DNA from: Kiritimatiellia bacterium
GTDB lineage: Bacteria; Verrucomicrobiota; Kiritimatiellia; RFP12; DVOR01
Length of the DNA stretch: 64,000 nt
Assembly (NCBI GenBank): GCA_017531445.1
Contig: JAFXKZ010000002.1
Location: forward strand, 201,286 to 265,285
Direction: 5' to 3'
Shown: one piece after another, positions 1 through 64,000 of the stretch
Numbering within the stretch: the first letter of the stretch is position 1
Layout of the letters: each line of letters starts with the position of its first letter
The notes under the pieces: generated by a model
What the model was told of the DNA's origin: nothing
The model's input: only the letters and a program-made list of their open reading frames with translations
The model's database searches: none
Translations under genes and position numbers: made by a program

Positions 1-71
1 TAAGGGCGGGGATAATGTGCAAAGAAGGTGTGAATTGGCATGAACAGCAAGTTGAAAACCGTGGAGCACGC

Positions 72-1484
72 ATGACAAAAACAGTAGATTTGATTGTTGT
101 TTCCGGTGTAGACGCCGGAAAGATTTATGCGATTCCCGAATGTGGTGTGGTCTTGGGGCGTTCGCATTCGTGTGACATTTGTCTTGAGGACGGTGCGTTG
201 TCGCGTCAGCATTGCCGCCTTTATTTTGCCGATGACAAACTCATGTTACAGGATTTACTTTCCTCAAACGGAACGTTAGTCAATGGAAATGCTGTTTGTA
301 AAACACCTGTGCAATTGCATCATGGCGATGTAATTGCTCTTGGTTCTTGGGTCTTTCGGGTAGGGGGCTCCGGAGAAGTTTCTGCAATGGGCGCAGCACC
401 TTCAGCAAACATTCCAACGCATTCTCTGTTTGAAACAGACGCTTCTGTGCAAGAGCGTTCGGGCTCAATTGCGTCAAGTGAAATGCGTACAGACGGGCAA
501 CAGGCAGATCTTTTTACGGCATCTTCCGAAAAAATGAGTGAAGCCTCTCAACCGGTTGCGGAAAAACGGCGATTCATTCTGTGGATATCCGCCCTCCTTT
601 TTCTTTTGTCGGCAGGGGTGATACTTTATCTGGTGAGAGGTGGAGAGCCGGAAGAAGTGCGTACACCCCGGCAACTTCCACGGGTTGAACAGGAAGCAGA
701 GTTTTCGTATGAGCGCACGATGATTGATGCGCAACATCTCTTCCGCTACATTCTTGTGTATGACTTTACTTCAAATATCTTATCGTTGGACGTGGACGAT
801 CTTGGAGAGCAGGACCGTAGTTTTTCCAAACGGCTGGAACTCTCTTCTGAAGGGAAAAAGGCTTTAATCAGTTTGCTGATGGAAGCCGATTTGGCTTCGA
901 TTGGCGAATTGTTTCCGGAGCGCAGCCATGATGGTATTACGCTTGAGCAACGCCGATTGACGATTGTGCGTAACCGGGCAATATGGCAACGAGTGGCCGA
1001 AAATGTGCAGAATAAAGACTTCAATGCTCTTTGTGACAAGCTGGAGTTTTTTGCTCGGAATGAATTGCAGGTATGGGCTGCACAGTATTCGGTCGCCGAG
1101 CTGGAGGCGTTGGCCAGAGAGCAGCTATCAATTGCGGATCGTTATTGGGAGCAACGTGATCTGGGGGATGACAAGGTATGGTTGGCCATTGCGGCTTACA
1201 AAAAAGGACTTTCGGCACTGGAAACGCTAAACCCAAAACCGGATTGTCTTGCCGCGCTCTCTGCGGGGCTTCAACAGTCGGACGCGTTGCTTTCTCAACG
1301 TTATGAGGCTGTACTTTTTGAAATCGATCAGGCGATGAATACACAACGCTATGATGTTGCGGAAAGTTTATTGCGAAAGATCCTGCAAATGATTCCCGAT
1401 CGTGATGACGCACGGAATCAACAGGCTTCCGAACGGTTGCTGATCGTTGAACAACGTCGTGGCGGTGATAAAGGAGGCCGTTGA
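72..1484 (+). CDS. FHA-domain membrane protein (N-terminal FHA domain, one TM segment, ~280-aa extracytoplasmic helical domain)
   Basis: ORF 15..1484, with the internal ATG at 72 (MTKTVDL) preferred as start. FHA signature GRSHSCDICLEDGALSRQHCRLYF...SSNGTLVNG. Hydrophobic segment FILWISALLFLLSAGVILYLV. The stop at 1484 abuts the next start at 1486. Confidence 0.8.
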   Translation: MTKTVDLIVVSGVDAGKIYAIPECGVVLGRSHSCDICLEDGALSRQHCRLYFADDKLMLQDLLSSNGTLVNGNAVCKTPVQLHHGDVIALGSWVFRVGGSGEVSAMGAAPSANIPTHSLFETDASVQERSGSIASSEMRTDGQQADLFTASSEKMSEASQPVAEKRRFILWISALLFLLSAGVILYLVRGGEPEEVRTPRQLPRVEQEAEFSYERTMIDAQHLFRYILVYDFTSNILSLDVDDLGEQDRSFSKRLELSSEGKKALISLLMEADLASIGELFPERSHDGITLEQRRLTIVRNRAIWQRVAENVQNKDFNALCDKLEFFARNELQVWAAQYSVAELEALAREQLSIADRYWEQRDLGDDKVWLAIAAYKKGLSALETLNPKPDCLAALSAGLQQSDALLSQRYEAVLFEIDQAMNTQRYDVAESLLRKILQMIPDRDDARNQQASERLLIVEQRRGGDKGGR

Positions 1485-1485
1485 G

Positions 1486-2820
1486 ATGAAGATTTCAATG
1501 AAGCGCATGGTCGGTATTTTTTTGAGTGTCCTGCTCGTGACGGTGGCGTGGTCCTCCGAAACAGAACATTTGTCAAGCGTCCGTGTGACCATGGAACCGG
1601 CAGCCACGTTGCTGTTAAACCACAAGGTTGTTTCGGAAGGGACGTCCTTTCAACTTGTTTTACCTGCGAATAAACCCGCGTTGTTGGAGGCTTCTGCTCC
1701 CGGTTATGTTACGGCTTACCGTATGGTGTATCCACAGCCAGGAGAGCGTAGACTGGAGTCGTTTAAGCTGCAGCGTCATCCTATTCCGGTATTGTTCCGC
1801 TCAAATCATGCTGCGACGGTGCTCTGTGACGGGCAGGTCTTAGGCGTAACACCGTTCTCTACGTTCTTTGCCGAGCCCAAGGTGTACCGGGTGGTCTTTC
1901 GGGCGCAAGGGTGTGCGGATACTGTGATACGGATGGATCTTGCCAATGCGAAACCGCGTATCGTCAATGCAGAACTGGCTTCGGATTCGGCAACATTGTC
2001 GGTGCACTCTTCTCCGGAAGGAGCAACGGTTTTGATAAACGGTGTCCCAAGAGGTGTAACGCCGTGTACATTGCCGCGCCTTCGCGAAGGGGAACATACG
2101 CTGATGTTGAAGTTGGCGGGTTATCATGTTTACGAGCAGACGGTTTCGGTGCGTTCCGGGGATGCTTCGCAAGTTTCTGCCGTCTTGCAGAAGTTGCCGG
2201 CAGGATTAACGATTGTGGCTTCTCAACCGGAATCGCAGGTTTATGTCAATGGAAGACCATACGGCACTGCGCCGCTAACTCTGCATAACGTCACCGAAGG
2301 GGCTTACAGCATTCGCGTGGAGAAGGAGGGATGTCAGCCGATCGATCGGAAAATCACCCTGACTGCAGGGCAGACGCATGAAGAACGATTTGAACTTTTA
2401 CCACTGATGGGGCATATGCGTATTCAAACACAACCCGGCACGGTGGAGGTTTGGGTGGATGGTCGTCGCACAATTGAAACGCATCCTGAAAAGCCGGAGG
2501 GGTTCACCTCGTCCGAGGCGACAATTCAATTGCCGATCGGTAAACATTCACTCGTTTTCAAGGCGGAAGGGTATGCAGATTCAGAGCGCGTAGTGGAGGT
2601 GAAACAGACCGGGAATGAATTGCTTCGTGTGCGGTTGAATTTCAAACCCAATTTTGAGGTGCGCACAAAGACGGAAGTGCATCGTGGTGTACTTGTACGG
2701 CAAGATGCCGATGGTTCGGTGTCTTTGGAATTGCGCCCGGGTATGTACCGCACGTTTCCGGCGGGAGAAATCCGTTCAAAGCGTTTCTGGAGTGAAAAAA
2801 ATGTTCCCGTGGCTCATTGA
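1486..2820 (+). CDS. Secreted multi-PEGA-domain protein
   Basis: ATG 1486 is preceded by AAAGGAGG. Signal-like N-terminus MKISMKRMVGIFLSVLLVTVAWS. Repeated PEGA-type units, e.g. SSPEGATVLINGVPRGVTPCTL, SQPESQVYVNGRPYGTAPLTL, TQPGTVEVWVDGR. Confidence 0.8.
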   Translation: MKISMKRMVGIFLSVLLVTVAWSSETEHLSSVRVTMEPAATLLLNHKVVSEGTSFQLVLPANKPALLEASAPGYVTAYRMVYPQPGERRLESFKLQRHPIPVLFRSNHAATVLCDGQVLGVTPFSTFFAEPKVYRVVFRAQGCADTVIRMDLANAKPRIVNAELASDSATLSVHSSPEGATVLINGVPRGVTPCTLPRLREGEHTLMLKLAGYHVYEQTVSVRSGDASQVSAVLQKLPAGLTIVASQPESQVYVNGRPYGTAPLTLHNVTEGAYSIRVEKEGCQPIDRKITLTAGQTHEERFELLPLMGHMRIQTQPGTVEVWVDGRRTIETHPEKPEGFTSSEATIQLPIGKHSLVFKAEGYADSERVVEVKQTGNELLRVRLNFKPNFEVRTKTEVHRGVLVRQDADGSVSLELRPGMYRTFPAGEIRSKRFWSEKNVPVAH

Positions 2821-3541
2821 TACGCACTGTCATTTTGATCCGGAAGATGAGGCTTCAAAATTGTTGAAAGACGCACATGAATGTGCTGTCCGTGTGATTG
2901 CAGTCGGGGGTAATGAAGTCAATAATCAGACGGCGATGCAGTCAGGGGCACCATTTGCATGGGGCTATGATTGGTCGTGCGCCGGATGTGCGGTGACGCT
3001 GACGCGCTTGCCGGGGATGATCGCTGTCGGCGAACTCGGGTTCGATTTTCATCGGGGGTATTCGCCGGAAGCGGAGCAGGGGCAACGGGAACATTTCGCT
3101 CGTCAGGCCGCGTTTGCCCGTTGCGAAGCGTTGCCGGTGATCATTCATACGCGTGAAGCGGATGAAGTAACTGTTTCTGCATTACACGAGGCGGACTTGC
3201 CAAAGGCCGGAGTTATTCACTCGTTTACCGGCGATTGTGCTCTCGCCCGTCGCTTGTTAGATTTGGGCTACTTCATTTCTTTTTCCGGAATCGTCACCTT
3301 TCGTAATGCGGACCTGCTGCGCGAAACGGCAAAATATGTGCCAATGGATCGTCTGCTGATTGAGACAGATGCGCCCTATCTTGCGCCTGTTCCAATGAGA
3401 GGAAAGCGGAATCGTCCGGCGTATGTGCGCCATACTGCCGATTTTCTGGCGGCACTTCGCGGAATGACACTTGAAACATTCGCGCAACAAACGCTGGAAA
3501 ATACCCGGCACTGCTTCGGCGCGGATGCGGTGGGAGGATAA
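2801..3541 (+). CDS. tatD: TatD-family metal-dependent hydrolase/DNase
   Basis: Start ATG 2801 (MFPWLIDTHCHFD). Motifs DTHCH, GELGFDFH, VIIHTREA, IETDAPYL. The upstream 49 codons of the tracked ORF overlap the PEGA gene and were trimmed. Confidence 0.85.
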   Translation: MFPWLIDTHCHFDPEDEASKLLKDAHECAVRVIAVGGNEVNNQTAMQSGAPFAWGYDWSCAGCAVTLTRLPGMIAVGELGFDFHRGYSPEAEQGQREHFARQAAFARCEALPVIIHTREADEVTVSALHEADLPKAGVIHSFTGDCALARRLLDLGYFISFSGIVTFRNADLLRETAKYVPMDRLLIETDAPYLAPVPMRGKRNRPAYVRHTADFLAALRGMTLETFAQQTLENTRHCFGADAVGG

Positions 3542-4404
3542 TGATTATGTATGAGACTGTGCAGCGCGTGTTGGTCACCGGAGGTTCCGGGACGCTGGGT
3601 TCGCAAATCGTTGCCAGCCTGAAAACCGCCGGTGTTCCGGTGGTCGCCCCCACACATCAGGCGGTTGATCTTACGGACGCGCGCGCGGTTGCAGCAATGG
3701 TGGAAACTGTCGCTCCCACGCAAATTATCAATTGTGCCGCGCAGCGGCGGCCGGACCTCTGTGAATCAGAAGACGCTTCCGTAATTGCTTTGAATGTGGA
3801 ATTACCGCAACGTTTGGCGCAAACGGGCATCCCGCTTGTCCACATCTCCACGGATTATGTTTTTAATGGTGCCAATGCTCCGTATGACGAAGCGGCACCG
3901 CGCCGTCCACTCAATGCGTATGGTCGTCAAAAGGCGATGGCAGAGGCTCTGATTGAGCACCTGTCACACGTTTTGATTTTGCGTGTGCCGATTCTTTTCG
4001 GGCCGATTTCCAATCTTGAAAATTCTGCCGTGACGGTACTTGCCGCCAATCTGATAAAGGCGCGGGGGGCGTCGGTGTGGATGGATGATATCGCCGTCCG
4101 CTATCCCACCTTTACAGGTGATGTCGCCCGGCAACTCTTGGCTTTGCTCCCGGAAGTCGGGAAACGTTATTCCGGTATTTATCACTATTCGGGGGCGGAA
4201 CCCATGACGAAGTTTATGATGGGGGTGACGATGGCACCACTCATCGGATGTGCGACGGAACAATGTTTGCCGGATCATCGCCCGCCAACGGTGCCGCGTC
4301 CCTATGATTGCCATCTTTCCACGCGGAAGCTCCGTCAAACAGGATGCTTTGTTGAGCCGACCCCCTTTGCTACGGCGATTCTCCAAACGTTAGCTTCTCG
4401 TTGA
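3541..4404 (+). CDS. RmlD/RfbD-like SDR reductase (dTDP-4-dehydrorhamnose reductase family; substrate uncertain)
   Basis: TAATG overlap with the tatD stop and a GGGAGG RBS. Rossmann motif VLVTGGSGTLGS. STDYVFNG and the 287-aa length are typical of this family. No rmlABC neighbours. Confidence 0.7.
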   Translation: MIMYETVQRVLVTGGSGTLGSQIVASLKTAGVPVVAPTHQAVDLTDARAVAAMVETVAPTQIINCAAQRRPDLCESEDASVIALNVELPQRLAQTGIPLVHISTDYVFNGANAPYDEAAPRRPLNAYGRQKAMAEALIEHLSHVLILRVPILFGPISNLENSAVTVLAANLIKARGASVWMDDIAVRYPTFTGDVARQLLALLPEVGKRYSGIYHYSGAEPMTKFMMGVTMAPLIGCATEQCLPDHRPPTVPRPYDCHLSTRKLRQTGCFVEPTPFATAILQTLASR

Positions 4405-4422
4405 GTTCTCTGTCAATAAACG

Positions 4423-4466
4423 CGTTTCACCACGCGCTTGGAAGCGGTGGGGTGAAACGTAATTTT
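4423..4466 (+). terminator. Rho-independent terminator after the rmlD-like gene
   Basis: CGTTTCACC...GGTGAAACG stem (4423-4459) followed by TAATTTT. Confidence 0.6.
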
Positions 4467-4571
4467 GGATTGAGTTTGACTTTTTGCGTATCAGTCAAAT
4501 GATTGTCACGCCTTTTTGTGGATGGTCAGTAGGAATTCATCCGTAGGCGAAAAATATCCCCTCCAAATCGT

Positions 4572-4725
4572 ATTTTGAACTTCGGCGAAATAGCTTGTTG
4601 ATTTTGTGGACTTTCAATCGCAATTTCGGCGACTTTGGTGGGGAAAAGTCGCCGGGATTGTTTTTTGTTTTCGCCGTACCGAAATGGACACATTGGGAAG
4701 TTGAGGGTAGAGGGTTTAACTTTAC
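4572..4725 (+). repeat. GGCGA/TCGCC-box extragenic element, copy R1
   Basis: Collinear identical blocks shared with copy R2 (51001-51125): GGCGACTTTG, GCCGGGATTG, TTTCGCCG, AAATG, CACAT, GAAGTTGA. Inner hairpin CGGCGACTT/AAGTCGCCG (4627-4653). The 19-mer at 4572-4590 is the exact reverse complement of 51076-51094. Confidence 0.6.
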
Positions 4726-5039
4726 CGGAGTTGTATACTAATCGTATTTCCGGCATTATTAGTCCACGATGTACTATTTCCCTAAGCGGTTTTCCGAAGT
4801 GCTGTTTTGCGAGTAATAAGCGGTTGACATCAATGCCGTATTTCAATCTATTTGATAGTACAATCTATGACAGATTATAAGTCAGACGTCATCGGGTAAC
4901 CGTGGCACAGACACTTTTAAGGTTTAGGTGGTAGAGAATTTGTTTTGAATAAGTCGCTATTCAGCATTTCTTGGAGTGTGGCTTAATCAATCAACGGATC
5001 GGGTGGCTCTTCATCCCATACGTCTTTCATCATTTTTGA

Positions 5040-5470
5040 GCTTTAGGGTGATCGGCTTTTACGGTTCCTCGAATATAAATATAAGCCGAGATTTGGCTTG
5101 TTTTGCACCATAACCATACAAATAAACGTAGCCGAGATTGAATGATGTCGAAATTGCAATGGCTTTGGGGACGTTTGAAGGACCTTCCTCAAGGTTAGTT
5201 GCGTAGAGAGCGTCAATTTGTTCCATAAGTTAAAAACTTCTTCTATGGACTGTTCCACGCCTTGGCCTTCTGCATAGCATAGATGTCTCTACATGACTTT
5301 GTTCAGCCGCCTTACTCAACCTTTTGCAGCATCTACGAGATCTTTCGCGCCACCACTCCTTGCTCATAGCTAACACCCAATGCGTATTGCGCCACTACGT
5401 AGCCTTGCTCAGCGGCTTTTTGATACCCACAGCCCAAAGTGGGAGACTCTCTTTTAAGCGATTGGGTAAG
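5040..5470 (-). pseudogene. Decayed Sel1-repeat (SLR/TPR-like) protein gene
   Basis: Minus-strand translation gives Sel1-type repeats in shifting frames separated by stops: YQKAAEQGYVVAQYALGVSYEQGVV, then KAAEQSHVE in another frame, then YAEGQGVEQSIEEVFNLWNKL (the last part lies in ORF 5043..5258). No long intact ORF. Confidence 0.45.
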
Positions 5471-5841
5471 ACAACTTCAATTCAAGGTCTGTATACGTGA
5501 GAAAATGCCAGAGCCTGGTGTAAGCGGATTGCCACAGGTAAATGGCACGGGATTGAGATGTAGATGAATGGGCGCGAATCTTTTATTCAGGCGGTCTTCT
5601 GCATCTTCTCTCCGATGGTGTAGGCGGCTTCTTGTTTTTATAGGAAACGGAAAACGGTAAAGACTGTTGAAGTTTGATTGCTTTGCGATTGGCGGTAAAC
5701 CGGGTGGTGATACACCGCCCGACTTTCACATTCTTAACAGCTTTTGCAAGACCTCCAGAGGAATCGGTGAAATATGCGATGTACGATTGCGGAAAAAGGT
5801 GCTGCCCACAATTGAAAATTCGTGTCGTGCCGGGCTGTTTT

Positions 5842-5850
5842 TGCTATAAT
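5842..5850 (+). promoter_or_regulatory. Extended -10 promoter element TGCTATAAT upstream of gpmI
   Basis: TGnTATAAT match 29 nt upstream of ATG 5880. GAAAGGAA RBS between them. Confidence 0.45.
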
Positions 5851-5879
5851 GAGCGCGTTTATTCAGAAAGGAATCTGTT

Positions 5880-7439
5880 ATGTCGAAGCGTCCTGTTTGC
5901 TTGATTATTCGCGATGGTTGGGGAATGAATGCCCGTTTTGAAGGGAATTCGGTCTTCAGTGCGCAAACGCCGGTGATTGATGCGTTGCGTACGCGTTATC
6001 CGTGGTGTCGGATCGAGTGCTCCGGTGAAGAGGTGGGTTTGCCGGATGGCTATCAGGGTTCATCTGAGGTTGGTCACCTCAATATGGGCGCAGGACGCAT
6101 TGTTGAGCAGGAACTGAAGCGCATCGATGACGGCTTGAAGAGCGGAGAACTCTTTAAGAGTGAAAAGTGGGAGGCGTTGATTGCCAATTGGAAGCAGAAT
6201 GCTTCGCAGTTGCACTTGATGGGATTGTTGCAGGATGAAGGCGTTCATGCGCATCAAGAGCACCTCTTCAAGATTATGAAGCGTGCGCGGCAGGAATATC
6301 CGGAAGGGCGCATCGTGTTGCATCCGTTCCTGGATGGTCGTGATACGCCGCCGCGTTCAACACTTGAATATCTTGCCAAGTTGCAGACGGTGATGGCGGA
6401 AGTCGGCAATTGTGTTATCGGCACGGCGATGGGGCGTTATTACGGCATGGATCGCTCCAAAAACTGGGTGCTGACTTCGGAAGCATACGAGTGCATCGTT
6501 GCCGCAAAGGGTAAGTCTTATGCCAAGGTGGAAGACGCTGTTAAGGATGCTTACGACAATCTGAAGACGCCTGATGGCACAGAAATGACGGATGAATACA
6601 TTCCTTGTTGCATCATTGGCGACTATGCAGGCGTTAAGGATGGCGATAGTGTGATGCATACCAACTACCGTCAGGATCGTGCGATTCAGCTTACGCAGGC
6701 CTTTTTCTGCGACGATTATGCCGGAACGCGTTCGGTGCGTCCTGCGGTGACATTCCTCGGTTTCACTCGTTATTGGGATGAATTTGAGGCCTACCTCTTG
6801 GGCGCAATGGGTGGAGATGGTGGCATGGATATGCTGTTGGGCGAAGTTGTTTCCAAGGCAGGCATCCGTCAGTTGCGCATTGCTGAAACACAGAAGTTCC
6901 GTCATGTGACTTCCTTCTTCAATGGCAAGAGTACCAAACCTTATGAAGGTGAAGATCAAGTCGATGTGCCCAGCCGCTTTGATCCGGCAACATTCGCTTC
7001 GCATCCAGAAATGGAGGCCTACAATGTTACAGACGAGCTCTTGAAGCGTTTGGAAAACAATCCGTATGGCTTTATTGTGGTGAATTACGCCAACTGCGAC
7101 ATGGTGGGGCATACGGGGGATCTTGCTGCGGCCACCAAAGCGGTGGAAATTGTAGATGAATGCGTAGGCAAGGTGGTAGAACGCCTTTTGGAGCTTGATG
7201 CACACATCTTGATTACAGCAGACCATGGCAATGCCGAACAGATGGTGGATTATGTCACCGGAATGCCGAAGACTTCGCATACATTGAATAAAGTCGAGTG
7301 TATCTATGTGGCCAAGGATGCCGACAAGCGTACGATGCGTGCTGATGGTAAGCTCTCGGATATTGCTGTTGCTTGCATTGATTTGTTGGGGCTTGAAAAG
7401 CCTGAACAGATGACTGCGAACAATCTCTTCATAGACTAA
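5880..7439 (+). CDS. gpmI: 2,3-bisphosphoglycerate-independent phosphoglycerate mutase
   Basis: 519 aa. Motifs LIIRDGWG, SSEVGHLNMGAGR, DGRDTPP, ADHGNAE. Confidence 0.93.
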   Translation: MSKRPVCLIIRDGWGMNARFEGNSVFSAQTPVIDALRTRYPWCRIECSGEEVGLPDGYQGSSEVGHLNMGAGRIVEQELKRIDDGLKSGELFKSEKWEALIANWKQNASQLHLMGLLQDEGVHAHQEHLFKIMKRARQEYPEGRIVLHPFLDGRDTPPRSTLEYLAKLQTVMAEVGNCVIGTAMGRYYGMDRSKNWVLTSEAYECIVAAKGKSYAKVEDAVKDAYDNLKTPDGTEMTDEYIPCCIIGDYAGVKDGDSVMHTNYRQDRAIQLTQAFFCDDYAGTRSVRPAVTFLGFTRYWDEFEAYLLGAMGGDGGMDMLLGEVVSKAGIRQLRIAETQKFRHVTSFFNGKSTKPYEGEDQVDVPSRFDPATFASHPEMEAYNVTDELLKRLENNPYGFIVVNYANCDMVGHTGDLAAATKAVEIVDECVGKVVERLLELDAHILITADHGNAEQMVDYVTGMPKTSHTLNKVECIYVAKDADKRTMRADGKLSDIAVACIDLLGLEKPEQMTANNLFID

Positions 7440-7526
7440 GTGGCTGCTGACATGAACTTTTCCGGGTGGCGGTATCACTGCTGCCCGGCTCTTTCCTATA
7501 AAGGTGGGAATGAAAGTGATTTAGAG

Positions 7527-8606
7527 ATGAACAGTGAACATTTGAAACGGATTGAGAAATTACAGATGGCAATGGCCGCAGCGAATGTAGATGCGGTTTT
7601 TCTCTATTCCTCAGTCAATCGTCATTACTTTACCGGATTAACAACGAGCAATGGGCTTTTGCTTGTTGAGCGACACGGTGTGCCGGTTTTTTACACAGAT
7701 TTCCGTTATCTGGAAGTGGCGCATCGCGTGTTGAAGGGAATTGAGGTTCGCAAGTTCAAGCCGGCAAAAGAACAGTTGGCGGATTATGCGGCGGCGGCGG
7801 CCGGTTGGAAAACCATTGGATATGAAGGCAATTTGACAGTGGCCCAGTTTTTGCCGTTGCAGGAAACGATGGCACACGCAAAATGGACAAGTATCTCTTC
7901 AATGGTTTCTGCGTTGAGAGCCGTGAAATCAGCTGAGGAGATTGATGCGATTCGCCGTTCTGCAGCGGCGAATGATGCACTGTTCGCCGATTTGATGGAT
8001 ACTTTCAAAGTGGGGATGAGTGAACTTGAAATGCTACGTCATTTCCGCATGAAGCTCGCGGCGCGCGGTCTTGCAGAGTCGTTTGCTCCGATTCTATGTG
8101 CCGGTACGAATGCGGTAGAGTGTCATCATGAGCCGGACGATACGGTGTTGCAGCCCGATAGTGAATTGTTAATTGACATGGGTGTTGTGGTGGACAACTA
8201 TTGTTCGGATATGACGCGAACAATCTTCTTCGGTGAACCGACCAAGCGTTTCCGTGAGATCCATTCCATCGTATTGGAAGCCAATCGTGCAGCTTTGGCA
8301 GCAATCAAGCCGGGTGTGCGTTGCTGTGATATTGATGCAATCGCTCGCAACATCATCAAGGATTACGGTTATGGGGAATATTTTGACCACTCGCTTGGTC
8401 ATAGTGTAGGGTTGGAAGTACATGAACAGCCTGCGCTTTCGATAAACTGCGAAACCGTTTTAGAACCCGGTATGATTGTTACGGATGAACCCGGTATCTA
8501 TATTCCGGGAGAGGTGGGGGTTCGCATTGAAGATTTGGTTTTGGTTACCGAAAACGGATGCGAATCTCTTTCGCACACACCGCACGAGATTGTTTTGCCA
8601 TGCTAA
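7527..8606 (+). CDS. M24-family Xaa-Pro peptidase
   Basis: ATG 7527 ([13 protein letters not shown]). Creatinase-like N-domain plus metal ligand motifs [45 protein letters not shown]. Confidence 0.85.
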
Positions 8607-9169
8607 AGCATCAACCGAATCAAGTACGCATCGCATCGCTGGTGCGCGAACTACTTATTGAACTTGGCGAGAATCCCGACCGTGAAGGCTTGTTGAAAAC
8701 GCCGGAGCGTGTGGCAAAAGCGATGACGTATCTTACACAAGGGTATCGCCAGACGCCGCAGGAAGTGCTTAATGGTGCGGTCTTTGAGTCAACGGCCAAT
8801 AACATGGTAATTGTGCGCGATATTGAAATTTATTCACTTTGCGAGCATCATCTTCTGCCGTTTTATGGACGGTGCCACGTTGGGTACATTGCCAATGGAA
8901 AGGTTGTGGGGCTTAGTAAAGTGGCACGTATCGTGGATTGCTTCGCTCGACGTTTGCAGATTCAGGAACGGCTTACCGAAGAAATTGCCCATGCAATTCA
9001 AGAGATCACAGGTGCAGAAGGTGTAGGGGTAGTAATGAATTGCGCCCACCTTTGCATGATGATGCGCGGAGTAGAGAAACAAAATGCCGTTACGGTAACT
9101 TCGTCTGTCTTGGGTTCTTTCCGGGAAGATTCGGGTGTTCGTGCTGAGTTCATGAGTCTTGTCCGATAA
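8600..9169 (+). CDS. folE: GTP cyclohydrolase I
   Basis: ATG 8600 overlaps the peptidase stop (ATGCTAA). Motifs [39 protein letters not shown]. Confidence 0.92.
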
Positions 9170-9198
9170 GATTTCCGTTGAGTTTCCCGTTGCATTTG

Positions 9199-9234
9199 AT
9201 TGGCTGGTCGTTTCACTCGCCGGCCAATTTTTTG
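9199..9234 (+). terminator. Rho-independent terminator after folE
   Basis: ATTGGCTGG...CCGGCCAAT stem (one G-U pair) followed by TTTTTT. Confidence 0.65.
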
Positions 9235-9460
9235 AGGTTCATGCCAAATCGTAATTGTTTTTCGATTGTTACTTGCCACGTTTGCGTTAAGAAGACAATA
9301 CAAAACATACTTTTACTAAAAATTGAGTGAGTCCTTTCATTGAATTGATAACTTGTGATATTTGAATGTGCTAGAAGAAAAGATTGGTAAAAGGATAAAC
9401 AGAAGAGGTGAAATTGGCGCAGTATTTGAGTGAAAACTATGTTATACAAAGCAGTTGTTT

Positions 9461-9469
9461 TGCTATAAT
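9461..9469 (+). promoter_or_regulatory. Extended -10 promoter element TGCTATAAT upstream of thiC
   Basis: The same TTTTGCTATAAT string as upstream of gpmI. 44 nt upstream of ATG 9514. Confidence 0.45.
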
Positions 9470-9513
9470 TTGAACTGGTTTTAATTAGAATTGATTGTCG
9501 AGGATTTTTGATA

Positions 9514-10830
9514 ATGACACAACTTCAAGCTGCAAAGCAGGGTATCGTTACAGAAGCAATGAAATGCATCGCTGCAGAGGAGCGGTTGACTGTAGAGGAA
9601 GTACGCCTTGCGGTAGCAAAAGGTCATGCGGTAATTCCTCTAAACCCTGCACACAAAGGCGTGAAGCCGACAGGTGTTGGGCGGATCTTCAAAACAAAAA
9701 TCAATGCAAATCTTGGGCGTTCTCCTACGCGTTCTGAAATTGGAGATGAATTGACCAAACTTGAGGTGGCGTTGAATGCTGGCGCACAATTTGTAATGGA
9801 TCTTTCGGTTGGGACGGGAAAAGGAGCCGAAGAGGTACGTAAAGAATTGGGTGAAATCCGTCGGGGAATGTTAGCAAATTCTCCTGCGCCACTCGGGACT
9901 GTGCCAATTTATGAGACGATTTCACGTTTAGACGGAGATATCCCTGTGATGAAACCGGAAACGTTGCTGCAGGTGATTCGGGAGCAAGCGGAGCAGGGTG
10001 TGGATTTCATGACATTGCACGCGGGTCTTTTGCAACGACATATTCCGCTCACGCTTAAACGCAAAATGGGAATTGTTTCTCGCGGCGGAGCTATCATGGC
10101 CGAGTGGATGAAGCAGACGAATGCAGAGAATCCGTTATATACACATTGGGATGAAGTATTGGATATTTTAGCAGAGCATGATGTTACCGTTTCTTTAGGT
10201 GATGGCCTACGCCCGGGATGCTTGGCAGATGCCAGCGACGAGGCGCAATTCGCCGAACTCTCGGTATTGGGGGAGTTGGTGCAACGTTGCAGAGCACGTG
10301 GCGTACAGGTCATGGTGGAAGGACCGGGGCATGTGCCATTTGATCAAATCCAGATGAATATGGAGCGGGAACAGGAAGTATGCGATGGTGCTCCGTTTTA
10401 TGTTTTGGGGCCGGTTGTCACAGACATCGCCCCCGCATATGATCACATTGTTTCCGCCATTGGAGCAACGGCTGCAGCAACGTATGGTGCAAGCCTGCTT
10501 TGTTACGTAACACCTGCGGAGCATTTGGGTCTCCCAGATGCTGCTGAAGTGCATCAAGGCTGTGTCGCCTATTTGATAGCCGCACATGCAGGTGATGTGG
10601 CGAGAAAATTGCCGGGTGCCCGAGAGCGGGATGACCGCATGGCGGACGCACGATTTAATTTTGACTGGAATGCACAATTCGCTACAGCACTTGATCCGTG
10701 TGCCGCACGGGAACGGTGGTTGCGGACACGTGCAGAAAGTGGCGTCGCTCATAACGATGATCATTGCTCAATGTGTGGAAAAGCTTTCTGTGCTGTTCGT
10801 ACTTCACGCCGTATGCGCGAGGGGTTATAA
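9514..10830 (+). CDS. thiC: Phosphomethylpyrimidine synthase (radical SAM, short form)
   Basis: ATG 9514 with a GAGGA RBS (the tracked ORF starts at TTG 9508). Conserved through the C-terminal CSMCGKAFCAVR cluster motif. About 438 aa. Confidence 0.92.
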   Translation: MTQLQAAKQGIVTEAMKCIAAEERLTVEEVRLAVAKGHAVIPLNPAHKGVKPTGVGRIFKTKINANLGRSPTRSEIGDELTKLEVALNAGAQFVMDLSVGTGKGAEEVRKELGEIRRGMLANSPAPLGTVPIYETISRLDGDIPVMKPETLLQVIREQAEQGVDFMTLHAGLLQRHIPLTLKRKMGIVSRGGAIMAEWMKQTNAENPLYTHWDEVLDILAEHDVTVSLGDGLRPGCLADASDEAQFAELSVLGELVQRCRARGVQVMVEGPGHVPFDQIQMNMEREQEVCDGAPFYVLGPVVTDIAPAYDHIVSAIGATAAATYGASLLCYVTPAEHLGLPDAAEVHQGCVAYLIAAHAGDVARKLPGARERDDRMADARFNFDWNAQFATALDPCAARERWLRTRAESGVAHNDDHCSMCGKAFCAVRTSRRMREGL

Positions 10831-10858
10831 GGAATGTTAACATTGGCACAAGGTTTTA

Positions 10859-10867
10859 TGGTATACT
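10859..10867 (+). promoter_or_regulatory. Extended -10 promoter element TGGTATACT upstream of prfB
   Basis: TGnTATACT, 28 nt upstream of ATG 10896. The same TTATGGTATACT string occurs upstream of htpG. Confidence 0.4.
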
Positions 10868-10895
10868 GAAAGAAAGTATGCATGGAGTTTATTGA

Positions 10896-12026
10896 ATGTT
10901 CAATAGGGATGAGATTGTTACTCGTATCGCTACGCTGAAACATGGTGTAGAAGAGATGCGTAGTTATTTGAAGATTGAAGAACGCAAAGCGCGTTTGGAG
11001 CAGGCAGAATCTCGACAAGCAGAAGCGGGTTTTTGGGATAATCCGGAGGCTGCGCGGACAGTTATCGCAGAAGGGAATGCCGAAAAAGCTTTTATTTATC
11101 CCTATGATGAACTGGTTTCTGCCGTTGAAGAAGCAGAGATGGCATTAGAAATGGCTGATGCAGAGGAACCAGGCACAGAGCAAGATACGATGGCTGATGA
11201 AGCTGTAATGAGTTTGGATAGGGCTGAAAAGATTGAGGATAAATTGAGATTGCAATCGTTGCTCTGTGGGAAATTGGATGCTTGCAATGCCATTCTGACT
11301 TTACACTCTGGCGCAGGTGGAACAGAAGCCTGTGACTGGGCATCGATGCTTTATCGAATGTATCAAATGTATGCCGATGATGCCGGATTTGAAGTGGAAG
11401 TGCTTGATTTGCAGCCGGGGGATGAGGCAGGTGTAAAGAGCGTAATGTTTGTTGTAAAGGGTGCTTACGCGTACGGCTATTTGAAAGCAGAACGAGGTGT
11501 TCATCGTTTGGTGCGAATTTCTCCTTTTGATGCAGCTAAACGTCGTCATACGTCTTTCGTATCATTGGATGTGGTGGCAGAGATTTCTGATGACGTGGAT
11601 GTAGAGATTAAGGAAGAGGATTTACGCGTTGATACTTATCGTGCAGGTGGTGCTGGTGGTCAGAAGGTGAATAAAACAGACTCTGCTGTGCGCCTCACGC
11701 ATATTCCGACGGGGATTGTTGTAGCCTGTCAGGTGGAACGGTCGCAGCATCAGAATAAAGCTCGTGCAATGCAGGTGTTGAAGGCAAAATTGTATGAGTT
11801 GGAGATGGATAAAAAACGCAAGGAGATGGAGCGATTTTATGGCGACAAAGGTGAAATCGCTTGGGGAAGCCAGATTCGTTCATATGTATTTCAGCCGTAT
11901 ACTATGGTGAAAGACCATCGGACCGGATATGAAAACGCAAATGTCCAAGGAATGATGGATGGCAAGTATGTGCAAGGATTTGTTGAGGCTTACTTAAAGC
12001 AACGTGCTCAGGAAGCGCAACAATAA
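10896..12026 (+). CDS. prfB: Peptide chain release factor 2, encoded in one continuous frame
   Basis: SPF tripeptide ([15 protein letters not shown]), GGQ motif ([18 protein letters not shown]). The N-terminus [35 protein letters not shown] is in frame, with no internal TGA. Confidence 0.92.
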
Positions 12027-12058
12027 CTCTTAATCGTTAACACTGAAGGAGACGTTCA

Positions 12059-13399
12059 ATGGAATTCAAAGAAGCTAAAGCATTACTTGAAACTCAAGGC
12101 CAAGGCCATGTGATTGCGTTTTGGGACAAGCTTGCAAGTGACGAGCAATCCGCACTTTTGGAACAAATTGCGACATTAGATTTCGCAGCGATTGGGCGTA
12201 TGCAAGAGATTTTGAAGTCCGCAGGCTCTCCAGCTGCTTCGACCGGTGCTTTTGAGCCTGCGGCCGTGGAAGTCCCGGAAGGTGATGTCCTGAAAGCTTG
12301 TGTTGCAAAGGGAGAAGAATTATTGCGCGGGGGTAAGGTCGCGGCGTTACTTGTTGCCGGTGGTCAAGGTTCCCGTTTGGGATATGAGGGACCTAAAGGT
12401 GCTTATCCCATTGGTCCTGTGACTGATCGTTCGCTCTTTTGGTTCCATGCGCGAAAGATTTTGGGATTAAATCGTACGTATAACACGCGTGTGCCATTTT
12501 ACATTATGACATCGGATACCAATGATGAGGCAACGCGTGCGCATTTTGAAGAGAATGACTATTTTGGTTTGCCGAGAGACGATGTCTTCTTCTTTGTTCA
12601 GGGAATGTGGCCAGCACTTACGCCAGAAGGAAAGATTATCCTTGATAAGCCGGGACATATCTTTATGAGTCCAGATGGTCATGGAGGAATGCTTGCAGCA
12701 TTAGATCGTTCCGGGGCTTTGACCGATATGGAACGTCGAGGAATTGAACAGGTGTTCTTCTTCCAAGTCGACAATCCGATGGTAGCGATTGCAGATCCTT
12801 CTTTTGTGGGTATTCATGCTGCTAAGGGCGCAGATATGACGCTTAAAGTTTGTAAGAAGCGCGATGCACATGAAGGTATGGGAGTTGTCGTAGTGCGCGA
12901 CGGGCATTACGCGATGGTGGAATATTCCGAACTCTCTGATGAGCAAATGGAACGCACAAACGCGGACGGTTCGCTTTGGTTGGCTTATGGTTCGCCAGCA
13001 ATTCATATGTTTTCTTATGCCTTCTTAAAGGCCGAAGCCGAACGCGCAATGCCGCTTCATCTTGCTTTTAAGAAGATCGCCATGGTTAACGAAGCTGGAG
13101 AGGTGGTAAAGCCTGAGAAGCCGAATGGCTATAAGTTTGAAAAATTTATTTTTGACGTTATTCCTAATGCAAAGACCTTAGCATGCCTTGACTTTGATCG
13201 TGAACAAGAGTTTTCTCCGGTGAAGAATGCTGATGGTAATGATTCGCCTGCTACGACTAAGCGTGACCTGCAAAAGAAATGGCGGACATGGTTGACGGCG
13301 GCGGGTATCTCAGTCCCAGAAGACACTTTGATTGAAATTGATCCGGCCTATGCTTTGGATGCCGCACAATTAAAAGCAAAAGGTCTCCAGATTGGCTAA
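12059..13399 (+). CDS. UDP-N-acetylhexosamine/UDP-sugar pyrophosphorylase, eukaryote-type UDPGP family
   Basis: LLVAGGQGSRLGYEGPKG nucleotide-binding loop (UAP1-type AGGQGxRLG), FFFQVDNP, 446 aa. 32-nt gap after prfB with a GAAGGAG RBS. Confidence 0.8.
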   Translation: MEFKEAKALLETQGQGHVIAFWDKLASDEQSALLEQIATLDFAAIGRMQEILKSAGSPAASTGAFEPAAVEVPEGDVLKACVAKGEELLRGGKVAALLVAGGQGSRLGYEGPKGAYPIGPVTDRSLFWFHARKILGLNRTYNTRVPFYIMTSDTNDEATRAHFEENDYFGLPRDDVFFFVQGMWPALTPEGKIILDKPGHIFMSPDGHGGMLAALDRSGALTDMERRGIEQVFFFQVDNPMVAIADPSFVGIHAAKGADMTLKVCKKRDAHEGMGVVVVRDGHYAMVEYSELSDEQMERTNADGSLWLAYGSPAIHMFSYAFLKAEAERAMPLHLAFKKIAMVNEAGEVVKPEKPNGYKFEKFIFDVIPNAKTLACLDFDREQEFSPVKNADGNDSPATTKRDLQKKWRTWLTAAGISVPEDTLIEIDPAYALDAAQLKAKGLQIG

Positions 13400-13413
13400 T
13401 AATTAGCAGAATA

Positions 13414-13476
13414 CGCCACTTCTCTAAAAACACAGACCGCCCTATCGGGGCGGTCTGTGTTTTTAGAGAAGTGGCG
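13414..13476. terminator. Bidirectional terminator, 29-bp perfect hairpin between convergent genes
   Basis: CGCCACTTCTCTAAAAACACAGACCGCCC / GGGCGGTCTGTGTTTTTAGAGAAGTGGCG with a 5-nt loop. A/T runs lie inside the stem on both strands. Confidence 0.7.
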
Positions 13477-13482
13477 TTGCGT

Positions 13483-13722
13483 TTAATTCACAAGTTTATT
13501 CATTTTAATTGGAGCAAGAAGGTCTTCAACAGTGCGAAAATTTTCGCATGAAGTGTGCGAAAGCGTGATGTTAAAATGGAATCGTAAAAAAGCAAGATAG
13601 GCAAGAAGAGCCATAGAGTCCCACGTGATACCACTTGCGGTAAGCGATGTCTTTGGGGACAGTGTACCGATGGGTGCGCCGAGAATATCTGAAAGCTCAT
13701 CAAGGATTTCGGAGGTTTGCAT
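13483..13722 (-). CDS. Acyl carrier protein-like (ACP-2)
   Basis: ATG 13722 (MQTSEILDELSDILG). Phosphopantetheine-site-like GITWDSMALLAYL. 79 aa. 13-nt gap after the KAS III gene. Confidence 0.65.
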   Translation of the reverse strand: MQTSEILDELSDILGAPIGTLSPKTSLTASGITWDSMALLAYLAFLRFHFNITLSHTSCENFRTVEDLLAPIKMNKLVN

Positions 13723-13735
13723 AACAAATAATTTC

Positions 13736-14725
13736 TTATTGAGTTGGAGTTTCAAGAAGAATAGGAGCGTGACAGCTGTCAAAATTGAACGTTAACGCGG
13801 TTGATATCCACGTAAGCCCTACGCCAAAGGCGGAGAAAATGACACGTTTGTTACCTCGTATACCTTCCGAATACAGTTCACACAGAAGTAGAGGAAGACT
13901 TGCAACAGAGGTGTTCCCATACGGTGCAATGCGACAAGGCACTTTACTCTCTTGCAGGTGGCACATCCTGGCAATCTGGCGAAGAATAAATGCATTTGCC
14001 TGATGAAGTAGAAGATAGTCAAGTGATGACGGTGTGAGTTTCGCTGTTCTCATCAGTTGAAGTATTTGTTCAGGCACCTTTGTTATGGAAAAGTTAAATA
14101 CTTCTGTTCCTGACATCGTAAAAGAAGACTGGTGAGGAATTGTAATCGCGGTAGAGGACTCTATACCAGATGTCAAAAGCCATTCTGAGGAGGTGCTGTC
14201 GCGTCCAATGATGGCGGCAAACCCTGCATCTCCAAACAGCATTGCGGTTGCAGGGTCATCAGAATTGACAAGGCGAGTGAGTGTGTCCCCGCCAAGAATG
14301 AGAATATTGCGTATTGCAGGTGAAGCAAGCAGATGGGCGGCGGTTTGCATTCCTGTGAGAAATCCTGCACATCCTTGATTGATGTCCAAAGCAAGAAGAT
14401 GAGAAGGAAGGCCAAGGCGTTTTTGTAGAAGTGCCGAGGTCGCTGGAGCGATTGCGTCAGGCGTTTGAGAGATAAACAGTAAGACGTCAATCTCATCACG
14501 TGCAATCGCTCTATCATCAAAAATCAGATTGGCGGCCGCAACTGCAAGATCGGAAGTTCGCATACCTTCAGATGCAATATGGAGTTTTTCAATGCCAACA
14601 ATTTCGCGAAACCGTTCAATCTTTTCTGGCTGAAACCTATTTTGAAACTGCTCAAGTGATACGCTTTGTTTAGGGAGCGCACACGCGAGTGAACGGATCG
14701 CAATTCCTGAAAATCGATTAACCAT
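13736..14725 (-). CDS. 3-oxoacyl-ACP synthase III (FabH-like KAS III)
   Basis: Cys-His-Asn triad context: NQGCAGFLTG, LLHQANAFIL, GNTSVASLPL. 329 aa. Confidence 0.85.
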   Translation of the reverse strand: MVNRFSGIAIRSLACALPKQSVSLEQFQNRFQPEKIERFREIVGIEKLHIASEGMRTSDLAVAAANLIFDDRAIARDEIDVLLFISQTPDAIAPATSALLQKRLGLPSHLLALDINQGCAGFLTGMQTAAHLLASPAIRNILILGGDTLTRLVNSDDPATAMLFGDAGFAAIIGRDSTSSEWLLTSGIESSTAITIPHQSSFTMSGTEVFNFSITKVPEQILQLMRTAKLTPSSLDYLLLHQANAFILRQIARMCHLQESKVPCRIAPYGNTSVASLPLLLCELYSEGIRGNKRVIFSAFGVGLTWISTALTFNFDSCHAPILLETPTQ

Positions 14726-14945
14726 TGCGCTTTTCCAAAATTGAAATCATGTCGCCTATGCAGTGCATGGAAACCATCTCGTTAGAAGTGAATGCACAGC
14801 CAAAATGTTTTTCAACGGCTAACAGCAAGGAGAGATGTGCAACGGAGTCCCATCCCGGCAAGTCTGAAAAAAGTGTTGAATCTGTCCATTCCGGCATCGG
14901 CTGACGTAATACTTCACTAAAAATATGGCGTAATGGCTCATTCAT
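14718..14945 (-). CDS. Acyl carrier protein-like (ACP-1)
   Basis: ATG 14945 in an ATGA overlap with the upstream stop. LPGWDSVAHLSLLLAVE Ser-site motif. 75 aa. Confidence 0.65.
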   Translation of the reverse strand: MNEPLRHIFSEVLRQPMPEWTDSTLFSDLPGWDSVAHLSLLLAVEKHFGCAFTSNEMVSMHCIGDMISILEKRNG

Positions 14946-16408
14946 GGTAATGGAATCCCATTGGCTTGATAGATATTTCGACACATGATATTGCGGTCTG
15001 TCGGACAATACTCTCCACGGATAGGTGCGATACTTTTCAGGTGATTAAGAATCATTATTTCAACATCTCTATTGAATACCCGACAACTCATTGCCCACGT
15101 TTCAATAGTATTACCGTCAAGAATCACCGCACTGACGATACCCAAGTCGCCAAATCGATCACGGAGAGCGTAGACCCAGCCTTTTCGATTGAGCAATTCA
15201 GCAGCGGTATGACGGGTACCACGCATATTAAATCGGTTGCACCGTTGTGTCAACTGTGCTGCCCGTTCACAATTATGCTCATTGAGAGGTTCTGCAATTA
15301 ACTCTTGTTGTAAAGAACGGATGTATTCGTCTCGGGAGAGGGTTTGTGCAAATTCTGCTCTGGTTACATCTGCTTGAAATGTCTTTATGCGCAACAAATC
15401 ATCGGTTGTTATCCGTGGCGTTTCAAAGAGATGCGCTTGACTTAAGTATTCCATCCAAAGGGCTGGATCTGTTGGTAACTCTGGAACTGTCACTTGTGGC
15501 AAGGCCTCCCGGACGGCCTCCCGTTGTTCTCTGCGATCGTCAATAAAGACAATGGAATCAAGATGAATGTGAAGTTTTGCTGCAATTCGCTTCAACATTT
15601 CGGCTTTAGGATCCCAATTGATTTCATATGCCTGGAAGTCACTCAAACGGAATTCAAGGTGATAAGTATTAAATAATGATTCTACAGTTGAGTAATCATT
15701 ATGTGAAGCAATCGCAAGAAGGATTCCGCGAGAAGCCAATTGTTGCAGCCAACGGCGATAAGCACGGTGTCCGGGCGCGTCAGGATTAACGCTATCTGCG
15801 CCGCCTTCACCTGTAATTCCACCCCAAAACGTATTGTCCAAATCTGTTACGAGCACTTTATTAACGCGACCATTTAGGGCAGAAAGAAGCGAGAGTGTAT
15901 CGGTAGCGATGTGTGAAGTCGCTGTTGGCGAAAGTGCAAGCTTGGCGGTTTCCCAAAGTCGGGCATCAAACGTTTGAGCGCGACCTAAACGGCTTTGCAG
16001 TAAATCAAGATCAACAATGTAGAGGTTTTTGAATACAGTGGCTAATTGCAGCAGATCGAGATTCCACTGAAGGATGCGCTTTCTCAAACTTTGCGTGGAC
16101 GAGAGTGCCGAACTCCCAAAAGCACCATCATCGCGTGAGACCATTGTATAAACAAGAAACGTATAAGGAAGTGCAAGAATGGGGGCAAGCGGTTCCGGTT
16201 GCTTTTCTGACATCATTTCCGAGCAGTTCCAGAGGACAACTGCATCAGGATTGTAGTGCTTGAGCTCCTCTTGCACAGCGAGTGGCGATGTAAAAGGATA
16301 CTCCTGAATGTCAATTGCATCAAAATAGTTGGGGGCTTGCAATCGCAATTCGCGAACAAGCAGTTGTGAGGTGCAGTCGGAAAAGAGTGCGATACGGAAT
16401 GCTTTCAT
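14942..16408 (-). CDS. FkbH-like HAD-IIIC phosphatase/acyltransferase
   Basis: ATG 16408 (MKAFRIALFSDC) in an ATGA overlap with the upstream stop. HAD motif VLVTDLDNTFWGG. C-terminal WAMSCRVFNRDVE resembles the acyl-enzyme Cys region of FkbH-type proteins. Confidence 0.75.
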   Translation of the reverse strand: MKAFRIALFSDCTSQLLVRELRLQAPNYFDAIDIQEYPFTSPLAVQEELKHYNPDAVVLWNCSEMMSEKQPEPLAPILALPYTFLVYTMVSRDDGAFGSSALSSTQSLRKRILQWNLDLLQLATVFKNLYIVDLDLLQSRLGRAQTFDARLWETAKLALSPTATSHIATDTLSLLSALNGRVNKVLVTDLDNTFWGGITGEGGADSVNPDAPGHRAYRRWLQQLASRGILLAIASHNDYSTVESLFNTYHLEFRLSDFQAYEINWDPKAEMLKRIAAKLHIHLDSIVFIDDRREQREAVREALPQVTVPELPTDPALWMEYLSQAHLFETPRITTDDLLRIKTFQADVTRAEFAQTLSRDEYIRSLQQELIAEPLNEHNCERAAQLTQRCNRFNMRGTRHTAAELLNRKGWVYALRDRFGDLGIVSAVILDGNTIETWAMSCRVFNRDVEIMILNHLKSIAPIRGEYCPTDRNIMCRNIYQANGIPLP

Positions 16409-17553
16409 TTGTCCGGCTCCAGAAGAATGAAAGCGTAACAACTGCGCAGTGCTGCCACGGCAGAACGTGGATTACATTCTTTTTCGATGGTTTCAGCCGC
16501 ATTGATTGCGTGTTCGGCGCAGAGCATGGTTGAATTCAAGTGATGCTGTATATTTTCTGCAATTTGGTGAGAATCTGCATTGATCAGAGCTGCATTTTGA
16601 TGATTGAGTAACGTTTCATACGCAGGGCAGCGAATGACGAGCAATGCACGTCCACAAGCCATTAAATCTAAAAGCAATGGCGGAGCGACTGCGCCTTGAC
16701 ATACCGGAAGAAAAACAAGGTCTGTATTGGTAATAAGGTCGGTAAATTCAACAAAGTTTGAGGGGGTGACACGCATTTGCAAACGCCCATGACTTTTAGG
16801 AAAGCGATGCAGTAAGGTGTGATATTGGCGTTCAAGCGCGGAACTGCTCCCCCCTGAAATTGTAATTTGGATGTTTTGAGCTTGAAGAATCTTTGGCAAC
16901 GCTTCATAGAAGAGTGAAAGATCGCTTAGATCGCTTGTATAGGAAAAAGCGGTTAGCCGGAAAGGTTGTGCCGCAGGCCGCGTTCTAATCGCCGGAGGCG
17001 GAAGTGGAGAAAGCGTTGGCAAGGGGAGCGATTGGATGGAAGCAATCTTCCCATAAAGCCCAGATTCGCGCAATTGCGGCACCGAGTAAGGTAAATCCGT
17101 AATCACAAGATTGACCATCTCGCGAAACTTTTTGCTGCGCCATTTCGCCCATTTGACCAGGTCATGTCCGGAGGTGCTGCGCCACTCAAAGGTAAACTTT
17201 GTCCCGAACATCCAGGAAATCAAACCGCCAATGCGGATGGCCCTATCGGAACAGTGAACAATGTCATAACGATGTTGGAGCGAAAGGCGTATTGCAGTAA
17301 GTGCCATGGCCAGTGTCGCCCACGCGCGTCGGAATCCAAAACCATAGGGAGGCAATGACCGGATAAACGGAATGGGGGAGGTGACATAAATGTGCTCTGT
17401 CAATCCTTGCGGCCACGGGTCGCCACCGGGCAACGTCAACAGGTCGGCAGTGAATCCGGCATCGCGCAGCAAGGCCAGCATTTGAAACGTTCGTCTGGCA
17501 TGTGGAGTGTTTGCGCGGAGTGCTTGGGAATAGAGGTAGAGCACACGGGCCAT
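16405..17553 (-). CDS. GT-B fold glycosyltransferase (GT4-like)
   Basis: 382 aa. The N-terminus MARVLYLYSQAL...DAGFTADLLTL and the C-terminal half (DLVFLPV...LLDLMACGRALLV) resemble GT1/GT4 enzymes. The canonical E-x7-E motif is not clearly seen. Confidence 0.55.
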   Translation of the reverse strand: MARVLYLYSQALRANTPHARRTFQMLALLRDAGFTADLLTLPGGDPWPQGLTEHIYVTSPIPFIRSLPPYGFGFRRAWATLAMALTAIRLSLQHRYDIVHCSDRAIRIGGLISWMFGTKFTFEWRSTSGHDLVKWAKWRSKKFREMVNLVITDLPYSVPQLRESGLYGKIASIQSLPLPTLSPLPPPAIRTRPAAQPFRLTAFSYTSDLSDLSLFYEALPKILQAQNIQITISGGSSSALERQYHTLLHRFPKSHGRLQMRVTPSNFVEFTDLITNTDLVFLPVCQGAVAPPLLLDLMACGRALLVIRCPAYETLLNHQNAALINADSHQIAENIQHHLNSTMLCAEHAINAAETIEKECNPRSAVAALRSCYAFILLEPDK

Positions 17554-17568
17554 GAAGGAGCATTCCTT

Positions 17569-18468
17569 TTAGAGAAGCCGGAGGTGGGCACCTTGGCGTT
17601 GCGGGTGCATTTTTCGCACCGTCCATTTAAGATTCAAACCGGCAGTGAATGTTTCAATCTGCTTAAAGAAAGCATCATCATCGTCAATGACAACGGCAAC
17701 GATTGTAGGGCCGGCTCCTGAGATATAGACGGCAACGGCATCCGTTTGTTCCATGGCGTAGCGCATGACTTCTTCGCCTTGTGGAATGAGTTGCAGACGA
17801 TACTCCTGATGGATCCGGTCTTTACATCCGGCACGAATGAGCCGGGGGTCGGCTCGCTCCAAGCCTTCAACCAGGATTGGCACACGTGAAAGATTGTAGA
17901 TACAGTCGGTCAGCGTGTATGTTTTCGGCAAAGCTGCTCGCGCGGCCTCTGTCGGAACGCGTACATCCGGCATAATTGCGTAGAAACTGACACGGTCGCT
18001 AATCGGGTAACGATGCCAATAGACAAGCCCGTCTTCAACAATTGCCGCAACAAAACCTCCCAGAATTGCCGGAGCTACGTTATCTGGATGCCCTTCAATT
18101 TGTGTTGCTGTTCGCAAAATCTGCTCGGTATCCATTGAGAGGTTGCCAAGTGCGTTGGCAGCCATAACGCCAGCGACAATACAAGTGGAACTGGACCCGA
18201 GCCCTGAACAGACGGGAAGGTCTGTGTCAAATGTAATGCGAAGGTTGGGGGAGAGCCTTCCGTGCTGTGCGAGCACTTGGGTGAGTGTGGTATAAAGTAA
18301 ATTGTTTTCGGGTTTGCAGAATTCCGGGAGACACCCTTCAATTTGAAGTTTTTCAGGGCAATCGGTGTCAAAAGTGAAACGGTTGTACATATCAAACGCG
18401 AGTCCCATCACGTCAAACCCGGGGCCGACATTGGCACTCGTTGCAGGAACAGAGATTCTGAACTTCAT
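17569..18468 (-). CDS. thrB: Homoserine kinase
   Basis: MKFRISVPATSANVGPGFDVMGLA, GHMP motif PVCSGLGSSS. 299 aa. Confidence 0.9.
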   Translation of the reverse strand: MKFRISVPATSANVGPGFDVMGLAFDMYNRFTFDTDCPEKLQIEGCLPEFCKPENNLLYTTLTQVLAQHGRLSPNLRITFDTDLPVCSGLGSSSTCIVAGVMAANALGNLSMDTEQILRTATQIEGHPDNVAPAILGGFVAAIVEDGLVYWHRYPISDRVSFYAIMPDVRVPTEAARAALPKTYTLTDCIYNLSRVPILVEGLERADPRLIRAGCKDRIHQEYRLQLIPQGEEVMRYAMEQTDAVAVYISGAGPTIVAVVIDDDDAFFKQIETFTAGLNLKWTVRKMHPQRQGAHLRLL

Positions 18469-18495
18469 TGATCAATCCTTATAGGCTACCTGTAA

Positions 18496-18504
18496 AGTAT
18501 AGCA
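18496..18504 (-). promoter_or_regulatory. Extended -10 promoter element TGCTATACT upstream of thrB
   Basis: The minus strand reads TTTGCTATACT, 27 nt upstream of ATG 18468. Lies just downstream of the rpsA terminator. Confidence 0.45.
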
Positions 18505-18554
18505 AATCTAGAGTGAAATCTCTGCTTTTTCCTCTAAAAACGGTGGTCGAATAG

Positions 18555-18592
18555 CAAAAACAACCGCCTCCATACTGGAAGCGGTTGTTTTA
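18555..18592 (-). terminator. Rho-independent terminator after rpsA
   Basis: Minus strand: CAACCGCTTCCA-GTA-TGGAGGCGGTTG followed by TTTTT. Confidence 0.7.
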
Positions 18593-18612
18593 TTTGCGCT
18601 AAGCGTAATCGC

Positions 18613-20352
18613 TTAGTTCTGGCCGGGCTGCCATTCTTCAGAGGAAGCGAAAGCTTCTTCAAAGGCATTGGCAAATGCGCCGAGCTGTGCAGAGGAAGAA
18701 GCGTCTGCATCGGATTCAGCGGTAAGACGGGCAATTTCACCTTCGTCCATGCTGACAGCCTTGATGGAGAGACCGATGCGACGTTCGTCACGATCAATCT
18801 TCACGATGCGGGCTTCAACTTCCTGACCCACTTTGAGGGCATCACGCACTTTTTCAATGCGCTCATCGGAAATTTGGGAGATATGAACAAGGCCGTCCAC
18901 GCCATCTTCGAGTTCAATGAATGCGCCGAAGGAAGCAATCTTGGAGACTTTACCCTTGACAATCTGGCCAATCTGATAAGTGGAAGCAATCGAGCTCCAC
19001 GGATCTGTCTGTGCCTGCTTGAGGCCAAGCGAGATGCGCTGATTCTGTGTGTCGATCTCAAGGACGATGGCTTCAACCGTCTGCCCCTTCTGAAGCACTT
19101 CGGAAGGATGGTTGATCTTGCGTGTCCAAGACATATCGGAGACGTGAATCATGCCGTCAATGCCTTCTTCCATTTCAACGAAAGCACCGTAAGTGGTGAA
19201 GTTGCGCACTTTGCCGCTGATACGCGAGCCAACAGGGTAACGATCCTGAACGGTGTCCCAGGGATTGGCTTCGGTCTGGCGGATGCCGAGCGCGATCTTC
19301 TGATTCTGCGAATCGATATTGAGCACCACGACGTCCACTTCATCGCCGATGTTGAGCACATCGGAAGCACGGGCAACGCGCTTCGTCCAGCTGAACTCGG
19401 AAACGTGAACAAGACCTTCAATGCCGGGTTCGAGTTCAACAAAAGCACCGTAGGGAGCCAAGTTGACAACTTTGCCGCGCAGACGGGAATTAACCGGGTA
19501 GCGGTTTTCGATGTCGTCCCAAGGATTGGTCTGAGCCTGCTTGAGACCGAGCGAAACGCGCTCACGATCCAAGTCGACTTCGAGAATCATTACATCAAGT
19601 TCCTGACCATTGGTGAGGATTTCCGAAGGATGCTTGATGCGGCCCCAGCTCATATCGGTGATATGGAGCAAGCCGTCCATGCCGTCCAAATCAACGAATG
19701 CACCGAAGTCGGTGATATTCTTCACCTTACCGTGGACAATCTGACCCTTTTCAAGCGTCTTGAGGAGTGCCTGCTTCTTCTCAGCCATCTGGCTTTCAAG
19801 GAGTTCACGACGCGAAACAATGATGTTGCGGCGTTCATCCGAAATCTTGATGATGGTGAAATCCTGAGCGGCATCGGTGATGTAGATGTCCAAATCGCGG
19901 GAAGGATTGACATCCACTTGCGAGCCGGGAAGGAAAGCTTCCACGCCGTCCACAGCCACGATCAGGCCGCCACGGACTTTGCTCTTGATGATGCCGGAAA
20001 CCGTATCGCCTTCTTTGTACTTGGCGAGGATGGCTTCCCAGCGGATTTTTTCATCGGCCTGGCGCTTGGAAACTTCAACCATGCCGTTTTCACCTTCGAG
20101 ATTGATCAGCAACACGTCGAATTCATCGCCGAGATTGACTGCATCAATATCTTCGAACTCATTGGCGGAAATCGTGCCGGCAGACTTGCAGCCGATATCA
20201 ACGAGTACATCATTTCCACACTTGCCGGTGACTTTGCCTTTCACAATCGAACCGGGCGCGGGAACGCTGTTCTGGGTCGAGAGTGCTGCGATCAGTTCGT
20301 CATAGCGTCCACCGGTTTTGGGAGCCGCCTTCTGAGGTTTGCGAATAGCCAT
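18613..20352 (-). CDS. rpsA: 30S ribosomal protein S1 (six S1 domains)
   Basis: 579 aa of repeated S1 motifs (GKV.....FGAFV.L..G..GL.H.S). Confidence 0.95.
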   Translation of the reverse strand: MAIRKPQKAAPKTGGRYDELIAALSTQNSVPAPGSIVKGKVTGKCGNDVLVDIGCKSAGTISANEFEDIDAVNLGDEFDVLLINLEGENGMVEVSKRQADEKIRWEAILAKYKEGDTVSGIIKSKVRGGLIVAVDGVEAFLPGSQVDVNPSRDLDIYITDAAQDFTIIKISDERRNIIVSRRELLESQMAEKKQALLKTLEKGQIVHGKVKNITDFGAFVDLDGMDGLLHITDMSWGRIKHPSEILTNGQELDVMILEVDLDRERVSLGLKQAQTNPWDDIENRYPVNSRLRGKVVNLAPYGAFVELEPGIEGLVHVSEFSWTKRVARASDVLNIGDEVDVVVLNIDSQNQKIALGIRQTEANPWDTVQDRYPVGSRISGKVRNFTTYGAFVEMEEGIDGMIHVSDMSWTRKINHPSEVLQKGQTVEAIVLEIDTQNQRISLGLKQAQTDPWSSIASTYQIGQIVKGKVSKIASFGAFIELEDGVDGLVHISQISDERIEKVRDALKVGQEVEARIVKIDRDERRIGLSIKAVSMDEGEIARLTAESDADASSSAQLGAFANAFEEAFASSEEWQPGQN

Positions 20353-20491
20353 TTGGCTTTTGCTTTCTTTGTAACGGGCGCGCTCCTCATTGCCGAGTCA
20401 CGCATGACGCTCTATTTATAGAAGGCTTTGGGGTGGTTAAGCGCCCGGTTGTTAATAATCATCCTTCTCCCACGCAGGAAAAGGAAATTAT

Positions 20492-20500
20492 ATTATATCA
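20492..20500 (-). promoter_or_regulatory. Extended -10 promoter element TGATATAAT upstream of rpsA
   Basis: The minus strand reads TTGCAA...AATATGATATAAT. Implies a leader of about 139 nt before ATG 20352. Confidence 0.4.
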
Positions 20501-20859
20501 TATTTGGGAGCAGAGGTTGCAATTTCAACGTGTTATTTGTAAAAAAGTTTATTTGGCTTCTTTATTGGCAGATAGAATGAGTTGAACGGATATCACAAAT
20601 TGCGCTTCTGCTTTTAATGAATCGTGCAACCCGTTACGGTTTGCCGAGGTGAGCGATGGACAGCCAGAGAAAACGGCGATTATTTCCCTACAATAATAAT
20701 AGAGCGTGAACACCTGCATGGGGGAATGTGTTCGGTGGAGGGGAAAAGGATAAAGGTGTGTTTTGGGAGAGGATTTTTTTGGGGGTGACAGAGGGGGAAA
20801 GGCATATACTTGGAATGCGAAGGTGAAAGATTGCAGCATTTGTTGCTGAAAGGCTTTTT

Positions 20860-20945
20860 CAACATGGGCGAAGTGGCGCGTCAAGCTCGCCCATGTTGCG
20901 ACTGCGTTTCGCCGAAATTCGAGAGAGGTATCGGCGATATTCCGT
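20860..20945 (+). repeat. GGCGA/TCGCC-box extragenic element, copy R3 (four-box form)
   Basis: 12-bp perfect helix CAACATGGGCGA/TCGCCCATGTTG (20860-20871 / 20887-20898), then TCGCCGA (20909) / TCGGCGA (20931). Block order and spacing match copy R4. Confidence 0.6.
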
Positions 20946-21115
20946 GCCCGCGTGCATGGAGAGGGGACGCGTGGAAGAGAATGAGGGATTTACCTGTGGT
21001 GAAACGCATCGCTGAATACGGCAACTGAAAATTCAAGAGCATGGGCTTTCTTATGTAAAAAAACACAATTGTTAAGACGATTTAACATTCGCCTAATATT
21101 TCTCTAACATGAACA

Positions 21116-21124
21116 TGGTTTAAT
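21116..21124 (+). promoter_or_regulatory. Extended -10-like element TGGTTTAAT upstream of the Na/Pi cotransporter gene
   Basis: TGnTTTAAT, 30 nt upstream of ATG 21155. Confidence 0.3.
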
Positions 21125-21154
21125 AGGGGCAACCAATTAAAGGAAAAAAGACAC

Positions 21155-22636
21155 ATGAATAACAGACAATTCACATTGGAGCATCGGTTGCTTCAGCTGC
21201 GTGATGAGATTAAAGCCCTCAAGAAGGAAACACAACTTTCTTCGGAAGAGGTTACACAACTTTTGAAAAAACTCTTTGCCGAGCGTTCAAAGTTGGAAGA
21301 TGAATTGATTCATCTGATCGTCAAACCGGAAAACAATTATCGTTCGGAAGCACTTGACGGTTTGAAAGAAAGTCTGCTGTTCGCTGTTCATTCGCTTGAA
21401 GAAACACTTCAAGATCTGAAAGGGAAGGAAGTCTCTTCACCTGAAGAAGTGGCGGTTGAAACGGTAAAGCGTCCGGGATGGATTACCCGTTTTTTCACTT
21501 ACATTAAGGAGCGTCCGGCACTGGCATGGTTTTCGGCCGGTGTTTTTGTTTATTTGTTACTCATTTCCGTTTCGTCCTTGGGGGAAGGGTTTGAGCTTCT
21601 TTTTGGCGGAGCGGAGTCTGCCAAGTCGCTCTTCTCGTTTGCCACCAATCCGTTTATGGGATTGTTGATGGGGATGTTGGCAACGGCTGTTATTCAGAGC
21701 AGTTCCACCACAACTTCGATTTTGGTTGCACTCTGTGCTGCCGGGCTTCCCATCTCGATGGCGATTCCGATGGTGATGGGAGCAAACATCGGCACATCCG
21801 TAACCAATACACTCGTTTCTCTGGGGCATATCGGGCACCGTCGTGAGTTCCGTCGCGCCTTTGCCGCAGCAACGATTCACGATTTTTTCAATATTACCGC
21901 CGTATTGATCTTCCTGCCGTTGGAAATGACCTTTGGCATTCTTGAGCGTGCTTCAGGATGGTTGACCTCTATTTTCTACGGTGGCACAACGGTGGATCTG
22001 AAGAGCGTTAATTTCATCCGTCCGATCACCAAACCTGTGGTTGAAGTGATGCAGAACTGTTTTGAAAGTCTTCCCGGCCCGCATTGGGTGGGGGCAGGAC
22101 TCTTTGTTGTCTTCGGTCTGGCGTTAATCTTCATCAGCATCCTGCTTCTGGGCAAGTTGTTGCGGATGCTTTTGACCGGAAAAGCTGAAAAGATCTTCCA
22201 TGCCGCTATCGGAAAGAATGCCGTTGCAGCCATTGGCAGTGGAATGGCAATCACGGTTTTGGTACAGAGCAGCTCTACAACGACATCGCTCATTGTGCCG
22301 CTGGCAGGTTCCGGATTGATGAAGTTGAAGCGCGTCTATCCCTTTACGCTCGGAGCGAATATCGGCACGTGCATTACGGCACTCCTTGCCGCGATGGCCA
22401 TCACCGGGATGGGGGCGGATGTCGCACTTCAGATTGCACTAATCCACTTGCTGTTCAATGTTTTCGGCGTAATCGTTATTTACGGCATCCCGTTCTTGCG
22501 CCGCCTCCCGCTGGTTTGTGCCTCAAGCCTCGCGAAGCTGGCCTGTGAAAAACGTTCCATGGCAATTCTCTATGTTGTCGGCGCCTTCTTTGTGTTGCCG
22601 CTGATCTGCCTCGGTGTTTACAAGTTGTTCAGCTAA
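21155..22636 (+). CDS. Na+/phosphate cotransporter family protein (type II, NptA-like) with an N-terminal coiled-coil extension
   Basis: Duplicated Na_Pi_cotrans signature IQSSSTTTSILVAL and VQSSSTTTSLIVPLAG, multiple TM segments. The first ~110 aa are hydrophilic and heptad-like. Confidence 0.85.
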   Translation: MNNRQFTLEHRLLQLRDEIKALKKETQLSSEEVTQLLKKLFAERSKLEDELIHLIVKPENNYRSEALDGLKESLLFAVHSLEETLQDLKGKEVSSPEEVAVETVKRPGWITRFFTYIKERPALAWFSAGVFVYLLLISVSSLGEGFELLFGGAESAKSLFSFATNPFMGLLMGMLATAVIQSSSTTTSILVALCAAGLPISMAIPMVMGANIGTSVTNTLVSLGHIGHRREFRRAFAAATIHDFFNITAVLIFLPLEMTFGILERASGWLTSIFYGGTTVDLKSVNFIRPITKPVVEVMQNCFESLPGPHWVGAGLFVVFGLALIFISILLLGKLLRMLLTGKAEKIFHAAIGKNAVAAIGSGMAITVLVQSSSTTTSLIVPLAGSGLMKLKRVYPFTLGANIGTCITALLAAMAITGMGADVALQIALIHLLFNVFGVIVIYGIPFLRRLPLVCASSLAKLACEKRSMAILYVVGAFFVLPLICLGVYKLFS

Positions 22637-22653
22637 AAATACCTCAATTCCGG

Positions 22654-22696
22654 ACAGCCTTTACTCCGTAAACGGGGTAGAGGCTGTTTCTTTTTT
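22654..22696 (+). terminator. Rho-independent terminator after the Na/Pi cotransporter gene
   Basis: ACAGCCTTTACTCCG-TAAA-CGGGGTAGAGGCTGT (two G-U pairs) followed by TTCTTTTTT. Confidence 0.7.
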
Positions 22697-22810
22697 AGAA
22701 ACTTTTTCAGCGTTTTTTAGGATGAACGTTGAACGAAGCGCGAAAAGCAAGGCCGGAGAAATGGAAGCTTTTAAGGAAGTGTTGAAATAACAGTGTTTTG
22801 AAAAAAATGT

Positions 22811-22839
22811 TTGCATCTCGGTCATAAATGTCTTAAATT
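22811..22839 (+). promoter_or_regulatory. Candidate sigma70-type promoter (TTGCAT-17-TAAATT) for the 1340-aa/giant gene pair
   Basis: Hexamers with a 17-nt spacer, 57 nt upstream of ATG 22896. Confidence 0.3.
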
Positions 22840-22851
22840 AGGTTCAATGCC

Positions 22852-22863
22852 GGGGTTAACCCC
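22852..22863. promoter_or_regulatory. Perfect 12-bp palindrome GGGGTTAACCCC in the leader of the 1340-aa gene
   Basis: Seen directly. Lies between the candidate promoter and ATG 22896. Confidence 0.25.
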
Positions 22864-22895
22864 TCGACAGCAAAAACTGAATAAAAGGTATAAAA

Positions 22896-25800
22896 ATGAA
22901 GCAGTGTTTCTTAATTGGAATCGCAGCCCTTTGTAGTGTTGGGCTGCTGCAAGTGGTATTTGCAGAAAATGCCGCAAGCCGGTATTCCCGTTCGGCGGAA
23001 CGTGGTGCATGGCCTGTACACGAATCTGTCGAGAATGGTGGCGCGGGCGATACGCGTTTTGTTGCCACACCGCCAGCCTTGTCGGATTTGAAGACTCTGG
23101 ATGAATTGCAGGCAAGTGGAAAGATCATTGCTGTTTTATTGACGGGATGGGACTGGTGTGAAGTCGGCAGCCGGTTGCTCGTTGAGTGGCGCAAGGGCTT
23201 TGGTGAACAGTACATTACGACCGTCTATGACTTTGCCGAAACCGATTATGTAATTCAAGAAGGCGAAGATGTGGGGGTTAATGTGTCGGCACGTTCGCGG
23301 GAAAATGCCTATGCAGGGACCTTAAATCCCTTGGGGGGGTCTTCTTCCCGGGCACACGTCTATCCTGCAATTGCATTGTATGACAGTGCCGGAAAGTTAT
23401 TTGCTTTGGAGCGTGGCGTGGAATATATGGATAATGCCGCACTTAAAGCAATGATGGATGCAATGGTCGCAAATTATAATAACTACGCGACCGCCAAAGC
23501 AGCGGCCAATGCTGCCACTGAAGAGATTTTGACAACGGCTGCCACCAATGGCGACTTGGGGATGCGAGTGGAGAATGGCGTTGTTAAAGACGCAGGCGGA
23601 CGCACGATTACATTAAATATCTATAAAGCTGCTTTATTGGCAAATGCGTTGCTTCACCTTGAAAAGAATATTTACAGCTTGCCCTATTTGAATATGACTT
23701 CCGGGCGTCAGGATGATTTTAATCAGATTGCTGCATGGGATCCTCAGGATGTTTCCGGGGCAATGCGCCGTGTGAAATTAAACGATCTCTATTCGACGGC
23801 AGAAATCTACCGAAAGCCGGTTACGGACGCATTAAAAGCTTCTTTGGCAACATTGATTGATGATACACGTCTGATTAAGTATTCCGATAATGAGTATCAG
23901 CAGGCACTTCTCTGTGGTTACAATCTGTATAGATTTTCTACAAAAGCCGAAACTGCAGAGGTGTATGCGCGTAGAGCGATTGAAAAGAATCCGGCTTCTT
24001 TCTGGGCAGAGGGAGCCCGTGGTCATTTGTGGATGACACGTTCACGCGGACCGGTGTTATTAGGCTGGGGATGGCGTCCGTATCACCTGACGGTTCCAGG
24101 GACGGTGACGGCAGAAGATGAAACAGCCTCTTTCTCAGGGACGCAGATTATGGCACAAGATGGCATTGTGCTGGATACGGCGAATAAAACCTTCAAGTGG
24201 ATCATGCGTTATGGCAATGACCGCTTCATCACCTATCAGGGATGGCATTCCTTTGTGATGAAGATGACCAGCGGCAGTGCGATGACCGTTACCTCACTCA
24301 AGATTTGGACAGGGGCCGCAACGAAGGATGATCCTACAACTGCAACGCTTGTTTTTGATGGTACTTCCGCAACGAATGCAGTACCAACCAATGGCGATGA
24401 CATGGCGGCTTTCACTGCGGTGGAATTCCCCAAAACGGTGAATACGTCAACGCCGCTTTCCTTTAATTTTTATCTTCCGACCGATGTCAATCGTCTTTTC
24501 CCCTTACATGAAAAGGATTGGAGCGACCAGCCGAAATATAACGATGTAGCAATTGTCATTGAGGGAACATACACCGGCACCTCTTCGGGAAGTTTCTCGG
24601 TGAACCCTATTTTGAAGAGTACGGCTTTGACAGCACCCGAGGAAACTCAGATTCTCATTGATGATAACACGCTGAGTATTGGCGATGTCCTTGCCGCTCA
24701 GCAAAACGTCTTGCAAAGCAAAGAACCATCGATGAATGCAAAAGGGGAAGTTGTTGCAGACGCGGTGGAAAACCTGTTGAACAGCGATACGCCGGATGAA
24801 GCCTATATCACAGCATTGACGCGGGCTGAATTCTTCTATGAGCATGAATCTTCGGCCGGGTTTTCCGGAATGATTTCCAATGTCGCGGCGAAAGATAAAG
24901 ATGGCGTGGAAATGTTAAACGCCGTCCTGGCCGATCGTTCATGGATGACTGATTTGATGATTTCCGGACCGGCAGGCGTGTTTGGCCCGCGTGCCGGAGG
25001 CAGCCGTGGCGCAGCCAAAGATTTGTTGCACCGCTTATGTGCCATTTGGCGAACCGATAAGTTGTATACCGCAACCAATCCGGATACGCGCCGTGGGACA
25101 ATTACCGCCGGACCGGATACGGAAGGTTATGACGTAGTGATTCGGCGTATGGCGACAGTAGGCGCGCTGAATGCTGCACCGGTGGACAATGGGAACTTAG
25201 GGCAGACGCATTGGCTCTATCGGGATCATATGGATCGGGGGGTGATGCATGGCGACTTCTATACACAGTCTGCTGCGCAAATGCGATACTCATTGAATCC
25301 GCAATCCTGCCATGTGCTGGAATTGGCACATGCCGTAAAGAAAGGGAACACCAAACTTGATATCATCAATGGTACAGCATGGCAAACGGCCTATTTGATG
25401 AACAACTTCTTTGGTGATTCCATCTTCGGAAATGACTATTATACTCCCTGGGCATCAACACTAATGCCCGGTACAGCAATGGGACGTGAGATCGGAGCTG
25501 TGTGTGGTGGAATTTCCTATTACGGCGTTCTGGCTGCGAATGCTTCCGGACGACGTTCGATTGCTGGCGGACAGCCGGGGCACTGTGCTGCAATGCATCG
25601 CACCTTTGATGGCACCATGTGGGAAATTGATTCAAATGTGGGTGCTCCAACAGGAAGTCATTTCCCATTATGGGAAATCTACAGTTATCAAGCACAGGAA
25701 TACTATGATGATATGTGGAGTGATCCCAACACCTTGACGGGTTACCGATTGCTTTGGGCTGCACGCTTGCGCGCGTTGCGTTATGGCGAAACCGAGCCGG

Positions 25801-26918
25801 GTGTTGAGGCCCTTTACGCACGTGCGGTAAAGGTGGCTCCGTTGTGTTATCAAGCAATTTTGGATTATCGTGACTTCTTAACGCGCAATTATCCTCAAGA
25901 TGCCGACCGTTGGTTGCAGTGGGCAGAAGCTGTCACTTACGGATTATGGCGTTATCCGAGTATCGGTTGGCCGCTTTTGAATGCCAATATGCTTGCCCCA
26001 TTGAAAGCGCAATATGGAAATGAGGCGGCACTGGCCACATTTAAGCAGTTGCATGTGCGGATGCATGATTCCGACCGAAAGACGCGTGAAAAGTATAATT
26101 ATACCTCTGCGACGGTGGATGCTCAGGTGAATTTCTTCCCGGAGGATGCGGATTTCATCTCCCTCTTGAGCACAGCAATGGATGCACGTTATGGCACGGA
26201 TCGCTTCACGAATTTGGTGAACTGGGCGAACAGTCGCTATACAACAGGCGATGTCAAGACGACGTATCAAACGATGTTGCAGTCTGTGTACGAGGCGAAT
26301 GGCAATCCTTTAGGTGTAAAAGCTACGTGTCTGGATGCGTTGTTGCGCGCCTCAAGAGATGGTGATTTGCCAGCATTCCGCGAGATGAGTACGCTGTATG
26401 CCAATCTTTTCCAAGATGAAAATTATCCGGAACTTTCCACGGAAGCGGCACCTTTTACGCAGGAAATGCTTTCTGCAGAAGGTATGGTGACCTTGAGCTC
26501 GTATCCGGAATTGAACACTTCCGGCTCTGCCGATGATCTTCATAGCTCGGCAGAATCATTCTGTCACTTGCAGCGATTGATTGATGATTCAGCTTTCGGC
26601 ACGTATGCTGCATGGACGCAAGAACAATATGATGATCCATGGATTATGGTGCAAATGCCGGGTGATGTGGAAGTCTTCGGGATTCTGCTTCAAAATGGTG
26701 AAGGCGAATTGCCTTTGACTGTAGAAATCTCTCCCGATGCACAAACCTGGACGCCTTTGGTAGCAGGTCGTTCGGTCGCAGAGGGGGCGACTTTACAGGT
26801 TTCGTTTGATGGTTCGCAGGTGTCGCGCTATATTCGTGTCCGCTATGCGAATACGACCGGCACACCCGTGCGGTTGAAGTTGAACAAAGTTCAGGTCTTT
26901 GCTCGTAAGCGCTATTAA
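22896..26918 (+). CDS. Secreted 1340-aa multidomain protein (degenerate thioredoxin-like N-domain, putative transglutaminase-like Cys/His/Asp core, helical repeats, C-terminal discoidin/F5-8 type C domain)
   Basis: Signal peptide MKQCFLIGIAALCSVGLLQVVFAENA. KIIAVLLTGWDWCEVGS...YPAIALYDSAGK (Trx_7-like, with CxxG). GAVCGGISYYGVLAANASGRRSIAGGQPGHCAAMHRTFDGTMWEIDSNV. C-terminal DPWIMVQMPGDVEVFGILLQN...SRYIRVRY...VQVF. Confidence 0.75.
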   Translation: MKQCFLIGIAALCSVGLLQVVFAENAASRYSRSAERGAWPVHESVENGGAGDTRFVATPPALSDLKTLDELQASGKIIAVLLTGWDWCEVGSRLLVEWRKGFGEQYITTVYDFAETDYVIQEGEDVGVNVSARSRENAYAGTLNPLGGSSSRAHVYPAIALYDSAGKLFALERGVEYMDNAALKAMMDAMVANYNNYATAKAAANAATEEILTTAATNGDLGMRVENGVVKDAGGRTITLNIYKAALLANALLHLEKNIYSLPYLNMTSGRQDDFNQIAAWDPQDVSGAMRRVKLNDLYSTAEIYRKPVTDALKASLATLIDDTRLIKYSDNEYQQALLCGYNLYRFSTKAETAEVYARRAIEKNPASFWAEGARGHLWMTRSRGPVLLGWGWRPYHLTVPGTVTAEDETASFSGTQIMAQDGIVLDTANKTFKWIMRYGNDRFITYQGWHSFVMKMTSGSAMTVTSLKIWTGAATKDDPTTATLVFDGTSATNAVPTNGDDMAAFTAVEFPKTVNTSTPLSFNFYLPTDVNRLFPLHEKDWSDQPKYNDVAIVIEGTYTGTSSGSFSVNPILKSTALTAPEETQILIDDNTLSIGDVLAAQQNVLQSKEPSMNAKGEVVADAVENLLNSDTPDEAYITALTRAEFFYEHESSAGFSGMISNVAAKDKDGVEMLNAVLADRSWMTDLMISGPAGVFGPRAGGSRGAAKDLLHRLCAIWRTDKLYTATNPDTRRGTITAGPDTEGYDVVIRRMATVGALNAAPVDNGNLGQTHWLYRDHMDRGVMHGDFYTQSAAQMRYSLNPQSCHVLELAHAVKKGNTKLDIINGTAWQTAYLMNNFFGDSIFGNDYYTPWASTLMPGTAMGREIGAVCGGISYYGVLAANASGRRSIAGGQPGHCAAMHRTFDGTMWEIDSNVGAPTGSHFPLWEIYSYQAQEYYDDMWSDPNTLTGYRLLWAARLRALRYGETEPGVEALYARAVKVAPLCYQAILDYRDFLTRNYPQDADRWLQWAEAVTYGLWRYPSIGWPLLNANMLAPLKAQYGNEAALATFKQLHVRMHDSDRKTREKYNYTSATVDAQVNFFPEDADFISLLSTAMDARYGTDRFTNLVNWANSRYTTGDVKTTYQTMLQSVYEANGNPLGVKATCLDALLRASRDGDLPAFREMSTLYANLFQDENYPELSTEAAPFTQEMLSAEGMVTLSSYPELNTSGSADDLHSSAESFCHLQRLIDDSAFGTYAAWTQEQYDDPWIMVQMPGDVEVFGILLQNGEGELPLTVEISPDAQTWTPLVAGRSVAEGATLQVSFDGSQVSRYIRVRYANTTGTPVRLKLNKVQVFARKRY

Positions 26919-26939
26919 GGAATGAAAGGAGGTAGAATT

Positions 26940-29900
26940 ATGAAAGCAAAACAGATTTTGACATTCTTTGCCGCGCTTGCGTTCAGTTGGCCATTGATGG
27001 CTGCGACCTTGCAGAGCTTTGTAAACGAAGAACACGTAGACGGTGATATCATTCTCGTGCCCGATGGTGAATATGAACCTTCGGATCTATCACAAGAAAC
27101 GCGCCGTTTGACGTTCCGTGCGGAAAATGAAGGAGAGGTCATCATTGATGGCGGCACAACAACGCGTTGTGTTGACTTGTCTGACTCTATTACTTTGGAA
27201 GGTTTCCTCTTACGTAATGGTAAGGCGGAGCAGGGTGGTGGTGTGCGTGGAGGCACCATTGTGCGTACAACAGTGCAGAACTGCACTGCGATTTTCGGCG
27301 GTGGCGCGTACAAAACCAATATCCGGGCTTCAATTTTCAAACACAACTCCGCAGAATTCTTTGGCACGGCGGCTTATGGCGGCACGGCGTTCTCTTCTCG
27401 CTTTGAGGAGAATACTTCTGCTTCTTATGGTGGTGGTATGGCAACACTCTTTGGTGTGACCACCGCAAACTGCGCCATCGTTAATAATCGTGCGTTGCAT
27501 GATGTGGCCGGCACAATGGCTTCACCGGTACAGAATATGGTGTACTATGCCAACGTTGCAGAACGCGGCAACTATGAAGGGTCCCCGACAAAAGATATTG
27601 ATGCTGTAGGAGGCGCACCGGAAGGTGAAGCATTTAAGTCGGTCTCCGGCGTGGACATCTTTACAAATGTTGCGATTGGCGATTACACCTTGGATGTGAC
27701 TAAGGCGGCCGAGCACGTTAAAGAAAAGGCAGACCCTTCGCTGGGTGGAAACTACGATGTGCTTTGGTACGATAAAGATCTTGCGGGTCGTCCGCGACTT
27801 TTGGATCAAGCCTTAGACATTGGTCCTTATGAAATTGCTGATACAATTACGGTAACGTGTGAAGTTAAAGGCGTGGGTGAAGTCGCAGTTGTGCCAACGG
27901 AAGTTCAGGAAGGTGATCCCGTCACGTTTACTGCGACATCTGATACCTATCAACGTGAATTTATTGGTTACTATGTGAATGACAGATTAGTCTCCACAGA
28001 AGCAACCATGACCTATGCACCATTGAAGGAAGATAAAATTGTTGCACGATTTGCCGGACTAACGCTTGACCCAACAAATGAGGCGTTGGACAGCCTCGAA
28101 GAAGTCATCGCCGCATTGCATCCATCAATTCTTGAAGAAGTTACCTTGACAAATGGCACCTTCGCAATTCCAGCCTTGGATAAACCTGTAGCATTCGTAG
28201 GTGCCTCAACAAGTGAAACAACGGTTAATCTTTCCGGGGATTGTAAGGGTGCCTATGTTATCAATGCAACAGTTACGGGCGCAGACGTTTCTAATGTAAC
28301 GTTGCATCGCTGTTTGGTGAATAATTTCTCGGGGGCAAATGTCACCTTGACTTCCTCGATAATTGCATCGACTTGCACCAATATCTCTGGTAAAGCAGTG
28401 AATACAACTGCTTGGAATGCGATGCCTGCCGGATTAACACAGGTGGACTGTGTCGTGTTATCAGGGACGACCAATACGGTAACAGATGCAATTTTGCTCA
28501 AGAATGATACAAATATTGATGCCGGGCAGGGTGGAAGCGACATTATCCCCTATGACAATTTTGATATTGCCGGTCGTCCACGTGTGAGTGGAACTAAGGT
28601 TGACTGTGGTGCACATGAATGTAATTACATTACGGTGTCTGTAGCGGCAGAAGGTTACTATGCTGCACTTTCACCTACGGTGGAAACTTATGACAAGTTG
28701 ACAGGCGATATTCTGACGCTCTCTTATGAATCGCCCCGGACATTCCGTGGGTGGAGACTTGCCGATGGTACGGTTCTTACGCGTGAACCCTCTTACACTT
28801 ATGTGTTGCCGGAGGGCGATTGCGTTTTGACCGCTTCATTTGAAGGTTTTGCGCTAACGCCTGAATCAACGATTCCAAATGATACTACGGCAGCAGATAC
28901 GATTGTCCTTGCGCCGGGTATCTATACGCAAGATTTCACAACTGCAGCCACAATTGTCGGTACCGGTCTACAAGATGAAGTGGTATTGACCGGTACAATC
29001 GCTGGCGGTGCTCGCTTGGAGGCAGTCTCTTTTGAAGATGCGACGCTTTCAAATGTGACTCTGAATCGTTGTTATGTATCGGGAGGCTCAGCAACGAATG
29101 TAACTGCGTATAACTCGATTCTTGTGAATCTCACCTCTGCTACTGGCACGTATATCAATAATACGACTGTCAATACAGTATTGCCTGAAACCGCGAAGAA
29201 TACACGCGTTTTGAATGCGATCGTTGAGGATTACACGCCACCTCAAGAAGAAGCAGACAAAGGAGGTTCATTGACAAATGATGAACGCCTTGCTTTGGGT
29301 GATTATGATTATTATGGTAACCCGCGTGTAAATAATGCGACCATTGATAATGGTGCTGTTGAATACGAATGGCCACCCTATATTGTGACGATTGATGTGA
29401 TTGGCCATGGTTTGGTAGAGCCGCGTGGAGCGGTTGAAGTGGTTCGTGGCGCACCCTTAACCTTTACGGTGAAGCAAGACCCGAAACATCCGCGTAATCT
29501 CGTCTCGGTTAGTGGCGCGGAGGATAAAGGTAACGGAATCTATTCAGTGTATCCGAATGCTGACGCTACTGTTACGGTTACCTTTGAAATGTTGCCGGAA
29601 GTTACGACCGATGATGCTCTTCAAGAAGCACTTGTTGAAGCTCAAGATGGCGAAACGATTACGGTGGCTCCTGGCACCTATGGCGCAATTGATGTGAAGG
29701 GGAAGCGTCTGAAGATTGTGGCTTCTGACTTGAATCCTGCGAATACCGTTATTGATGCGTTAGGGCAGGGACGAGCGGCTACCTTAACCGGGGGTGCAGA
29801 AATTATCGGCTTTACAATTCAAAATGGTATTGCCAATAAGGGGGCAGGTGTCTATCAAGGAACCGTGCGCCGCTGTATCATTCAAAAGAATACCCTGACC

Positions 29901-32900
29901 TATAATGGCTTTGGTGCAGGTGTGTGCGAAGTCTTTGCGGAGTCCTGCCTGATTGTTGATAATGGTTCTGAGAATGTCGTACGTTCCAATGGTGGAGGTG
30001 CCTCTACTTCAGACCTCTTAAACTGCACCGTCGTGCGCAATATTGCAGATAAGGGAGCAGGCCTCTATGACTGTACAGCGAAGAATTGCGTCATTGCGCT
30101 TAATACTGACCTCGCAGGTGCGGTTTCTGATTGGGCTGGCGACTCGGTTGCGCCCGACCCAACCGATTGTTGCACACCTACAACGGGTGGAATTACTGTG
30201 GATGCGGGAACACTCTTTGTGGATCCTGAAAATAATGACTGGCGTTTGCGTGAAGGTATCGCGTGTATTGATGCTGGAACGAACGATGACCGCTTAAGCG
30301 AAAAGGATGTGACAGGTGCCGTACGTGTTTATGATGATGCGGTTGATATGGGGGCTATTGAATGGAACTCGCCTGATTACAACATTACAATTGCCTTCCA
30401 GGGGCGTGGTATTGCAACGGTAGATGGTACAGAAATCGCATGGGATGCAGAAGCTTCTGCAAAGGTCCTGAGTGTGCCACGCACACAGCAGAAGCTTTCC
30501 TTGCAGTGGAAGGAAGATGCTGCAACTTCTGTGGTTCGTACCTTTGTGGGCATTATGGCCAATAATGCCATGCTTGAAGGTTCTACTGATGCCGTAAACA
30601 ATGCCTTTACATGGACGATTGCCGCAGAAGACACGGTAAATGTAATGTTAACCTTTATTGCAGAAGACCTTAGTGTCACAACCGCAGAGGAGTTAACTGC
30701 TGCACTTGAATCTGCGATTGCGGGCGAAACGATTAAGTTGGCCGAAGGTAATTATGACGTTGAGGTGGACATTGGCACTGGTGTCATTGTGGATGGTGCG
30801 TCGAAGGCTACCCTCTTACAGGGCGCGACCCTTGCAGATGGCGCAGTCTTGAAGCGGGTGACTGTTACGGGGGCTGGTGTGACCGGTCCTGAAACGGGTC
30901 GTGCTGAATTGATCCAGAGTATTGTTAAGGGGGTTACAGGCGTAGCCGTCAAGCAGAATATGGTCTTAAAGACCTGTTTAGTGTATGAAAATACAATCGG
31001 TGTGATGGATTCGACAGCGTACCTCTCTACGATTGTTTCTAACACCGCCGCGGGTGTGAGTGGCACTTCTCGCATTTACGGTACGGTTGTTTGGGGCAAT
31101 GGTGTGGATGTTGAAGAATCGGTTGAACGCATTGATTCCTATGTCGGTGGTAATCCGAAGTTTACCCTCCCAGCACCTGATGGGGAAGACTATACTGTGC
31201 TTACTCAATCACCTTTGATTGATTTGGCCGAAACGGCACAATGGGAAGGGTTTACCGATGCAGATCGCAGCTTGGCCGATTTGGCTGGTAACGCCCGCCC
31301 TGCCTTAAATGGTTATGATATCGGTGCTTATGAATTGCAAGTAGCCGCAGATCCGTTTGCCTTGTGGACTTGGTATGGCTCTGCCTATACTGTAGATGGC
31401 ACTTGGAGTGGTTCAAATTGGCGTAAACTGATTTATGGCGCACCCTACAACTTACCCGCTAATGAATCTGCCCGCTTTATTGATCGTGATGGTTTCGCGA
31501 GTGCAGAGGTTGCGATAGATAGTGTTGTAACCATTCCTTCACTTCAACTGGAAAATGCGAAGTGTGCGCTTGCTTTCCGCGATGCCGGCGGTCGATTGAC
31601 TGTTAATTCCGGTGTGATCAAGTCGAGTTCTGGTGACCTGACTTTGGCTGCACAGATGGATATTAAAGAGCAGCTCTATCTTTCAGCAGGAGCATTGACT
31701 GTAGAGGAGGGGGCTTCGGTTGCTGTGGATGGCAAGTTTGTTGCCTCCAGCACCCCCGTGACAATGACGGGCGGACTCCTTTCTGCCGCTACGAAGAGCG
31801 ATTTGTTTGGCACAACTCAGTTCACGTTGACGGATGGGACGTTTGAATTTGGCGATTACTTGAACATCCGCGACTCGGTCTTTGTTGACCTTGCAGGGGG
31901 CACTGTAACAGGCGGTGAAATCAGTGTGGCGCAAGATACGCGTGATGCGTTGCGTTTCTCGGGTGCGGATGTAACCGTTAGTAAGATTGAAACTGGCGAT
32001 GAGAGCAGTGGTCGTTACGGCAACATTGTTCAGACTGGCGGTACGCTCACAGTAACCGGGAGTGGGTCAGGAAAGAGTGCTCCCTTGCATATCTCTCACT
32101 GGAGCGGGTGGTCAAACTACACAATGACGGGTGGTCAACTCTTCGTCCCTAATGGAGAAGTCCGTATTGGGCAAGATGGTAATGGTCATTTGATTTTAAG
32201 TGGCGGTTATGCTGAAGTAAAGTCGATTGGCATTACGAATGGTAAAGTTACGCTTGCGGGCGGCACACTGAAAGTGCAGACTACGCAAACGCTCCCAATT
32301 ACCTTTACGGCAGGGACTGCTTCTCGCGTTATTGCTCCAGATGCTGAATCGGCTTATCTTCAGATTACGCCGAGCGAGGCAGGAGATATTATCTTTGGTG
32401 AATCGCTTGGCTACTTCCAAATCGGTACATCTTCGGAATGGGTTACCGTAACAAACAATAATCTGATCTTTGAAAATGGCGTCCGCTTAAGTGCAAAGAT
32501 TGCTTTAACAGGCACGGGAAAAGGAATTACGGTGCCTGGAAGTGGTACTGCGCCAGTAATTACCAGTGGCAGTTTCTCTGTTGACCAACTTGCATTTTCG
32601 GGCGACTTGTCGGAAGAAGAAACAATGCTACTCACAATCAGAGTGTCCAGTGGTCATACCGCAATTACCGCAGAACAATTTACGGTTACCGGACGGTGGG
32701 CAGGAAATTGTTCTTTACGCGTTGCCGGTCCTGAAGAGGCAAACGGCTATGCCATCTACAATGTCTATGCCACGCGCACGGGTACTCCTGCAGTGGTGGG
32801 GACACCTACATTAACCTTGGCCGGCGGTACAACCGAATGGACCTCCAACAACTGGTCGCCTGCATTTGTTGCAGGAGGAGATGCCATTGTTCGTGTGATG

Positions 32901-35900
32901 GAGGATAGTACGCTTGACATGGATGCGTACAAGACAGTGAACAATCTGACGATTGAAATCGCAGAGGGAAAAACTTTGACCATCGCAAAGGGAAGTTCTC
33001 TTTCGGCCGCGGGAACTGTCACTCTTGTTGGTGGTGGTACGCTTCGCTTGGAGAATGCGTTCATCTATGGTTCAATCGCGACTTGTGATTTGGCTCAAAT
33101 TATTTCTAATGTTTCCTCTCAGGAATGGCAAGGTACAGCCCTGAACGGTGTGCCGATTCGTGTAGAGCAATCTGCTACATTAAGTAATTTGAATGAGATT
33201 GATCTCTCAATTGCAGAGGGCGTGACAGTCGGCTTGCCAACGACTTGTCGTGGTCTTCTTGTAAGTGATGGTGCTTGTACACTTTCTACTGACTCTGCAA
33301 CAACTTTCACGGGCGAAGCCGTGTTTGGTGGAGCCGTGACGCTTGTGTGGAACACAACATTTAATGGTTCTCTCGTGCTTGGCGCTCTGCCAGCTACATC
33401 TGAAAAGGTCTTCTATGGAGATGTGGAGGTTACATTACCAGAAGGTGTAGACTTAACCATTCCAAGTGGCCAGATTACATCAGGTGCTTACTTCAAAAAA
33501 ACTGGGGAAGGCAAGTTAACCTTGTCGGATGCATCGTATAACGCCAATCTGAGGTTGGGCGGAGTTGTTGAATTTACACAAGATACGACAATCAATGGTG
33601 CGCTTCACATTGAAGAAGGGGCCGTAGTCTTCTTGCCTTATGATGCAACACTTATCGCGACGGGCGAAGTCCGCATTGAGCCTTCTGTCCGGTTTATTTT
33701 GACCACATCGCCAGAGGCGAATGTAACATTAGCGGATGCCTATACGCTTCTTTCTTCGAATACTGCCGCAGGCTTGGTGATTGATCAGTTGGCCACGTTA
33801 TCGGTGATGTGGCAAAACATCCCAGCAGACGAAACGTTGTCAAATCCGCAGGTCGCGCTTGCGGGTGATATGCTCGTGTACACCCTGACGCGTGAGTCGG
33901 CAAAGGTGTGGACGGGAGCTACATCTTCGGATTGGTCTACGGCGTCCAACTGGTCAGATAATGTTGTGCCGGAAGCAGACGATACGGTGCGCTTCACAGA
34001 TGCAGCTACTACAAAGACTGTTGAGCTTTCATCCTCCGTTCCTGTGGGGGTGATGACCTTTGCTTCGGGGGACTACACTTTGAATGGCGGTATGAACTTA
34101 AATAGTTTTACTGGCAAGACAGATGTCAATCACCTTGCCGGAACAACCGCATGGGTGGATACCTTTATTGAACGTGGAGTATATACCATTTATGCCGGGG
34201 CAAAGGCTACACTTGCGCAGGAAATGGGGTATGTTTATAAGGGGAGTTTCGCAGGTGAAGGTGCGCTTGAATTGATCGGGGGCTCCTTTACATTGGCTGC
34301 CGCATCGGTAGGCTATTCCGGTGCTTTTACTGTGGGGACCGATACTTCCTTGACGCTTGTCAACGCGGAAAGCTTATACGCTGCAACAGTGAATGTGGCA
34401 GGAACATTGGCGGTTGAGTCTGATGCTTCTGTCGCAACTGTCGTGATGGAAGATGGAGGGCAATTGCGCCTTTCAAAGGACTACACCTTTACGGTGCGTG
34501 AGGAAATTACGGGGGATGTCGCTATTTCAATCGCAACCTTACCTGATGAAGTTGGCGATTGGGAAATCATGGCTTTGCCGATGAATACGGCCGCTTCCTT
34601 CACATTGCTGAATGAAACTTCAGCCGAAGATAAGTTTATTGCCTTCTTATCGCAGTCAGAAGATCGCCTTATCCTTTCGCTCCGCCCGACAACTGACATC
34701 GCTTGGGCAAGCAAGAATGTAACTACTGGCGCCGATGTCTGGAACGTCTATGGCACTCCGGTTGCGACAACAGTAACGGCAGGGAAACGCGTGTGGCTGA
34801 CGGATGTGGAAGGTGTTACGGCTGCAACGATTTCTTTGCCGGAAAATCCCTCGTCAGTAATGGTTGAGGCAGTAGAAACCGTTTATACCATCAACAATGC
34901 GACAGCAGTGACAATGCCGATGACAGTCATGGCCGGTTCACAGGTTGTCTTGCGTACAAATGCAACACTGAGTGAATTGTCGAATGGTGGTGTAATTACT
35001 GTCCAAAATGCAACGCTTGACTTGACGGAGACACAGTTGGTTGGCCGTGGCAAGGTCATTGCTGGGACTGGTGGCATTGTTCGAATTTCTGCACAAACGT
35101 TGGCAGAGTCCACAATGACGTTCTCGTGTGAGGGCGGCAAATTGGAAGTGGTCACAACGGAAGATTTCTCGATGCCGACGAATCGTATTCCAGATAACTG
35201 CTCCGGTTTGATTAAGGAAGGCGAAGGAACGCTGTATCTGCCACCAGCGGCCATGTCAAGTACGATTACTGTAAATGACGGTGTATTGATGCCGACCGGC
35301 GCAATTGCATTAAAGGCACGTTACTTTAAGTTTGAGCCACATGAACGTTTTGCAGGCTCGGCTTGGTGGTTGCCTGCAACAGGCTTGTCTGACTTTGTTA
35401 CAACGCTTTCAGGTGAACGACAGGCGTGGCCGGATGGAGCAAAAATTGTGCGTTTTGATTCCGGTGTGACCAATAAGATTCAGATTGGTATTACCGGAGA
35501 TTCGCAGTCTTCTATTGACGGCATTTCGGGTAAGATCGCAAATGTCTTTGACAATGATCTGAATACACAGTTGTTGTGGAATGATTGGCACGACAGCTAT
35601 GGTACGGGTGATAAATGGCGTCGTAACTACTTCGTCATTGATGCCGGTGAACAAGGTTTCAAGTTCACTGGATATAACGTGGGCACACCAGACAATCTGG
35701 ATGCATTCTTCTGGAAGTGGTCTGTTGCTGTCGCCAACGACATCTCAAATTGGCGGCCGAATACAGAGCTTTCAACAAAAACTGCTGATGAAGACACGAT
35801 TTGGCAGACAATTGATGAACGCACCTTCCCGGAAGATAAGACGTTATTCAAGACAAGTGCTTGGATGAATGCGGGTGAATATGCGGCTCGTCGTCAATCA

Positions 35901-38900
35901 GGCTTCTGGTCTGAATATACAGGCAGCGTGAATCTCGCCTCTGCCTCGGCGGTCTTGGATCTCTCTAAGGCCGTAGGCACTTCTGGAATTCTTCAGGATG
36001 AAGTGGAAATGGCTACCGTTTCGGGTGTAGGCACGTTAAAAGTGCCAACATCATTGAAGGTGACTGCCGACACTTTGTCGATGAACACATTACACCTTAC
36101 GGGAACGGATGTTTTGAAAACACCCATCTCGGTGAAGTCTACAGCTGTAATTTCTACAATCACAATGGATGAGGCTGTTTCTGCGGCATACAATGAAAGT
36201 CCTTCCGCAGACTTTGTTTTGATTGAAGGATACACAGGGACGATTGCGCCGACATTAAGCGGAATGCAGGATCCTGGTGATGGTGGCACATGGCAATTAG
36301 CTGTGATTGATGGCAATTTACATCTCGGGTTGGCAAATTCGCCTCGTTTCTTGGCCACCACCTTGCTTTCGGAGTCTGAAAATTGGTCTTCGTTGGCATG
36401 GACGGATATCTTGGGGAATCCCATTGAGCCAGATTGGGCGGCAGTGGAAGAGATAACAATTAAGATGACTTCCACTTCTCCGGACAAAGTGACGCTTACT
36501 TTACCCTCCGGAATTGCTGTGTCGGGCATTGAACGCATCGTTTTTGATTTTGGCGATACGGAGTCCAAGCGAGTCTGTTTGACAGGATCGGGCACTTTGC
36601 AGACGAAAGTCCTCGAAATTAAAGGCGAACATCGGGGGACTTTGTTGCCGGATTCGACGACTTTGCTTACGGCAGAAAGTCTGGAAGTAAACGCCCCCGA
36701 GTGGGACACTTCTCCAAAATTGTTGGATATGTTTGGGGGAAGCTCGGCTTCGTGGCGAGCTCCGAATGTCCCGATGGGTATTATTGCAAAGACAACGACC
36801 GAGGCCATCGCCTCCAAGGTGTTGGGCACTGCATTGATTACAGTCCGCGAAGGAACGTTGAAATTGCGCAAGGAAGAGCAATTTGACAGTATGACGCGTG
36901 AACTTCATGTGGCCGCAGGTGCTACATTGGATGTGAATGGGTGTCCCATCTCTAATAACTTAACCTTACAGGGTGGTACATTAACGAATAGTGGTGCAGG
37001 GATTGGAACGCATAAACGCCAAAACTATAACATCACTTTGACGGCTGATTCGGTCATCTCTGGTGTTTCAGATTATTACTCTTTGAACAATGGTTATAAT
37101 GTGCATACGCTCACGTTGAATGGTCATACATTAACGAAGCGTGGCACATGTGCATTTGGTTTCTACAATGCAAACATTGAAGGAGGGGACGGCACAATTG
37201 TTGTGGAGGCGGGTACCTTGCGTGTACAGCCACACAATAGCAACGTTCGTACCTTAAAGGATGTTACCTTTGTTGAACAGGGGGGGACGGTTGAGATCTC
37301 TGCCCCTGTCACGCTTTCCGGAACTGTGACATTGGACGGAGGCATATGCTCTGCAGCCGTGACTGTAGCAGCGGATTCAAAAGTGCGTGGCACAGGAACA
37401 ATCGCGGGAGCACTGACATTGAATAGCGGAGCCAAGATTGAAGTATACAGTCTTGCCGAGCCGTTGAAATTGTCTGGGGATTATCCTGCAACGATTACGA
37501 TGTCCACTATGGAAGGTTTGGAGTATCCTGCAACGGTCGTGCCAATTCTTTCAATTGCTAACGCGACGGAAGCAACACGTCCGTATGTGACGCTTGAAAA
37601 CTTACCCGGCTCGCGCAAATTGGAGTGGAATGAAGATTACACCGTATTAAATGTAGTACCTCAGGATGCACTTTCAACAGAAACGACAGTGAAAGCGACA
37701 CTTTCCGGTGATGCGAATTGGTCAACGCTGAATTGGACTGACAGCAATGGCGTAGGGATTAATCCGGATTGGCGTATTGTGACAAATGTCACTTTGACGG
37801 CAACGGCCGATGCCATCATCACGCGCGATGTGGCGACAGAGGCGATAACTTCTTTAACAATCGCTGAATCTTCCTTCAAGATTGACTTACAGGGTACAGC
37901 ACTGTCGGCACTGACGACACTTGCAGCCAATGGTGATGTTTCCTTTGGTCTAGGAATGCTTACCACGATGCCGACCGCATTGTCTGGTGATGCTGAAATT
38001 ACGTTCTATACGGATGTCGCAACTACGCTTGGAGGTGGAGACACAACGTATGCCTACAATGATTTTACCGGTCGTTGGATCATTGAAGATGGCGCAACCC
38101 TGACCATCGGAGGTGAAGGCGGTGGCAAGATGGGGCAGTTGAACTGGAACTCCGCCATCGCAGACAGTGGCCAAATTGAAGTTCGGCAGGGTGGAACGCT
38201 CACTTTGGGGACCAATCATGCCTTCGGATGGGCAGACGGTGCCAATCAGCGCAACCGCACCGTTCTTGTAGTTGATGGCGGTCGCGTAGTGTGTGATGCG
38301 AATTATGACCAGTATGTGCGCCGCACTTTTGAATTGAAGAATGGTGCAGAGCTCTATTCTTCTGCGACAACGCCAGGGAAAGGCATTTCGTTGGGACGGG
38401 ACACAAATATCCTTGTCACCGAGGGTGAAGCATCTCTGACAGGTACAATGTTTATTGGATGCGATAGTCAGCACTCCAATCAGCAGAATATACTCAATAT
38501 TATCGCTCAGCCGGGAGCGACATTAAAGATTCCTGCGAGTATCAATAATGGGGCCAACCAGTCAAATGCCGATGTGGATGTTGAAGATATGAAGTTCTCG
38601 GGAGGCGGCACCATTGTCCTGTCGGGAACAACATTGAATTCTTATACAAGAATGCAGGTGGCTGCTGATACCACGTTGCTTGTCAATGGAACGGTTTCTT
38701 TCGTGAAACCGATTACCTTTGAGGCAAATGCGATTGTGGGCGGTACAGGGTCGATTGCACCTGTCTCGACCTATTCTTCTACGGCATCGGTTACCTTTAG
38801 TGAAGGAACAAAGATCAAGATCGTGGATGAAACAGATCCGCTTTCAATCCAAGTAGGTGCGTATACCACATTTACGCCTCCGTCCGGTGGTATTGGTGTC

Positions 38901-41900
38901 ATTTTCCCGGAAGATATGGTCAGCGGCAACTCGGTGAAGGTGTTGACGTCTACTTCACTTCTTGCAACAAGCGACCTTTCGGTCCCGGATGGGTATACCA
39001 CAACTGTCGAAACGAGCGGGAGTTGGTATACCTTGGTCTGTTCCAAGACCTCACTTGATCAGTTCCCGACAATCCTTACGGATGTTTCCGGAGAAATGGA
39101 TTGGGATGCGCTTACCTGGCAGAATGAATCCGGAGCATCTTTGGATTCTTCGCTGATGGATTGGAGTGTCGTTACGACGGCAGTCTTGCGCGTCACCGAC
39201 AATACAATCTTGACGTTGCCGGAAAATATTGCATCCGGTAATCAGATTGCAACCTTGAAGGTGGAATTTGTTAAGGAGGGCTCCACGTTAACCTTTGCAG
39301 GTGCGACCGCGAGTGTACCTGTCATTCAGGTGATTGGTGTGAAATCCGGTCGTTTGGCAACGACAGCAACAGCCTTAACTGCGACCGCTTTGTCGGTTGA
39401 GTCAGGTGTTGTTGGATTGGATGTTGCCACGTTGAATGCGATTACCTCACTTTCGGATTCGGTTACTTACACCCTTTATGGTGATGGCACGCTCAATAAG
39501 GCATTGCCGGGCACTACACCCGTGACAATTGCTTCCGGCACAGTGAAGCCGAGTGCTGCAAATCAAATTTCTGGTCGTATGGTTACGATTAATTCTGGTG
39601 CGACCTTGGATGTCAATGGCTTTGCTCAGGCCTGTACCGTGACGCTTGCCGGCGGTACATTAACCAATACTGGCGCGGCATTAAGTGACCAGAGTGCTTG
39701 GCAGACCTATGGTATTACCTTGACGGCAGATTCGACCATCGGTGGCACAGCAGATATGCGTTCGTTGAATACGAATTGGGCTGCGCATACGATTGCATTG
39801 GGCAGTCGCACCTTAACCTTAGACAACACTTCTACGCTTTACTGGACAAATGCCTCCATTGAGAATGGCGCAATTCAGGTGGCAAGAGGTACTTTGGATA
39901 TCGGTTATGGTTGGGATAAGGATAACGGTTGGGCGAAGAAGGAAGCCGAAGCAACCTTGCGAAATGTCACGCTTACGGTCGCAGAGGGCGCAAAGCTAAC
40001 CTTGAATCGTGGTATGACGATTGAAGGAACCGTTGTGTTCAGTGAAGGGGCAACCTTCAATAAGGATGTGGCCATTATATTGGCTCAACCTGATGGGCAG
40101 ACGGCATCCTTAACTGTGCCGACCTCTGCGATTACAGGGGAGACCAGAATTGAGGTGGACTCCTTGACTTTGACGGGGACAGCAGCACCTGCTGTGTTGC
40201 CAACCTTCACGGGGATAACGGTTAACGTAGGTGAGACCCTTAAGACCGCCATCGCAGGCACTACAACTGCGCGTATTTTGTTGGCGACATTGGAGGGTAA
40301 TGAACCTGTGGTGAACAATGTGCCAGATGGGTGGCATGTAGAAATCGTAGATAACACCTTGAGTTTGGCGAATAATGCATTCCCAACGCATCTCGTAACG
40401 ACGTGTACGGGTTCGGTGACTTGGGATGACTTGCCATGGACGAATGCAAGCTCGCAGACTGAGGTGGTCTATGCCGATGTGGATAAGGAATTGGTGACCG
40501 CAATTACATTGAAGGTGCAGGGAGATGCTACACTCTTTGTGACTGATATTAAGACGCTCCTCCCGAATGTGGAGACGCTGAATGTGGTCTATGAGACGGC
40601 TGATGCGCTTTTGACCTTTGCTGGTGATGCCATTGTGCTGCCTGCGCTTGCCCTTTCGGGTGAAAATGGTTCAATCCATAGCACCGCGACCACTATCGCT
40701 ATTGATGGAATGACTTCATCGCAAGCTGCAGTGGGGCTCGGTGTCGGCATCTGGAATGTGGTTTCCTGGACGTCGCCGATGCCAACGTTGTATCGCCTCT
40801 ATGGTAATGGTGAGACCTTGAACAAGGAATTACCAGAAGTCGCAACACCTTTGACGACGTATGGTGACATTACACTTGAAAAGGTGCCGACAGGTTCTGC
40901 GGCAATTACAATTGCTTCCGGCAAGTTGACGTTTGAACCTTCCGAATCGGAAGTTACTCTGACTACACCAATCTCCGGAGGTTCGCTGGCTTGTAAGGGT
41001 ACAACCACCTACACAATCGCAGCAGCGAATCGTTGTGTCGTAACGACATTGGAGATTGGCGCAGAGACTGTGGTAAAGGCAACGGCGCAGAATGCACTTC
41101 AGACCACGACAATTACAGGTGAAGGCACCTTAATCGGCGTTGCTTATTTAGTGTCCGGAACGGTCTCTGAAGACTGGACAGGTGTTGTCCGTTTTGAAGA
41201 TGTGGCATCATACACCTATTTGAATCTTTCAAATTATGGTAATGCACAATCGAAGATTGAGTTAAAGAATCTCGGAACCGCCAACGGTAATGTCTATTTG
41301 GTAAATTCCACCTATGAAGTTGCTGCAGACCTGCAGTTGGAAGGTGCCAACTATATCAACAATGGATTCTATGCAAATTCCTACACCTTCTCGGGTGATT
41401 TGACAGGCGATGGTTCGTTGACCTGGGGAACATACGGCACTCCGAATGATTGCTATTTCTTCACCGGTGATCTGTCGGGCTTCACGGGAAATCTTACACA
41501 ATTACGCGCTAATCGTATTGTGTTAGGTAACAATACAAATGTTACGCAAGACGCCCTTACGATTGATGGCACAACCACATGGAATGGTACGTTGACTGCG
41601 AATGCAGATCGTTATATTCGTGTGATGGGGTCTGCTATCTTGAGTGGCTCAGGCACTTTGGCTTCGAATGTAACCTTCCAAGCGGAGGCGACATTGGATG
41701 TTACAGCAGGGACGAATCTGACTGTTGCCGAAGGCAAGACGGTTACATTGCCCGAAGCATTGACAGTGAAACTGCCTGTGGATACAGAGATGCCTGTGAC
41801 AATTCTGTCTACCACCGCATTCGCAGGATCAGAAGGTCTTGATGATTGTGTTGTCACAGTTGAGGGTGCCGAGGGCGCATTCCGTTTACGGAAGACGGCG

Positions 41901-44900
41901 ACAGCACTTCAAGTAGATGAGTTTGAAGAACTCGACACACTCACGATTAATGCCGCAACAGGAACTGCATGGTCATCAATTGCCGAACAGCTTGAAAACT
42001 CGAAACAAGCCTTGTCGGCAGATGCGGTATTGACCATCAATTTCGGTGATGGCGATACGCCGGGTTCTTTTGTGTTCGACAATGCCGAAGCGTTAACGTT
42101 TGCTTCTGTTGTCGTTACGGGTTCTGCGGGTGGTACGGTGACAAGTAGCGAAGGTGCATTAACCTTTACTTCTTTCACACGCGAATCCGCTTGCACCAAT
42201 TTGACTGTGGATGCTAAAGTTTTCACCGCGGCATATGGCTCCGGCGCACAGACAATTGATGGGTGGACTTTGGGTATTACGGTTCCTGCAGAAGGTAACG
42301 TGACGCTCTCTAACGCCTTCACGGTTAATTCAAATGCCATACTCAAGAAGGTAGGGGCCGGCACATTGTCACTTACTTCAACAAGTAATACACTTCATGG
42401 TGGATTAGATGTGAAGTCTGGTACGCTGATTTTGGCTTCTGCAGACAGAGGTATCAAGGGAGATGTCGTTGTTGCACAAGGCGCGACACTTGCGACAACC
42501 GCGAATGATGCAATCAACTACAGTGCATCCTCAACGCAGACCATTACCATTAATGGTACGGTTCAGGTTGGCGCAAAGTGGACCATCTTTGCCAATAACA
42601 AGATTGTCTTAGGTGCTGGCGCAGTATTGGACACTTACAACAATTATGCCGAGCCATTAGACTTCTTCCGTGCGAACTGCCCGATTATGGTTACGGGTGC
42701 GGATGCAATTATTCGTGCTGTGATGTTTAATCACAATAATGACACCTCTCACTCTGTGAAGATAACCTTCGCGGAAGGAGCGTCATTGACCATTGAGGGA
42801 AATGTTGAGACTATTCCTGTGACAACCGAATTGGCAGAGGGCGCGACTTCGGCTACATTGGCACTCACGGGGACGAAGACCTCAACTTCGAGGTTGACGG
42901 TAGGTAATGGCATCACACTCGCTGGTGATGGCACATGGTCGGGCCCAGCAACCTTCAATGGTGGTAAGATTCAAGTGGTGACCAACCTTGAACAACCTAT
43001 CACCATTAAGGGCGCAGTGACGGCTTCTCAGCCGATCGAAGTTCTCTTTGATGAGACTGCGGAAGTGCCGGTGAAGGTCTTGGCCTCTACGAACGCCTTG
43101 ACGGAAGAGATGTTGGCAGTTCGTACAGGTTACTCACGCGTGGTGGAAACAACCACTGAGAGTGAAAGCACCATCTACACCTTGTGCTACGATGAAGCTG
43201 ATGACACAGACGTGACGGCGATTGCGACCACGATTAACGAAACAGTGGAGTGGTCAGCTTTGGCGTGGACAAACATTGAATCGGGTAATACGATTGACCT
43301 TAACACTGTGACGGCAGAAAATATCACGTCGGTCACGCTCAATGTTGCAGAAACGGCAACATTGAGCCTTGCGGATGTGAAGACAGCCTTCCCGAATGCT
43401 GTCGTGACAATTAACTACACTGCACAAGGTAAGACATTAACGCTTGCGGGTGAAAGTGTGGTATTGCCGGCGATTACGGTGACAGGTGAGTCGGGCATGC
43501 TGAAGACGACGGCGACCTCGCTTGTGATGGATGCCTTGTCTGTTGTGCCCATGGGCTTCGGCTTTGACGTTGCGCTCTTGAATAGTGCGACAACATTGAC
43601 CGCCTTGCCGACGGCTTACACCCTTTATGGTGATGGCTCGACCTTGACAAAGACCTTGCCAGCTACGGCCACGGTGACTTTGCAAAGTGGTACGATAAAA
43701 TTGGGTGCGAACAATGTGCTTAATACGGCGAATACGATCATTCTCAATGCGGATGCTACGCTTGACTTGAATGGAAAGGAACATGATGGATCCTTAACAT
43801 TGAATGGTGGTAAATTGACGAATACAGGAAATGTCATCGGGATGAATTTGCAGCAATTGCGCAATCTCGTCCTGACAGCAGATTCTGAAATTGAAGTCAA
43901 TGACGGCCATGCGTTCCATTTGATTCATTCGGGCTATGGCGTTCAGACGCTCACCTTGAATGCTCATACCTTAACCAAATCGGGGACTGGCACAATGGCG
44001 TGGTGCAATGTTTCTCCAGCCAATGGTACGGTTAAGGTTACGAATGGCACTTTAGAGATGCGTTCGGGCAATAACGGCACGGGGGCAAACAATACGTGTA
44101 CGCTTACGGCTGTAACGTTGGAAGAGAATGGCGGAGAGATTCAGATTACGCGTAATTATGCACTTGCTAATACCGTAACGCTAAAGGGCGAAATCTCCAT
44201 TGCTTCTGTGCTTTCGGGTGATGGTGCCTTGAATGTGGCTGCGGGAACACTCACACTTTCGGGCGCAAACACCTACACGGGAGGCACGCAGATTGCTGAA
44301 GGCGCGAAGGTGATTGCAACATCCATTGGTACGGGTGAGGTAACCGGTGCCGGTGACATCGAATTGTTGATTAATGCGACAGCGGTTTCAGTCCCCAATA
44401 TCATCAAGGTCGCTTACACAGGTGCGGCAACGCTTACTGCTTCTGGCGACAATGGTGCTATTGTTGAAAATACGACCAATGTGACTTGGCCGAGTGGTAA
44501 ACAGTACATCTTTAATGGTGGTACACATGCCTTGACCTTCTATCCCGGTACATTGCCAAATGATAAGTCTACTGAAACTGAAGACTCCGCCTCTATTCAG
44601 GTGAAGGCAAACACCACTTTAACCTTGAAGGCGCGCGACTTTGGTGGTTGGACTGGCTCTCACTTTAACAATATTGCCCTTTCGGTAAAGGGTGAAAATG
44701 CGAAGGTGATCGCGGCAAGCTTTGACTCTCATCCCGGTTGCTTTGTTGGCCGAGTGTATCTCGCCGATGGTGCAACAATCCAGGGCGGTGATAACAACAC
44801 GGACGCGATTAACTTCTTTGGTAACGCCGATGATGCAAACATCCATGTCACATCCGGATCTGCTTCTTGGACAAATAAGTTGTGGATTGGCAATGGAGGT

Positions 44901-47900
44901 GGTGGAAATATCACCAATCTTGGTATTACCGTGGAGGAAGCCGCTTCCTTTGATCTGTCGGCCCTTGTTCAGAACAACAAGGGCATTAAGAAGTGCGGCG
45001 CAGGCGCGATGACACTTTCGGGTGAGAACACCTCAACAGGCAGTTTAATTGTGAATGAGGGTACTGCTGTGATTACGGGTGCTTGGGCTGGTGCCACCTC
45101 TGTGGCTGCGGATGCAACGCTTACTGGCACTGGCACTATCGGTGGCACATTGACCTTTGCCGAAGGTGCCACGTTCAAGGTTAATCCCTCGGCTGCAAAT
45201 CCCTTGAAGGTGACTGGGACAATCTCGGGAACGGCGGCGATTGCGTTGGCCGAAACTCAAGAGGTCATTTCAAAGATAGCACTTATTGCTTCGAATGAAA
45301 CAATTGATCCGGCCAACTTTGGTGCAATCTCGGGTTATACATATGTCGTTGAAACGGTAGATGGCGTCCATACGCTTTATGCAGCAGTTGCCGCTCCGGA
45401 AGCATTGACTGCAACGCTCTCAGGCAATGTCGCATGGGCTGACGTACCGTGGATGAGTGATGAATCAATTGCAATTTATCCTGAAACGATGAATGTTTCT
45501 CAGGTGACAACGATTACCTTGAATCTTACAGCTGATACCACGCTCACCTTCGGGGATGTACAAGCGACCTTCCCGGCTTTGACGACAGTAAAAGTCAATC
45601 CTATGGCAGAGAATCTCACGTTTACTATCGCAGGTGACCGTGTGACCTTGCCAACGGTAACGACAGACTTGTTTGTGCAGCCTACGCCAATGGTCTTCCT
45701 TTCAACGGCGACTTCGCTTACAATTGAGAAATTCCAGCCGAAACTCAGTGGTGAGTATGCTGTAGGCATCGGCGTCTCGTTCGTGAACAGTTGCACTGTC
45801 GTAAACTTCCCGACAACTTATCGTCTCTTTGGCGATGGATCGGTATTGACCAAGCAGGTCTCGGCGAATGCGAGCGGCATTCAATTGGCTGGCGGCATCG
45901 TCAAGATTGCAAATAGCGACATCTTGCAGTCGCGTCCGCTCTTTGTGGAGCAAGGGGCAACGTTTGACCTCAATGGTAATACGCATCTCGGGTCACTCAC
46001 CTTAAATGGTGGTAAGCTGACGAATACAGGAAATGCAATTGGTACGAATGAACAGCAATTGCGTAATCTCGTCCTGACAGCGGATTCTGAAGTTGAAGTC
46101 AATGAAGGTCATGTATTCCACTTGATTGATGGTAGTTACGCATTACAGACGCTCACCTTGAATGATCATACCTTAACCAAGTCGGGAACAGGCAAGATGC
46201 AGTGGTGTAATGTTTCACCGGATGGTGGCACAATTACAGTTACTGGCGGCATCCTCCTGATGCGAGCCGGCGGTCAGGCAGAGAATGGGACAGACCGTGC
46301 TGCTGACACCTGTACGCTTACGGCTGTAACGTTGGAAGAGAATGGCGGCGAGATTCAGATTACGCGTAATTATGCACTTGCCGATACCGTAACACTCAAG
46401 GGTGACATTTCTATCGCTTCGGTGCTTTCGGGTGACGGAGCCTTGAATGTTGCCACCGGGTCGACTACCCTCTCGGGTGCGAACACTTACACGGGTAACA
46501 CAACGATTACTGAAGGTGCAACCCTGAAGGTGACGACGAAGGATGCCCTTGGTTCCACGCGTAATGCTAGCGGACAGATCGCACTCGGTAATACGACCCT
46601 CACAGGAGCAGGCTCTCTGGAGCTCGCCTTCGCTGATGCCGAAGCATCTTTGGAAATGATTGGGAATGGCGGCACCTTTACTGGTGACATCATTGTGACG
46701 GGCGGCACCTTGAAATTCCCGAATGCTTCGGGAGGTTCAGGTCCTGTTCATGGCCGTGTGATTACGGTCACAGGCGCGAATGCAGTTTTGACGACGGGTA
46801 CCAATAGCGATGCGACGGGTTGGAATGTCTCCGGTCGTCAAAAGTTGGTCTTGGCGGATGGTGCTCAATTCAAGGTCTATAAGCGTGACACCTTCAAGAC
46901 GCCGCTTGAAATGACAGGTGCCAGCGTGATCTTAATGAATGGTGCAAACGATGGTGGCCGAGGATTAGATTGGTATCAATCACCATCGTTAACCGTGAAG
47001 GCAGAAACAGGTGCCACGGCTGAATCCCCCACGGAATCGTTTATCACGGTGGCTGCTGATGCAACTGCGAATGACCAAAAGATCAATATTCGTGATGATA
47101 ATGGCAATGCCCGTTGTTCAATTCCCGCAAATGTTGAAGCGAATGCCCGCTTGACGATTGATGCCCATCTCTATGGTGATGATATTGTTAAAACGGGCGA
47201 AGGCGAATTGGTATTGACCAATGCCACAAACGCTTATAATGCAACGACAATCAACGGCGGTACGTTGACCGTAACGGGTGCAACCGGAACGGGTGCTACC
47301 ACCATGGCTGTGGGGACAACCTTGCGTGGCACAGGCACAGTGAAGGGCGCACTTACCTTTACAAATACCTTGGCAGAGGACGGGACAACCGTATCGGCTA
47401 TGCCGACCTTGATTGTTGATGCGGCTTCGGATGCGGATCCCGCCTTGACTGTGAATGGTGCAATCACTGGAAAGGTCTCCGTGCGCTTTACGACCGCGAT
47501 TACCACGCAAGCCTTGGTGCCTGTGTTGCATTCGTCGCAAGCAATTGAACCTGAAAACTTCATGATGGAAACCGCATTACCAGAAGGTTATGCACTCCAG
47601 GTGATTGAAGACGAAGGTCTTTATACGCTTGCCGTGGCAAAGGAAAACTTCCAGATTTATACAGAACTTCATGCTACGGTGACGGAAAACGCAGCTTGGA
47701 CAGCCCTTTCATGGACGGATGGCGAGGGCAACGCTGTTGAATCCGGCGATATTGCCTGGAGCCTTGTCGAAACCGTTGTTCTGACAGCGGAGAATGGCGC
47801 AGTTGTTACTATGGATGTGGCACTCCCTGTTCTGACAGCACTCACAATTGAGGGCGGCTCATTGACCTTGCAGAATCATTTGGAAACAAAACTCTCTGCA

Positions 47901-50855
47901 AGCACTGCGTTGGCTGTGAATAATGGTGCTTCCATCAAATTGGTTGATGTTTATGCGGCTTCTGCAAACATAACACCTACTGGCACAGGTGCAATTACAT
48001 GGGCACCCGTGGAAGCGGTCACGCATACAGGGAAGTTTACCCTTCCGGCAACGATTTCTTTCATCACAGAAGGCGATCTCACCTTAAATAATACCGGCAA
48101 CGTATTTAATGGTTCGTTGACGGTGGCTTCGGGTACGCTCACCTTGGCGACCGCATCGCAAGGTTTGGCAGGTGATTTGACTGTCGCGTCTGGCGCTACG
48201 CTTGTTGGAAGCTCAAATGATGCTCCGACATATAGCAAGTCAACGACAATCACAGTTAATGGCACCTTGCGCTTGGCAGAAGGTATTCGTTGGACGATTG
48301 GTGATGATAACACCTTGAATCCGATGGTATTGGGTGGTGGCGCACGTCTGGAAGGCACAGGGAATACGCCGCTTAATTGCCAGACAACGGCCTTTGACTT
48401 CTTCAATAACAATGCGACCTTGAAGGTGACTGGCAAAAATGCTGTTATTGCAGGCCTGATGGGTGCACATACTGGAGGAGCCGAAAAGACGTTGAATGTC
48501 ACCTTTACCGACGGCGCATCGCTCATATTGGAAGGTGGCGTTGTTGCGAATGCGTATTCCATCAATACCGCGCTTGAGGAAGGCGCCGCCGCAGCAACTT
48601 TGACAATCACAGGCGAAAAAGCTGCCACTGGCACACTTACGATCGGTGCAGGGATCACGTTAACGGGGACAGGTTCATGGGCCGGCACGCTCGCCTTCAC
48701 TGAAGGCGCTACGCTTGCAGTGGTCGATCCCGACGAGGTGCTCTCTGTAACGGGTGCTATTACAGGCGCAGCTGCGGTTATCCTGCCGGAGGGTGTGGTC
48801 GCACCTGAAGGAGAGGAACGTCTGACGGTTCTCTTCACGGAAAGCACTGCTTCAACAGTGTCCTTTACCTATGGTGATGGCTCTACTCACATTGTTGTTC
48901 CAGAAGCAACGGAGGGAGGCGTTAATTACAACTTGGTGCGCAAGCCTACATACTCAGCCTTGTCGGCGACGGTGACAGGAAATGCCAACTGGTCTGAATT
49001 GATTTGGATGGCAGGTGAGACAGAGGTTACAAATCCCGTGTGGGGAGCCGTTACGGCGGTGACTTTGACGGCGGAAGCGGATGCTACGGTGACGCGCGAT
49101 GTAGCGACACTTTCCCTCGCTTCGCTCACGGTGGCGGATTCGGAATACGCCTTGACGCTCTCAGGCACAACATTGCCTGCGGCAGCAACCCTTATGGTGG
49201 ATGGCAATGTTTGCCTGGGTGAAGGTGTCGTAACAGTGATGCCGAATTTGCGTGGTGCGGGTACGCTGACCTTCATGGGTGGTGAGATTATTTCAAGGCT
49301 CGCAGGTAATGCTGACACAAGTTACGCTTATAATGATTTCACTGGTCGTTGGATTCTTGAAAATGGCACAACGATGCGTATCCGTGGCGGGGGAGCCCAG
49401 ATGGGGCAGCTCAACTGGAATTCCACCGTGGAAGATAGCGGTCAGATTGAAGTGCGTCAGGGTGCTCGCCTCGTGCTTGAAGCTCAAAACGTCTTCGGTT
49501 GGGGTGCAGTGAATGACCTCCATCAGCGTAAGGTCTTGGTTGTAGATGGTGGCGAGGTTGAAATCTCCGCTGTTGAAAACTACATCCGCCGTACGATTGA
49601 GTTGAAGAATGGTGCTACCTTGGCATGTCCTGCTACGAATAGTACTGTTTACTTCTCGCGTGGTGCTACAATTGAAGTCACTGAAGGTGAAGCAACCATT
49701 TCTGGTATGTTGAATATCAGCTGTGATAATGCTGGTAATTCCGTTGGTAAGGGGGCAACGATTCGTGTGGATGAAGGCGCCACGCTCAATCTCCCTGGCT
49801 CAATCGCTTATGGTAAGAATGGTAAAACCTTCGCCTTGACCTACACGGGTGGTGGTACGGTGAACGTTACCGGTGAGAACTCCTATCATACCTACACTGA
49901 AACAATTGTGGATGAGGGCATGACCTTCATTATGAGTGGCTCCCATATCGCTCCTGACGAAAATACACTCAAGCCTTATACGATTAAGGCGGGAGCAACG
50001 CTCGCAGGTTCGGGTACGATTAATGGTGCGGTGACCTTTAATGAGGGTGCAGTTGTGGTGGCCGATGGTCAGGCTTTGACCTTGGGCGCTGTGACTTCTG
50101 TAAATACCTTCGTTGAGGTGACGGCATCGTTGGCGACTGCTGATGATGCGGTGACGGCCTTCACTGCTACGAGTGCACTGGATGTCAATCAGTACGCAGT
50201 GGCGCCTGAATATGCGCTTGAAGTGGTGCCTGCTACAGAGGGTGAAACAACGACCTATGCCTTGGTGGTGAAGCGCGCAAGCTTCGTGACCTTGACGGGT
50301 ACGGAAGATTTCGCGGCTGAAACACAGCAGGTCGTTCGCGACATCGTGATTGATGCCTTGAAGGCTGAGTCGGTGACGGAAGGCGCATATGCTGTTGATG
50401 TGGAAGTTTACACGAAGGGTAGCGAGACACCTAAGACGCCGACGGCGGATGAGGTGGATGCGCTCGTGGGTTGCTTCATCAACGTGGAAACCGTGGAAGT
50501 GAATACAGAAACGAATACCGCGAAGGTGAAAATCGCCTATGAATTCGGTCTTGCAGACGTAACGGTTGATGCCAATCTCAATGTCATTTTCAAGGCATTG
50601 GTGGAACGTATTGATGAAGCGCGTAATGATGAACGGGGTTTGGCAGATTATGCCGACGGCGTAACGTTCTCGATTACGGATACGCTTTCCGGCGAAGTCT
50701 GGGATATCGCCGACGAAAATGTGGAAGCACCGCAAGATGAGGTAGGTGCAGTTTATCTGATGTTGCCGGATGCTTATGAAGTGGAAGGACAACAACGGTC
50801 GGTCCTGACCAACTTCATCGGCACGCGTAAATTCAAGGTGCGTGTAAAACGTTAA
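26940..50855 (+). CDS. Giant (7971-aa) secreted beta-helical surface protein with PATR-type repeats, InlB-B-repeat-like modules and an embedded discoidin-like domain
   Basis: AAGGAGG RBS 7 nt upstream of ATG 26940. Sec-type signal MKAKQILTFFAALAFSWPLMAAT. Uninterrupted 23.9-kb frame. Five N-terminal units capped by D-x-G-A-x-E. Canonical PATR string SGDGALNVAAGTLTLSGANTYTGGTQIAEGA. Eight supermodules each headed by W-x2-L-x-W. Thr/Gly/Ala/Val/Asn-rich. Confidence 0.9.
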   Translation: MKAKQILTFFAALAFSWPLMAATLQSFVNEEHVDGDIILVPDGEYEPSDLSQETRRLTFRAENEGEVIIDGGTTTRCVDLSDSITLEGFLLRNGKAEQGGGVRGGTIVRTTVQNCTAIFGGGAYKTNIRASIFKHNSAEFFGTAAYGGTAFSSRFEENTSASYGGGMATLFGVTTANCAIVNNRALHDVAGTMASPVQNMVYYANVAERGNYEGSPTKDIDAVGGAPEGEAFKSVSGVDIFTNVAIGDYTLDVTKAAEHVKEKADPSLGGNYDVLWYDKDLAGRPRLLDQALDIGPYEIADTITVTCEVKGVGEVAVVPTEVQEGDPVTFTATSDTYQREFIGYYVNDRLVSTEATMTYAPLKEDKIVARFAGLTLDPTNEALDSLEEVIAALHPSILEEVTLTNGTFAIPALDKPVAFVGASTSETTVNLSGDCKGAYVINATVTGADVSNVTLHRCLVNNFSGANVTLTSSIIASTCTNISGKAVNTTAWNAMPAGLTQVDCVVLSGTTNTVTDAILLKNDTNIDAGQGGSDIIPYDNFDIAGRPRVSGTKVDCGAHECNYITVSVAAEGYYAALSPTVETYDKLTGDILTLSYESPRTFRGWRLADGTVLTREPSYTYVLPEGDCVLTASFEGFALTPESTIPNDTTAADTIVLAPGIYTQDFTTAATIVGTGLQDEVVLTGTIAGGARLEAVSFEDATLSNVTLNRCYVSGGSATNVTAYNSILVNLTSATGTYINNTTVNTVLPETAKNTRVLNAIVEDYTPPQEEADKGGSLTNDERLALGDYDYYGNPRVNNATIDNGAVEYEWPPYIVTIDVIGHGLVEPRGAVEVVRGAPLTFTVKQDPKHPRNLVSVSGAEDKGNGIYSVYPNADATVTVTFEMLPEVTTDDALQEALVEAQDGETITVAPGTYGAIDVKGKRLKIVASDLNPANTVIDALGQGRAATLTGGAEIIGFTIQNGIANKGAGVYQGTVRRCIIQKNTLTYNGFGAGVCEVFAESCLIVDNGSENVVRSNGGGASTSDLLNCTVVRNIADKGAGLYDCTAKNCVIALNTDLAGAVSDWAGDSVAPDPTDCCTPTTGGITVDAGTLFVDPENNDWRLREGIACIDAGTNDDRLSEKDVTGAVRVYDDAVDMGAIEWNSPDYNITIAFQGRGIATVDGTEIAWDAEASAKVLSVPRTQQKLSLQWKEDAATSVVRTFVGIMANNAMLEGSTDAVNNAFTWTIAAEDTVNVMLTFIAEDLSVTTAEELTAALESAIAGETIKLAEGNYDVEVDIGTGVIVDGASKATLLQGATLADGAVLKRVTVTGAGVTGPETGRAELIQSIVKGVTGVAVKQNMVLKTCLVYENTIGVMDSTAYLSTIVSNTAAGVSGTSRIYGTVVWGNGVDVEESVERIDSYVGGNPKFTLPAPDGEDYTVLTQSPLIDLAETAQWEGFTDADRSLADLAGNARPALNGYDIGAYELQVAADPFALWTWYGSAYTVDGTWSGSNWRKLIYGAPYNLPANESARFIDRDGFASAEVAIDSVVTIPSLQLENAKCALAFRDAGGRLTVNSGVIKSSSGDLTLAAQMDIKEQLYLSAGALTVEEGASVAVDGKFVASSTPVTMTGGLLSAATKSDLFGTTQFTLTDGTFEFGDYLNIRDSVFVDLAGGTVTGGEISVAQDTRDALRFSGADVTVSKIETGDESSGRYGNIVQTGGTLTVTGSGSGKSAPLHISHWSGWSNYTMTGGQLFVPNGEVRIGQDGNGHLILSGGYAEVKSIGITNGKVTLAGGTLKVQTTQTLPITFTAGTASRVIAPDAESAYLQITPSEAGDIIFGESLGYFQIGTSSEWVTVTNNNLIFENGVRLSAKIALTGTGKGITVPGSGTAPVITSGSFSVDQLAFSGDLSEEETMLLTIRVSSGHTAITAEQFTVTGRWAGNCSLRVAGPEEANGYAIYNVYATRTGTPAVVGTPTLTLAGGTTEWTSNNWSPAFVAGGDAIVRVMEDSTLDMDAYKTVNNLTIEIAEGKTLTIAKGSSLSAAGTVTLVGGGTLRLENAFIYGSIATCDLAQIISNVSSQEWQGTALNGVPIRVEQSATLSNLNEIDLSIAEGVTVGLPTTCRGLLVSDGACTLSTDSATTFTGEAVFGGAVTLVWNTTFNGSLVLGALPATSEKVFYGDVEVTLPEGVDLTIPSGQITSGAYFKKTGEGKLTLSDASYNANLRLGGVVEFTQDTTINGALHIEEGAVVFLPYDATLIATGEVRIEPSVRFILTTSPEANVTLADAYTLLSSNTAAGLVIDQLATLSVMWQNIPADETLSNPQVALAGDMLVYTLTRESAKVWTGATSSDWSTASNWSDNVVPEADDTVRFTDAATTKTVELSSSVPVGVMTFASGDYTLNGGMNLNSFTGKTDVNHLAGTTAWVDTFIERGVYTIYAGAKATLAQEMGYVYKGSFAGEGALELIGGSFTLAAASVGYSGAFTVGTDTSLTLVNAESLYAATVNVAGTLAVESDASVATVVMEDGGQLRLSKDYTFTVREEITGDVAISIATLPDEVGDWEIMALPMNTAASFTLLNETSAEDKFIAFLSQSEDRLILSLRPTTDIAWASKNVTTGADVWNVYGTPVATTVTAGKRVWLTDVEGVTAATISLPENPSSVMVEAVETVYTINNATAVTMPMTVMAGSQVVLRTNATLSELSNGGVITVQNATLDLTETQLVGRGKVIAGTGGIVRISAQTLAESTMTFSCEGGKLEVVTTEDFSMPTNRIPDNCSGLIKEGEGTLYLPPAAMSSTITVNDGVLMPTGAIALKARYFKFEPHERFAGSAWWLPATGLSDFVTTLSGERQAWPDGAKIVRFDSGVTNKIQIGITGDSQSSIDGISGKIANVFDNDLNTQLLWNDWHDSYGTGDKWRRNYFVIDAGEQGFKFTGYNVGTPDNLDAFFWKWSVAVANDISNWRPNTELSTKTADEDTIWQTIDERTFPEDKTLFKTSAWMNAGEYAARRQSGFWSEYTGSVNLASASAVLDLSKAVGTSGILQDEVEMATVSGVGTLKVPTSLKVTADTLSMNTLHLTGTDVLKTPISVKSTAVISTITMDEAVSAAYNESPSADFVLIEGYTGTIAPTLSGMQDPGDGGTWQLAVIDGNLHLGLANSPRFLATTLLSESENWSSLAWTDILGNPIEPDWAAVEEITIKMTSTSPDKVTLTLPSGIAVSGIERIVFDFGDTESKRVCLTGSGTLQTKVLEIKGEHRGTLLPDSTTLLTAESLEVNAPEWDTSPKLLDMFGGSSASWRAPNVPMGIIAKTTTEAIASKVLGTALITVREGTLKLRKEEQFDSMTRELHVAAGATLDVNGCPISNNLTLQGGTLTNSGAGIGTHKRQNYNITLTADSVISGVSDYYSLNNGYNVHTLTLNGHTLTKRGTCAFGFYNANIEGGDGTIVVEAGTLRVQPHNSNVRTLKDVTFVEQGGTVEISAPVTLSGTVTLDGGICSAAVTVAADSKVRGTGTIAGALTLNSGAKIEVYSLAEPLKLSGDYPATITMSTMEGLEYPATVVPILSIANATEATRPYVTLENLPGSRKLEWNEDYTVLNVVPQDALSTETTVKATLSGDANWSTLNWTDSNGVGINPDWRIVTNVTLTATADAIITRDVATEAITSLTIAESSFKIDLQGTALSALTTLAANGDVSFGLGMLTTMPTALSGDAEITFYTDVATTLGGGDTTYAYNDFTGRWIIEDGATLTIGGEGGGKMGQLNWNSAIADSGQIEVRQGGTLTLGTNHAFGWADGANQRNRTVLVVDGGRVVCDANYDQYVRRTFELKNGAELYSSATTPGKGISLGRDTNILVTEGEASLTGTMFIGCDSQHSNQQNILNIIAQPGATLKIPASINNGANQSNADVDVEDMKFSGGGTIVLSGTTLNSYTRMQVAADTTLLVNGTVSFVKPITFEANAIVGGTGSIAPVSTYSSTASVTFSEGTKIKIVDETDPLSIQVGAYTTFTPPSGGIGVIFPEDMVSGNSVKVLTSTSLLATSDLSVPDGYTTTVETSGSWYTLVCSKTSLDQFPTILTDVSGEMDWDALTWQNESGASLDSSLMDWSVVTTAVLRVTDNTILTLPENIASGNQIATLKVEFVKEGSTLTFAGATASVPVIQVIGVKSGRLATTATALTATALSVESGVVGLDVATLNAITSLSDSVTYTLYGDGTLNKALPGTTPVTIASGTVKPSAANQISGRMVTINSGATLDVNGFAQACTVTLAGGTLTNTGAALSDQSAWQTYGITLTADSTIGGTADMRSLNTNWAAHTIALGSRTLTLDNTSTLYWTNASIENGAIQVARGTLDIGYGWDKDNGWAKKEAEATLRNVTLTVAEGAKLTLNRGMTIEGTVVFSEGATFNKDVAIILAQPDGQTASLTVPTSAITGETRIEVDSLTLTGTAAPAVLPTFTGITVNVGETLKTAIAGTTTARILLATLEGNEPVVNNVPDGWHVEIVDNTLSLANNAFPTHLVTTCTGSVTWDDLPWTNASSQTEVVYADVDKELVTAITLKVQGDATLFVTDIKTLLPNVETLNVVYETADALLTFAGDAIVLPALALSGENGSIHSTATTIAIDGMTSSQAAVGLGVGIWNVVSWTSPMPTLYRLYGNGETLNKELPEVATPLTTYGDITLEKVPTGSAAITIASGKLTFEPSESEVTLTTPISGGSLACKGTTTYTIAAANRCVVTTLEIGAETVVKATAQNALQTTTITGEGTLIGVAYLVSGTVSEDWTGVVRFEDVASYTYLNLSNYGNAQSKIELKNLGTANGNVYLVNSTYEVAADLQLEGANYINNGFYANSYTFSGDLTGDGSLTWGTYGTPNDCYFFTGDLSGFTGNLTQLRANRIVLGNNTNVTQDALTIDGTTTWNGTLTANADRYIRVMGSAILSGSGTLASNVTFQAEATLDVTAGTNLTVAEGKTVTLPEALTVKLPVDTEMPVTILSTTAFAGSEGLDDCVVTVEGAEGAFRLRKTATALQVDEFEELDTLTINAATGTAWSSIAEQLENSKQALSADAVLTINFGDGDTPGSFVFDNAEALTFASVVVTGSAGGTVTSSEGALTFTSFTRESACTNLTVDAKVFTAAYGSGAQTIDGWTLGITVPAEGNVTLSNAFTVNSNAILKKVGAGTLSLTSTSNTLHGGLDVKSGTLILASADRGIKGDVVVAQGATLATTANDAINYSASSTQTITINGTVQVGAKWTIFANNKIVLGAGAVLDTYNNYAEPLDFFRANCPIMVTGADAIIRAVMFNHNNDTSHSVKITFAEGASLTIEGNVETIPVTTELAEGATSATLALTGTKTSTSRLTVGNGITLAGDGTWSGPATFNGGKIQVVTNLEQPITIKGAVTASQPIEVLFDETAEVPVKVLASTNALTEEMLAVRTGYSRVVETTTESESTIYTLCYDEADDTDVTAIATTINETVEWSALAWTNIESGNTIDLNTVTAENITSVTLNVAETATLSLADVKTAFPNAVVTINYTAQGKTLTLAGESVVLPAITVTGESGMLKTTATSLVMDALSVVPMGFGFDVALLNSATTLTALPTAYTLYGDGSTLTKTLPATATVTLQSGTIKLGANNVLNTANTIILNADATLDLNGKEHDGSLTLNGGKLTNTGNVIGMNLQQLRNLVLTADSEIEVNDGHAFHLIHSGYGVQTLTLNAHTLTKSGTGTMAWCNVSPANGTVKVTNGTLEMRSGNNGTGANNTCTLTAVTLEENGGEIQITRNYALANTVTLKGEISIASVLSGDGALNVAAGTLTLSGANTYTGGTQIAEGAKVIATSIGTGEVTGAGDIELLINATAVSVPNIIKVAYTGAATLTASGDNGAIVENTTNVTWPSGKQYIFNGGTHALTFYPGTLPNDKSTETEDSASIQVKANTTLTLKARDFGGWTGSHFNNIALSVKGENAKVIAASFDSHPGCFVGRVYLADGATIQGGDNNTDAINFFGNADDANIHVTSGSASWTNKLWIGNGGGGNITNLGITVEEAASFDLSALVQNNKGIKKCGAGAMTLSGENTSTGSLIVNEGTAVITGAWAGATSVAADATLTGTGTIGGTLTFAEGATFKVNPSAANPLKVTGTISGTAAIALAETQEVISKIALIASNETIDPANFGAISGYTYVVETVDGVHTLYAAVAAPEALTATLSGNVAWADVPWMSDESIAIYPETMNVSQVTTITLNLTADTTLTFGDVQATFPALTTVKVNPMAENLTFTIAGDRVTLPTVTTDLFVQPTPMVFLSTATSLTIEKFQPKLSGEYAVGIGVSFVNSCTVVNFPTTYRLFGDGSVLTKQVSANASGIQLAGGIVKIANSDILQSRPLFVEQGATFDLNGNTHLGSLTLNGGKLTNTGNAIGTNEQQLRNLVLTADSEVEVNEGHVFHLIDGSYALQTLTLNDHTLTKSGTGKMQWCNVSPDGGTITVTGGILLMRAGGQAENGTDRAADTCTLTAVTLEENGGEIQITRNYALADTVTLKGDISIASVLSGDGALNVATGSTTLSGANTYTGNTTITEGATLKVTTKDALGSTRNASGQIALGNTTLTGAGSLELAFADAEASLEMIGNGGTFTGDIIVTGGTLKFPNASGGSGPVHGRVITVTGANAVLTTGTNSDATGWNVSGRQKLVLADGAQFKVYKRDTFKTPLEMTGASVILMNGANDGGRGLDWYQSPSLTVKAETGATAESPTESFITVAADATANDQKINIRDDNGNARCSIPANVEANARLTIDAHLYGDDIVKTGEGELVLTNATNAYNATTINGGTLTVTGATGTGATTMAVGTTLRGTGTVKGALTFTNTLAEDGTTVSAMPTLIVDAASDADPALTVNGAITGKVSVRFTTAITTQALVPVLHSSQAIEPENFMMETALPEGYALQVIEDEGLYTLAVAKENFQIYTELHATVTENAAWTALSWTDGEGNAVESGDIAWSLVETVVLTAENGAVVTMDVALPVLTALTIEGGSLTLQNHLETKLSASTALAVNNGASIKLVDVYAASANITPTGTGAITWAPVEAVTHTGKFTLPATISFITEGDLTLNNTGNVFNGSLTVASGTLTLATASQGLAGDLTVASGATLVGSSNDAPTYSKSTTITVNGTLRLAEGIRWTIGDDNTLNPMVLGGGARLEGTGNTPLNCQTTAFDFFNNNATLKVTGKNAVIAGLMGAHTGGAEKTLNVTFTDGASLILEGGVVANAYSINTALEEGAAAATLTITGEKAATGTLTIGAGITLTGTGSWAGTLAFTEGATLAVVDPDEVLSVTGAITGAAAVILPEGVVAPEGEERLTVLFTESTASTVSFTYGDGSTHIVVPEATEGGVNYNLVRKPTYSALSATVTGNANWSELIWMAGETEVTNPVWGAVTAVTLTAEADATVTRDVATLSLASLTVADSEYALTLSGTTLPAAATLMVDGNVCLGEGVVTVMPNLRGAGTLTFMGGEIISRLAGNADTSYAYNDFTGRWILENGTTMRIRGGGAQMGQLNWNSTVEDSGQIEVRQGARLVLEAQNVFGWGAVNDLHQRKVLVVDGGEVEISAVENYIRRTIELKNGATLACPATNSTVYFSRGATIEVTEGEATISGMLNISCDNAGNSVGKGATIRVDEGATLNLPGSIAYGKNGKTFALTYTGGGTVNVTGENSYHTYTETIVDEGMTFIMSGSHIAPDENTLKPYTIKAGATLAGSGTINGAVTFNEGAVVVADGQALTLGAVTSVNTFVEVTASLATADDAVTAFTATSALDVNQYAVAPEYALEVVPATEGETTTYALVVKRASFVTLTGTEDFAAETQQVVRDIVIDALKAESVTEGAYAVDVEVYTKGSETPKTPTADEVDALVGCFINVETVEVNTETNTAKVKIAYEFGLADVTVDANLNVIFKALVERIDEARNDERGLADYADGVTFSITDTLSGEVWDIADENVEAPQDEVGAVYLMLPDAYEVEGQQRSVLTNFIGTRKFKVRVKR
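35305..35840 (+). other. Discoidin (F5/8 type C)-like lectin domain embedded in the giant protein
   Basis: ARYFKFE...IANVFDNDLNTQLLWND...RRNYFVIDAGEQGFKFTGYNV...WSVAVANDISNW...WQTIDERTF matches the jelly-roll carbohydrate-binding pattern and interrupts the beta-helix repeats. Confidence 0.5.
37713..38560 (+). repeat. Giant-protein supermodule type A, copy 1 (in-frame coding repeat)
   Basis: ANWSTLNWTD...YAYNDFTGRWIIEDGATL...GQLNWNSAIADSGQIEVRQGG...VLVVDGGRV...ELKNGAEL is paralogous to 48984..49810. Confidence 0.7.
43803..44312 (+). repeat. Giant-protein recent internal duplication, copy 1
   Basis: NGGKLTNTGN...LRNLVLTADSE...TLTLN.HTLTKSGTG...CTLTAVTLEENGGEIQITRNYAL...SGDGALNV. 44097-44168 differs from 46311-46382 at 1 of 72 nt by eye. 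Confidence 0.8.
46005..46530 (+). repeat. Giant-protein recent internal duplication, copy 2
   Basis: Collinear with 43803..44312 at an offset of 2202-2214 nt (a 12-nt indel between the copies). Confidence 0.8.
48984..49810 (+). repeat. Giant-protein supermodule type A, copy 2 (in-frame coding repeat)
   Basis: ANWSELIWMAG...YAYNDFTGRWILENGTTM...GQLNWNSTVEDSGQIEVRQGA...VLVVDGGEV...ELKNGATL. Confidence 0.7.
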
Positions 50856-50876
50856 TGCCGTTCGGCTTGTTCCATT

Positions 50877-50914
50877 CAGCGGCTTCACGTAACGACGTGA
50901 AGCCGCTGTGTTTT
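50877..50914 (+). terminator. Rho-independent terminator after the giant gene
   Basis: CAGCGGCTTCACGT-AACG-ACGTGAAGCCGCTG (14-bp perfect stem) followed by TGTTTT. Confidence 0.75.
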
Positions 50915-51000
50915 AAGTTTATGGCTTCTGTGTTGATAGCAGGTTGAACGCGTTGCTTCAGACAAATTTGGTGTACATGAGTTGAGTGACGCCGTTATTC

Positions 51001-51125
51001 ATTGTTCAATATCGCCGAAAGCGTCCTGAAGCATGGGCGACTTTGCAACTGAACACTGCCGGGATTGAACGGCCGTTTCGCCGAAGTTCAAAATGCACAT
51101 CCCGAAGTTGATTACCTAAGTAGCG
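51001..51125 (+). repeat. GGCGA/TCGCC-box extragenic element, copy R2
   Basis: Collinear blocks shared with R1 (see 4572..4725). CATGGGCGA and CGTTTCGCCGAA are 42 nt apart, the same spacing as in R3. Confidence 0.6.
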
Positions 51126-51134
51126 TGGGAGGTC

Positions 51135-51166
51135 AAAAAAAGAAGCCGCACACTTGCGTATGTGGC
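51135..51166 (-). terminator. Candidate rho-independent terminator after the phosphoribosyltransferase gene
   Basis: Minus strand: GCCACA-TACGCAAGTG-TGCGGC followed by TTCTTTTTTT. The stem is short, with one G-U pair. Confidence 0.5.
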
Positions 51167-51196
51167 CATAAGAGAATGAAGCAAAACGTGGGGAAA

Positions 51197-51724
51197 TCAG
51201 AGTAGAATTTCTGCAATTCCGGGATCTTTCGTACGGAGCTCTTCCGGTGTGAGACCGTCAAGCTCGTGAGGAAACACAATCCATTCATTGCGAGCCTGCA
51301 CAAAATAGTCGGGCGCAAACGACACTTGGCTTGCTTCCGGTTTCCAGTAGACCATCGCAAAACGCACATCGGCATGAGAAAGGCGTTTTCTTACAGCTTC
51401 TGCAGTTTTTCCAGAGTCAAACACATCATCCACAACCAAGATTTTGGCCTTGGGGCGAATGGTTTCAAGCAAGGCCTCCGCATTTTGAAAAACAACCGTA
51501 TCTGTGCGTGTTCCGATGCCGGCATAAGAGGAACATTTAATTACTGCATGAGCAAGAGGCCTTCCGAGGAATGCAAAAACTTCACTCATAATGACTCCCG
51601 GTTGAGCACCGCCGCGCCAAAGTGCAAGGAGCAATTCCGGTTGCCAGAGAGGGTCATCGAAAACTTTTTTGGCAAGGCGGATACAATCGCGTTGAAAAGC
51701 ATCCGCAGAAAGATAATGTTTCAT
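51197..51724 (-). CDS. Purine phosphoribosyltransferase (Gpt/xanthine-guanine PRT-like)
   Basis: ATG 51724 (MKHYLSADAFQRDC), chosen so the gene does not overlap the upstream one. PRPP loop KILVVDDVFDSGKTAEAV. Gpt-like layout W..LLLALWRGGAQPG. Confidence 0.65.
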   Translation of the reverse strand: MKHYLSADAFQRDCIRLAKKVFDDPLWQPELLLALWRGGAQPGVIMSEVFAFLGRPLAHAVIKCSSYAGIGTRTDTVVFQNAEALLETIRPKAKILVVDDVFDSGKTAEAVRKRLSHADVRFAMVYWKPEASQVSFAPDYFVQARNEWIVFPHELDGLTPEELRTKDPGIAEILL

Positions 51725-51734
51725 AAAAGGGTAT

Positions 51735-52310
51735 TCAGTAGGCGCGTTGTACTGCAATGGAAAGATCGCGATCGACAGATTCCATCATCCGCAAAATAGC
51801 GTAGAGGGCAATCGGCAAGGTAATAAAAATGCCGATGCCGAAACAGAATAATCCGGCAAAAGCGAGTAACCCCAAAAGGTAAAGTTGTATCGCAGCCGCC
51901 GGGGAAAGCATGGTGAAATGATAGGTGGCTTTGAGCGCAATAGGGAGGGTAAGGTCGTAACGGTCAGCCATCAGCAGAGACAACCAAACGGGTTGTAGAA
52001 TCAGCCAGGCAGCAGGAACGCCAAAGATTGGATTCTGAAGATTGGGCAGGACGACAATCAACCATAAAAGCAATCCCAACCAAAAAGCAGAGGAAACGCG
52101 GCGCGTACCACGGAAACGCTGCATCATCTGTAATTGTAAGGTAATGGGATCACAACCCTCTTTTGGCGCAAGATGCAGAAGATACATGAGTGCACCGACT
52201 CCCGTAAAAAGTCCGGTAATCGCCGCAAGAAGGAAGAGGGCAGCTGCGAGCACTTCGCCCAGAGGATCGCGCATAAAATGGCGATAGCCGTCTTGAAGAA
52301 AAGAAATCAT
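51735..52310 (-). CDS. Integral membrane protein, function unknown
   Basis: 191 aa with 4-5 hydrophobic segments (AAALFLLAAITGLFTGVGALMYLL, FWLGLLLWLIVVL, LYLLGLLAFAGLFCFGIGIFITLPIALYAIL). No motif recognised. Confidence 0.6.
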   Translation of the reverse strand: MISFLQDGYRHFMRDPLGEVLAAALFLLAAITGLFTGVGALMYLLHLAPKEGCDPITLQLQMMQRFRGTRRVSSAFWLGLLLWLIVVLPNLQNPIFGVPAAWLILQPVWLSLLMADRYDLTLPIALKATYHFTMLSPAAAIQLYLLGLLAFAGLFCFGIGIFITLPIALYAILRMMESVDRDLSIAVQRAY

Positions 52311-52364
52311 AGGGTTGATAGCTTATAAGTATAGGTAATGAATAAGGACGCTTTGGGGAAACAA

Positions 52365-52910
52365 TCAGAGCTGCCAATCCAATTCATCATTGCCGATCGG
52401 CAAAGTGATGCGGTTGATGGGATAACCGTCTTCACCAACGCGGCTTGCGGAAGCAGGCAATTCCGTGGGGGCCTGACGTTTCGGCTTGAGCGTTACTTCA
52501 GGTGCAGTTTTCGCGGTATCGGCAGGAGGGGTGGGGGGGGCTTCTTGCACAAGGGGCGGTTGCGCCTGTTGTGATTTCAGTTCCGCCATTTGCTGCTCGG
52601 CCTTGCGACGTGCTTCTGATTCACGCTGAATGGAAGCTTCAGCAGATTTGAGTTGTGCGCGTATCGCCTCAAGCTCTTTTTGGGCTTCCGTGTCGGGGAT
52701 AGCTTGAGCAGGTACTGCGCTCGGTGCTCCTTCGGCTGCACGCGCCTTCGCCTCTTGGAGTCGGATTTCAAGAAGACGATCATTTAAGCGTTCATTCATT
52801 GCCATGGAGCGTTGCATCAACCAAATCACCATACCGCAAATCATTGCCACGATAATGACCACTGAAAGCGCGATTACGACCACCGGGGTGTTACTGTTTT
52901 TGGCTTCCAT
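52365..52910 (-). CDS. Membrane-anchored coiled-coil / Pro-rich protein, function unknown
   Basis: N-terminal TM segment VVVIALSVVIIVAMICGMVIWL, then a helical EAKARAAE...KAEQQMAELKSQQ region and a PPLVQEAPPTPPAD linker. Start overlaps the rlmN stop by 20 nt. Confidence 0.55.
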   Translation of the reverse strand: MEAKNSNTPVVVIALSVVIIVAMICGMVIWLMQRSMAMNERLNDRLLEIRLQEAKARAAEGAPSAVPAQAIPDTEAQKELEAIRAQLKSAEASIQRESEARRKAEQQMAELKSQQAQPPLVQEAPPTPPADTAKTAPEVTLKPKRQAPTELPASASRVGEDGYPINRITLPIGNDELDWQL

Positions 52911-53952
52911 TTTCTGTCTCCTTCACTTTCCGCAGACGGAGTTGCCCGCAAGCAGCATCGGCTTGTTTCCCGCGACTGCGGCGCATGGTTGTATGAATAC
53001 CGGCTTTAAGTAAAGCATCTAAAAAGACGAGGCAGTCGGCATGTGAGGGCGTTTCTCCATCAAACTCTGCCACCGGACTGAGCGGAATAAGATTCACGCG
53101 CGCCTTACGATTACGCAACAAACGGATCAATTCGGCTGCATGGGTCGGTCGGTCGTTGAAGTGCTTTACCAGCGTATACTCGTAAGTAATGATACGTCCT
53201 GTAGCGGCGGTGTAGGCATCACATGCCGAAAGTAATGCTGCAATATTCCATCGACGATTGACCGGCATCAATTGGGAGCGCAATACATCATTGGGCGCGT
53301 GCAGCGAAACGGAAAGTTCAAACTGCACCCCTTCTTCGGCCAAACGCTGGATGCCCGGCACGATACCACACGTCGACAACGTAATATGTCGCGCTCCGAT
53401 ATTGATGCCTTGCTGGCAGTTGAGAATGCGCAACGCACGCAAGACGGCATCGTAATTGACAAAGGGTTCTCCCATGCCCATGACGACAATGTTGTTTGGG
53501 TATTGCCCCATTTCACGTGCCAAAACCATGACCTCTGCCACGATTTCTTCGGCAGACAACGAGCGTACACATCCCAATTGTCCACTGGCGCAGAATGCAC
53601 AATGCATATCGCAACCCACTTGAGACGAAATGCACTGTGTCACACGACCATCGGCCGGTATCCAGACCGTTTCAATTTGTTCGCCGTCATCTGCTTCCAA
53701 AAGAAACTTTGTTACACCATCAGTACCGGAGGGTGTGCGGGTGACTTCCCGTAATGTCGTAAGCGGAGCATCTTTGGTTAACTTTTCACGCATCGCCGCA
53801 GGAAGTGTGGTCAATTCCGACCAATCCCGTATGCGATCCTTATACAATCCCAACAAGATTTGCTTGGAACGGAATGCAGGAAAACCTGCATTTTTACAAA
53901 AGGTTGACCAATCTTCCGGCAACATAGCATAGGCAGAAGTCGGCATTTTCAA
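52891..53952 (-). CDS. rlmN: 23S rRNA/tRNA (adenine-C2)-methyltransferase, radical SAM
   Basis: FRSKQILLGLYK N-domain, SSQVGCDMHCAFCASGQ cluster motif, GMGEPFVNYD, C-terminal CGQL. Confidence 0.9.
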   Translation of the reverse strand: MKMPTSAYAMLPEDWSTFCKNAGFPAFRSKQILLGLYKDRIRDWSELTTLPAAMREKLTKDAPLTTLREVTRTPSGTDGVTKFLLEADDGEQIETVWIPADGRVTQCISSQVGCDMHCAFCASGQLGCVRSLSAEEIVAEVMVLAREMGQYPNNIVVMGMGEPFVNYDAVLRALRILNCQQGINIGARHITLSTCGIVPGIQRLAEEGVQFELSVSLHAPNDVLRSQLMPVNRRWNIAALLSACDAYTAATGRIITYEYTLVKHFNDRPTHAAELIRLLRNRKARVNLIPLSPVAEFDGETPSHADCLVFLDALLKAGIHTTMRRSRGKQADAACGQLRLRKVKETENGSQKQ

Positions 53953-54566
53953 CGCTCCTCGTTATCTGTGACGACAATTTGCCGTCCATGAATCGCCCTG
54001 CGTAATGTGAGCGCATCCGCATAAGCGACACCGGAACCGCACGGAAGTCCAAAAGCCAAACGCATGAGACGCACAGGAAAAGGTTTCAGCATCTCTGCGA
54101 TATATGCAGCGGTGGCATCTCCCTCCAAGTCGGTTGAAAGTGCAAGAAGCACCTCTTGAATCCCTTCGTGCTGGACGCGATGAACCAGTGCGGTTATGCG
54201 CAATTCGCTGACACCCGTTTGGCGACCCGGAGAAAGCTTCCCCAACAAGGCATGATAACGTCCTCTAAAAGCACCGGAGGCTTCCAACGTATAAATGTCT
54301 GCCGGATCCTCCACGACACAGAGCAAGTGCTCCTCGCGATCTGCTCTAGTACAAAGCGGACAGGGGTCGACATCCCGTTCTGTAAAACCACCACAGACCG
54401 AGCAAGTGCAAATCTGCTCCCGGGCTTTTTGCAGAGCCTGCATCAATGTGTCAAGCAGCGTTTCAGGGCGGCGCACCAATGCCAAAGCCGCGCGCTCGGA
54501 ACTCCGTCGCCCGAATCCCGGCAAGCTGGCGAGTGCATGAATCAAATTGTCCAGGGCAGGAAGCAT
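53949..54566 (-). CDS. recR: Recombination protein RecR
   Basis: LPGFGRRSSERAALAL helix-hairpin-helix, C4 zinc finger CSVCGGFTERDVDPCPLC, Toprim region LLCVVEDPADI. Confidence 0.92.
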   Translation of the reverse strand: MLPALDNLIHALASLPGFGRRSSERAALALVRRPETLLDTLMQALQKAREQICTCSVCGGFTERDVDPCPLCTRADREEHLLCVVEDPADIYTLEASGAFRGRYHALLGKLSPGRQTGVSELRITALVHRVQHEGIQEVLLALSTDLEGDATAAYIAEMLKPFPVRLMRLAFGLPCGSGVAYADALTLRRAIHGRQIVVTDNEER

Positions 54567-54574
54567 AGAGCGTA

Positions 54575-54886
54575 TTAACGGCCAAACGTCAAGTTGCCGT
54601 CTTTCATCATTTGCTGCATTGCCTGCTGGGTCTGCTGCTTCACGTTGCTGATGGCAGCATTAAAGACGGTTTTCAACATTGTTTCAAAGCGTTCAGTCTT
54701 CCCGGCTTTCACTTCGGCAAGCGCATCATCTGTCAGCTTGAACTGGGTAACTGTGAAGTCACCCTTTACAGTTACGCTGATTCCGCCATTGGTATGCGTA
54801 TAGGAAATCTGATCGATTTCCGCCTGAACTTTCTTGGCTTCTTTTCGCATCTGCATGGCTTGCTTTACTTGATCGATCATACTCAT
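54575..54886 (-). CDS. ybaB: YbaB/EbfC-family nucleoid-associated protein
   Basis: 103 aa, QAMQMRKEAKKVQAEI...GGISVTVKGDFTVTQFKL. Sits in the conserved dnaX-ybaB-recR order. Confidence 0.88.
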   Translation of the reverse strand: MSMIDQVKQAMQMRKEAKKVQAEIDQISYTHTNGGISVTVKGDFTVTQFKLTDDALAEVKAGKTERFETMLKTVFNAAISNVKQQTQQAMQQMMKDGNLTFGR

Positions 54887-54915
54887 GGTATCAATATCCT
54901 TTCGTTCTGCCTGCG

Positions 54916-56406
54916 TTATACTAAAATCCGTCCTCCGAACGTTTTTAACGCATGATTCACAATTTCGTCAATGTATTGCCCATTTGAATTTGTCAACGGC
55001 TCGACTACTGTAGGCGGGATCGTCGGCTCCCCGGCTGATAACGGTGTGACATCCATCAGACAAGGCGCGTATTGTTCCTCCTCTTCCAGTGGATCCAAGT
55101 CGGCCGCATCGGGAATGGTTTGAACAATCGCGGTTGGCGGTGGTAAAGAGGGTGTCGGCGATTCAGATGCCATTTGCGGCGTCTTTGTCACCAATGCGGC
55201 GCCCGATTGCGCCGCGGGGGCGGCTGCCATTCCTTGCGGAGCAGCAGCCGCCAAACGTCGAATAACAGACTCTTTCAAGGCTGTAAGGCGTCTTAACACT
55301 TCGTCCAATGAGACCGTCTTTGCTGCACGGGCGCAACGAATCAGCGTCATTTCAACAAGCGTCCTCACCGAAAGCACGGAGCGTAATCGATTCTCCATTT
55401 CAGAAAGATGACCGGTAATTTCCACAATACGCTGTGGTGTAACCAATCGTGCTTGTGCTTCCAAAACCGTCAATTGTTCGGTTGTTACATCCTGTTTGGC
55501 GAGTTCTTTTCCGGCTTGTTGGTAAACAAGCAAGTTGCGGAAGTGCCAAAGCAATTCTGCCGTGAAACGGCGCATATCTTTGCCGGATGATTCAAAGGCA
55601 TTCACGGCTTTAAGGATCGAAGGGATATCGCCTTCAAGGATATTTCCTGCAAGTGCTTCAAGCGCACTCCTGGAAATCAAACCGAAAACGGCGAGCACGT
55701 CTTCTTCTGTCAGGTCGTTTCCTTTGAAGGCAATCAGCTGATCCAGCGCGGAAAGTGCATCACGAAGTCCACCGTTTGAGCCACGCGCGATGGCCAACAA
55801 CGCATCATCCGTAACCGAGATTCCTTCGGCATTGCAAATAAAGCGCAACCGACGAACAATGTCGCCTGTAGAGATTCTCCGCAGGTCAAAGCGTTGGCAA
55901 CGGCTGATAATCGTGGGCAAAACTTTATCGCCCTCGGTCGTTGCAAAAATGAATTTGACATAGGCCGGAGGTTCTTCAAGTGTCTTGAGAAGTGCGTTGA
56001 AAGCTTCTTTCGTTAGCATATGCACTTCGTCAAGAATGAAGATCTTGAATCGGCTGTGAGTCGGGGCGAATTGGACCTGATCCAAAACTCCGTGGATATC
56101 CGACACTTTGTTATTGGACGCAGCATCCAGTTCTACCACATCCATATCCATGCCGGAGGCGATACCTTTGCAATTAACACACTCGCCACAGGGTTGCATC
56201 GTCGGCCCTTTTTCACAATTCAGTGCCATGGCAAAGATTCGCGAAAGGGTTGTTTTTCCAATGCCACGCGGCCCGATGAAAAGATACGCATGCGCGATAC
56301 GTTCCTGTTCAATCGCGTGTGCAAGTGTACGGGTGACGTGGTCTTGTCCAACCACATCGTCAAAGGTTTTCGGGCGCCACTTGCGAGCTAAAACTTCGTA
56401 AGCCAT
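54916..56406 (-). CDS. dnaX: DNA polymerase III subunit gamma/tau
   Basis: YEVLARKWRPKTFDDVVGQ, Walker A GPRGIGKTT, Zn module CGECVNCKGI, ILDEVHMLT, SRCQRFDL. Confidence 0.93.
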   Translation of the reverse strand: MAYEVLARKWRPKTFDDVVGQDHVTRTLAHAIEQERIAHAYLFIGPRGIGKTTLSRIFAMALNCEKGPTMQPCGECVNCKGIASGMDMDVVELDAASNNKVSDIHGVLDQVQFAPTHSRFKIFILDEVHMLTKEAFNALLKTLEEPPAYVKFIFATTEGDKVLPTIISRCQRFDLRRISTGDIVRRLRFICNAEGISVTDDALLAIARGSNGGLRDALSALDQLIAFKGNDLTEEDVLAVFGLISRSALEALAGNILEGDIPSILKAVNAFESSGKDMRRFTAELLWHFRNLLVYQQAGKELAKQDVTTEQLTVLEAQARLVTPQRIVEITGHLSEMENRLRSVLSVRTLVEMTLIRCARAAKTVSLDEVLRRLTALKESVIRRLAAAAPQGMAAAPAAQSGAALVTKTPQMASESPTPSLPPPTAIVQTIPDAADLDPLEEEEQYAPCLMDVTPLSAGEPTIPPTVVEPLTNSNGQYIDEIVNHALKTFGGRILV

Positions 56407-56425
56407 AAAATGGTGTCAAACAAGG

Positions 56426-58303
56426 TTACCGCGCCATCAATGCGGCCACGAGACGATTGAACTTGGCCGGATCGGGAGGGAGCGTGCCTTCGGCCAGACA
56501 GGCTTGTCCATACAACAGATCAATCGTATCGCTCCGCTGTGCTTCATCCGTCATTCCGGAGAGCGACTTGATTAAGGTGTGGTCGGGATTCAATTCCAAA
56601 ATCCGCTTGTCTTCGGGGACATTTTGCCCCATTGCTTCCAACATACGGCGCATTGCCGGGCTGAGCGCAGAGGGATCTTGCACCAAACAACAGGGCGAAT
56701 CGGTCAGGCGTGACGTGAGACGCACCTCTTTTACCGTCGCCTCCAACTGCTTCGTAATCGTCTCCAGAAGCGGCTGAAGCGTCTTGCTTGTTTCATCGAG
56801 CGTCTTCTTTTCCGATTCGTCAGCCAAATCAAGATCACCCTTATCGGCAAAGACAATCGGCGTTTTGTCATACTCATAGAAATCAGCTGCAATGAATTGA
56901 TCCACAGGCGTGGTCAAGAAGAGCACGTCATATCCTTTTGCCTTCAGTTGTTCAAGACAAGGCGACTGCTGAGCGGCTTGCAGAGAATCTGCAGTAAGCA
57001 TATAGATGGATTTCTGCCCTTCGGCCATGGCAGTTTTGTAATCTTTAAGGGAAGTGTATTTCCCATCCTTCAAGTTTCTGAAACGGAGCAACTCGGTAAT
57101 TTTTTCGCGGTTTTCCCAGTCAGAGTGATACCCTTCTTTGAGGAAATCACCCAAGGCCGTTGTGAATGTTTCGTATTGTTCCGGCTGTTCTTTTGCCATC
57201 TCGGCGAGGGCTTTCAAAATACGATTGGTGACATCCGAACGGATTTTTCGGATGATTGCATCGTCTTGAAGCATTTCACGCGAGACATTGAGCGGAAGAT
57301 CGCTGCTGTCAACAACGCCTTTAAGGAAGCGCAACCACGAGGGTGTAAGTGCTTCAATCTCATCACCGATGAAAACATTGCGTACATAGAGCGAAAGACC
57401 ATGCTTGTTTCCGGGCATCATCATTTCCATGCCCACGGTCTTCGGCAGGAAGAGCAGTGCCCGATACTCCAATGTGCCTTCAGCTGCGATGTGCAACGTC
57501 TTCAAAGGTTCGCCTGTGCCATGCAACGTCTGACGATAGAAGGCTTCATACTCTTCTTGCTTCACATCGTTTTTCGACCGCTTCCAGAGTGCGACCATGG
57601 TATTGAGCGGTTTGGCCTCCTCGGCAGCTTTATCCGCCGCAGCTTTCTCATCTTTTGCCGGTTCTGTATCTTCCTCATGCAGATAAATTGGGTAGGCGAT
57701 AAAGTCGGAATAACGGCGGACAAGATCTTTTAACGTCCAACCGGTTGCAAATTGTTCCTGATCGGGACGCAAATGGAGAGTAATGGAGGTGCCGGGCGTT
57801 GTGCGCGATCCTTCATCCATTGTATATTCGCCATCTCCAGCACTCATCCACTTCACAGGAGTTTGACCTTCTCCCCGACGCAAAGAATCCACGGTGACAC
57901 CATCTGCTACCATAAAGGCAGCATAGAAACCCACACCGAACTTACCAATCAATTCAGGAATATTGGTCTCTTTTCCTTCTTTCAGTGCTTCGGCAAATGC
58001 CTTGGATCCGCTCTTGGCAATAGTGCCGAGAGCATCTTCCATCTCCTGCGCATTCATACCGATACCGTTATCTTCAATCGTCAAGGTATGCGCTGTGGCA
58101 TCTGCCGTTAAACGGATCGTCCATTCGGGAGCTTCCGGGGCAATGGTTGCATCCGTCAATGCCAAATATTTCGCGCGATCAATCGCATCGCTGGCATTGG
58201 AAATCAATTCACGCAAAAAGATTTCTTTCTTGGAATAAAGCGAATGAATCACCAAATCCAACATCTGACGGATTTCGGCCTTAAATGCACATGTCTTTGC
58301 CAT
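56426..58303 (-). CDS. htpG: Molecular chaperone HtpG (Hsp90)
   Basis: HSLYSKKEIFLRELISNASDA, GKFGVGFYAAFMVA. 625 aa. Confidence 0.95.
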   Translation of the reverse strand: MAKTCAFKAEIRQMLDLVIHSLYSKKEIFLRELISNASDAIDRAKYLALTDATIAPEAPEWTIRLTADATAHTLTIEDNGIGMNAQEMEDALGTIAKSGSKAFAEALKEGKETNIPELIGKFGVGFYAAFMVADGVTVDSLRRGEGQTPVKWMSAGDGEYTMDEGSRTTPGTSITLHLRPDQEQFATGWTLKDLVRRYSDFIAYPIYLHEEDTEPAKDEKAAADKAAEEAKPLNTMVALWKRSKNDVKQEEYEAFYRQTLHGTGEPLKTLHIAAEGTLEYRALLFLPKTVGMEMMMPGNKHGLSLYVRNVFIGDEIEALTPSWLRFLKGVVDSSDLPLNVSREMLQDDAIIRKIRSDVTNRILKALAEMAKEQPEQYETFTTALGDFLKEGYHSDWENREKITELLRFRNLKDGKYTSLKDYKTAMAEGQKSIYMLTADSLQAAQQSPCLEQLKAKGYDVLFLTTPVDQFIAADFYEYDKTPIVFADKGDLDLADESEKKTLDETSKTLQPLLETITKQLEATVKEVRLTSRLTDSPCCLVQDPSALSPAMRRMLEAMGQNVPEDKRILELNPDHTLIKSLSGMTDEAQRSDTIDLLYGQACLAEGTLPPDPAKFNRLVAALMAR

Positions 58304-58334
58304 AGATTGTATTCCTTATCTAAATTGAAAGAAT

Positions 58335-58343
58335 AGTATACCA
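58335..58343 (-). promoter_or_regulatory. Extended -10 promoter element TGGTATACT upstream of htpG
   Basis: The minus strand reads TTTATGGTATACT, 31 nt upstream of ATG 58303. Confidence 0.4.
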
Positions 58344-58557
58344 TAAATCCGTGCTTTTCACCCACGGTCTGTTGTGTGAATATTCATGAAGCAATACTTG
58401 CCATCCTGCAGGTTTGAGAGGCGAACAGGGCGCAAGAATGTATCAGCCTTGAGAGGGCGATACACCACTATTATCCGATGCTTGACCACAAAAAGATCAG
58501 ACGGCACAGAGATCTCAATGGCAGGTCACCTCATTGTCATTGGGATGCGTAATAACT

Positions 58558-58640
58558 TTGGGCGACATTGCCCGTCAACATCGCCCATGTCGCAAGGGTA
58601 ACATCGCCGACATTGAGGAGCAAAACCGGCGATGTTCCAT
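58558..58640 (+). repeat. GGCGA/TCGCC-box extragenic element, copy R4 (four-box form)
   Basis: TGGGCGA, CGTCAA, TCGCCCATGT, TCGCCGA and CGGCGATGTTCC in the same order and spacing as R3. 10-bp helix AACATCGCCG/CGGCGATGTT (58600-58609 / 58627-58636). Confidence 0.6.
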
Positions 58641-58694
58641 TTGGGATTGCACCAACCGGAACATTACTCCCTCCGGGCGATAAAACAAAGGCTG

Positions 58695-59624
58695 TCAGGA
58701 AATCTGATATCCGGCCTCTAAAATGAAGGCTTTATCTTGTGCAACGCTTCGCCCGAGAGTCGTCAACAGATCGCCCTCAATCGCCGCATTGATTCCAATA
58801 CTCAAAGCTGAGGCAAACGTTTCTTCCGAAAGACGTGCGCGTCCGCCGGCGAAACGGAGATACGCTGTGGGGTGAATCAAGCGGAAAAGTGCGATTGTCC
58901 GGAGAATCTCACGCTCGGAAATCAATGGGGTTGCTTCCAAAGGTGTTCCCGGAATCGGAGACAGGATATTGATCGGAATAGAGGAAACGTCCAATTCACG
59001 CAAGGCAAAGGCAAGGTCTATCCGATCGGATTCGCTTTCTCCCATGCCGATAATTCCTCCGGAACAGATACTTAAACCCGCCTCACGGGCGGCTTTAAGC
59101 GTGGCGATTTTATCCGCAAGCGTATGCGTTGTGCAGAGTCGGGGAAAGTGCTTCGGCGAAGCTTCAAGATTGCAGTGATATCTTGAAACACCCGCTTCAG
59201 CGAGTTGTCGCATCTCCGGAAGTGTCAGCAATCCAAGGGAGGCACAGAGTTCAAGCGATGTCGCTTGGCGTAAACAACGAAAAAGTTTGCACACCGCCTC
59301 CAATTCTTTTTGCGTTGCTTTACGGCCGCTGTTGACGATTGAAAACCGGCGAATGCCCTGCGCCTCATTGGCCTTGGCGTGACGCAAGCATTCTTCAGGC
59401 GAAATGACATCGTGCACTTCACAGGCCGTTTGATGATGTGCCGATTGTGCACACCACTTGCAATCTTCCGAACATTTACCGCACTTTCCGGTGACAATTG
59501 AACACATATCAAAGCTGGCAGAAGCAAAGGCGCGGGTAAGCCGCTTGGCTTCTGCAAACAGTTCGTCATCCGGACGCAAGGCCCAGAGGGCAATTTCGGC
59601 GGGTAAATAACAGGGAGGCTTCAT
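58695..59624 (-). CDS. bioB: Biotin synthase-like radical SAM enzyme
   Basis: GKCSEDCKWCAQS CxxxCxxC motif, FSIVNSGR, SICSGGIIGMGES. 309 aa. Confidence 0.85.
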   Translation of the reverse strand: MKPPCYLPAEIALWALRPDDELFAEAKRLTRAFASASFDMCSIVTGKCGKCSEDCKWCAQSAHHQTACEVHDVISPEECLRHAKANEAQGIRRFSIVNSGRKATQKELEAVCKLFRCLRQATSLELCASLGLLTLPEMRQLAEAGVSRYHCNLEASPKHFPRLCTTHTLADKIATLKAAREAGLSICSGGIIGMGESESDRIDLAFALRELDVSSIPINILSPIPGTPLEATPLISEREILRTIALFRLIHPTAYLRFAGGRARLSEETFASALSIGINAAIEGDLLTTLGRSVAQDKAFILEAGYQIS

Positions 59625-59633
59625 AAACCGTTC

Positions 59634-60428
59634 TCAAAGTGCCGTTGGAGCTGCTTGTGGAGGGGGTGAAGGAGGGCGGCGTCCAGGAGGAATCATCTGA
59701 TTGCTCGTTGCCGTAAACACTTCATTTACAAGGATCGTGAAATCTTCGACATCCGTTCCGGTAAGCCCCATAGAGGTGGCAATCGCATCTAAAAGTGCGG
59801 ATCGTTCCATCTCACGCATATCATGAAGTTCCCGGAATGTTTCATGCATTTGATCGCGAAGAGCTTCAGGAGGCTGTTCGCCGGATTCTATATACGCCAT
59901 CATTTCCATTTGGAGCTGTCCCTGACGGGCCAGAGCGGCTGTAAACCGTGCATGAACACCTTGTGCTTCAATAGGAAGCAGCGAGGTGTCAATCGAGTCC
60001 AGAAATGTCACACGCGCTGTACGTGTTTGTTCAATCATATCCACGAATTGCTTGCGTCGCTCCATCTCTGCTGCATAACGCTCCGGATCGGTCTGGCGCA
60101 ATTCCTCCATCCGTTCTTGCCAAGAAAGACGCCGACGTGCAGGCTCTTCCGTCGGCGGCGGTTCGGATTCTGCAGAAAGCGACGTCTGCATCACCGTCTG
60201 TTCCGTTTTAAGCCGTTGATTCTCGGCTTTCAGCGCATCAACTTCAGAGATTGCCTTTGCCAAAGCCAGTGAATCGGCCGCATCGCGCAACGCAATTGTC
60301 TTCGTTTTTTCCGGGGAGGGGAGCACCTCTACAATTGGCGTGGAAGTCAAGCGTCCAATGGCAAACCCGGAACCTGCAACGGCAATTAAAAGGAGAAGAC
60401 GGAGAAAAAAGGAAGTATTTGGTTTCAT
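59634..60428 (-). CDS. Membrane-anchored helical protein, function unknown
   Basis: ATG 60428 (MKPNTSFFLRLLLLIAVAGSGFAIG), chosen so the gene does not overlap the permease gene. Glu/Arg/Met-rich helical region and a Pro-rich C-terminus. Confidence 0.55.
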   Translation of the reverse strand: MKPNTSFFLRLLLLIAVAGSGFAIGRLTSTPIVEVLPSPEKTKTIALRDAADSLALAKAISEVDALKAENQRLKTEQTVMQTSLSAESEPPPTEEPARRRLSWQERMEELRQTDPERYAAEMERRKQFVDMIEQTRTARVTFLDSIDTSLLPIEAQGVHARFTAALARQGQLQMEMMAYIESGEQPPEALRDQMHETFRELHDMREMERSALLDAIATSMGLTGTDVEDFTILVNEVFTATSNQMIPPGRRPPSPPPQAAPTAL

Positions 60429-60441
60429 TGAAGTAACGTAT

Positions 60442-61542
60442 TCAGGCGGTATGATGTGTGCGTGCTTGCCACCAACGGATGATTCGCAGGAAAAGTCCAT
60501 AGACAAAGAGAAAGATTACCGGTAGAGAAACAAGCCCTTGCAAGGTTGCATTATGAACATGTTGATGCGTAAATGCCGTTGCCGCAGCAGGTGAGAGTTG
60601 CAATTGAAAGAGAAGATCAATTACTAACGCGAAAATAAGGCCACATCCGATAATAGCCAGAAGATAGAGAAAAACCGTGCGCCATCCGAGTGCTTTTCCG
60701 AGAATAAGCACAGCACCAAGGTGCGTAGTCGGCGCACAGGTCATGAAAAGAAACGCAGCGCCTGGAGAAAGACCGCCTGCAATCAATCCGGCAGCGATGG
60801 GAACAATCGCAAGCGAACAGGCATATGTCGGCAATCCGATGAGAATCGCCAGGCCATAGGCCAACCAAAGCGGTGTCTCTGTCAAAAGGTTGGCCGGCAT
60901 GAACGTTGCTATCACTGCTGCGATAAGAATGCCCACCAGAAGGAAAGGGGCGATCTCCCCCGGAAGATGGATGAAGGCATAATGAAAGGCATCTTGCAAT
61001 CGTTTTTTACGTGTGGTGAATTCGTGGTGATGCATTTCACCATGGTTGTGAGGGTGTTGATGATCGTGATGATGGCAGGCACAGACAGCTGCGCATTCTT
61101 CCTGCAGATGTTCAGTTTCTTGAGCGGGAGGTTGTGCAATGCCGAACCAACGTACGAGCGCACCGGCGGCAAGTCCGGAGAAAAATGCTCCTAAAAACCG
61201 AAGCAGGGTAAAGAGCGGACCGAGCAACGGAAGCGAGACAAGAAGTGCGTCTGTCCCGGATTGCGGCGTAGAGGCCAGAAAGGCACACACCGGTGCTTTT
61301 CTGGCTCCGCTGCGTCTGAGTGCCAAAGCCACCAGCAAAACGCCGCAGGAACAAACCGGTAAAGGCAAGCCCATCACGGAAGCTTTTAGAACCGGTATCC
61401 AGCCCGCACCACCCAAGTGCTTGCGAATCCAACGTTCGGAAAGGAAATAGGAGCACAGAAATGCCAGAAAAAAGCCTGCCAAAAGCCAAGGCGACATTTC
61501 TAACCAGAGATCGTAAAAATGATGTAGGAAGTGGTGAAGCAT
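60442..61542 (-). CDS. Metal-ion permease of the DUF318/ArsP-like (SO_0444-type) family with a His-rich loop
   Basis: ATG 61542 (MLHHFLHHFYDLW), after trimming 77 codons that overlap the murC-like gene. Signature LPLPVCSCGVLLVA. Cytoplasmic loop CACHHHDHQHPHNHGEMHHHE. About 8-10 TM segments. Confidence 0.65.
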   Translation of the reverse strand: MLHHFLHHFYDLWLEMSPWLLAGFFLAFLCSYFLSERWIRKHLGGAGWIPVLKASVMGLPLPVCSCGVLLVALALRRSGARKAPVCAFLASTPQSGTDALLVSLPLLGPLFTLLRFLGAFFSGLAAGALVRWFGIAQPPAQETEHLQEECAAVCACHHHDHQHPHNHGEMHHHEFTTRKKRLQDAFHYAFIHLPGEIAPFLLVGILIAAVIATFMPANLLTETPLWLAYGLAILIGLPTYACSLAIVPIAAGLIAGGLSPGAAFLFMTCAPTTHLGAVLILGKALGWRTVFLYLLAIIGCGLIFALVIDLLFQLQLSPAAATAFTHQHVHNATLQGLVSLPVIFLFVYGLFLRIIRWWQARTHHTA

Positions 61543-61558
61543 CGGTTCAAAATCGGTA

Positions 61559-62866
61559 TCAGTTATTTGAAAGCGAGCCGAGCCGTTTTGCCAATTGCGG
61601 CAAACCGGGATCACGTGCCCCAAAGATGGCAAGCGCGGTATCCGGAACAGCGAATAAGCGTAAGAGACGTTCGGCCTCCGCGAGATCTGCAACTTGACGT
61701 ACCGGACATTTCCCATCAAGTCGTTGAAATAGCGCATCACTGTTGATTGAGCGGTCGGCAGTGCCTCCGGCATCGTAAACAGGCAAGAGCAGGAGCTGAT
61801 CGCAAGGACGCACCACCGAAGCGAACATCTCCGCCAAGCCTGTCAACATTTTACGTAAAGGCGCATACCCGTGTGGTCGCCAAACACCAAAGACGCCCTT
61901 TGGGAAAACTTGTGTGAGCGTCGTCCATGCGGCAGCTAATTTTTCAATATTATGGGCATAATCATCAATTACGCAGGCCCCATTACAGATTCCGGTTCGT
62001 TCAAGACGTCGGCGGATTCCGCGAAAAGTGGAGAGAGCCGCCACCAAATCAGTTTCATTACACCCCAAAGCTTTTGCCATTTCAAGAGCAACTTTAATGT
62101 TGGCGACGTTGTGTGCGCCGGGCATCGGCAAACAACACGTATGTCCACGCCAAACAAATCGCGCTTCCCAGCCATTGCTTTCCGGAACAGGCTCGGGAGG
62201 ATTCCCACGGGCATCAATTACGATGCCGCTGGCTTTTTCGCGAAAAGCATCGAAAAGGGCTTCTGCTTCTGCTTTCGGGAAATGATCGCCGGAGGCATTG
62301 GTAATAATGACATCTGTTGGAACAAGTGCCATAAGTGAGCGATCCGACTCATCAGCCTCGGCAATAAAATAGCCCGTCTGCTGGGAGGAAGTACGGACAG
62401 AGCCAATACGTGCACCATTCATATCAAGACCGGAGATCTCTGCGCCGTTGACGATGGAAGGATCTTTTCCGCAAAACGTGAGGAGATGACCGAGCATTGC
62501 CGTCACAGAGGATTTACCGCACGTTCCTGTAATTGCGATAAAACGATGCCCTTTGGAGAGTTCGGCGAGAGCTTCACTCCGATGTAACAGCGGCACGTTC
62601 AATTCCCGCGCTTTCACATAATCGGGGTTATCCTGCTCAATCGCTGTCGAGTAAACCACCGTTGTTGACGCATCAATACCGCTTCCATCCTGTGGAAAAA
62701 GCAAGATATTTTGATTGCGTAGCGTTTCAAGAACTGGCGTGCTCTGCTCTGCAGAGAGGAGGCGATCAGATCCGCTCACGCGATAATTACGATCTGCAAA
62801 TGCTTGGGCCAGGGCACTCATCCCTACGCCTCCAATACCGATAAAATGAATATGAGGTTGCATCAC
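61559..62866 (-). CDS. Mur ligase family protein (MurC-like UDP-N-acetylmuramate--L-alanine ligase; Mpl not excluded)
   Basis: IHFIGIGGVGMSALAQAFADRNYRVSGSD, P-loop ITGTCGKSSVTAML, DDYAHNIEKL. 435 aa. Confidence 0.7.
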   Translation of the reverse strand: MMQPHIHFIGIGGVGMSALAQAFADRNYRVSGSDRLLSAEQSTPVLETLRNQNILLFPQDGSGIDASTTVVYSTAIEQDNPDYVKARELNVPLLHRSEALAELSKGHRFIAITGTCGKSSVTAMLGHLLTFCGKDPSIVNGAEISGLDMNGARIGSVRTSSQQTGYFIAEADESDRSLMALVPTDVIITNASGDHFPKAEAEALFDAFREKASGIVIDARGNPPEPVPESNGWEARFVWRGHTCCLPMPGAHNVANIKVALEMAKALGCNETDLVAALSTFRGIRRRLERTGICNGACVIDDYAHNIEKLAAAWTTLTQVFPKGVFGVWRPHGYAPLRKMLTGLAEMFASVVRPCDQLLLLPVYDAGGTADRSINSDALFQRLDGKCPVRQVADLAEAERLLRLFAVPDTALAIFGARDPGLPQLAKRLGSLSNN

Positions 62867-62878
62867 TACGAATAAGAT

Positions 62879-64000
62879 TTAGCGGAGTTGAAAACGGAAG
62901 CCGGAAGCGGGCAAAGCGTAAGTAGCCGTGATTGTGACGGCATCTGTCGCAGACTCATTAAAGGTGATTGTTCCGAGATCAGGATCCACCGTTGCCGCAG
63001 AAGCGGGCGAAACGGAAAGGCTTTTCAGCATTACGCCGGGCGTTTTCGGGTAAACTTTGATCGTTGTTCCCGGGAAAGCTGTTGCAGGACCAAGAATTTC
63101 GCCGTTGTAATCCAACGCAATTTCGGCAAGCAGATCAGAAAAAGTCGCCGCCAAAGAGGTTGCCGCTGTAATCGTGATTGTTTGCGGCATAGAAGTATAG
63201 GTCTTTGTGGTTGTTCCGGTTTTTACAGTCCATCCCAGAAATTTACATCCGGGTTTGACTTGCTCTTTCAAAGTAATTTTCTGCCCGGTTAACACGGGAA
63301 ACGTCTTATTCAAGTTTGACACGGTAACATTGTAGCGGACCGGAACCGTGATTGCTGCGCGGATAGCCCCGGGGCGATTAAGCGTAGTTTCCTCTTTAGT
63401 AGAGAGGTTACACAACGTGAAGGCATTCCAATGACATCCACCAAAAAGATGCGTTGCATCATTTGCAAATGTTTCTGCCGCATTGCCCCAAAGGTCATAA
63501 AAACCGAAAGGATCTACCTCCTGTGAACCGCTTGGCAATAAGCCTTTTTGGTCTTCCTCGCTGTTAACCATTGAAGACGTAATTTTCGGATCGCCATAGG
63601 TTCCGGTATTGTTAAGGGCTCCCGTACTGATGTTTTCGATTTGTGATTGAGTCGGCTTAGCAAATGTTACGCCAAAAAGAGCATTGAGTTTGTTTAGAAA
63701 CGTATCGGCTTCACTGCGGGTGCTTGCATACGTTGCATGAGGCAAAAGACTCGTTGTCGTTGTCTTTTGGTTGACTACCGTGTCGTACTGAGCTTCTGTT
63801 ACTTCATGAATACCGACATAATAAGGTTGTCCACTGGCGGGTGTCACACGTTTTAGCACCAGAGCTTTTGAACGATTCTCTTCCGAATTAGCCGTTTCCT
63901 TTGTCACCGAAACAAGATCCATAGCCTTTGTTGCAAAGACAAATTGTGCATAGTCAGAAGCCGCCACCTGCGTACCGTAATATTTGAAGCTGTTCTTTGA
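62879..64000 (-). CDS. FGE/SUMF1-like domain protein with C-terminal InlB-B-repeat-like modules (5' end beyond the window)
   Basis: The frame stays open to the window edge (upstream reads SKNSFKYYGTQV...). DPFGFYDLWGNAAETFANDATHLFGGCHWN resembles the C-terminal FGE-sulfatase motif. PGCKFLGWTVKTG...TITAATSLAATF resembles B-repeat modules. Confidence 0.5.
   Translation of the reverse strand, partial: SKNSFKYYGTQVAASDYAQFVFATKAMDLVSVTKETANSEENRSKALVLKRVTPASGQPYYVGIHEVTEAQYDTVVNQKTTTTSLLPHATYASTRSEADTFLNKLNALFGVTFAKPTQSQIENISTGALNNTGTYGDPKITSSMVNSEEDQKGLLPSGSQEVDPFGFYDLWGNAAETFANDATHLFGGCHWNAFTLCNLSTKEETTLNRPGAIRAAITVPVRYNVTVSNLNKTFPVLTGQKITLKEQVKPGCKFLGWTVKTGTTTKTYTSMPQTITITAATSLAATFSDLLAEIALDYNGEILGPATAFPGTTIKVYPKTPGVMLKSLSVSPASAATVDPDLGTITFNESATDAVTITATYALPASGFRFQLR

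Follow-up and report, generated by a model that had tools for sequence, protein, structure and literature searches.

Four related segments in non-coding DNA

The window, a 64,000-nucleotide stretch from a gut-dwelling Kiritimatiellia bacterium of the genus Candidatus Spyradenecus (source genome, G000), had originally been predicted to contain four related segments, R1 to R4, that share ordered sequence blocks. The segments lie at the positions given, carry these blocks and are related. What R1 to R4 have in common are phased copies of a single quasi-palindromic 17-bp box, sAAyAT-sGGCGA-wrTTG, of about 19 bits; no strand is assigned to any of the arrays that these boxes form.

The R1 array (4575..4684), which is partly decayed, lies about 170 nt past the stop of a plus-strand gene (3541..4404). 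It has five phased box positions, at 4585, 4607 (decayed), 4629, 4652 and 4674, with an extra decayed box near 4696. Position weight matrix (PWM) scores are 18.1 bits at 4585 and 19.2 bits at 4629, the remaining boxes having been read from the sequence. R3 (20858..20944) is a complete four-box array with a regular 22-nt spacing (centres 20868, 20890, 20912 and 20934; 19.8, 18.6, 15.2 and 16.7 bits). It occupies the divergent gap between a minus-strand gene encoding 579 aa (18613..20352), whose match in the congener G022 (L010) is an S1-like ORF of 595 aa, and a plus-strand gene (21155..22636). Between R3 and the start of the latter is a plus-strand promoter-like site, TTAACA-17-TAACAT (21082..21110), identified by consensus match only. 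The orthologous gene at the R3 locus also has an array upstream in G022, G041 and G003, that of G003 being built from a different box.

The four-box R2 array (51005..51091) has centres at 51015, 51037, 51059 (decayed) and 51081, scores of 17.5, 14.0 and 17.2 bits, and a decayed fifth box near 51103. It lies in a convergent gap and starts about 97 nt beyond the plus-strand intrinsic terminator of a gene encoding 7977 aa (50877..50908; a 14-pair stem, then a T-rich tail); a minus-strand hairpin followed by a T-run can be read from the sequence nearby, at about 51135-51165. Finally, R4 (58552..58639) is again a complete four-box array (centres 58562, 58584, 58607 and 58629; 15.4, 21.1, 20.5 and 18.9 bits). 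On the ORF map it is flanked by two minus-strand genes: it follows the stop of one (58695..59624) by 56 nt and precedes the start of the other (56426..58303) by 249 nt.

Similarity between the segments was assessed by local alignment against 500 shuffles. The shared blocks are significant for R3-R4 (z 14.3, 0/500), R2-R3 (z 6.0) and R1-R2 (z 4.3, 2/500) but not for R1-R3 or R1-R4 (z about 1.2). The reported distance of 42-43 nt between GGCGA and TCGCCG is real and corresponds to two 22-nt periods. A common orientation of all four copies, on the other hand, was an erroneous reading: within a single array the quasi-palindromic boxes can point either way.

A genome-wide family of phased arrays

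R1 to R4 belong to a family of non-coding four-box cassettes that extends across the genome. Where a family of four copies had been proposed, 135 multi-box arrays were found in the 1.40 Mb of G000 analysed, which represents half of the genome (the assembly is 50% complete). By detected boxes, 88 of these have four, 38 three, seven two and two five. The most frequent 10-mers of G000, AACATGGGCG (113 occurrences) and ACATGGGCGA (105), both derive from the box and compare with an expectation of about three, so that core 10-mers are around 40-fold over-represented. The PWM, which was refined iteratively, matches at 1345 sites versus 246 in a third-order Markov genome; the k-mer counts and the histogram of distances are independent of it.

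Distances between box centres are restricted. Pairs are seen at 22 (256 pairs), 23 (69), 44 (142), 45 (78), 66 (47) and 67 nt (71), whereas any other distance up to 120 nt is represented by at most one pair. Chance similarity among short GC-rich motifs, to which the non-significant R1-R3 and R1-R4 alignments might have pointed, is already refuted by the 10-mer excess, the exclusively 22/23-nt periodicity and the surplus of PWM matches, and its probability is negligible. The array spans 66 or 67 nt in 113 cases, and a further box beyond the array ends is found for only 3% of arrays. A spacing of 22 or 23 bp amounts to two helical turns, which would place all boxes on one face of the duplex.

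Conservation is restricted to the box positions, the sequence between boxes and on either side varying freely. Boxes of the same array are no closer to each other than boxes of different arrays (11.7 and 11.5 identities, respectively, over 21 positions). There is nevertheless a grammar of orientation: +-+- occurs 19 times versus two for -+-+, boxes 1 and 2 are oppositely oriented in 61 of the 88 four-box arrays, and boxes 1-2, like boxes 3-4, are preferentially arranged as inverted pairs. When arrays were masked, the 500-nt flanks of the 135 arrays had almost no homology in common (24 short matches), and no shared flanking sequence able to serve as terminal inverted repeats was found around them.

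Genomic location

The map of genes used here is a crude one, based on ORFs and codon bias. By this map at least 132 of the 135 arrays are outside confident genes, bearing out the predicted non-coding location; restriction to the largest gaps does not hold, since gaps from about 200 nt upwards also contain arrays. They are dispersed at about one per 9-10 kb of chromosome. Divergent gaps are favoured, 50 of 77 containing an array, with 0.87 arrays per kb of intergenic DNA versus 0.32-0.40 per kb in other classes of gap; convergent gaps hold 15 arrays.

The bias to positions upstream of promoters is seen at tRNA genes. Of some 22 tRNA transcription units, twelve are preceded by an array at a distance of 54-536 nt, and a single one is followed by an array (binomial P = 2.4e-9). 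In 10 of the 11 cases inspected, array and tRNA are separated by a promoter of the type TTGCGT-N17/18-TATCAT. The spacing between array and '-35' element at these genes varies from 8 to 462 nt, which is unlike classical activator sites, and neither sigma-70 nor sigma-54 motifs occur at a set distance from arrays, so that a fixed promoter geometry was rejected. As a test for a strictly non-transcribed spacer, terminator-like and promoter-like sites around the arrays were counted genome-wide and proved only weakly directional (46 vs 35 of 87 and 22 vs 11 of 142, respectively).

When synteny with G022 was considered, all four arrays of the window were seen to fall at breaks. Breaks occur about every 3 kb, however, making this coincidence uninformative; among seven blocks in 20 kb, only two of the six junctions have an array, and a link between arrays and synteny breakpoints was discarded.

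Hairpins, RNA and RAYT transposases

The original prediction favoured an element that is REP/BIME-like or small-RNA-like, with hairpins in each copy. As a dispersed extragenic repeat family, loosely REP/BIME-like and without a named assignment, the arrays had been judged correctly in kind. Hairpins were borne out in part: relative to shuffled sequence, folding is stronger in R1, R3 and R4 on either strand (z -2.7 to -4.6), whereas R2 has no hairpin potential above that level. Across the family, pairing within boxes is disfavoured, at 60.4% versus 64.2% in column-shuffled controls (500 of 500 shuffles being at least as high), and mirrored positions show no excess of Watson-Crick complementarity. 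Between boxes there is a slight excess, 74.5% versus 72.0% in shuffles, a weak coupling that can be attributed to the preference for inverted box pairs.

It could be argued, then, that the arrays are REP/BIMEs mobilised by a RAYT transposase, or else that they are transcribed into structured RNA, for example sRNAs, terminators or hairpins that stabilise mRNA. The units are certainly extragenic, palindromic, numerous and clustered, and both the folding of three segments and the small pairing excess between boxes would fit. The deficit of pairing within boxes, equal folding of the two strands, the failure of R2 to fold and the absence of any strand bias among arrays argue against it, as does the position of arrays upstream of promoters, including those of tRNAs, and not inside transcripts. 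Nothing in the window matched an Rfam covariance model, whether the cut-off was the gathering threshold or E<=0.1. A RAYT gene (Y1_Tnp, PF01797) defines REP systems and is usually flanked by REPs, but PF01797 has no match in G000 (50% complete) or in G007 and G016, array carriers that are 93-95% complete; five other congeners have weak partial matches. Neither the RNA nor the RAYT version of this explanation was retained, and we consider the whole very improbable.

Arrays in related species

The 22/23-bp architecture is kept in the congeners G022, G002, G003, G016, G007, G041 and G005, but with other boxes. In place of the sGGCGA of G000 there is ATGGGCGAAATTG in G022 and G002, TCGCTGA in G041 and G005, ACCCGGGGCGGGT in G003 and G009, GGATCAGC-C-GCTGATCC in G016 and GACCCCTATAGGGGTC in G007. 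Abundance differs between congeners, from no phased pairs at all to over 400 (473 in G003). Samples of 153 kb and 97 kb from two genomes in other families of the same order contain no 22/23-nt periodicity. Carriage by phages was also considered and rejected: a scan of viral contigs gave two matches, of which only one, on a 5.6-kb contig, is array-like.

The copies of G041, G002, G003 and G022 are near-identical, and many arrays of G003, G002 and G022 are at contig ends. In G022 the array is inside a repeated module of roughly 750 nt, while the number of units in G003 varies from three to seven. Arrays of G003, G022 and G016 are accompanied by further shared hairpin repeats as well as by a TTATCAACA-like motif. 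In the same three species, arrays are adjoined by GTTATCAACAA / TTATCGACA motifs that resemble the DnaA box TTATCCACA. As a general partner this DnaA-box-like motif was rejected, since in G000 none of 41 TTATCNACA sites is within 300 nt of an array.

Comparison with known systems

A full-text search of the literature found a single described analogue, the nearest published one: BrickBuilt, a MITE/minisatellite of Porphyromonas gingivalis (Klein et al. 2015, PMC4596501). It consists of tandem 23-nt units without spacers, each with conserved and non-conserved positions, and is species-specific and invariably located between genes, the nearest of which are 49-591 nt away (PMC4596501). Its 19 copies contain from one to about 23 units, framed by a conserved leader and a conserved tail that carry terminal inverted repeats (PMC4596501). 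The arrays described here share the tandem 22-23-nt units without spacers, the intergenic location and the species specificity and, in G022 and G003, also sit within larger common flanking modules, with three to seven units. Those of G000 differ in being at least 135 in half a genome, in having a fixed four units, in lacking shared flanks or a leader and tail with terminal inverted repeats, and in their quasi-palindromic boxes that take either orientation under a pairing grammar.

By analogy with BrickBuilt, the arrays might be non-autonomous MITE/minisatellite mobile elements, their boxes being sites for a transposase or recombinase encoded elsewhere and their promoter-upstream position reflecting tolerance of insertion, with no host function. 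Such elements would account for species-specific boxes, for the range from 0 to over 400 phased pairs, for near-identical copies, many at contig ends, and for the G022 module of about 750 nt, which resembles a BrickBuilt leader or tail; in addition, orthologues of the genes flanking R2 and R4 have no adjoining array in relatives. They account less well for G000, where copies have diverged except in box positions and spacing, implying long-term constraint after insertion, where box number is fixed at four, and where no candidate terminal inverted repeats were found in the flanks; the PF01797 search did not find a cognate transposase either. On balance we find this explanation rather unlikely.

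Comparison may also be made with the BIMEs of E. coli. Enterobacterial REP/BIME systems likewise comprise hundreds of extragenic palindromic units per genome, of species-specific sequence, in regular clusters of alternating orientation (here at 22/23 nt, with boxes 1-2 opposed as described). BIME-1 contains IHF sites, which the mosaic association of arrays with other motifs in G003, G022 and G016 parallels. REP units, however, are imperfect palindromes maintained as stable stem-loops and are mostly found in transcribed 3' regions, whereas the arrays are upstream of promoters, lack hairpin selection and a detected RAYT gene (PF01797, in a half-complete G000), and have a strict register of two helical turns with a fixed four boxes.

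A 22-bp register with four to seven units characterises the iteron arrays of the pPS10, pSC101, R6K and RK2 origins. With plasmid iterons, lambda OR and tandem ARG boxes the arrays share sites of 17-22 bp in a 21-24 bp register, allowing cooperative binding on one DNA face and, with theta-plasmid iterons, the DnaA-box-like motifs seen beside arrays in some sister species. These matches in register, unit number and neighbouring GTTATCAACAA / TTATCGACA motifs raise the question of whether the arrays are iteron-like replication or partition sites from a plasmid-type origin, served by a Rep-like or centromere-binding protein. Iterons and phased operators, though, occupy a single locus or a small number of loci in each replicon or regulon, next to their cognate gene, and an iteron origin has its iterons in direct repeat, beside DnaA boxes, an AT-rich region and a rep gene. 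In G000 there are 135 loci in half a genome, dispersed, of mixed box orientation, more than 300 nt from any of the 41 TTATCNACA sites and with no associated gene found; those arrays inspected in detail have no rep gene beside them. We consider such an origin very improbable.

DNA uptake sequences (DUS/USS) are short, species-specific motifs that occur in excess, are scattered over genes and terminators and serve as recognition signals for the competence apparatus. On this general understanding of DUS/USS, over-representation and species specificity fit but strict, non-coding four-box arrays do not.

Possible function and origin

A candidate binder was sought in an HU-HIG-like family that is expanded in the genus, one G003 copy lying about 310 nt from an array. 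It is a doubtful candidate: the protein is absent from the analysed half of G000 and only weakly detected in G007, and the other copies have no typical array nearby. HU-HIG-like loci in G016, in G003 (a paralogue) and, for one of two, in G022 are without a neighbouring 22-bp array, and near the other G022 locus (L103) there is no more than a 22/23-bp repeat of three units, with a different box.

The explanation that we favour, by a modest preference, is that the arrays are cooperative docking arrays for a putative sequence-specific double-stranded DNA-binding protein and have been spread by copying. The protein would bind each box on duplex DNA, and four dimers or two tetramers of it would assemble cooperatively over a cassette. 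The outcome would be a nucleoprotein block of fixed size in non-transcribed spacer upstream of promoters, as in divergent gaps, ahead of tRNA operons and at the ribosomal protein S1 gene. There the block may play an architectural or insulating part, for which BIMEs, or the Fis or IHF sites of stable-RNA promoters, would offer a parallel.

Cassettes would have spread by copy-and-paste, as suggested by the near-identical copies and contig-end positions in sister species, after which selection would retain only the contact positions. On the mode of spread, the docking-array and mobile-element explanations overlap. The change of box from species to species within the genus suggests a partner protein whose specificity has changed alongside.

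More tentatively still, Candidatus Spyradenecus may possess an undescribed chromosomal protein-DNA system, in which a putative protein of fast-changing specificity would assemble over fixed sets of four sites. Each genome would have more than 250 such complexes in spacers upstream of promoters, among them most divergent promoter regions and one half of its tRNA operons. This complex might serve as a general architectural or insulating element, its sites being renewed by copy-and-paste at each shift of specificity so that every species comes to have its own box.

In practical terms, the arrays break short-read assemblies, as the contig ends of G003, G002 and G022 illustrate, and they produce spurious ORF calls. 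For the biology of the genus, the salient facts are that in G000 a rigid four-site array is present in around two thirds of divergent promoter regions and at half of all tRNA operons, and that the array-bearing species examined each have a different site sequence in a common 22/23-bp register. If a protein does bind these arrays, it would be a major, unstudied organiser of promoter-upstream DNA, and the genus would offer a set of naturally matched proteins and sites with which to follow the evolution of DNA-recognition specificity.

Genome-wide family of phased arrays

R1 (4572-4725), R2 (51001-51125), R3 (20860-20945) and R4 (58558-58640) were found where originally predicted, with the sequence blocks listed for them present. 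A MAFFT alignment brought R2, R3 and R4 into register on a GGGCGA...TCGCC...TTTCGCCGA backbone. When local alignments were set against 500 shuffles, the proposed kinship held in part: R3-R4 (z 14.3), R2-R3 (z 6.0) and R1-R2 (z 4.3) were supported but R1-R3 and R1-R4 were not. R1 is an array copy in partial decay.

The window is C2:201286-265285 of genome G000, an assembly of two contigs totalling 1.40 Mb and 50% complete. The top 10-mers of this genome are AACATGGGCG (113 copies) and ACATGGGCGA (105); ACATCGGCGA, ACATCGCCGA and AGATGGGCGA come next. Around three copies of each would be expected. Exact ATGGGCGA sites cluster 22, 23, 44 or 45 nt apart, in both orientations. A weight matrix refined by iteration converged on a 17-bp quasi-palindrome, here called a box, with 1345 strand hits in G000 compared with 246 in a third-order Markov genome. 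The decisive result for a genome-wide family is the histogram of box-centre distances, with 256 pairs separated by 22 nt, 69 by 23 nt, 142 by 44 nt, 78 by 45 nt, 47 by 66 nt and 71 by 67 nt, and never more than one pair at any other distance up to 120 nt.

Clustering gave 135 arrays with at least two detected boxes, so that what had been described as a four-copy family in fact extends across the 1.40-Mb assembly. Four boxes are present in 88 of these arrays, three in 38, two in seven and five in two, and the multi-box arrays of the window are exactly R1-R4. Only 3% have an extra box one period past either end, which shows the unit to be a rigid cassette that holds four boxes and spans about 88 bp. 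Apart from this family, a 36-nt repeat, GTTGTGAAAAGACTCCCTCTTGGGATTTGATACAAT, occurs around 43 times in G000 outside the window (by 12-mer counts); its locus is evidently a CRISPR array.

Box structure and pairing

With orientation set by the central base, the consensus of the box is sAAyAT-sGGCGA-wrTTG, carrying about 19 bits in total; the positions T-s-G-G-C-G-A are nearly invariant and those between boxes near random. The core variants are GGGCG (127), CGCCC (128), CGGCG (103) and CGCCG (115). No homology was found among the flanks of different G000 arrays, and boxes are no closer within an array than between arrays (11.7 versus 11.5 identities over 21 positions). Orientation is non-random: boxes 1 and 2 point in opposite directions in 61 of 88 arrays and boxes 3 and 4 in 53 of them, and the order +-+- was counted 19 times, compared with two for its mirror -+-+. 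The array thus consists of two inverted box pairs, and the predicted GGCGA/TCGCC pairs are a real feature.

The hairpins attributed to all the copies fared less well. Folding of R1, R3 and R4 exceeds that of shuffled sequence, equally on both strands, but R2 does not fold, and an Rfam search of the window gave no match, whether at the gathering threshold or with E-values up to 0.1. In 42 aligned arrays, pairs were counted for two possible structures. Within-box hairpins have 60.4% of cells paired, compared with 64.2% in shuffles, all 500 of which were at least as high; in agreement, mirrored complementarity within boxes was absent among 476 boxes. With hairpins between boxes (1-2 and 3-4) the paired share is 74.5%, compared with 72.0 +/- 0.8% in shuffles; nearly all of this excess derives from the core positions that define orientation, and a quarter of cells stay unpaired. 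Such a pattern fits sites arranged as dyads on duplex DNA, not a structure kept for folding. Like BIMEs, the arrays are clustered, extragenic and mosaic, but the hairpin and RAYT features that define BIMEs were not found for them in the 50%-complete assembly. Readings of the arrays as REP/RAYT elements, as RNA, as iteron-derived or as chance similarity were each contradicted by a test in this analysis.

Genomic location

On a home-made, conservative gene map, for which long ORFs were screened by codon log-odds, 132 of 135 arrays lie outside genes. Of 77 divergent gaps, 50 are occupied, at a density of 0.87 arrays per kb of intergenic DNA; the corresponding figures are 15 of 77 for convergent gaps (0.40 per kb) and 67 of 668 for tandem gaps (0.32-0.40 per kb). 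The cleanest test is provided by tRNA genes, since their ends are exact. Among some 22 tRNA transcription units, an array lies 54-536 nt upstream in 12 and downstream in one, where about 1.5 would be expected by chance on either side (P = 2.4e-9). In 10 of the 11 cases listed, a promoter resembling TTGCGT/TTGCAT-N17-18-TATCAT lies between array and tRNA, 8 to 462 nt separating the array from the -35 element. Genome-wide, no sigma-70 or sigma-54 motif was found at a fixed offset from the G000 arrays, and counts of terminator-like and promoter-like sites near them are only weakly directional. In the window, R1 follows the end of a gene, R2 lies between a + strand terminator and a minus-strand terminator (the latter from reading the sequence), R3 occupies a divergent gap upstream of an S1-like gene and R4 falls between a stop codon and the following promoter region. 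Taken together, the gaps, tRNA units and R1-R4 positions place the arrays upstream of promoters, in what is probably non-transcribed spacer.

Several further features were observed. The tRNA promoters of G000 (e.g. C2:886503-886557) have a clear consensus, cTTGCGT/TTGCAT-N17-18-TATCAT, 35-45 nt before the mature tRNA 5' end and often preceded by an A/T-rich tract. Between R1 and a phosphoglycerate-mutase-like gene at 5880, the 1.2 kb of 4700-5880 is AT-rich by eye and has no ORF above 81 aa; Sel1-like 'KAAEQ' fragments in short minus-strand frames suggest that it may be a decayed gene. Within the 7977-aa ORF at 26922..50855, 1.65 kb (47500-49150) is 97% identical to G022:C43:95023-96669 of the congener G022, compared with 66-85% for the remaining matched genes, so that this giant surface-protein gene may recently have undergone exchange or gene conversion. 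Gene order across 3000-22900 is very poorly kept relative to congeners G022 and G041, the seven collinear blocks found in 20 kb each matching a different G022 contig, at 66-84% nucleotide identity.

Arrays in related genomes

The G000-type three-box pattern is present in four of 24 other same-genus genomes and none of 16 from other families. Other species of the genus have the same architecture with different boxes. That of G022 is CAATATGGGCGAAATTG (22 bp, four boxes; 26 hits of the three-box pattern); that of G002 is CAAAnTsGsCsAnTTTG (22 bp, three boxes in a unit of about 110 bp, two compared copies being 94% identical). G041 and G005 share AATTTCGCTGA at 22/23 bp, with 45 and 35 phased pairs respectively and many identical copies in G041, and G003 has ACCCGGGGCGGGT in 3-7 near-identical units of 22 bp (473 phased pairs, many at contig ends). 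Samples of 200 kb contained many arrays of GGATCAGC-C-GCTGATCC at 22 bp in G016 and several of GACCCCTATAGGGGTC at 23 bp in G007. Samples from two genomes of other families showed no 22/23-nt periodicity. In each of G000, G022, G041 and G003, an array built from that species' own box lies upstream of the orthologous S1-like gene; no array adjoins the orthologues of genes flanking R2 and R4 in relatives.

In G022 the array belongs to a non-coding module that measures about 750 nt and is itself repeated (L010:3640-4460, from G022:C19; copies, 72-88% identical, in stretches L005, L007, L008, L009 and L014). It comprises three consecutive GC-rich hairpins, three DnaA-box-like GTTATCAACAA motifs, the four-box array and a conserved promoter, TTGACT-N17-TACACT, and its copies adjoin unrelated housekeeping genes (rpsA-, lepA-, carB- and rpsL-like, as read from N-termini). 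Beside many G003 arrays (stretches L025-L044) lie further hairpin repeats that they have in common, gccgaagtgccc..gggcgcttcggc, ggagcgcaccgcgctcc and ggggtgtgggggcg..gcccccac, of which the last is similar to the hairpin that ends the G022 module; the whole forms a BIME-like mosaic of several repeat types.

In a scan of a genome collection, G022 proved to be a Candidatus Spyradenecus MAG. The scan also showed arrays of six to seven boxes in a MAG labelled uncultured Pirellulales (CAZOCV01; L151:440-590 and L158:6960-7080), with the G022 box, AACATCGCCCATGTT, at 22-bp spacing and flanks in common. This label denotes another PVC phylum, and the arrays could reflect a mislabelled bin or horizontal spread. 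A 5.6-kb IMG/VR GVMAG contig catalogued as viral (L221:1585-1665) has three near-identical 22-nt units, TATCGCCCATATTGCGCCCACG, and a diverged fourth.

Also seen was a family of fast-diverging proteins, restricted to the genus and about 250 aa long, with an N-terminal HU-like (PF18291-type) domain (L026:1477-2199 from G003:C4; L099, L100, L102 and L103). It numbers 1-5 copies per genome, and its G003 and G022 members are 31-34% identical; it was not detected in G029, G030 or the 50%-complete G000 assembly.

Possible origin and role of the arrays

Among published elements the nearest is BrickBuilt of P. gingivalis, whose 19 copies consist of intergenic tandem 23-nt units together with a leader and a tail (PMC4596501); the G000 arrays differ in having neither leader nor tail and in their fixed unit number. 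The main rival explanation is a purely selfish, BrickBuilt-like mobile element. It coincides with our preferred reading as regards spread: propagation by copying is indicated by boxes that differ from species to species, by the near identity of copies within several species and by the position of copies at contig ends. Beyond spread, we favour a sequence-specific protein that binds duplex DNA cooperatively, a reading to which four features point, namely conservation restricted to dyad-like contact positions, the rigid register of two helical turns, a box number fixed at four and the pairing grammar of neighbouring boxes. What function such binding may serve we infer solely from the location of the arrays upstream of promoters. 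The G000 copies have diverged yet are still constrained, which points to their retention by selection.

Follow-up and report, generated by a model that had tools for sequence, protein, structure and literature searches.

A giant predicted surface protein of Lentisphaeraceae and its conserved upstream partner, a putative exported Cys-His enzyme

The closest described pairing of a Cys-His enzyme with a giant surface protein is the LapG/LapA system of Pseudomonas, in which c-di-GMP governs the release, by a periplasmic BTLCP protease, of an adhesin retained at the outer membrane. This protease, LapG, belongs to the transglutaminase-like cysteine proteases and has a Cys-His-Asp catalytic triad (PMC3032545). 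Giant proteins are also a feature of the PVC group, and Lentisphaerae in particular are enriched in proteins of more than 5,000 amino acids (PMC11573180). Such proteins are exceptionally common in the PVC group, gut Lentisphaerota and Kiritimatiellia included, and lack the barrel or type I secretion partners that account for giant proteins elsewhere. The locus analysed here, from a gut Lentisphaerota bacterium, had been likened to LapG/LapA as a hypothesis in the original prediction, which saw in it a candidate processing or partner enzyme, perhaps of the transglutaminase-like cysteine protease kind, encoded upstream of a giant surface protein. Our analysis indicates that the two gene products very probably act together, but not as a LapG/LapA system.

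The window, i.e. the whole stretch of DNA that was analysed, comprises 64 kb, and all features described below lie on its plus strand. The upstream gene, termed gene A (22896-26918), is an ORF of 1,340 aa for a predicted exported multidomain protein and terminates with a TAA stop codon at 26916-26918. The giant gene (26940-50855) starts with an ATG at 26940 and is an ORF of 7,971 aa for a predicted exported beta-helix/PATR-repeat protein. The distance of 21 nt between the end of gene A and the start of the giant gene, as originally predicted, is borne out by the ORF coordinates; this spacer (26919-26939) carries a Shine-Dalgarno sequence, AAAGGAGG, at 26925-26932 and is too small to accommodate a terminator or a promoter. 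On its 5' side the pair is bounded by a strong intrinsic-terminator-like element at 22652-22699 (hairpin at 22652-22689, 17-pair stem with 8 GC, then CTTTTTT), which marks the end of the preceding Na/Pi cotransporter gene, and on its 3' side by another at 50877-50918 (hairpin at 50877-50908, 14-pair stem with 9 GC, then TGTTTT), which starts 22 nt past the stop codon of the giant gene. Inside the pair, scanned up to 28500 and from 49500 to 50855, terminator-like matches were weak and did not exceed the number expected by chance, in line with the prediction that terminators flank the two genes and that none separates them. The genes flanking the pair in the window all have housekeeping functions, and Rfam and tRNA scans of the whole window yielded no matches.

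Conservation of the pair across genomes with homologues of either gene had been proposed as a check and was examined here. Gene A has orthologues in 15 clusters, with identities of 48-98%. In L001-L008, L013 and L015-L020, without exception, a giant ORF begins directly after the gene A orthologue. Wherever the sequence extends far enough beyond a gene A orthologue, a colinear giant orthologue follows, even at 38% identity, and the giants found in this position share 50-61% and 42% identity with the window giant over about 3,300 aa. The spacer again measures 21-22 nt in L001, L003, L004, L006 and L007 and 16 nt in L012 and L028. These last two, which show 38% identity and stem from MAGs labelled Kiritimatiellia by NCBI, have gene A in the form of two ORFs, each with a signal peptide, and both ORFs are still located upstream of the giant orthologue. 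The reciprocal search, starting from the giant (P0017), likewise found gene A upstream. At least four distinct neighbourhoods occur upstream of the pair, with a Na/Pi transporter gene, TPR/radical SAM genes, an HU-like gene or small ORFs. Adjacency was thus kept in all orthologues examined, with spacers of 16-22 nt, so that the refuting outcome named in the original prediction, homologues that are not adjacent elsewhere, did not occur, and gene A and the giant very probably work together. As judged from sequence comparison, the two genes behave as one conserved unit.

The gene A protein consists of a signal peptide, an N-terminal module, a Cys-His core, a TPR-like solenoid and a discoidin domain, in this order. 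Upon inspection of the translation, a Sec signal peptide is predicted for aa 1-23 (22896-22964), MKQCFLIGIAALCSVGLLQVVFA followed by EN, and signal-peptide-like N-termini are present in about two thirds of the family representatives. The N-terminal module (aa 24-600, 22965-24695) contains a 'GWDWCE.GS' motif at aa 84-92, which many family members have as 'GSDWC'. This module gave no Pfam or PDB matches; in L012 and L028 it is a separate ORF of 538 aa with its own signal peptide. The TPR-like alpha-solenoid spans aa ~931-1174 (25686-26417) and appears as helix repeats in residues 292-535 of the AlphaFold model described below (pLDDT >90); its best Foldseek matches are TPR proteins (KLC, SNAP) and menin, and profile matches to TPR chains were also obtained. 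The C-terminus is occupied by an F5/8 type C (discoidin/CBM32-like) domain (aa ~1236-1340, 26601-26915), a type that binds glycans or other ligands, recognized through profiles in the orthologues. In the window protein itself the Pfam match has an E-value of 6.5e-4, which is below threshold; among the orthologues PF22633 matches all 15 and PF00754 matches 11 of the 15 (best E 4.7e-11). The domain is found in 48 of 51 gene A family members and matches CBM32 structures in the PDB with an E-value of 3.5e-8. A model of aa 600-1340 built from a six-sequence alignment had an overall pLDDT of 38.6, and only the discoidin beta-sandwich was predicted with confidence (pLDDT 65-86). On profile evidence, the assignment of a discoidin domain to the C-terminus of gene A is firm.

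The most strongly conserved part of the protein is a Cys-His core at aa 840-925 (25413-25670), defined with a 51-sequence alignment and 150 cluster representatives. Cys870 (codon 25503-25505), His896 (25581-25583) and Cys897 (25584-25586) are invariant in the alignment, in which identities range from 21 to 58%, and are kept in 149, 147 and 145 of the 150 representatives, respectively. Ser874 and Trp909 are likewise kept in 145-149 of the 150. The spacing from Cys870 to His896 is 26 residues. A third catalytic Asp is not conserved among the 150 representatives: the position that corresponds to the transglutaminase Asp, four residues after the Trp, is taken by Tyr, Asn or Phe, and Asp912 is limited to the close clade. 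An AlphaFold model of 596 residues, computed with 51 diverse sequences in the alignment, reached a pLDDT of 89.3 and a pTM of 0.86. In this model a helix (231-244) starts at Cys231, the equivalent of Cys870, and is followed by strands at 249-254, 257-263 (with His257, corresponding to His896, at the start) and 270-272 and then by TPR-like helices. The predicted structure thus places the Cys at a helix N-terminus and the His on the strands that follow, as in a papain/transglutaminase-like arrangement.

In searches for a known catalytic family, no match above the database threshold was obtained with gene A, the 15 orthologues or the 51 family members. The sole Pfam match of the family consensus was to Transglut_core (PF01841), which at 13.5 bits (E-value 0.09) fell short of the 23-bit cut-off, and none of the individual proteins (gene A, 15 orthologues, 51 members) matched PF01841. 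Aligned to PDB 3isr, a family HMM paired the core Cys with the catalytic GVCRDF, with an E-value of 7e-4 over three targets and 7 bits. Comparison by hhalign with a two-sequence transglutaminase-like template gave an E-value of 0.0025 and a probability of 12%, and a second run gave 0.18 and 0.3%. The bona fide members LapG (4fgo) and peptide:N-glycanase (2f4m) themselves reached E-values of only 0.05-0.2 against a small transglutaminase-like profile. When the whole 596-residue model was compared with the PDB and BFVD by Foldseek, the best E-value was 0.13 and the top matches were generic TPR proteins. Searches of the PDB by sequence and by profile, started from gene A, from its N-terminal half or from the alignment of the core, returned nothing relevant. 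When the core alignment was used in a word-indexed search, six unannotated fragments were the sole matches, and they provided no transitive link to PF01841. The sequence and fold links of gene A to transglutaminase-like enzymes are weak and inconsistent. Of the predicted 'transglutaminase-like cysteine protease', the Cys-His core stands, strongly conserved and in a probable papain/transglutaminase-like setting, whereas an above-threshold database match is absent.

What the core shares with the transglutaminase-like superfamily (PF01841; the putative cysteine protease of PDB 3isr, 6g49, TG2, FXIII) is the motif G-V-C-x-x-[LF]-[SA]...A-x-G-I-P-A...H-[CA] and, in the model, the topology of a helix followed by strands; a His-Cys pair is likewise present in human TG2, where the His is the catalytic one. 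It differs from this superfamily in that the similarity stays below every threshold, the spacing from Cys to His is short and the third Asp is missing. Peptide:N-glycanase (PDB 2f4m, 1x3w), a cytosolic eukaryotic enzyme, combines a Cys-His transglutaminase-like core with a sugar-binding beta-sandwich. By analogy, gene A would similarly join a Cys-His core to a beta-sandwich of the sugar-binding type, but its product is predicted to be exported and has no detectable sequence relationship to the glycanase. Menin contains a transglutaminase-like 'thumb' and a TPR 'palm' (PMC13256885), an order that resembles the putative transglutaminase-like domain and TPR repeats of gene A, and was the sole Foldseek match with long alignments that is not a pure TPR protein (364-506 columns, TM-score about 0.2). 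The probability of these matches was 0.14-0.63, and menin, unlike the candidate enzyme, is a non-catalytic eukaryotic scaffold.

Such a scaffold role has to be considered for gene A as well. Its product could be a non-catalytic adaptor, chaperone or anchor, with the TPR region binding the giant in the periplasm or at the surface, the discoidin domain binding an envelope glycan and the cysteines serving a structural purpose in a disulfide or a metal site; the giant would then be kept in place, or helped in its export, by non-covalent means. Firm similarity of gene A to known folds is confined to the solenoid and the discoidin domain, no catalytic family was matched above threshold, the third triad residue is missing, and an adaptor would fit the conserved pairing with the giant. 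A disulfide between Cys870 and Cys897 is also chemically plausible, since the protein is exported. However, Cys, His, Cys, Ser874 and Trp909 persist in 145-149 of the 150 representatives of a family whose mean identity is about 21-28%, a pattern more typical of active sites than of scaffolds, and a Cys at a helix N-terminus beside a strand-borne His would be the papain-like arrangement. Moreover, adjacent residues of a beta-strand should face opposite sides, arguing against a single site built from His896 and Cys897. We therefore regard a purely non-catalytic role as unlikely.

The giant protein has a predicted Sec signal peptide at aa 1-21 (26940-27002), MKAKQILTFFAALAFSWPLMA followed by AT, which was recognized by inspection and is conserved in the L001 and L007 orthologues. 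Sec-type signals had been predicted for both proteins, and both N-termini do look Sec-like by inspection. A right-handed parallel beta-helix begins at about aa 22, directly after the signal peptide, and the N-terminal 1,200 aa match proteins of this fold. PATR repeats (PF12951) were detected in five stretches with an E-value of 3.4e-9. Large divergent repeated modules occupy aa ~3300-7600 (36837-49739), with PATR motifs for example at aa 5768-5788, and chunk-against-chunk BLASTP revealed 22 internal repeat matches of 24-79% identity. A conserved insert outside the helix at aa 2760-3010 (35217-35969), delimited by orthologue identity (62-64% to L007 and L001, 46% to L006 and L004), is a candidate discoidin-like beta-sandwich. 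In the window giant this insert was negative for discoidin by Pfam, by an HMM of the gene A discoidin domain, by BLASTP and by hhalign; three of five orthologous insert segments touched PF00754, with a best E-value of 0.0035. The suggestion that both proteins carry a discoidin-like domain hence holds for gene A and was not supported for the window copy of the giant. Its last 251 aa gave no Pfam matches and no relatives in JGI metagenomes, so that a sorting signal was not identified there.

In its PATR repeats and beta-helix build the giant resembles the passengers of PATR autotransporters and the giant proteins of PVC bacteria. It differs from autotransporters in that no C-terminal beta-barrel domain was detected, and classical type Va secretion was rejected as a route. 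Two-partner secretion of the TpsB/TpsA kind was also discarded, gene A having no POTRA, ShlB or Bac_surface_Ag match and being predicted as helical plus beta-sandwich. Inspection of the sequence revealed no lipobox, which speaks against a lipoprotein. Type I secretion was dismissed as well: among ORFs of at least 150 aa, no ABC/MFP/HlyD/TolC genes were present in the 64-kb window, and RTX repeats are absent from the giant, in which a single isolated GGxGxD occurs in 7,971 aa.

These observations bear directly on the LapG/LapA comparison. The locus and LapG/LapA share the general theme of a Cys-His protein, here probably papain/transglutaminase-like, that is genetically tied to a giant protein, with both partners extracytoplasmic. 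Gene A, however, is several times longer than LapG (1,340 aa as compared with 193 aa of the crystallised Legionella LapG chain, 4fgo), contains TPR and discoidin parts and has no conserved Asp to complete a C-H-D triad. PF06035 (DUF920/BTLCP) was found neither in gene A nor in its 15 orthologues, the 51 family members or the family consensus. The giant in turn, unlike LapA, has a Sec signal instead of type I secretion, has no RTX repeats and no N-terminal retention module, and its beta-helix starts right behind the signal peptide. Among ORFs of at least 150 aa in the 64-kb window no GGDEF/EAL/HAMP gene of the LapD type was found, and gene A would share an operon with the giant, 21 nt upstream of it. 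The original prediction had itself noted the lack of type I secretion genes, RTX repeats and a LapD-like partner, and the window scan and repeat count agree with it. The analogy as such fails on PF06035, on the Asp, on type I secretion, RTX repeats and a retention module, and on a LapD-like gene in the window. At the level of sequence, membership of gene A in the LapG/BTLCP family is already refuted, and a true LapG/LapA system appears highly improbable.

The explanation we favour, and to which we assign roughly even chances, is that the two genes form a clade-specific, bicistronic operon in Lentisphaeraceae (Candidatus Spyradenecus and its relatives), which encodes the giant together with a dedicated exported Cys-His enzyme processing or tethering it. 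Both proteins would cross the inner membrane, and the TPR and N-terminal modules of gene A would then hold the giant. The Cys-His centre would modify the giant covalently: proteolysis could mature or release it, or transamidation could tether or cross-link it. The discoidin domain would place the complex on an envelope glycan. The structure of the two genes, their retained adjacency, the residues conserved throughout the family, the topology of the confident model and the discoidin domain are what we observed; catalysis by the gene A product, its substrate and its chemistry are what we infer here. If such an enzyme does process or tether the giant, the pair would be an equivalent, of independent origin, to systems in which a protease controls an adhesin, such as LapG/LapA. 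The partner that is strictly conserved in this putative operon, with its enzyme-like core, offers a testable handle on how giant proteins arrive at the surface, are retained there and are released.

The family defined by the gene A core extends beyond this operon. It comprises 272 clusters from Kiritimatiellia, Lentisphaeraceae and one Luteolibacter record, whose members carry no annotation beyond 'hypothetical' or 'discoidin domain-containing', and the core gives this unannotated family a clear candidate for an active site. In the more distant members L011, L022-L027 and L029-L031 the giant gene does not adjoin. These relatives, with 22-41% identity, stand alone, lie among arginine and guaA genes or, in two genomes, overlap an NTP_transferase-TruA-Glycos_transf_4 block, with no giant within 10 kb, which implies that the basic activity of the family needs no giant partner. 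PA14 domains are also found in the family, beside discoidin. Both kinds of domain typically occur in carbohydrate-active proteins. Together with the giant-free relatives, this would suit a general envelope or glycan enzyme that became fixed upstream of the giant in one lineage and shares a transcript with it without any mutual action. Such a history appears rather improbable to us, because adjacency at 16-22 nt persists from 98% to 38% identity despite reshuffled upstream flanks, and the pairing even outlasts the division of gene A between two ORFs; a merely hitch-hiking, neutral neighbour should have been separated amid so much rearrangement. Returning to the dedicated enzyme that we favour, a broader version, in which the family is an unrecognised branch of exported transglutaminase/papain-like enzymes and one of its lineages, in Lentisphaeraceae, became the dedicated maturation or anchoring enzyme of the giant, is put forward as a doubtful possibility. 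In that case the giant might, for example, be cleaved or covalently linked to the envelope, and its surface display would use neither type I nor type V secretion and would have no relation to the Lap system.

Gene A, the upstream gene of the pair (22896-26918, + strand), encodes an exported protein of 1,340 aa and stops with TAA at 26916-26918. It is directly followed by the gene for a giant beta-helix/PATR protein of 7,971 aa (26940-50855, + strand), for which the ATG at 26940 is the best start and a second in-frame ATG at 26922 was also listed by the ORF finder. Within the 21-nt spacer, AAAGGAGG is placed eight bases ahead of the giant ATG. A terminator-like hairpin (22652-22689, 17-pair stem plus T-run) is located on the 5' side just past a Na/Pi cotransporter gene, and another (50877-50908, 14-pair stem with 9 GC plus T-run) begins 22 nt past the giant stop codon. 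No strong terminator was found inside the pair upon scanning up to 28500 and from 49500 to 50855, where all matches were weak and no more numerous than in shuffled sequence. Sec-type signal peptides open both products as judged by inspection. The locus anatomy described in the original prediction is thus correct, and in the best-supported reading the two genes would form one operon. The pair has a GC content of about 0.48-0.51, close to that of its flanks, and hence shows no hint of recent import. The flanking genes in the 64 kb are all of housekeeping type (rpsA, iPGM, ThiC, RF-1, RecR, DnaX, HtpG, BioB-like, Mur ligase and others).

Separation of the two genes in other genomes was named at the outset as an outcome that would speak against a joint function. 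Close relatives of gene A fall into 15 clusters only (48-98% identity); among genomes, its nearest matches lie in Candidatus Spyradenecus and Lentisphaeraceae MAGs (core 92% identical in locus L013). This lineage is gut Lentisphaerota; Lentisphaerae are reportedly enriched in proteins of >5,000 aa (PMC11573180). In every contig with sufficient downstream DNA, a giant ORF directly follows the gene A orthologue (8,114 aa in L001 and L003, 7,220 aa in L004, 6,764 aa in L006 and 7,076 aa in L007; incomplete at the sequence edge in L013 and L015-L020), and the spacer measures 21-22 nt in the five loci with complete ORFs. The proteins encoded there align colinearly with the window giant as its orthologues: across the first ~3,300 residues they are 50-51% or 42% identical to it, and a shorter fragment in L008 is 61% identical. 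The 5' neighbours vary by locus (Na/Pi transporter; TPR/radical-SAM/CvpA/DnaG; an HU-like gene; small ORFs). In two MAGs labelled Kiritimatiellia by NCBI (L012:587-8468 and L028:6046-19887), the orthologue of gene A is naturally divided between an ORF of 538 aa, corresponding to aa 1-573, and one of 738 aa, corresponding to aa 610-1340 (38% identity each). Each half has its own signal peptide, indicating that the halves of gene A are separable modules, and both lie directly 5' of an orthologue of the giant, which is 38% identical and in L028 measures 4,320 aa; the spacer in these MAGs is 16 nt. The reverse check from the giant side (P0017) recovered gene A upstream. The pair thus withstands this check: the two genes stay adjacent even at 38% identity, amid reshuffled surroundings, which is good evidence for a functional link. 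We conclude that the two-gene system is real, conserved and unannotated. In a metagenome relative (L032:5944-25823; giant fragment 88% identical to that of the window), gene A is broken into 325 + 1,022 aa and the giant into 1,940 + at least 5,649 aa; the ORF ends overlap, and the interruptions could reflect assembly frameshifts or joint decay of both genes.

Searches of Pfam, NCBIfam and PDB sequences with gene A returned nothing beyond a C-terminal F5/8 type C domain. This domain scores weakly in the window copy (E 6.5e-4), is present in 15/15 orthologues (best E 4.7e-11) and matches CBM32 structures with E 3.5e-8. When aa 640-1235 were used in an exhaustive profile search (cut-off E <= 1e-3), a family of 272 cluster representatives emerged, 185 of them with E <= 1e-10, from Kiritimatiellia, Lentisphaeraceae and one Luteolibacter record; the source records give them no other names than 'hypothetical' or 'discoidin domain-containing'. 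Most members are 660-1,200 aa long and have aa ~745-1205 in common. Among 51 members examined, 48 end with a discoidin domain, 11 contain PA14, and the N-terminus of a few is a zinc ribbon or FHA domain rather than the signal peptide; no Pfam family covers the core. Past the last discoidin strand, nearly all members have a conserved tail (gene A aa 1331-1340, window 26886-26915; C-termini of P0031-P0070), K[IF]xV[YF]GKKLY in the family and FARKRY in the window copy, that may be just the edge of the domain or a C-terminal signal. Many members also carry a motif, AVL(Y/L)xG(S/W)DWC, soon after the signal peptide (gene A aa 79-92, window 23130-23171; also P0036, P0040, P0044, P0049, P0051 and others). 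This motif recalls a thioredoxin-like fold; its Cys is not kept in the Spyradenecus subgroup (WDWSE), and the motif region has no database match.

The original prediction that the upstream protein is an enzyme gained a conserved core and a plausible fold. Cys870, Ser874, Gly885, Gly892, Pro894, His896 and Cys897 do not vary in the alignment of 51 members, whose identity to the window copy is 21-58%, and among 150 representatives Cys870 is kept in 149, His896 and Trp909 in 147 each, Ser874 in 146 and Cys897 in 145. A structure model from a 6-sequence alignment was unusable (pLDDT 38.6), whereas that from 51 sequences was confident (pLDDT 89.3, pTM 0.86). In this model a helix starts exactly at the invariant Cys, followed by strands at 249-254, 257-263 (the first residue being the His) and 270-272 and by ~240 residues of paired helices. 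The core is accordingly modelled as a papain/transglutaminase-like arrangement with a TPR-like solenoid behind it. In its local motif, VGGVCGxLSxYGAxxAxAHGIPAxTxGQPGHCAY, it resembles the transglutaminase core of PDB 3isr (...FHACFEAY), and a Cys directly after the catalytic His also occurs in TG2. The quantitative link to transglutaminases is weak: the sole Pfam match of the family consensus was Transglut_core (E 0.09), the family HMM placed its Cys on the catalytic Cys of 3isr (7 bits; E 7e-4 in a search of three targets), and two hhalign runs gave E 0.0025 (probability 12%) and E 0.18 (probability 0.3%). As a benchmark, FXIII, TG2, PNGase 2f4m and Legionella LapG 4fgo reached only E 0.005-0.2 against a small transglutaminase-like profile. 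Foldseek with the whole model found TPR proteins only, plus menin (long alignments, low probability), itself a protein with a transglutaminase-like domain and TPRs (PMC13256885). The low scores would suit a non-catalytic adaptor or anchor, and the two cysteines could possibly form a structural disulfide or metal site instead; the near-invariant Cys and His and their position in the model favor a putative Cys-His enzyme of the papain/transglutaminase-like type, an assignment that we consider probable. The first product would then be this exported enzyme joined to a solenoid for protein binding and a discoidin domain for glycan or ligand binding, and might act on the giant by cleavage or by transamidation/tethering. 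Shared transcription is also what a rival explanation invokes, in which the two products do not interact directly. Action of the gene A product on the giant is the best-supported reading, its function being inferred.

Over its first ~1,470 residues the giant is similar to right-handed parallel beta-helix proteins carrying InlB-B or PKD-like inserts, and aa ~3300-7600 consist of large divergent repeated modules including PATR repeats (PF12951, E 3.4e-9). Neither an autotransporter barrel nor a recognisable C-terminal sorting domain was found in the giant. A discoidin-like domain had been proposed for both proteins and holds for gene A; in the giant, a conserved insert at aa 2760-3010 is discoidin-like by eye, but only 3/5 orthologous segments match PF00754 (best E 0.0035) and the window copy does not. 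LapG/LapA, the Pseudomonas protease and giant adhesin offered as precedent, proved to be a thematic analogy only. In contrast to LapG, the gene A family has no DUF920 match (15 orthologues, 51 members) and lacks the Asp of a C-H-D triad (PMC3032545), as none is conserved on the strand after the His in 150 representatives and Asp912 is limited to the close clade. Unlike LapA, the giant has no RTX array, since GGxGxD occurs in it only once, in isolation. The 64-kb window contains neither an ABC/MFP/TolC set nor a GGDEF/EAL protein, confirming that type I secretion genes and a LapD-like partner are absent from it. The pair would be a variation on the theme of an enzyme plus a giant surface protein, with an uncharacterised family as its basis.

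In the loci examined, no giant adjoins the more distant members of the family, so the basic activity of the family is not giant-specific; pairing with a giant arose as an innovation within one clade. Next after P0032 (40% identity) comes the gene for DAP epimerase, Kiritimatiellota members of 1,186 aa lie between arginine-biosynthesis genes and guaA, and one distant member stands alone. Two Kiritimatiellia members of 683-1,049 aa (L029:10001-15948, L031:10001-14799) have a 20-nt overlap with an NTP_transferase gene, which is followed by TruA and Glycos_transf_4 (polyprenyl-phosphate sugar transferase type). The wider family may be tied to envelope glycan synthesis, or the synteny may be inherited. 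In two of the Kiritimatiellota loci L022-L027 (L024:6988-8445 and L022), an unannotated ORF of ~485-490 aa just 5' of the 1,186-aa member, ending 14 nt before it in L024, may encode a partner.

Elsewhere in the window, the 1.47 kb between the RmlD-like and iPGM genes (4405-5879) hold no convincing ORF (longest 106 aa), no tRNA and no Rfam match even at E <= 1. A cluster beside rpsA (13736-18468, - strand; KAS III-like, FkbH-like/HAD, GT4 glycosyltransferase, GHMP kinase) may represent a glycolipid or unusual-extender-unit pathway. Genes for an FHA-domain and then a PEGA-domain protein occupy the left edge (15-2820), and a 362-aa protein at the right edge (62879-63967) has a divergent InlB B-repeat of the type weakly seen in the N-terminal region of the giant.

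Follow-up and report, generated by a model that had tools for sequence, protein, structure and literature searches.

Type Va autotransporters with PATR passengers combine a Sec signal and PATR units with a C-terminal 12-strand barrel. Barrel-less PATR-repeat proteins are found in the Verrucomicrobia, Planctomycetes, and Lentisphaerae, and many of these end in PEP-CTERM. In systems of the LapA/LapG type, a giant RTX adhesin that is secreted by the type I route has its own periplasmic cysteine protease, and C-terminal sorting domains are matched to processing enzymes in the T9SS CTD/PorU, LPXTG/sortase, and PEP-CTERM/exosortase systems. Two-partner secretion (FHA/FhaC) joins an exported partner and a giant beta-helical protein in a two-gene unit. 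PEP-CTERM is known to occur in the PVC superphylum (PMC4960237), and giant proteins are enriched in the Lentisphaerae and other PVC phyla, where they are almost uncharacterised (PMC11573180). Huge proteins are common in the Lentisphaerae, which are listed as enriched in proteins of more than 5,000 aa (PMC11573180).

Here we describe a locus within a 64-kb window (the whole stretch of DNA analysed) that bears on how giant proteins with no barrel, PEP-CTERM, or adjacent secretion system reach the cell surface and stay there. The giant protein encoded here shares its superphylum, a predicted Sec signal, and PATR units without a barrel with the barrel-less PVC proteins, but it lacks PEP-CTERM or any C-terminal helix and has instead a globular family-specific tail and an upstream partner. 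It resembles the Omnitrophota giants (bioRxiv 10.1101/2023.11.21.568195) in being a giant, apparently secreted PVC protein with adhesion or carbohydrate domains and a conserved genomic partner set; in this case, however, the neighbour is one soluble multidomain protein rather than a secretion system, and no sequence relationship to the Omnitrophota proteins was found. The reading that we favour, at a probability of roughly 0.5, is a fibre with a conserved head, a variable stalk, and a conserved tail that works together with its partner.

The giant gene and its product

The features of the giant gene are as follows:
26926..26933, + strand: Shine-Dalgarno sequence AAAGGAGG, 6 nt 5′ of the ATG at 26940
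26940..50855, + strand: giant gene (7,971 aa, 829.5 kDa, pI 4.4)
26940..27002, + strand: signal-peptide-like N-terminus MKAKQILTFFAALAFSWPLMA, judged from the sequence
26940..31739, + strand: conserved collinear 'head' (aa 1 to ~1,600), 45–65% identity in distant orthologues
29619..29966, + strand: NosD/CASH-like parallel beta-helix stretch (TIGR04247, E 3.4e-10; 39 bits, well under the cut-off of 300)
31188..31340, + strand: choice-of-anchor Q domain, the best of two stretches (NF041518, 61.5 bits; cut-off 25)
36384..50246, + strand: stalk of ~9 divergent modules of 430–830 aa, from repeat analysis and orthologue comparison
44241..44303, + strand: top-scoring PATR unit GTLTLSGANTYTGGTQIAEGA (Pfam and TIGRFAM)

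The giant gene is real, and codes for an acidic 830-kDa protein; its source is an uncultured PVC bacterium of the animal gut, related to Candidatus Spyradenecus. The ORF occupies 26922..50855 (7,977 aa counted from its first ATG), but the ATG at 26940 is preferred because of the 6 nt spacing from AAAGGAGG and because orthologue P0009 starts with MKAKQILTFF. A stop-free frame of this length has a chance probability of ~1e-180, and the frame is also uninterrupted in orthologues from independent assemblies. Start site, orthologues, and chance probability thus uphold the 7,971-aa open frame reported in a preliminary description of this DNA, and the computed mass agrees with the '0.8-MDa-class' protein proposed there. 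Its placement among the largest bacterial genes was overstated, since reported bacterial proteins reach 85,804 aa (bioRxiv 10.1101/2023.11.21.568195), and the size is normal for giants of the PVC superphylum (PMC11573180; 10.1101/2023.11.21.568195).

A frameshift near the 3′ end in five related loci (L001–L005, discussed below) is in keeping with a pseudogene or an assembly artefact, in which repeats have been collapsed or expanded or the contig is chimeric. Against this, the internal repeats are only 24–66% identical at the protein level, and the best DNA repeats are just 75–83% identical over 200–300 nt, too divergent for repeat collapse. Moreover, an orthologue with 98% identity is collinear over the first 6,500 aa, and the head-to-tail junction is in frame in six independent assemblies; together with the frame length, these make an artefact or pseudogene extremely improbable.

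Intact orthologues range from 4,222 to 8,114 aa and derive from Ca. Spyradenecus and 'Kiritimatiellae' gut MAGs. Candidatus Spyradenecus is placed in the Lentisphaerota in the NCBI taxonomy, and certain related MAGs are labelled Kiritimatiellae. In the titles and abstracts of the literature on Spyradenecus there are only taxonomic or abundance mentions.

The predicted signal peptide is followed directly by ATLQS, which is kept in orthologue P0010. The sole hydrophobic 19-mer of the protein (Kyte-Doolittle mean >1.8) is at aa 6–24, in accord with the Sec signal described previously, and the protein has no membrane-spanning segment. The head contains three divergent internal repeats with beta-helix-type units, and is followed by a collinear and moderately conserved middle region (~aa 2,250–3,500). 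Each stalk module begins with a W..L.W motif, and the number, content, and order of modules vary among orthologues, whereas the head and tail are conserved. Five stretches match PATR (PF12951, 37.9 bits with a cut-off of 27; TIGR02601, 33.1 bits with a cut-off of 19.85), and the strings quoted earlier as canonical PATR are present; these units are a tiny fraction of the protein, confined to its second half and all within the stalk. About 95% of the protein has no family matches, and PDB sequence searches with the head (aa 1–1,550) and with aa 3,021–7,971 gave none. The PATR, NosD-like, and choice-of-anchor Q matches point to beta-helix or surface-protein repeats, and the protein is presumably an elongated beta-helical fibre.

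A conserved two-gene cassette

Three features define the cassette:
22652..22689, + strand: terminator-like hairpin (17-bp stem and T run) after a Na/Pi cotransporter gene
22896..26918, + strand: partner gene (1,340 aa, 147.6 kDa), directly 5′ of the giant gene
50877..50908, + strand: terminator-like hairpin (14-bp stem, 9 G-C pairs), 22 nt after the stop codon

The giant protein is not an orphan: its gene stands second in a two-gene cassette that is strictly conserved. The partner gene lies directly 5′ of the giant gene in nine of nine independent loci, separated by 3–22 nt (L023 is from the same organism as L013 and is left out of the nine), and the other neighbours differ among the cassette loci. 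The first hairpin marks the upstream boundary of the unit, and because hairpins flank the pair, the two genes are likely co-transcribed as an operon. Rfam and tRNA scans of the window returned nothing.

Known secretion and anchoring features

The giant protein has the Sec-type N-terminus of a type Va autotransporter (as read from MKAKQILTFFAALAFSWPLMA) and PATR passenger repeats that score above cut-offs. The likeness extends to the body, which is probably elongated and beta-helical like a passenger, and in both cases the conserved functional end is far from the C-terminus. It is, however, 5–10 times larger than a typical passenger, with just five PATR units in ~8,000 aa. Its tail is acidic and hydrophilic, no barrel of the PF03797/TIGR01414 type is present in the last 300 aa, and the terminus (...VRVKR) is not aromatic. 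Five PATR units give no expectation of an autotransporter barrel, and the remaining architecture, with its NosD/CASH-like and choice-of-anchor Q units in the head and its long modules lacking family matches, is not autotransporter-like; the giant protein is not an autotransporter. A type V system with a barrel or translocator too divergent to recognise would account for the Sec signal and the PATR units, but is very improbable. No barrel family is found in the last 300 aa and no Pfam match in the last 600 aa, in each case at very loose thresholds, and the C-terminus (pI 4.1–4.3, GRAVY ~0 over the last 300 aa) ends in Lys/Arg. There is also no N-terminal TPS domain, the tail is modelled without a barrel (see below), and the soluble partner gives no POTRA or Omp85 signal.

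The arrangement resembles FHA/FhaC in its two-gene unit encoding an exported partner and a giant, apparently beta-helical protein. It differs in gene order, and haemagglutination-activity and TPS families are absent from the first 4,000 aa of the giant protein; the partner is a soluble multidomain protein of helices and beta-sandwiches rather than an Omp85/POTRA barrel, and no adjacent TpsB (POTRA plus Omp85) is present in the scanned window ORFs. That scan covered ORFs of at least 150 aa, leaving out opposite-strand and overlapping shadow ORFs, and yielded no TPS, type I, usher, Omp85, or secretin families, in agreement with the absence of two-partner, type I, and usher genes reported previously for the 64 kb. 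Usher, secretin, and Gsp genes, which would mark a chaperone-usher, curli, or type II cargo, are likewise absent from the 64 kb and from the flanks of nine related loci. RTX/haemolysin-type matches are lacking in the giant protein, as are ABC, MFP, and TolC genes in the window. Zero T9SS tail families (TIGR04183/TIGR04131) were found with NCBIfam in the last 300 aa at E<=1, and the lineage is PVC and not Bacteroidota. PEP-CTERM, LPXTG, and other tripartite tags gave no NCBIfam match and there is no hydrophobic 19-mer beyond the signal peptide, in or beside which no lipobox Cys is found, the first Cys being aa 77.

With no barrel, tag, or anchor match in the protein and no known translocator in the window, passage across the outer membrane cannot be assigned to a described route. 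The earlier statement to this effect therefore stands as regards known anchors and translocators, although it overlooked the conserved partner and the tail domain. A Sec signal with no outer-membrane translocation feature would also suit a giant structural protein of the periplasm or envelope interior that never crosses the outer membrane. We regard this as improbable: units of the choice-of-anchor Q, PATR, and CASH types usually belong to surface proteins, the partner has glycan-binding modules of a kind typical of extracellular proteins, and the rapidly reshuffled stalk fits external selection.

The C-terminal tail

Two features are located at the 3′ end of the giant gene:
50245..50246, + strand: indel-prone linker before the tail, from comparison with L001–L006
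50247..50852, + strand: family-specific C-terminal domain (~200 aa, pI 4.3), conserved and non-repetitive

Judged by its conservation, the tail is a family-specific terminal domain and not a mere acidic region. The preliminary description of an acidic, non-repetitive end was correct as to its acidity and its ...FKVRVKR terminus, but not its length of ~270 aa; the last repeat module extends through the 70 aa that precede the tail. The core motif is CF...TATVKI.YEFGL...VD...V.F.A.VEG...ADYA.GV.F, the conserved FKVRVKR forms an amphipathic basic strand, and identity across orthologues is 31–60%.

A tail profile compared with 1.84 billion representative proteins gave 16 matches, all at the extreme C-terminus of large proteins and none belonging to an annotated family. 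A broadened alignment compared with a set of 5.8 billion proteins gave no further matches. Pfam (E<=10) and NCBIfam (E<=1), the libraries expected to hold barrel, PEP-CTERM, LPXTG, and T9SS models, yielded no family for the last 300 aa. No known sorting or translocator domain is thus recognised there, and no C-terminal hydrophobic helix is present, as the absence of any barrel or sorting tail noted previously had indicated. A mediocre AF2 model from a seven-sequence alignment (pLDDT 69) predicts an alpha/beta domain and a beta-sandwich, with no credible PDB neighbour by Foldseek (best E 0.037). The tail is found on essentially one protein per genome. Distant tail-like domains occur on smaller proteins, and in P0021, the sole such case with a readable upstream flank, the upstream gene is not the partner.

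The partner protein

Four regions of the partner are distinguished:
23097..23411, + strand: thioredoxin-like N-terminal domain (aa ~68–172), tentative, from an AF2 model
24165..24677, + strand: beta-sandwich (aa ~424–594), CBM- or ConA-like, with weak Foldseek matches to CBM22, CBM28, and ConA
25368..25670, + strand: most conserved core (aa ~825–925), from an orthologue alignment
26565..26852, + strand: C-terminal F5/8 type C (discoidin, glycan-binding) domain (PF00754, 30.9 bits on the C-terminal 372 aa; cut-off 28.2)

The sole hydrophobic segment of the partner is its signal peptide, and it is accordingly predicted to be a secreted soluble multidomain protein; a Cys in the signal region has no lipobox context and is absent from orthologues. 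The whole AF2 model is mediocre (pLDDT 62) and has no significant PDB neighbours by Foldseek. The thioredoxin-like domain matches 3vfi with a probability of 0.99 but an E value of 0.28, and the Cys of its WDWCEVGS motif is missing in some orthologues. Long helical repeats are also present. The discoidin domain has a weak PDB profile match to the CBM32-type 4a42, and is annotated (precomputed PF00754) in 12 of 15 homologues. The partner was also considered as a translocator, which is ruled out as it is soluble and has no barrel signal.

The core contains the motifs NFFGDSI, GREIGAVCGGIS, GGQPGHCA, and WEIDSNV, and Cys870, His896-Cys897, and His922 are kept in remote homologues too. It has no Pfam match (E<=10) and no PDB profile match, and AF2 pLDDT is ~24. 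By eye, the spacing C870-26-H896-16-D912 fits the Cys-His-Asp of transglutaminase-like/BTLCP proteins. A transglutaminase-like protease is nevertheless a low-probability idea, with no family or structure match, an unmodelled core, and an Asp912 that is not conserved in remote homologues.

The giant protein and its partner share with LapA/LapG a megadalton-class repeat protein, with conserved ends and a variable stalk, coupled to an exported Cys/His protein. The giant protein differs in its predicted Sec signal, its lack of RTX, and the lack of ABC, MFP, and TolC genes nearby; the partner differs from LapG in its 1,340 aa and its lack of any BTLCP or transglutaminase family match. In common with sorting-domain systems, a conserved extreme C-terminal domain accompanies a co-conserved exported protein with invariant Cys/His, but there is no set of cargo proteins, no HMM match, and the partner is only a putative enzyme.

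These likenesses raise the unlikely prospect that tail and partner form a previously undescribed dedicated system of gut Lentisphaerota/Kiritimatiellae that docks, covalently attaches, or releases the megadalton fibre at the outer membrane. The tail would be a recognition domain that the Cys/His core of the partner processes, cross-links, or docks, with that invariant core as a putative catalytic or recognition centre. By analogy with sortase/LPXTG, PorU/T9SS-CTD, and LapG/LapA, the fibre would be anchored or released. Consistent with this, the tail occupies the terminus in every case and, unlike the stalk, is conserved, it ends in a conserved amphipathic basic strand, linkage is strict in all nine independent loci, and the partner, with its invariant Cys870 and His896, is better conserved than the giant protein, at 48–64% compared with 31–60% for the tail. 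Several observations do not sit well with it, including the failure to match or model the core as a protease or transglutaminase, the loss of Asp912 in remote homologues, the solitary state of those homologues, tail-like domains on smaller proteins (with P0021 lacking the partner), and natural variants with a detached tail. If this holds, sortase-type or LapG-type control would have an analogue with a single cargo, and the display of barrel-less PATR proteins on the PVC surface would gain a new explanation.

The remote homologues L024 and L025 contain PA14 and discoidin domains and have no giant gene alongside, and one of them has a sulfatase gene nearby; a glycan-active enzyme would suit these observations better than a docking or maturation factor would. 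Possible, though still doubtful, is therefore a released extracellular matrix or substrate-capture protein co-secreted with a glycan-active enzyme, in which the fibre is not retained by the cell, the tail is only a structural end-cap, and the partner would bind or degrade carbohydrate on the substrate that the fibre also engages. The discoidin and CBM-like domains and long helical repeats of the partner agree with such a role, as do the absence of any kind of anchor in the giant protein and the persistence of frameshifted tails in several samples. No CAZyme catalytic family is detected in the partner, however, the one-to-one adjacency with gaps of 3–22 nt suggests more than common substrate use, and the tail is kept even where lineages have reshuffled the stalk, which speaks for a specific function.

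Proposed export and display of the fibre

A fibre that remains functionally linked to its partner is the reading that we prefer. Sec would export both proteins, and the giant protein would fold into an elongated fibre that probably exits the periplasm through general machinery whose genes lie outside the window. The leading candidate for this step is type II secretion, and only as a default choice, because no secretion-system gene lies within 64 kb. In its favour, Sec, Tat, and a type II system are all present in one cultured representative of the Kiritimatiellaeota (PMC5148204), which were reported as a novel phylum allied to the Verrucomicrobia and Lentisphaerae, and giant proteins of the PVC Omnitrophota adjoin type II-like loci (10.1101/2023.11.21.568195). 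The variable stalk would display the conserved head to a ligand, and tail and partner may cooperate either at the cell-proximal end or at a target glycan, in docking, maturation, or substrate capture. As a docking or maturation pair, tail and partner would give common animal-gut bacteria a surface-display mechanism of a new kind; if they are not such a pair, the locus would encode another giant adhesin-like protein on a general secretion pathway, ordinary for the phylum.

Variation at the tail linker

The locus offers three testable objects: the two-gene cassette, the ~200-aa tail, and strains with natural tail frameshifts. In L001–L005 there are 25 extra nt at the linker, placing the tail in another frame, whereas L006 has 27 extra nt and the frame is kept. 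The tail is detached by the frameshift and may thus be dispensable, which counts against a fibre that depends on tail and partner together. The difference from the in-frame L006 is 2 nt within an indel-prone linker, and this is a simpler reading than a programmed frameshift.

Organization of the giant gene and its partner

The giant protein is not an orphan. A conserved gene for a secreted protein (the partner), missed in the preliminary description, lies directly upstream in the same orientation. The features of the pair in the window are as follows.

22652-22689, 17-bp hairpin with a T run, upstream edge of the pair
22896-26918 (+), partner gene, 1,340 aa
26940-50855 (+), giant gene, 7,971 aa
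50247-50852, family-specific C-terminal domain of the giant protein (the tail)
50877-50908, 14-bp hairpin, downstream edge of the pair

The partner ORF stops 21 nt short of the ATG at 26940, and because the two hairpins bracket the pair, the genes look like a two-gene operon and are apparently co-transcribed. A partner homologue is present immediately upstream of the giant gene, with a gap of 3–22 nt, in every related locus that has a readable flank, and the remaining neighbor genes vary.

Loci with the partner or a homologue of it directly upstream of a giant gene
L010, partner 1,367 aa, giant 6,008 aa
L011, partner 1,432 aa, giant 6,764 aa
L012, partner 1,368 aa, giant 4,222 aa
L013, partner 1,425 aa, giant 5,472 aa (L023 is from the same organism and hence a repeat)
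L018, partner 1,354 aa, giant 8,114 aa
L020, partner homologue, giant 7,220 aa
L019, L021, and the window, same gene order

The linkage holds both ways, as the reverse look-ups began from the partner; only 15 partner clusters are present in a set of 5.8 billion proteins, approximately the number of tail-bearing giants. Such strict linkage argues for a specific role, and the partner and tail may be a docking or maturation pair. The surrounding window genes are housekeeping genes (thiC, prfA, htpG, dnaX, recR, rpsA, murC-like, and others) and the locus is therefore chromosomal. Aligning the tail against one genome per GTDB species identified four loci, two in Candidatus Spyradenecus sp. MAGs (placed in the Lentisphaerota, PVC group, in the NCBI taxonomy) and two in 'Kiritimatiellae bacterium' MAGs recovered from the colon of buffalo and the rectum of yak.

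The partner protein

The partner is a 147.6 kDa protein in which the signal peptide is the only hydrophobic segment, and it has a C-terminal F5/8 type C (discoidin) domain scoring above the Pfam cut-off. An AF2 model of residues 30–1,229 (pLDDT 62) combines a thioredoxin-like domain (Foldseek match to 3vfi, probability 0.99 but E 0.28) with long helical repeats and a beta-sandwich resembling CBM/ConA folds. The best conserved segment is at residues ~825–925, where NFFGDSI, GREIGAVCGGIS, GGQPGHCA, and WEIDSNV are invariant across the family, and this core region is modeled without confidence (pLDDT about 24). We considered C870, H896, and D912 as a transglutaminase-like triad, but the results lend it no support: there is no match to a Pfam (E≤10) or PDB profile, the AF2 confidence here is low, and the Asp is not kept in two remote homologues. 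These derive from metagenomes and retain both the Cys and the His-Cys motif, as well as a His farther along.

Both of these remote homologues stand alone. One (L024, 8408-11992; 1,194 aa) begins with a thioredoxin-like region as the partner does, carries PA14 and discoidin domains, and is near TonB-like and sulfatase genes with no adjoining giant gene; the other (L025, 1507-3807; 766 aa) has a discoidin domain. Both keep the NFFGDSI, GVCG, and GQPGHCA motifs. The partner is thus one member of a broader group of PVC proteins that are secreted and bind glycans. This appears to be an uncharacterized family with an invariant Cys/His core, one branch of which came to be linked with the giant gene. 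These stand-alone homologues count against an essential sorting role. Alternatively, the partner may be an enzyme active on glycans and secreted alongside the giant protein, in which case the tail would act as a structural cap.

The giant protein and its repeats

The giant gene lies within a single open frame (26922-50855, + strand) that from its first ATG would encode 7,977 aa. Initiation from the second ATG, at 26940, is the better fit, as AAAGGAGG lies just upstream (26926-26933) and the N-terminus of a close orthologue, P0009 (MKAKQILTFF...), agrees with this start; the coordinates and the 7,971 aa product of the preliminary description are therefore correct. The product has a mass of 829.5 kDa and a pI of 4.4, with abundant Thr, Ala, and Gly. 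A stop-free run of 7,971 codons has a chance probability of ~1e-180 at the window base composition. The internal repeat copies share 24–66% protein identity, the best DNA repeats being 75% identical over 300 nt and 83% over 212 nt, and on sequence comparison the repeats are old. Given this divergence, their collapse or expansion during assembly gives no cause for concern, and the uninterrupted frame is not a repeat artefact. Orthologues range from 4,222 to 8,114 aa. The claim of an exceptional gene size was not sustained.

The PATR repeats first noted in the sequence are confirmed by PF12951 (37.9 bits, cut-off 27) and TIGR02601 (33.1 bits, cut-off 19.85), each with five units, all in the second half of the protein and occupying a very small share of its length. 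The first half contains a NosD/CASH-like beta-helix stretch and two matches to the choice-of-anchor Q family (NF041518; 61.5 bits, cut-off 25). The stalk has about nine modules of 430–830 aa apiece, with a W..L.W motif at the start of each. Chunk-wise comparison with orthologues defines four zones.

Zones of the giant protein
Head, aa 1–~1,600, collinear and best conserved, 45–65% identity in distant relatives
Middle, aa ~2,250–3,500, collinear, moderately conserved
Variable region, ~aa 3,500–7,750, modules matching out of order or without any match
Tail, C-terminal end, conserved, 31–60% identity in distant full-length orthologues

Fibre-like surface adhesins have the same plan, with conserved ends and a stalk of evolvable length. 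P0009 is a 98%-identical orthologue, 485 aa shorter, that matches at 87–99% across most of residues 1–6,500, whereas residues 6,751–7,750 (~47190-50250) have a best-hit identity of only 36–48% and are non-collinear. This divergence in the late stalk indicates, at the sequence level, that the C-terminal stalk is exchanged by mosaic recombination between close strains.

The head also has a weak match (aa 607–641) to the InlB B-repeat family (Flg_new_2), a divergent copy of which is present in a 362-aa ORF at 62879-63967 (-) together with a weak FGE-sulfatase match.

The C-terminal tail

The protein ends in ...IGTRKFKVRVKR, and as previously proposed has no known barrel or sorting tail there: the last 300 aa have zero matches in Pfam (E≤10) or NCBIfam (E≤1), the last 600 aa have zero in Pfam, and a Kyte-Doolittle scan found no C-terminal hydrophobic helix. 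These libraries should hold models for the autotransporter barrel, T9SS tail, PEP-CTERM, LPXTG, and related signals. The non-repetitive C-terminal region does exist, and by homology is ~200 aa (50247-50852) rather than ~270 aa, the preceding 70 aa being part of the last repeat module.

A search of 5.8 billion proteins gave six tail homologues, and a tail profile read against all 1.84 billion cluster representatives gave 16 matches at E≤0.001, all at the extreme C-terminus of their proteins. Those apparently complete are 989 to 7,486 aa, and several of lesser length are truncated by the contig or the gene call. On these alignments the tail is a family-restricted terminal domain that is conserved yet very rare, with a core of CF...TATVKI.Y[ED]FG[LIV]...VD...V.[FV].A.VEG...[AV]D[YF]A.GV.F that precedes an amphipathic basic strand at the terminus, F.V[RK]V. 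Its conservation also favors a specific role. The AF2 model (pLDDT 69, moderate, from a shallow alignment) places a beta-sandwich after an alpha/beta subdomain and as modeled is not a barrel; the best Foldseek match in the PDB has an E of 0.037. The two halves of the tail differ in their nearest relatives (P0001, P0004, P0008, related proteins), which likewise points to mosaic recombination. In two assemblies (L016 1946-6533; L017 331-4918) an apolipoprotein N-acyltransferase (Lnt) gene is followed, after 1–2 nt, by the gene for a 989-aa protein whose C-terminal domain is weakly tail-like (E 3e-4).

At five loci (L001-L004, from several samples, and L005) gene callers make the tail a separate 215–222-aa ORF that shares 53 nt with the giant ORF (10001-10053 in L001-L004; 3236-3288 in L005). 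Alignment places 25 extra nt at the position of 50245/50246, putting the tail in another frame. In L006 the linker before the tail is longer by 27 nt and the frame is kept, and in-frame read-through to the tail is seen in the window, L006-L010, P0002, P0003, P0005, and P0006. The window frame is thus the intact state and the linker is prone to indels. From sequence, the 25-nt insertion may be a real tail loss, a recombination scar, or a site of frameshifting; these variants count against an essential sorting role.

Relationship to known secretion systems

The giant protein has a Sec-type signal, the sole segment with a 19-residue Kyte-Doolittle mean above 1.8, and has no membrane segment, known sorting tag, or barrel. 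It differs from type Va autotransporters in missing the defining barrel, and from two-partner secretion in having no TPS domain and a partner that is not Omp85; nor does it belong with type I RTX adhesins, T9SS cargo, or PEP-CTERM/LPXTG-tagged proteins. The reported lack of any known anchor or sorting signal is thus real, and the fibre may be released rather than retained. It resembles the PATR proteins without a barrel, of which PVC bacteria have many, with a loose likeness in gene organization to giant adhesins that have a dedicated exported partner. The preliminary observation is confirmed and its interpretation partly supported; we regard the protein as a giant PVC surface or secreted repeat protein. 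No source names the tail, partner family, or cassette beyond 'hypothetical' or 'discoidin domain-containing protein', and all three appear to be undescribed so far.

We suggest that the giant protein would form an elongated, largely beta-helical fibre, leaving the periplasm via general machinery whose genes lie elsewhere. The default route would be a type II system, since one is reported, together with Sec and Tat, in a cultured Kiritimatiella (PMC5148204) and PVC Omnitrophota have type II-like loci beside giant protein genes (10.1101/2023.11.21.568195). Tail and partner, the latter secreted, co-conserved, and carrying glycan-binding modules, would act jointly, at the end of the fibre closest to the cell or on the glycan that the fibre targets. 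The main value lies in tying the question of secretion and anchoring to concrete, testable parts.

Other features of the window

The 340-nt thiC leader (9170-9507) has no TPP riboswitch match at the Rfam gathering threshold or at E≤0.1; thiC is usually riboswitch-controlled. A 1.47 kb segment of slightly lower G+C (4405-5879), between rmlD-like and phosphoglycerate mutase genes, contains no ORF longer than 106 aa, tRNA, or Rfam match even at E≤0.1. At 15-2820, the gene for a 489-aa FHA-domain protein, which has a further match to the YscD cytoplasmic-domain family, overlaps the next gene, for a 457-aa PEGA-domain protein; the two are in themselves no secretion system.
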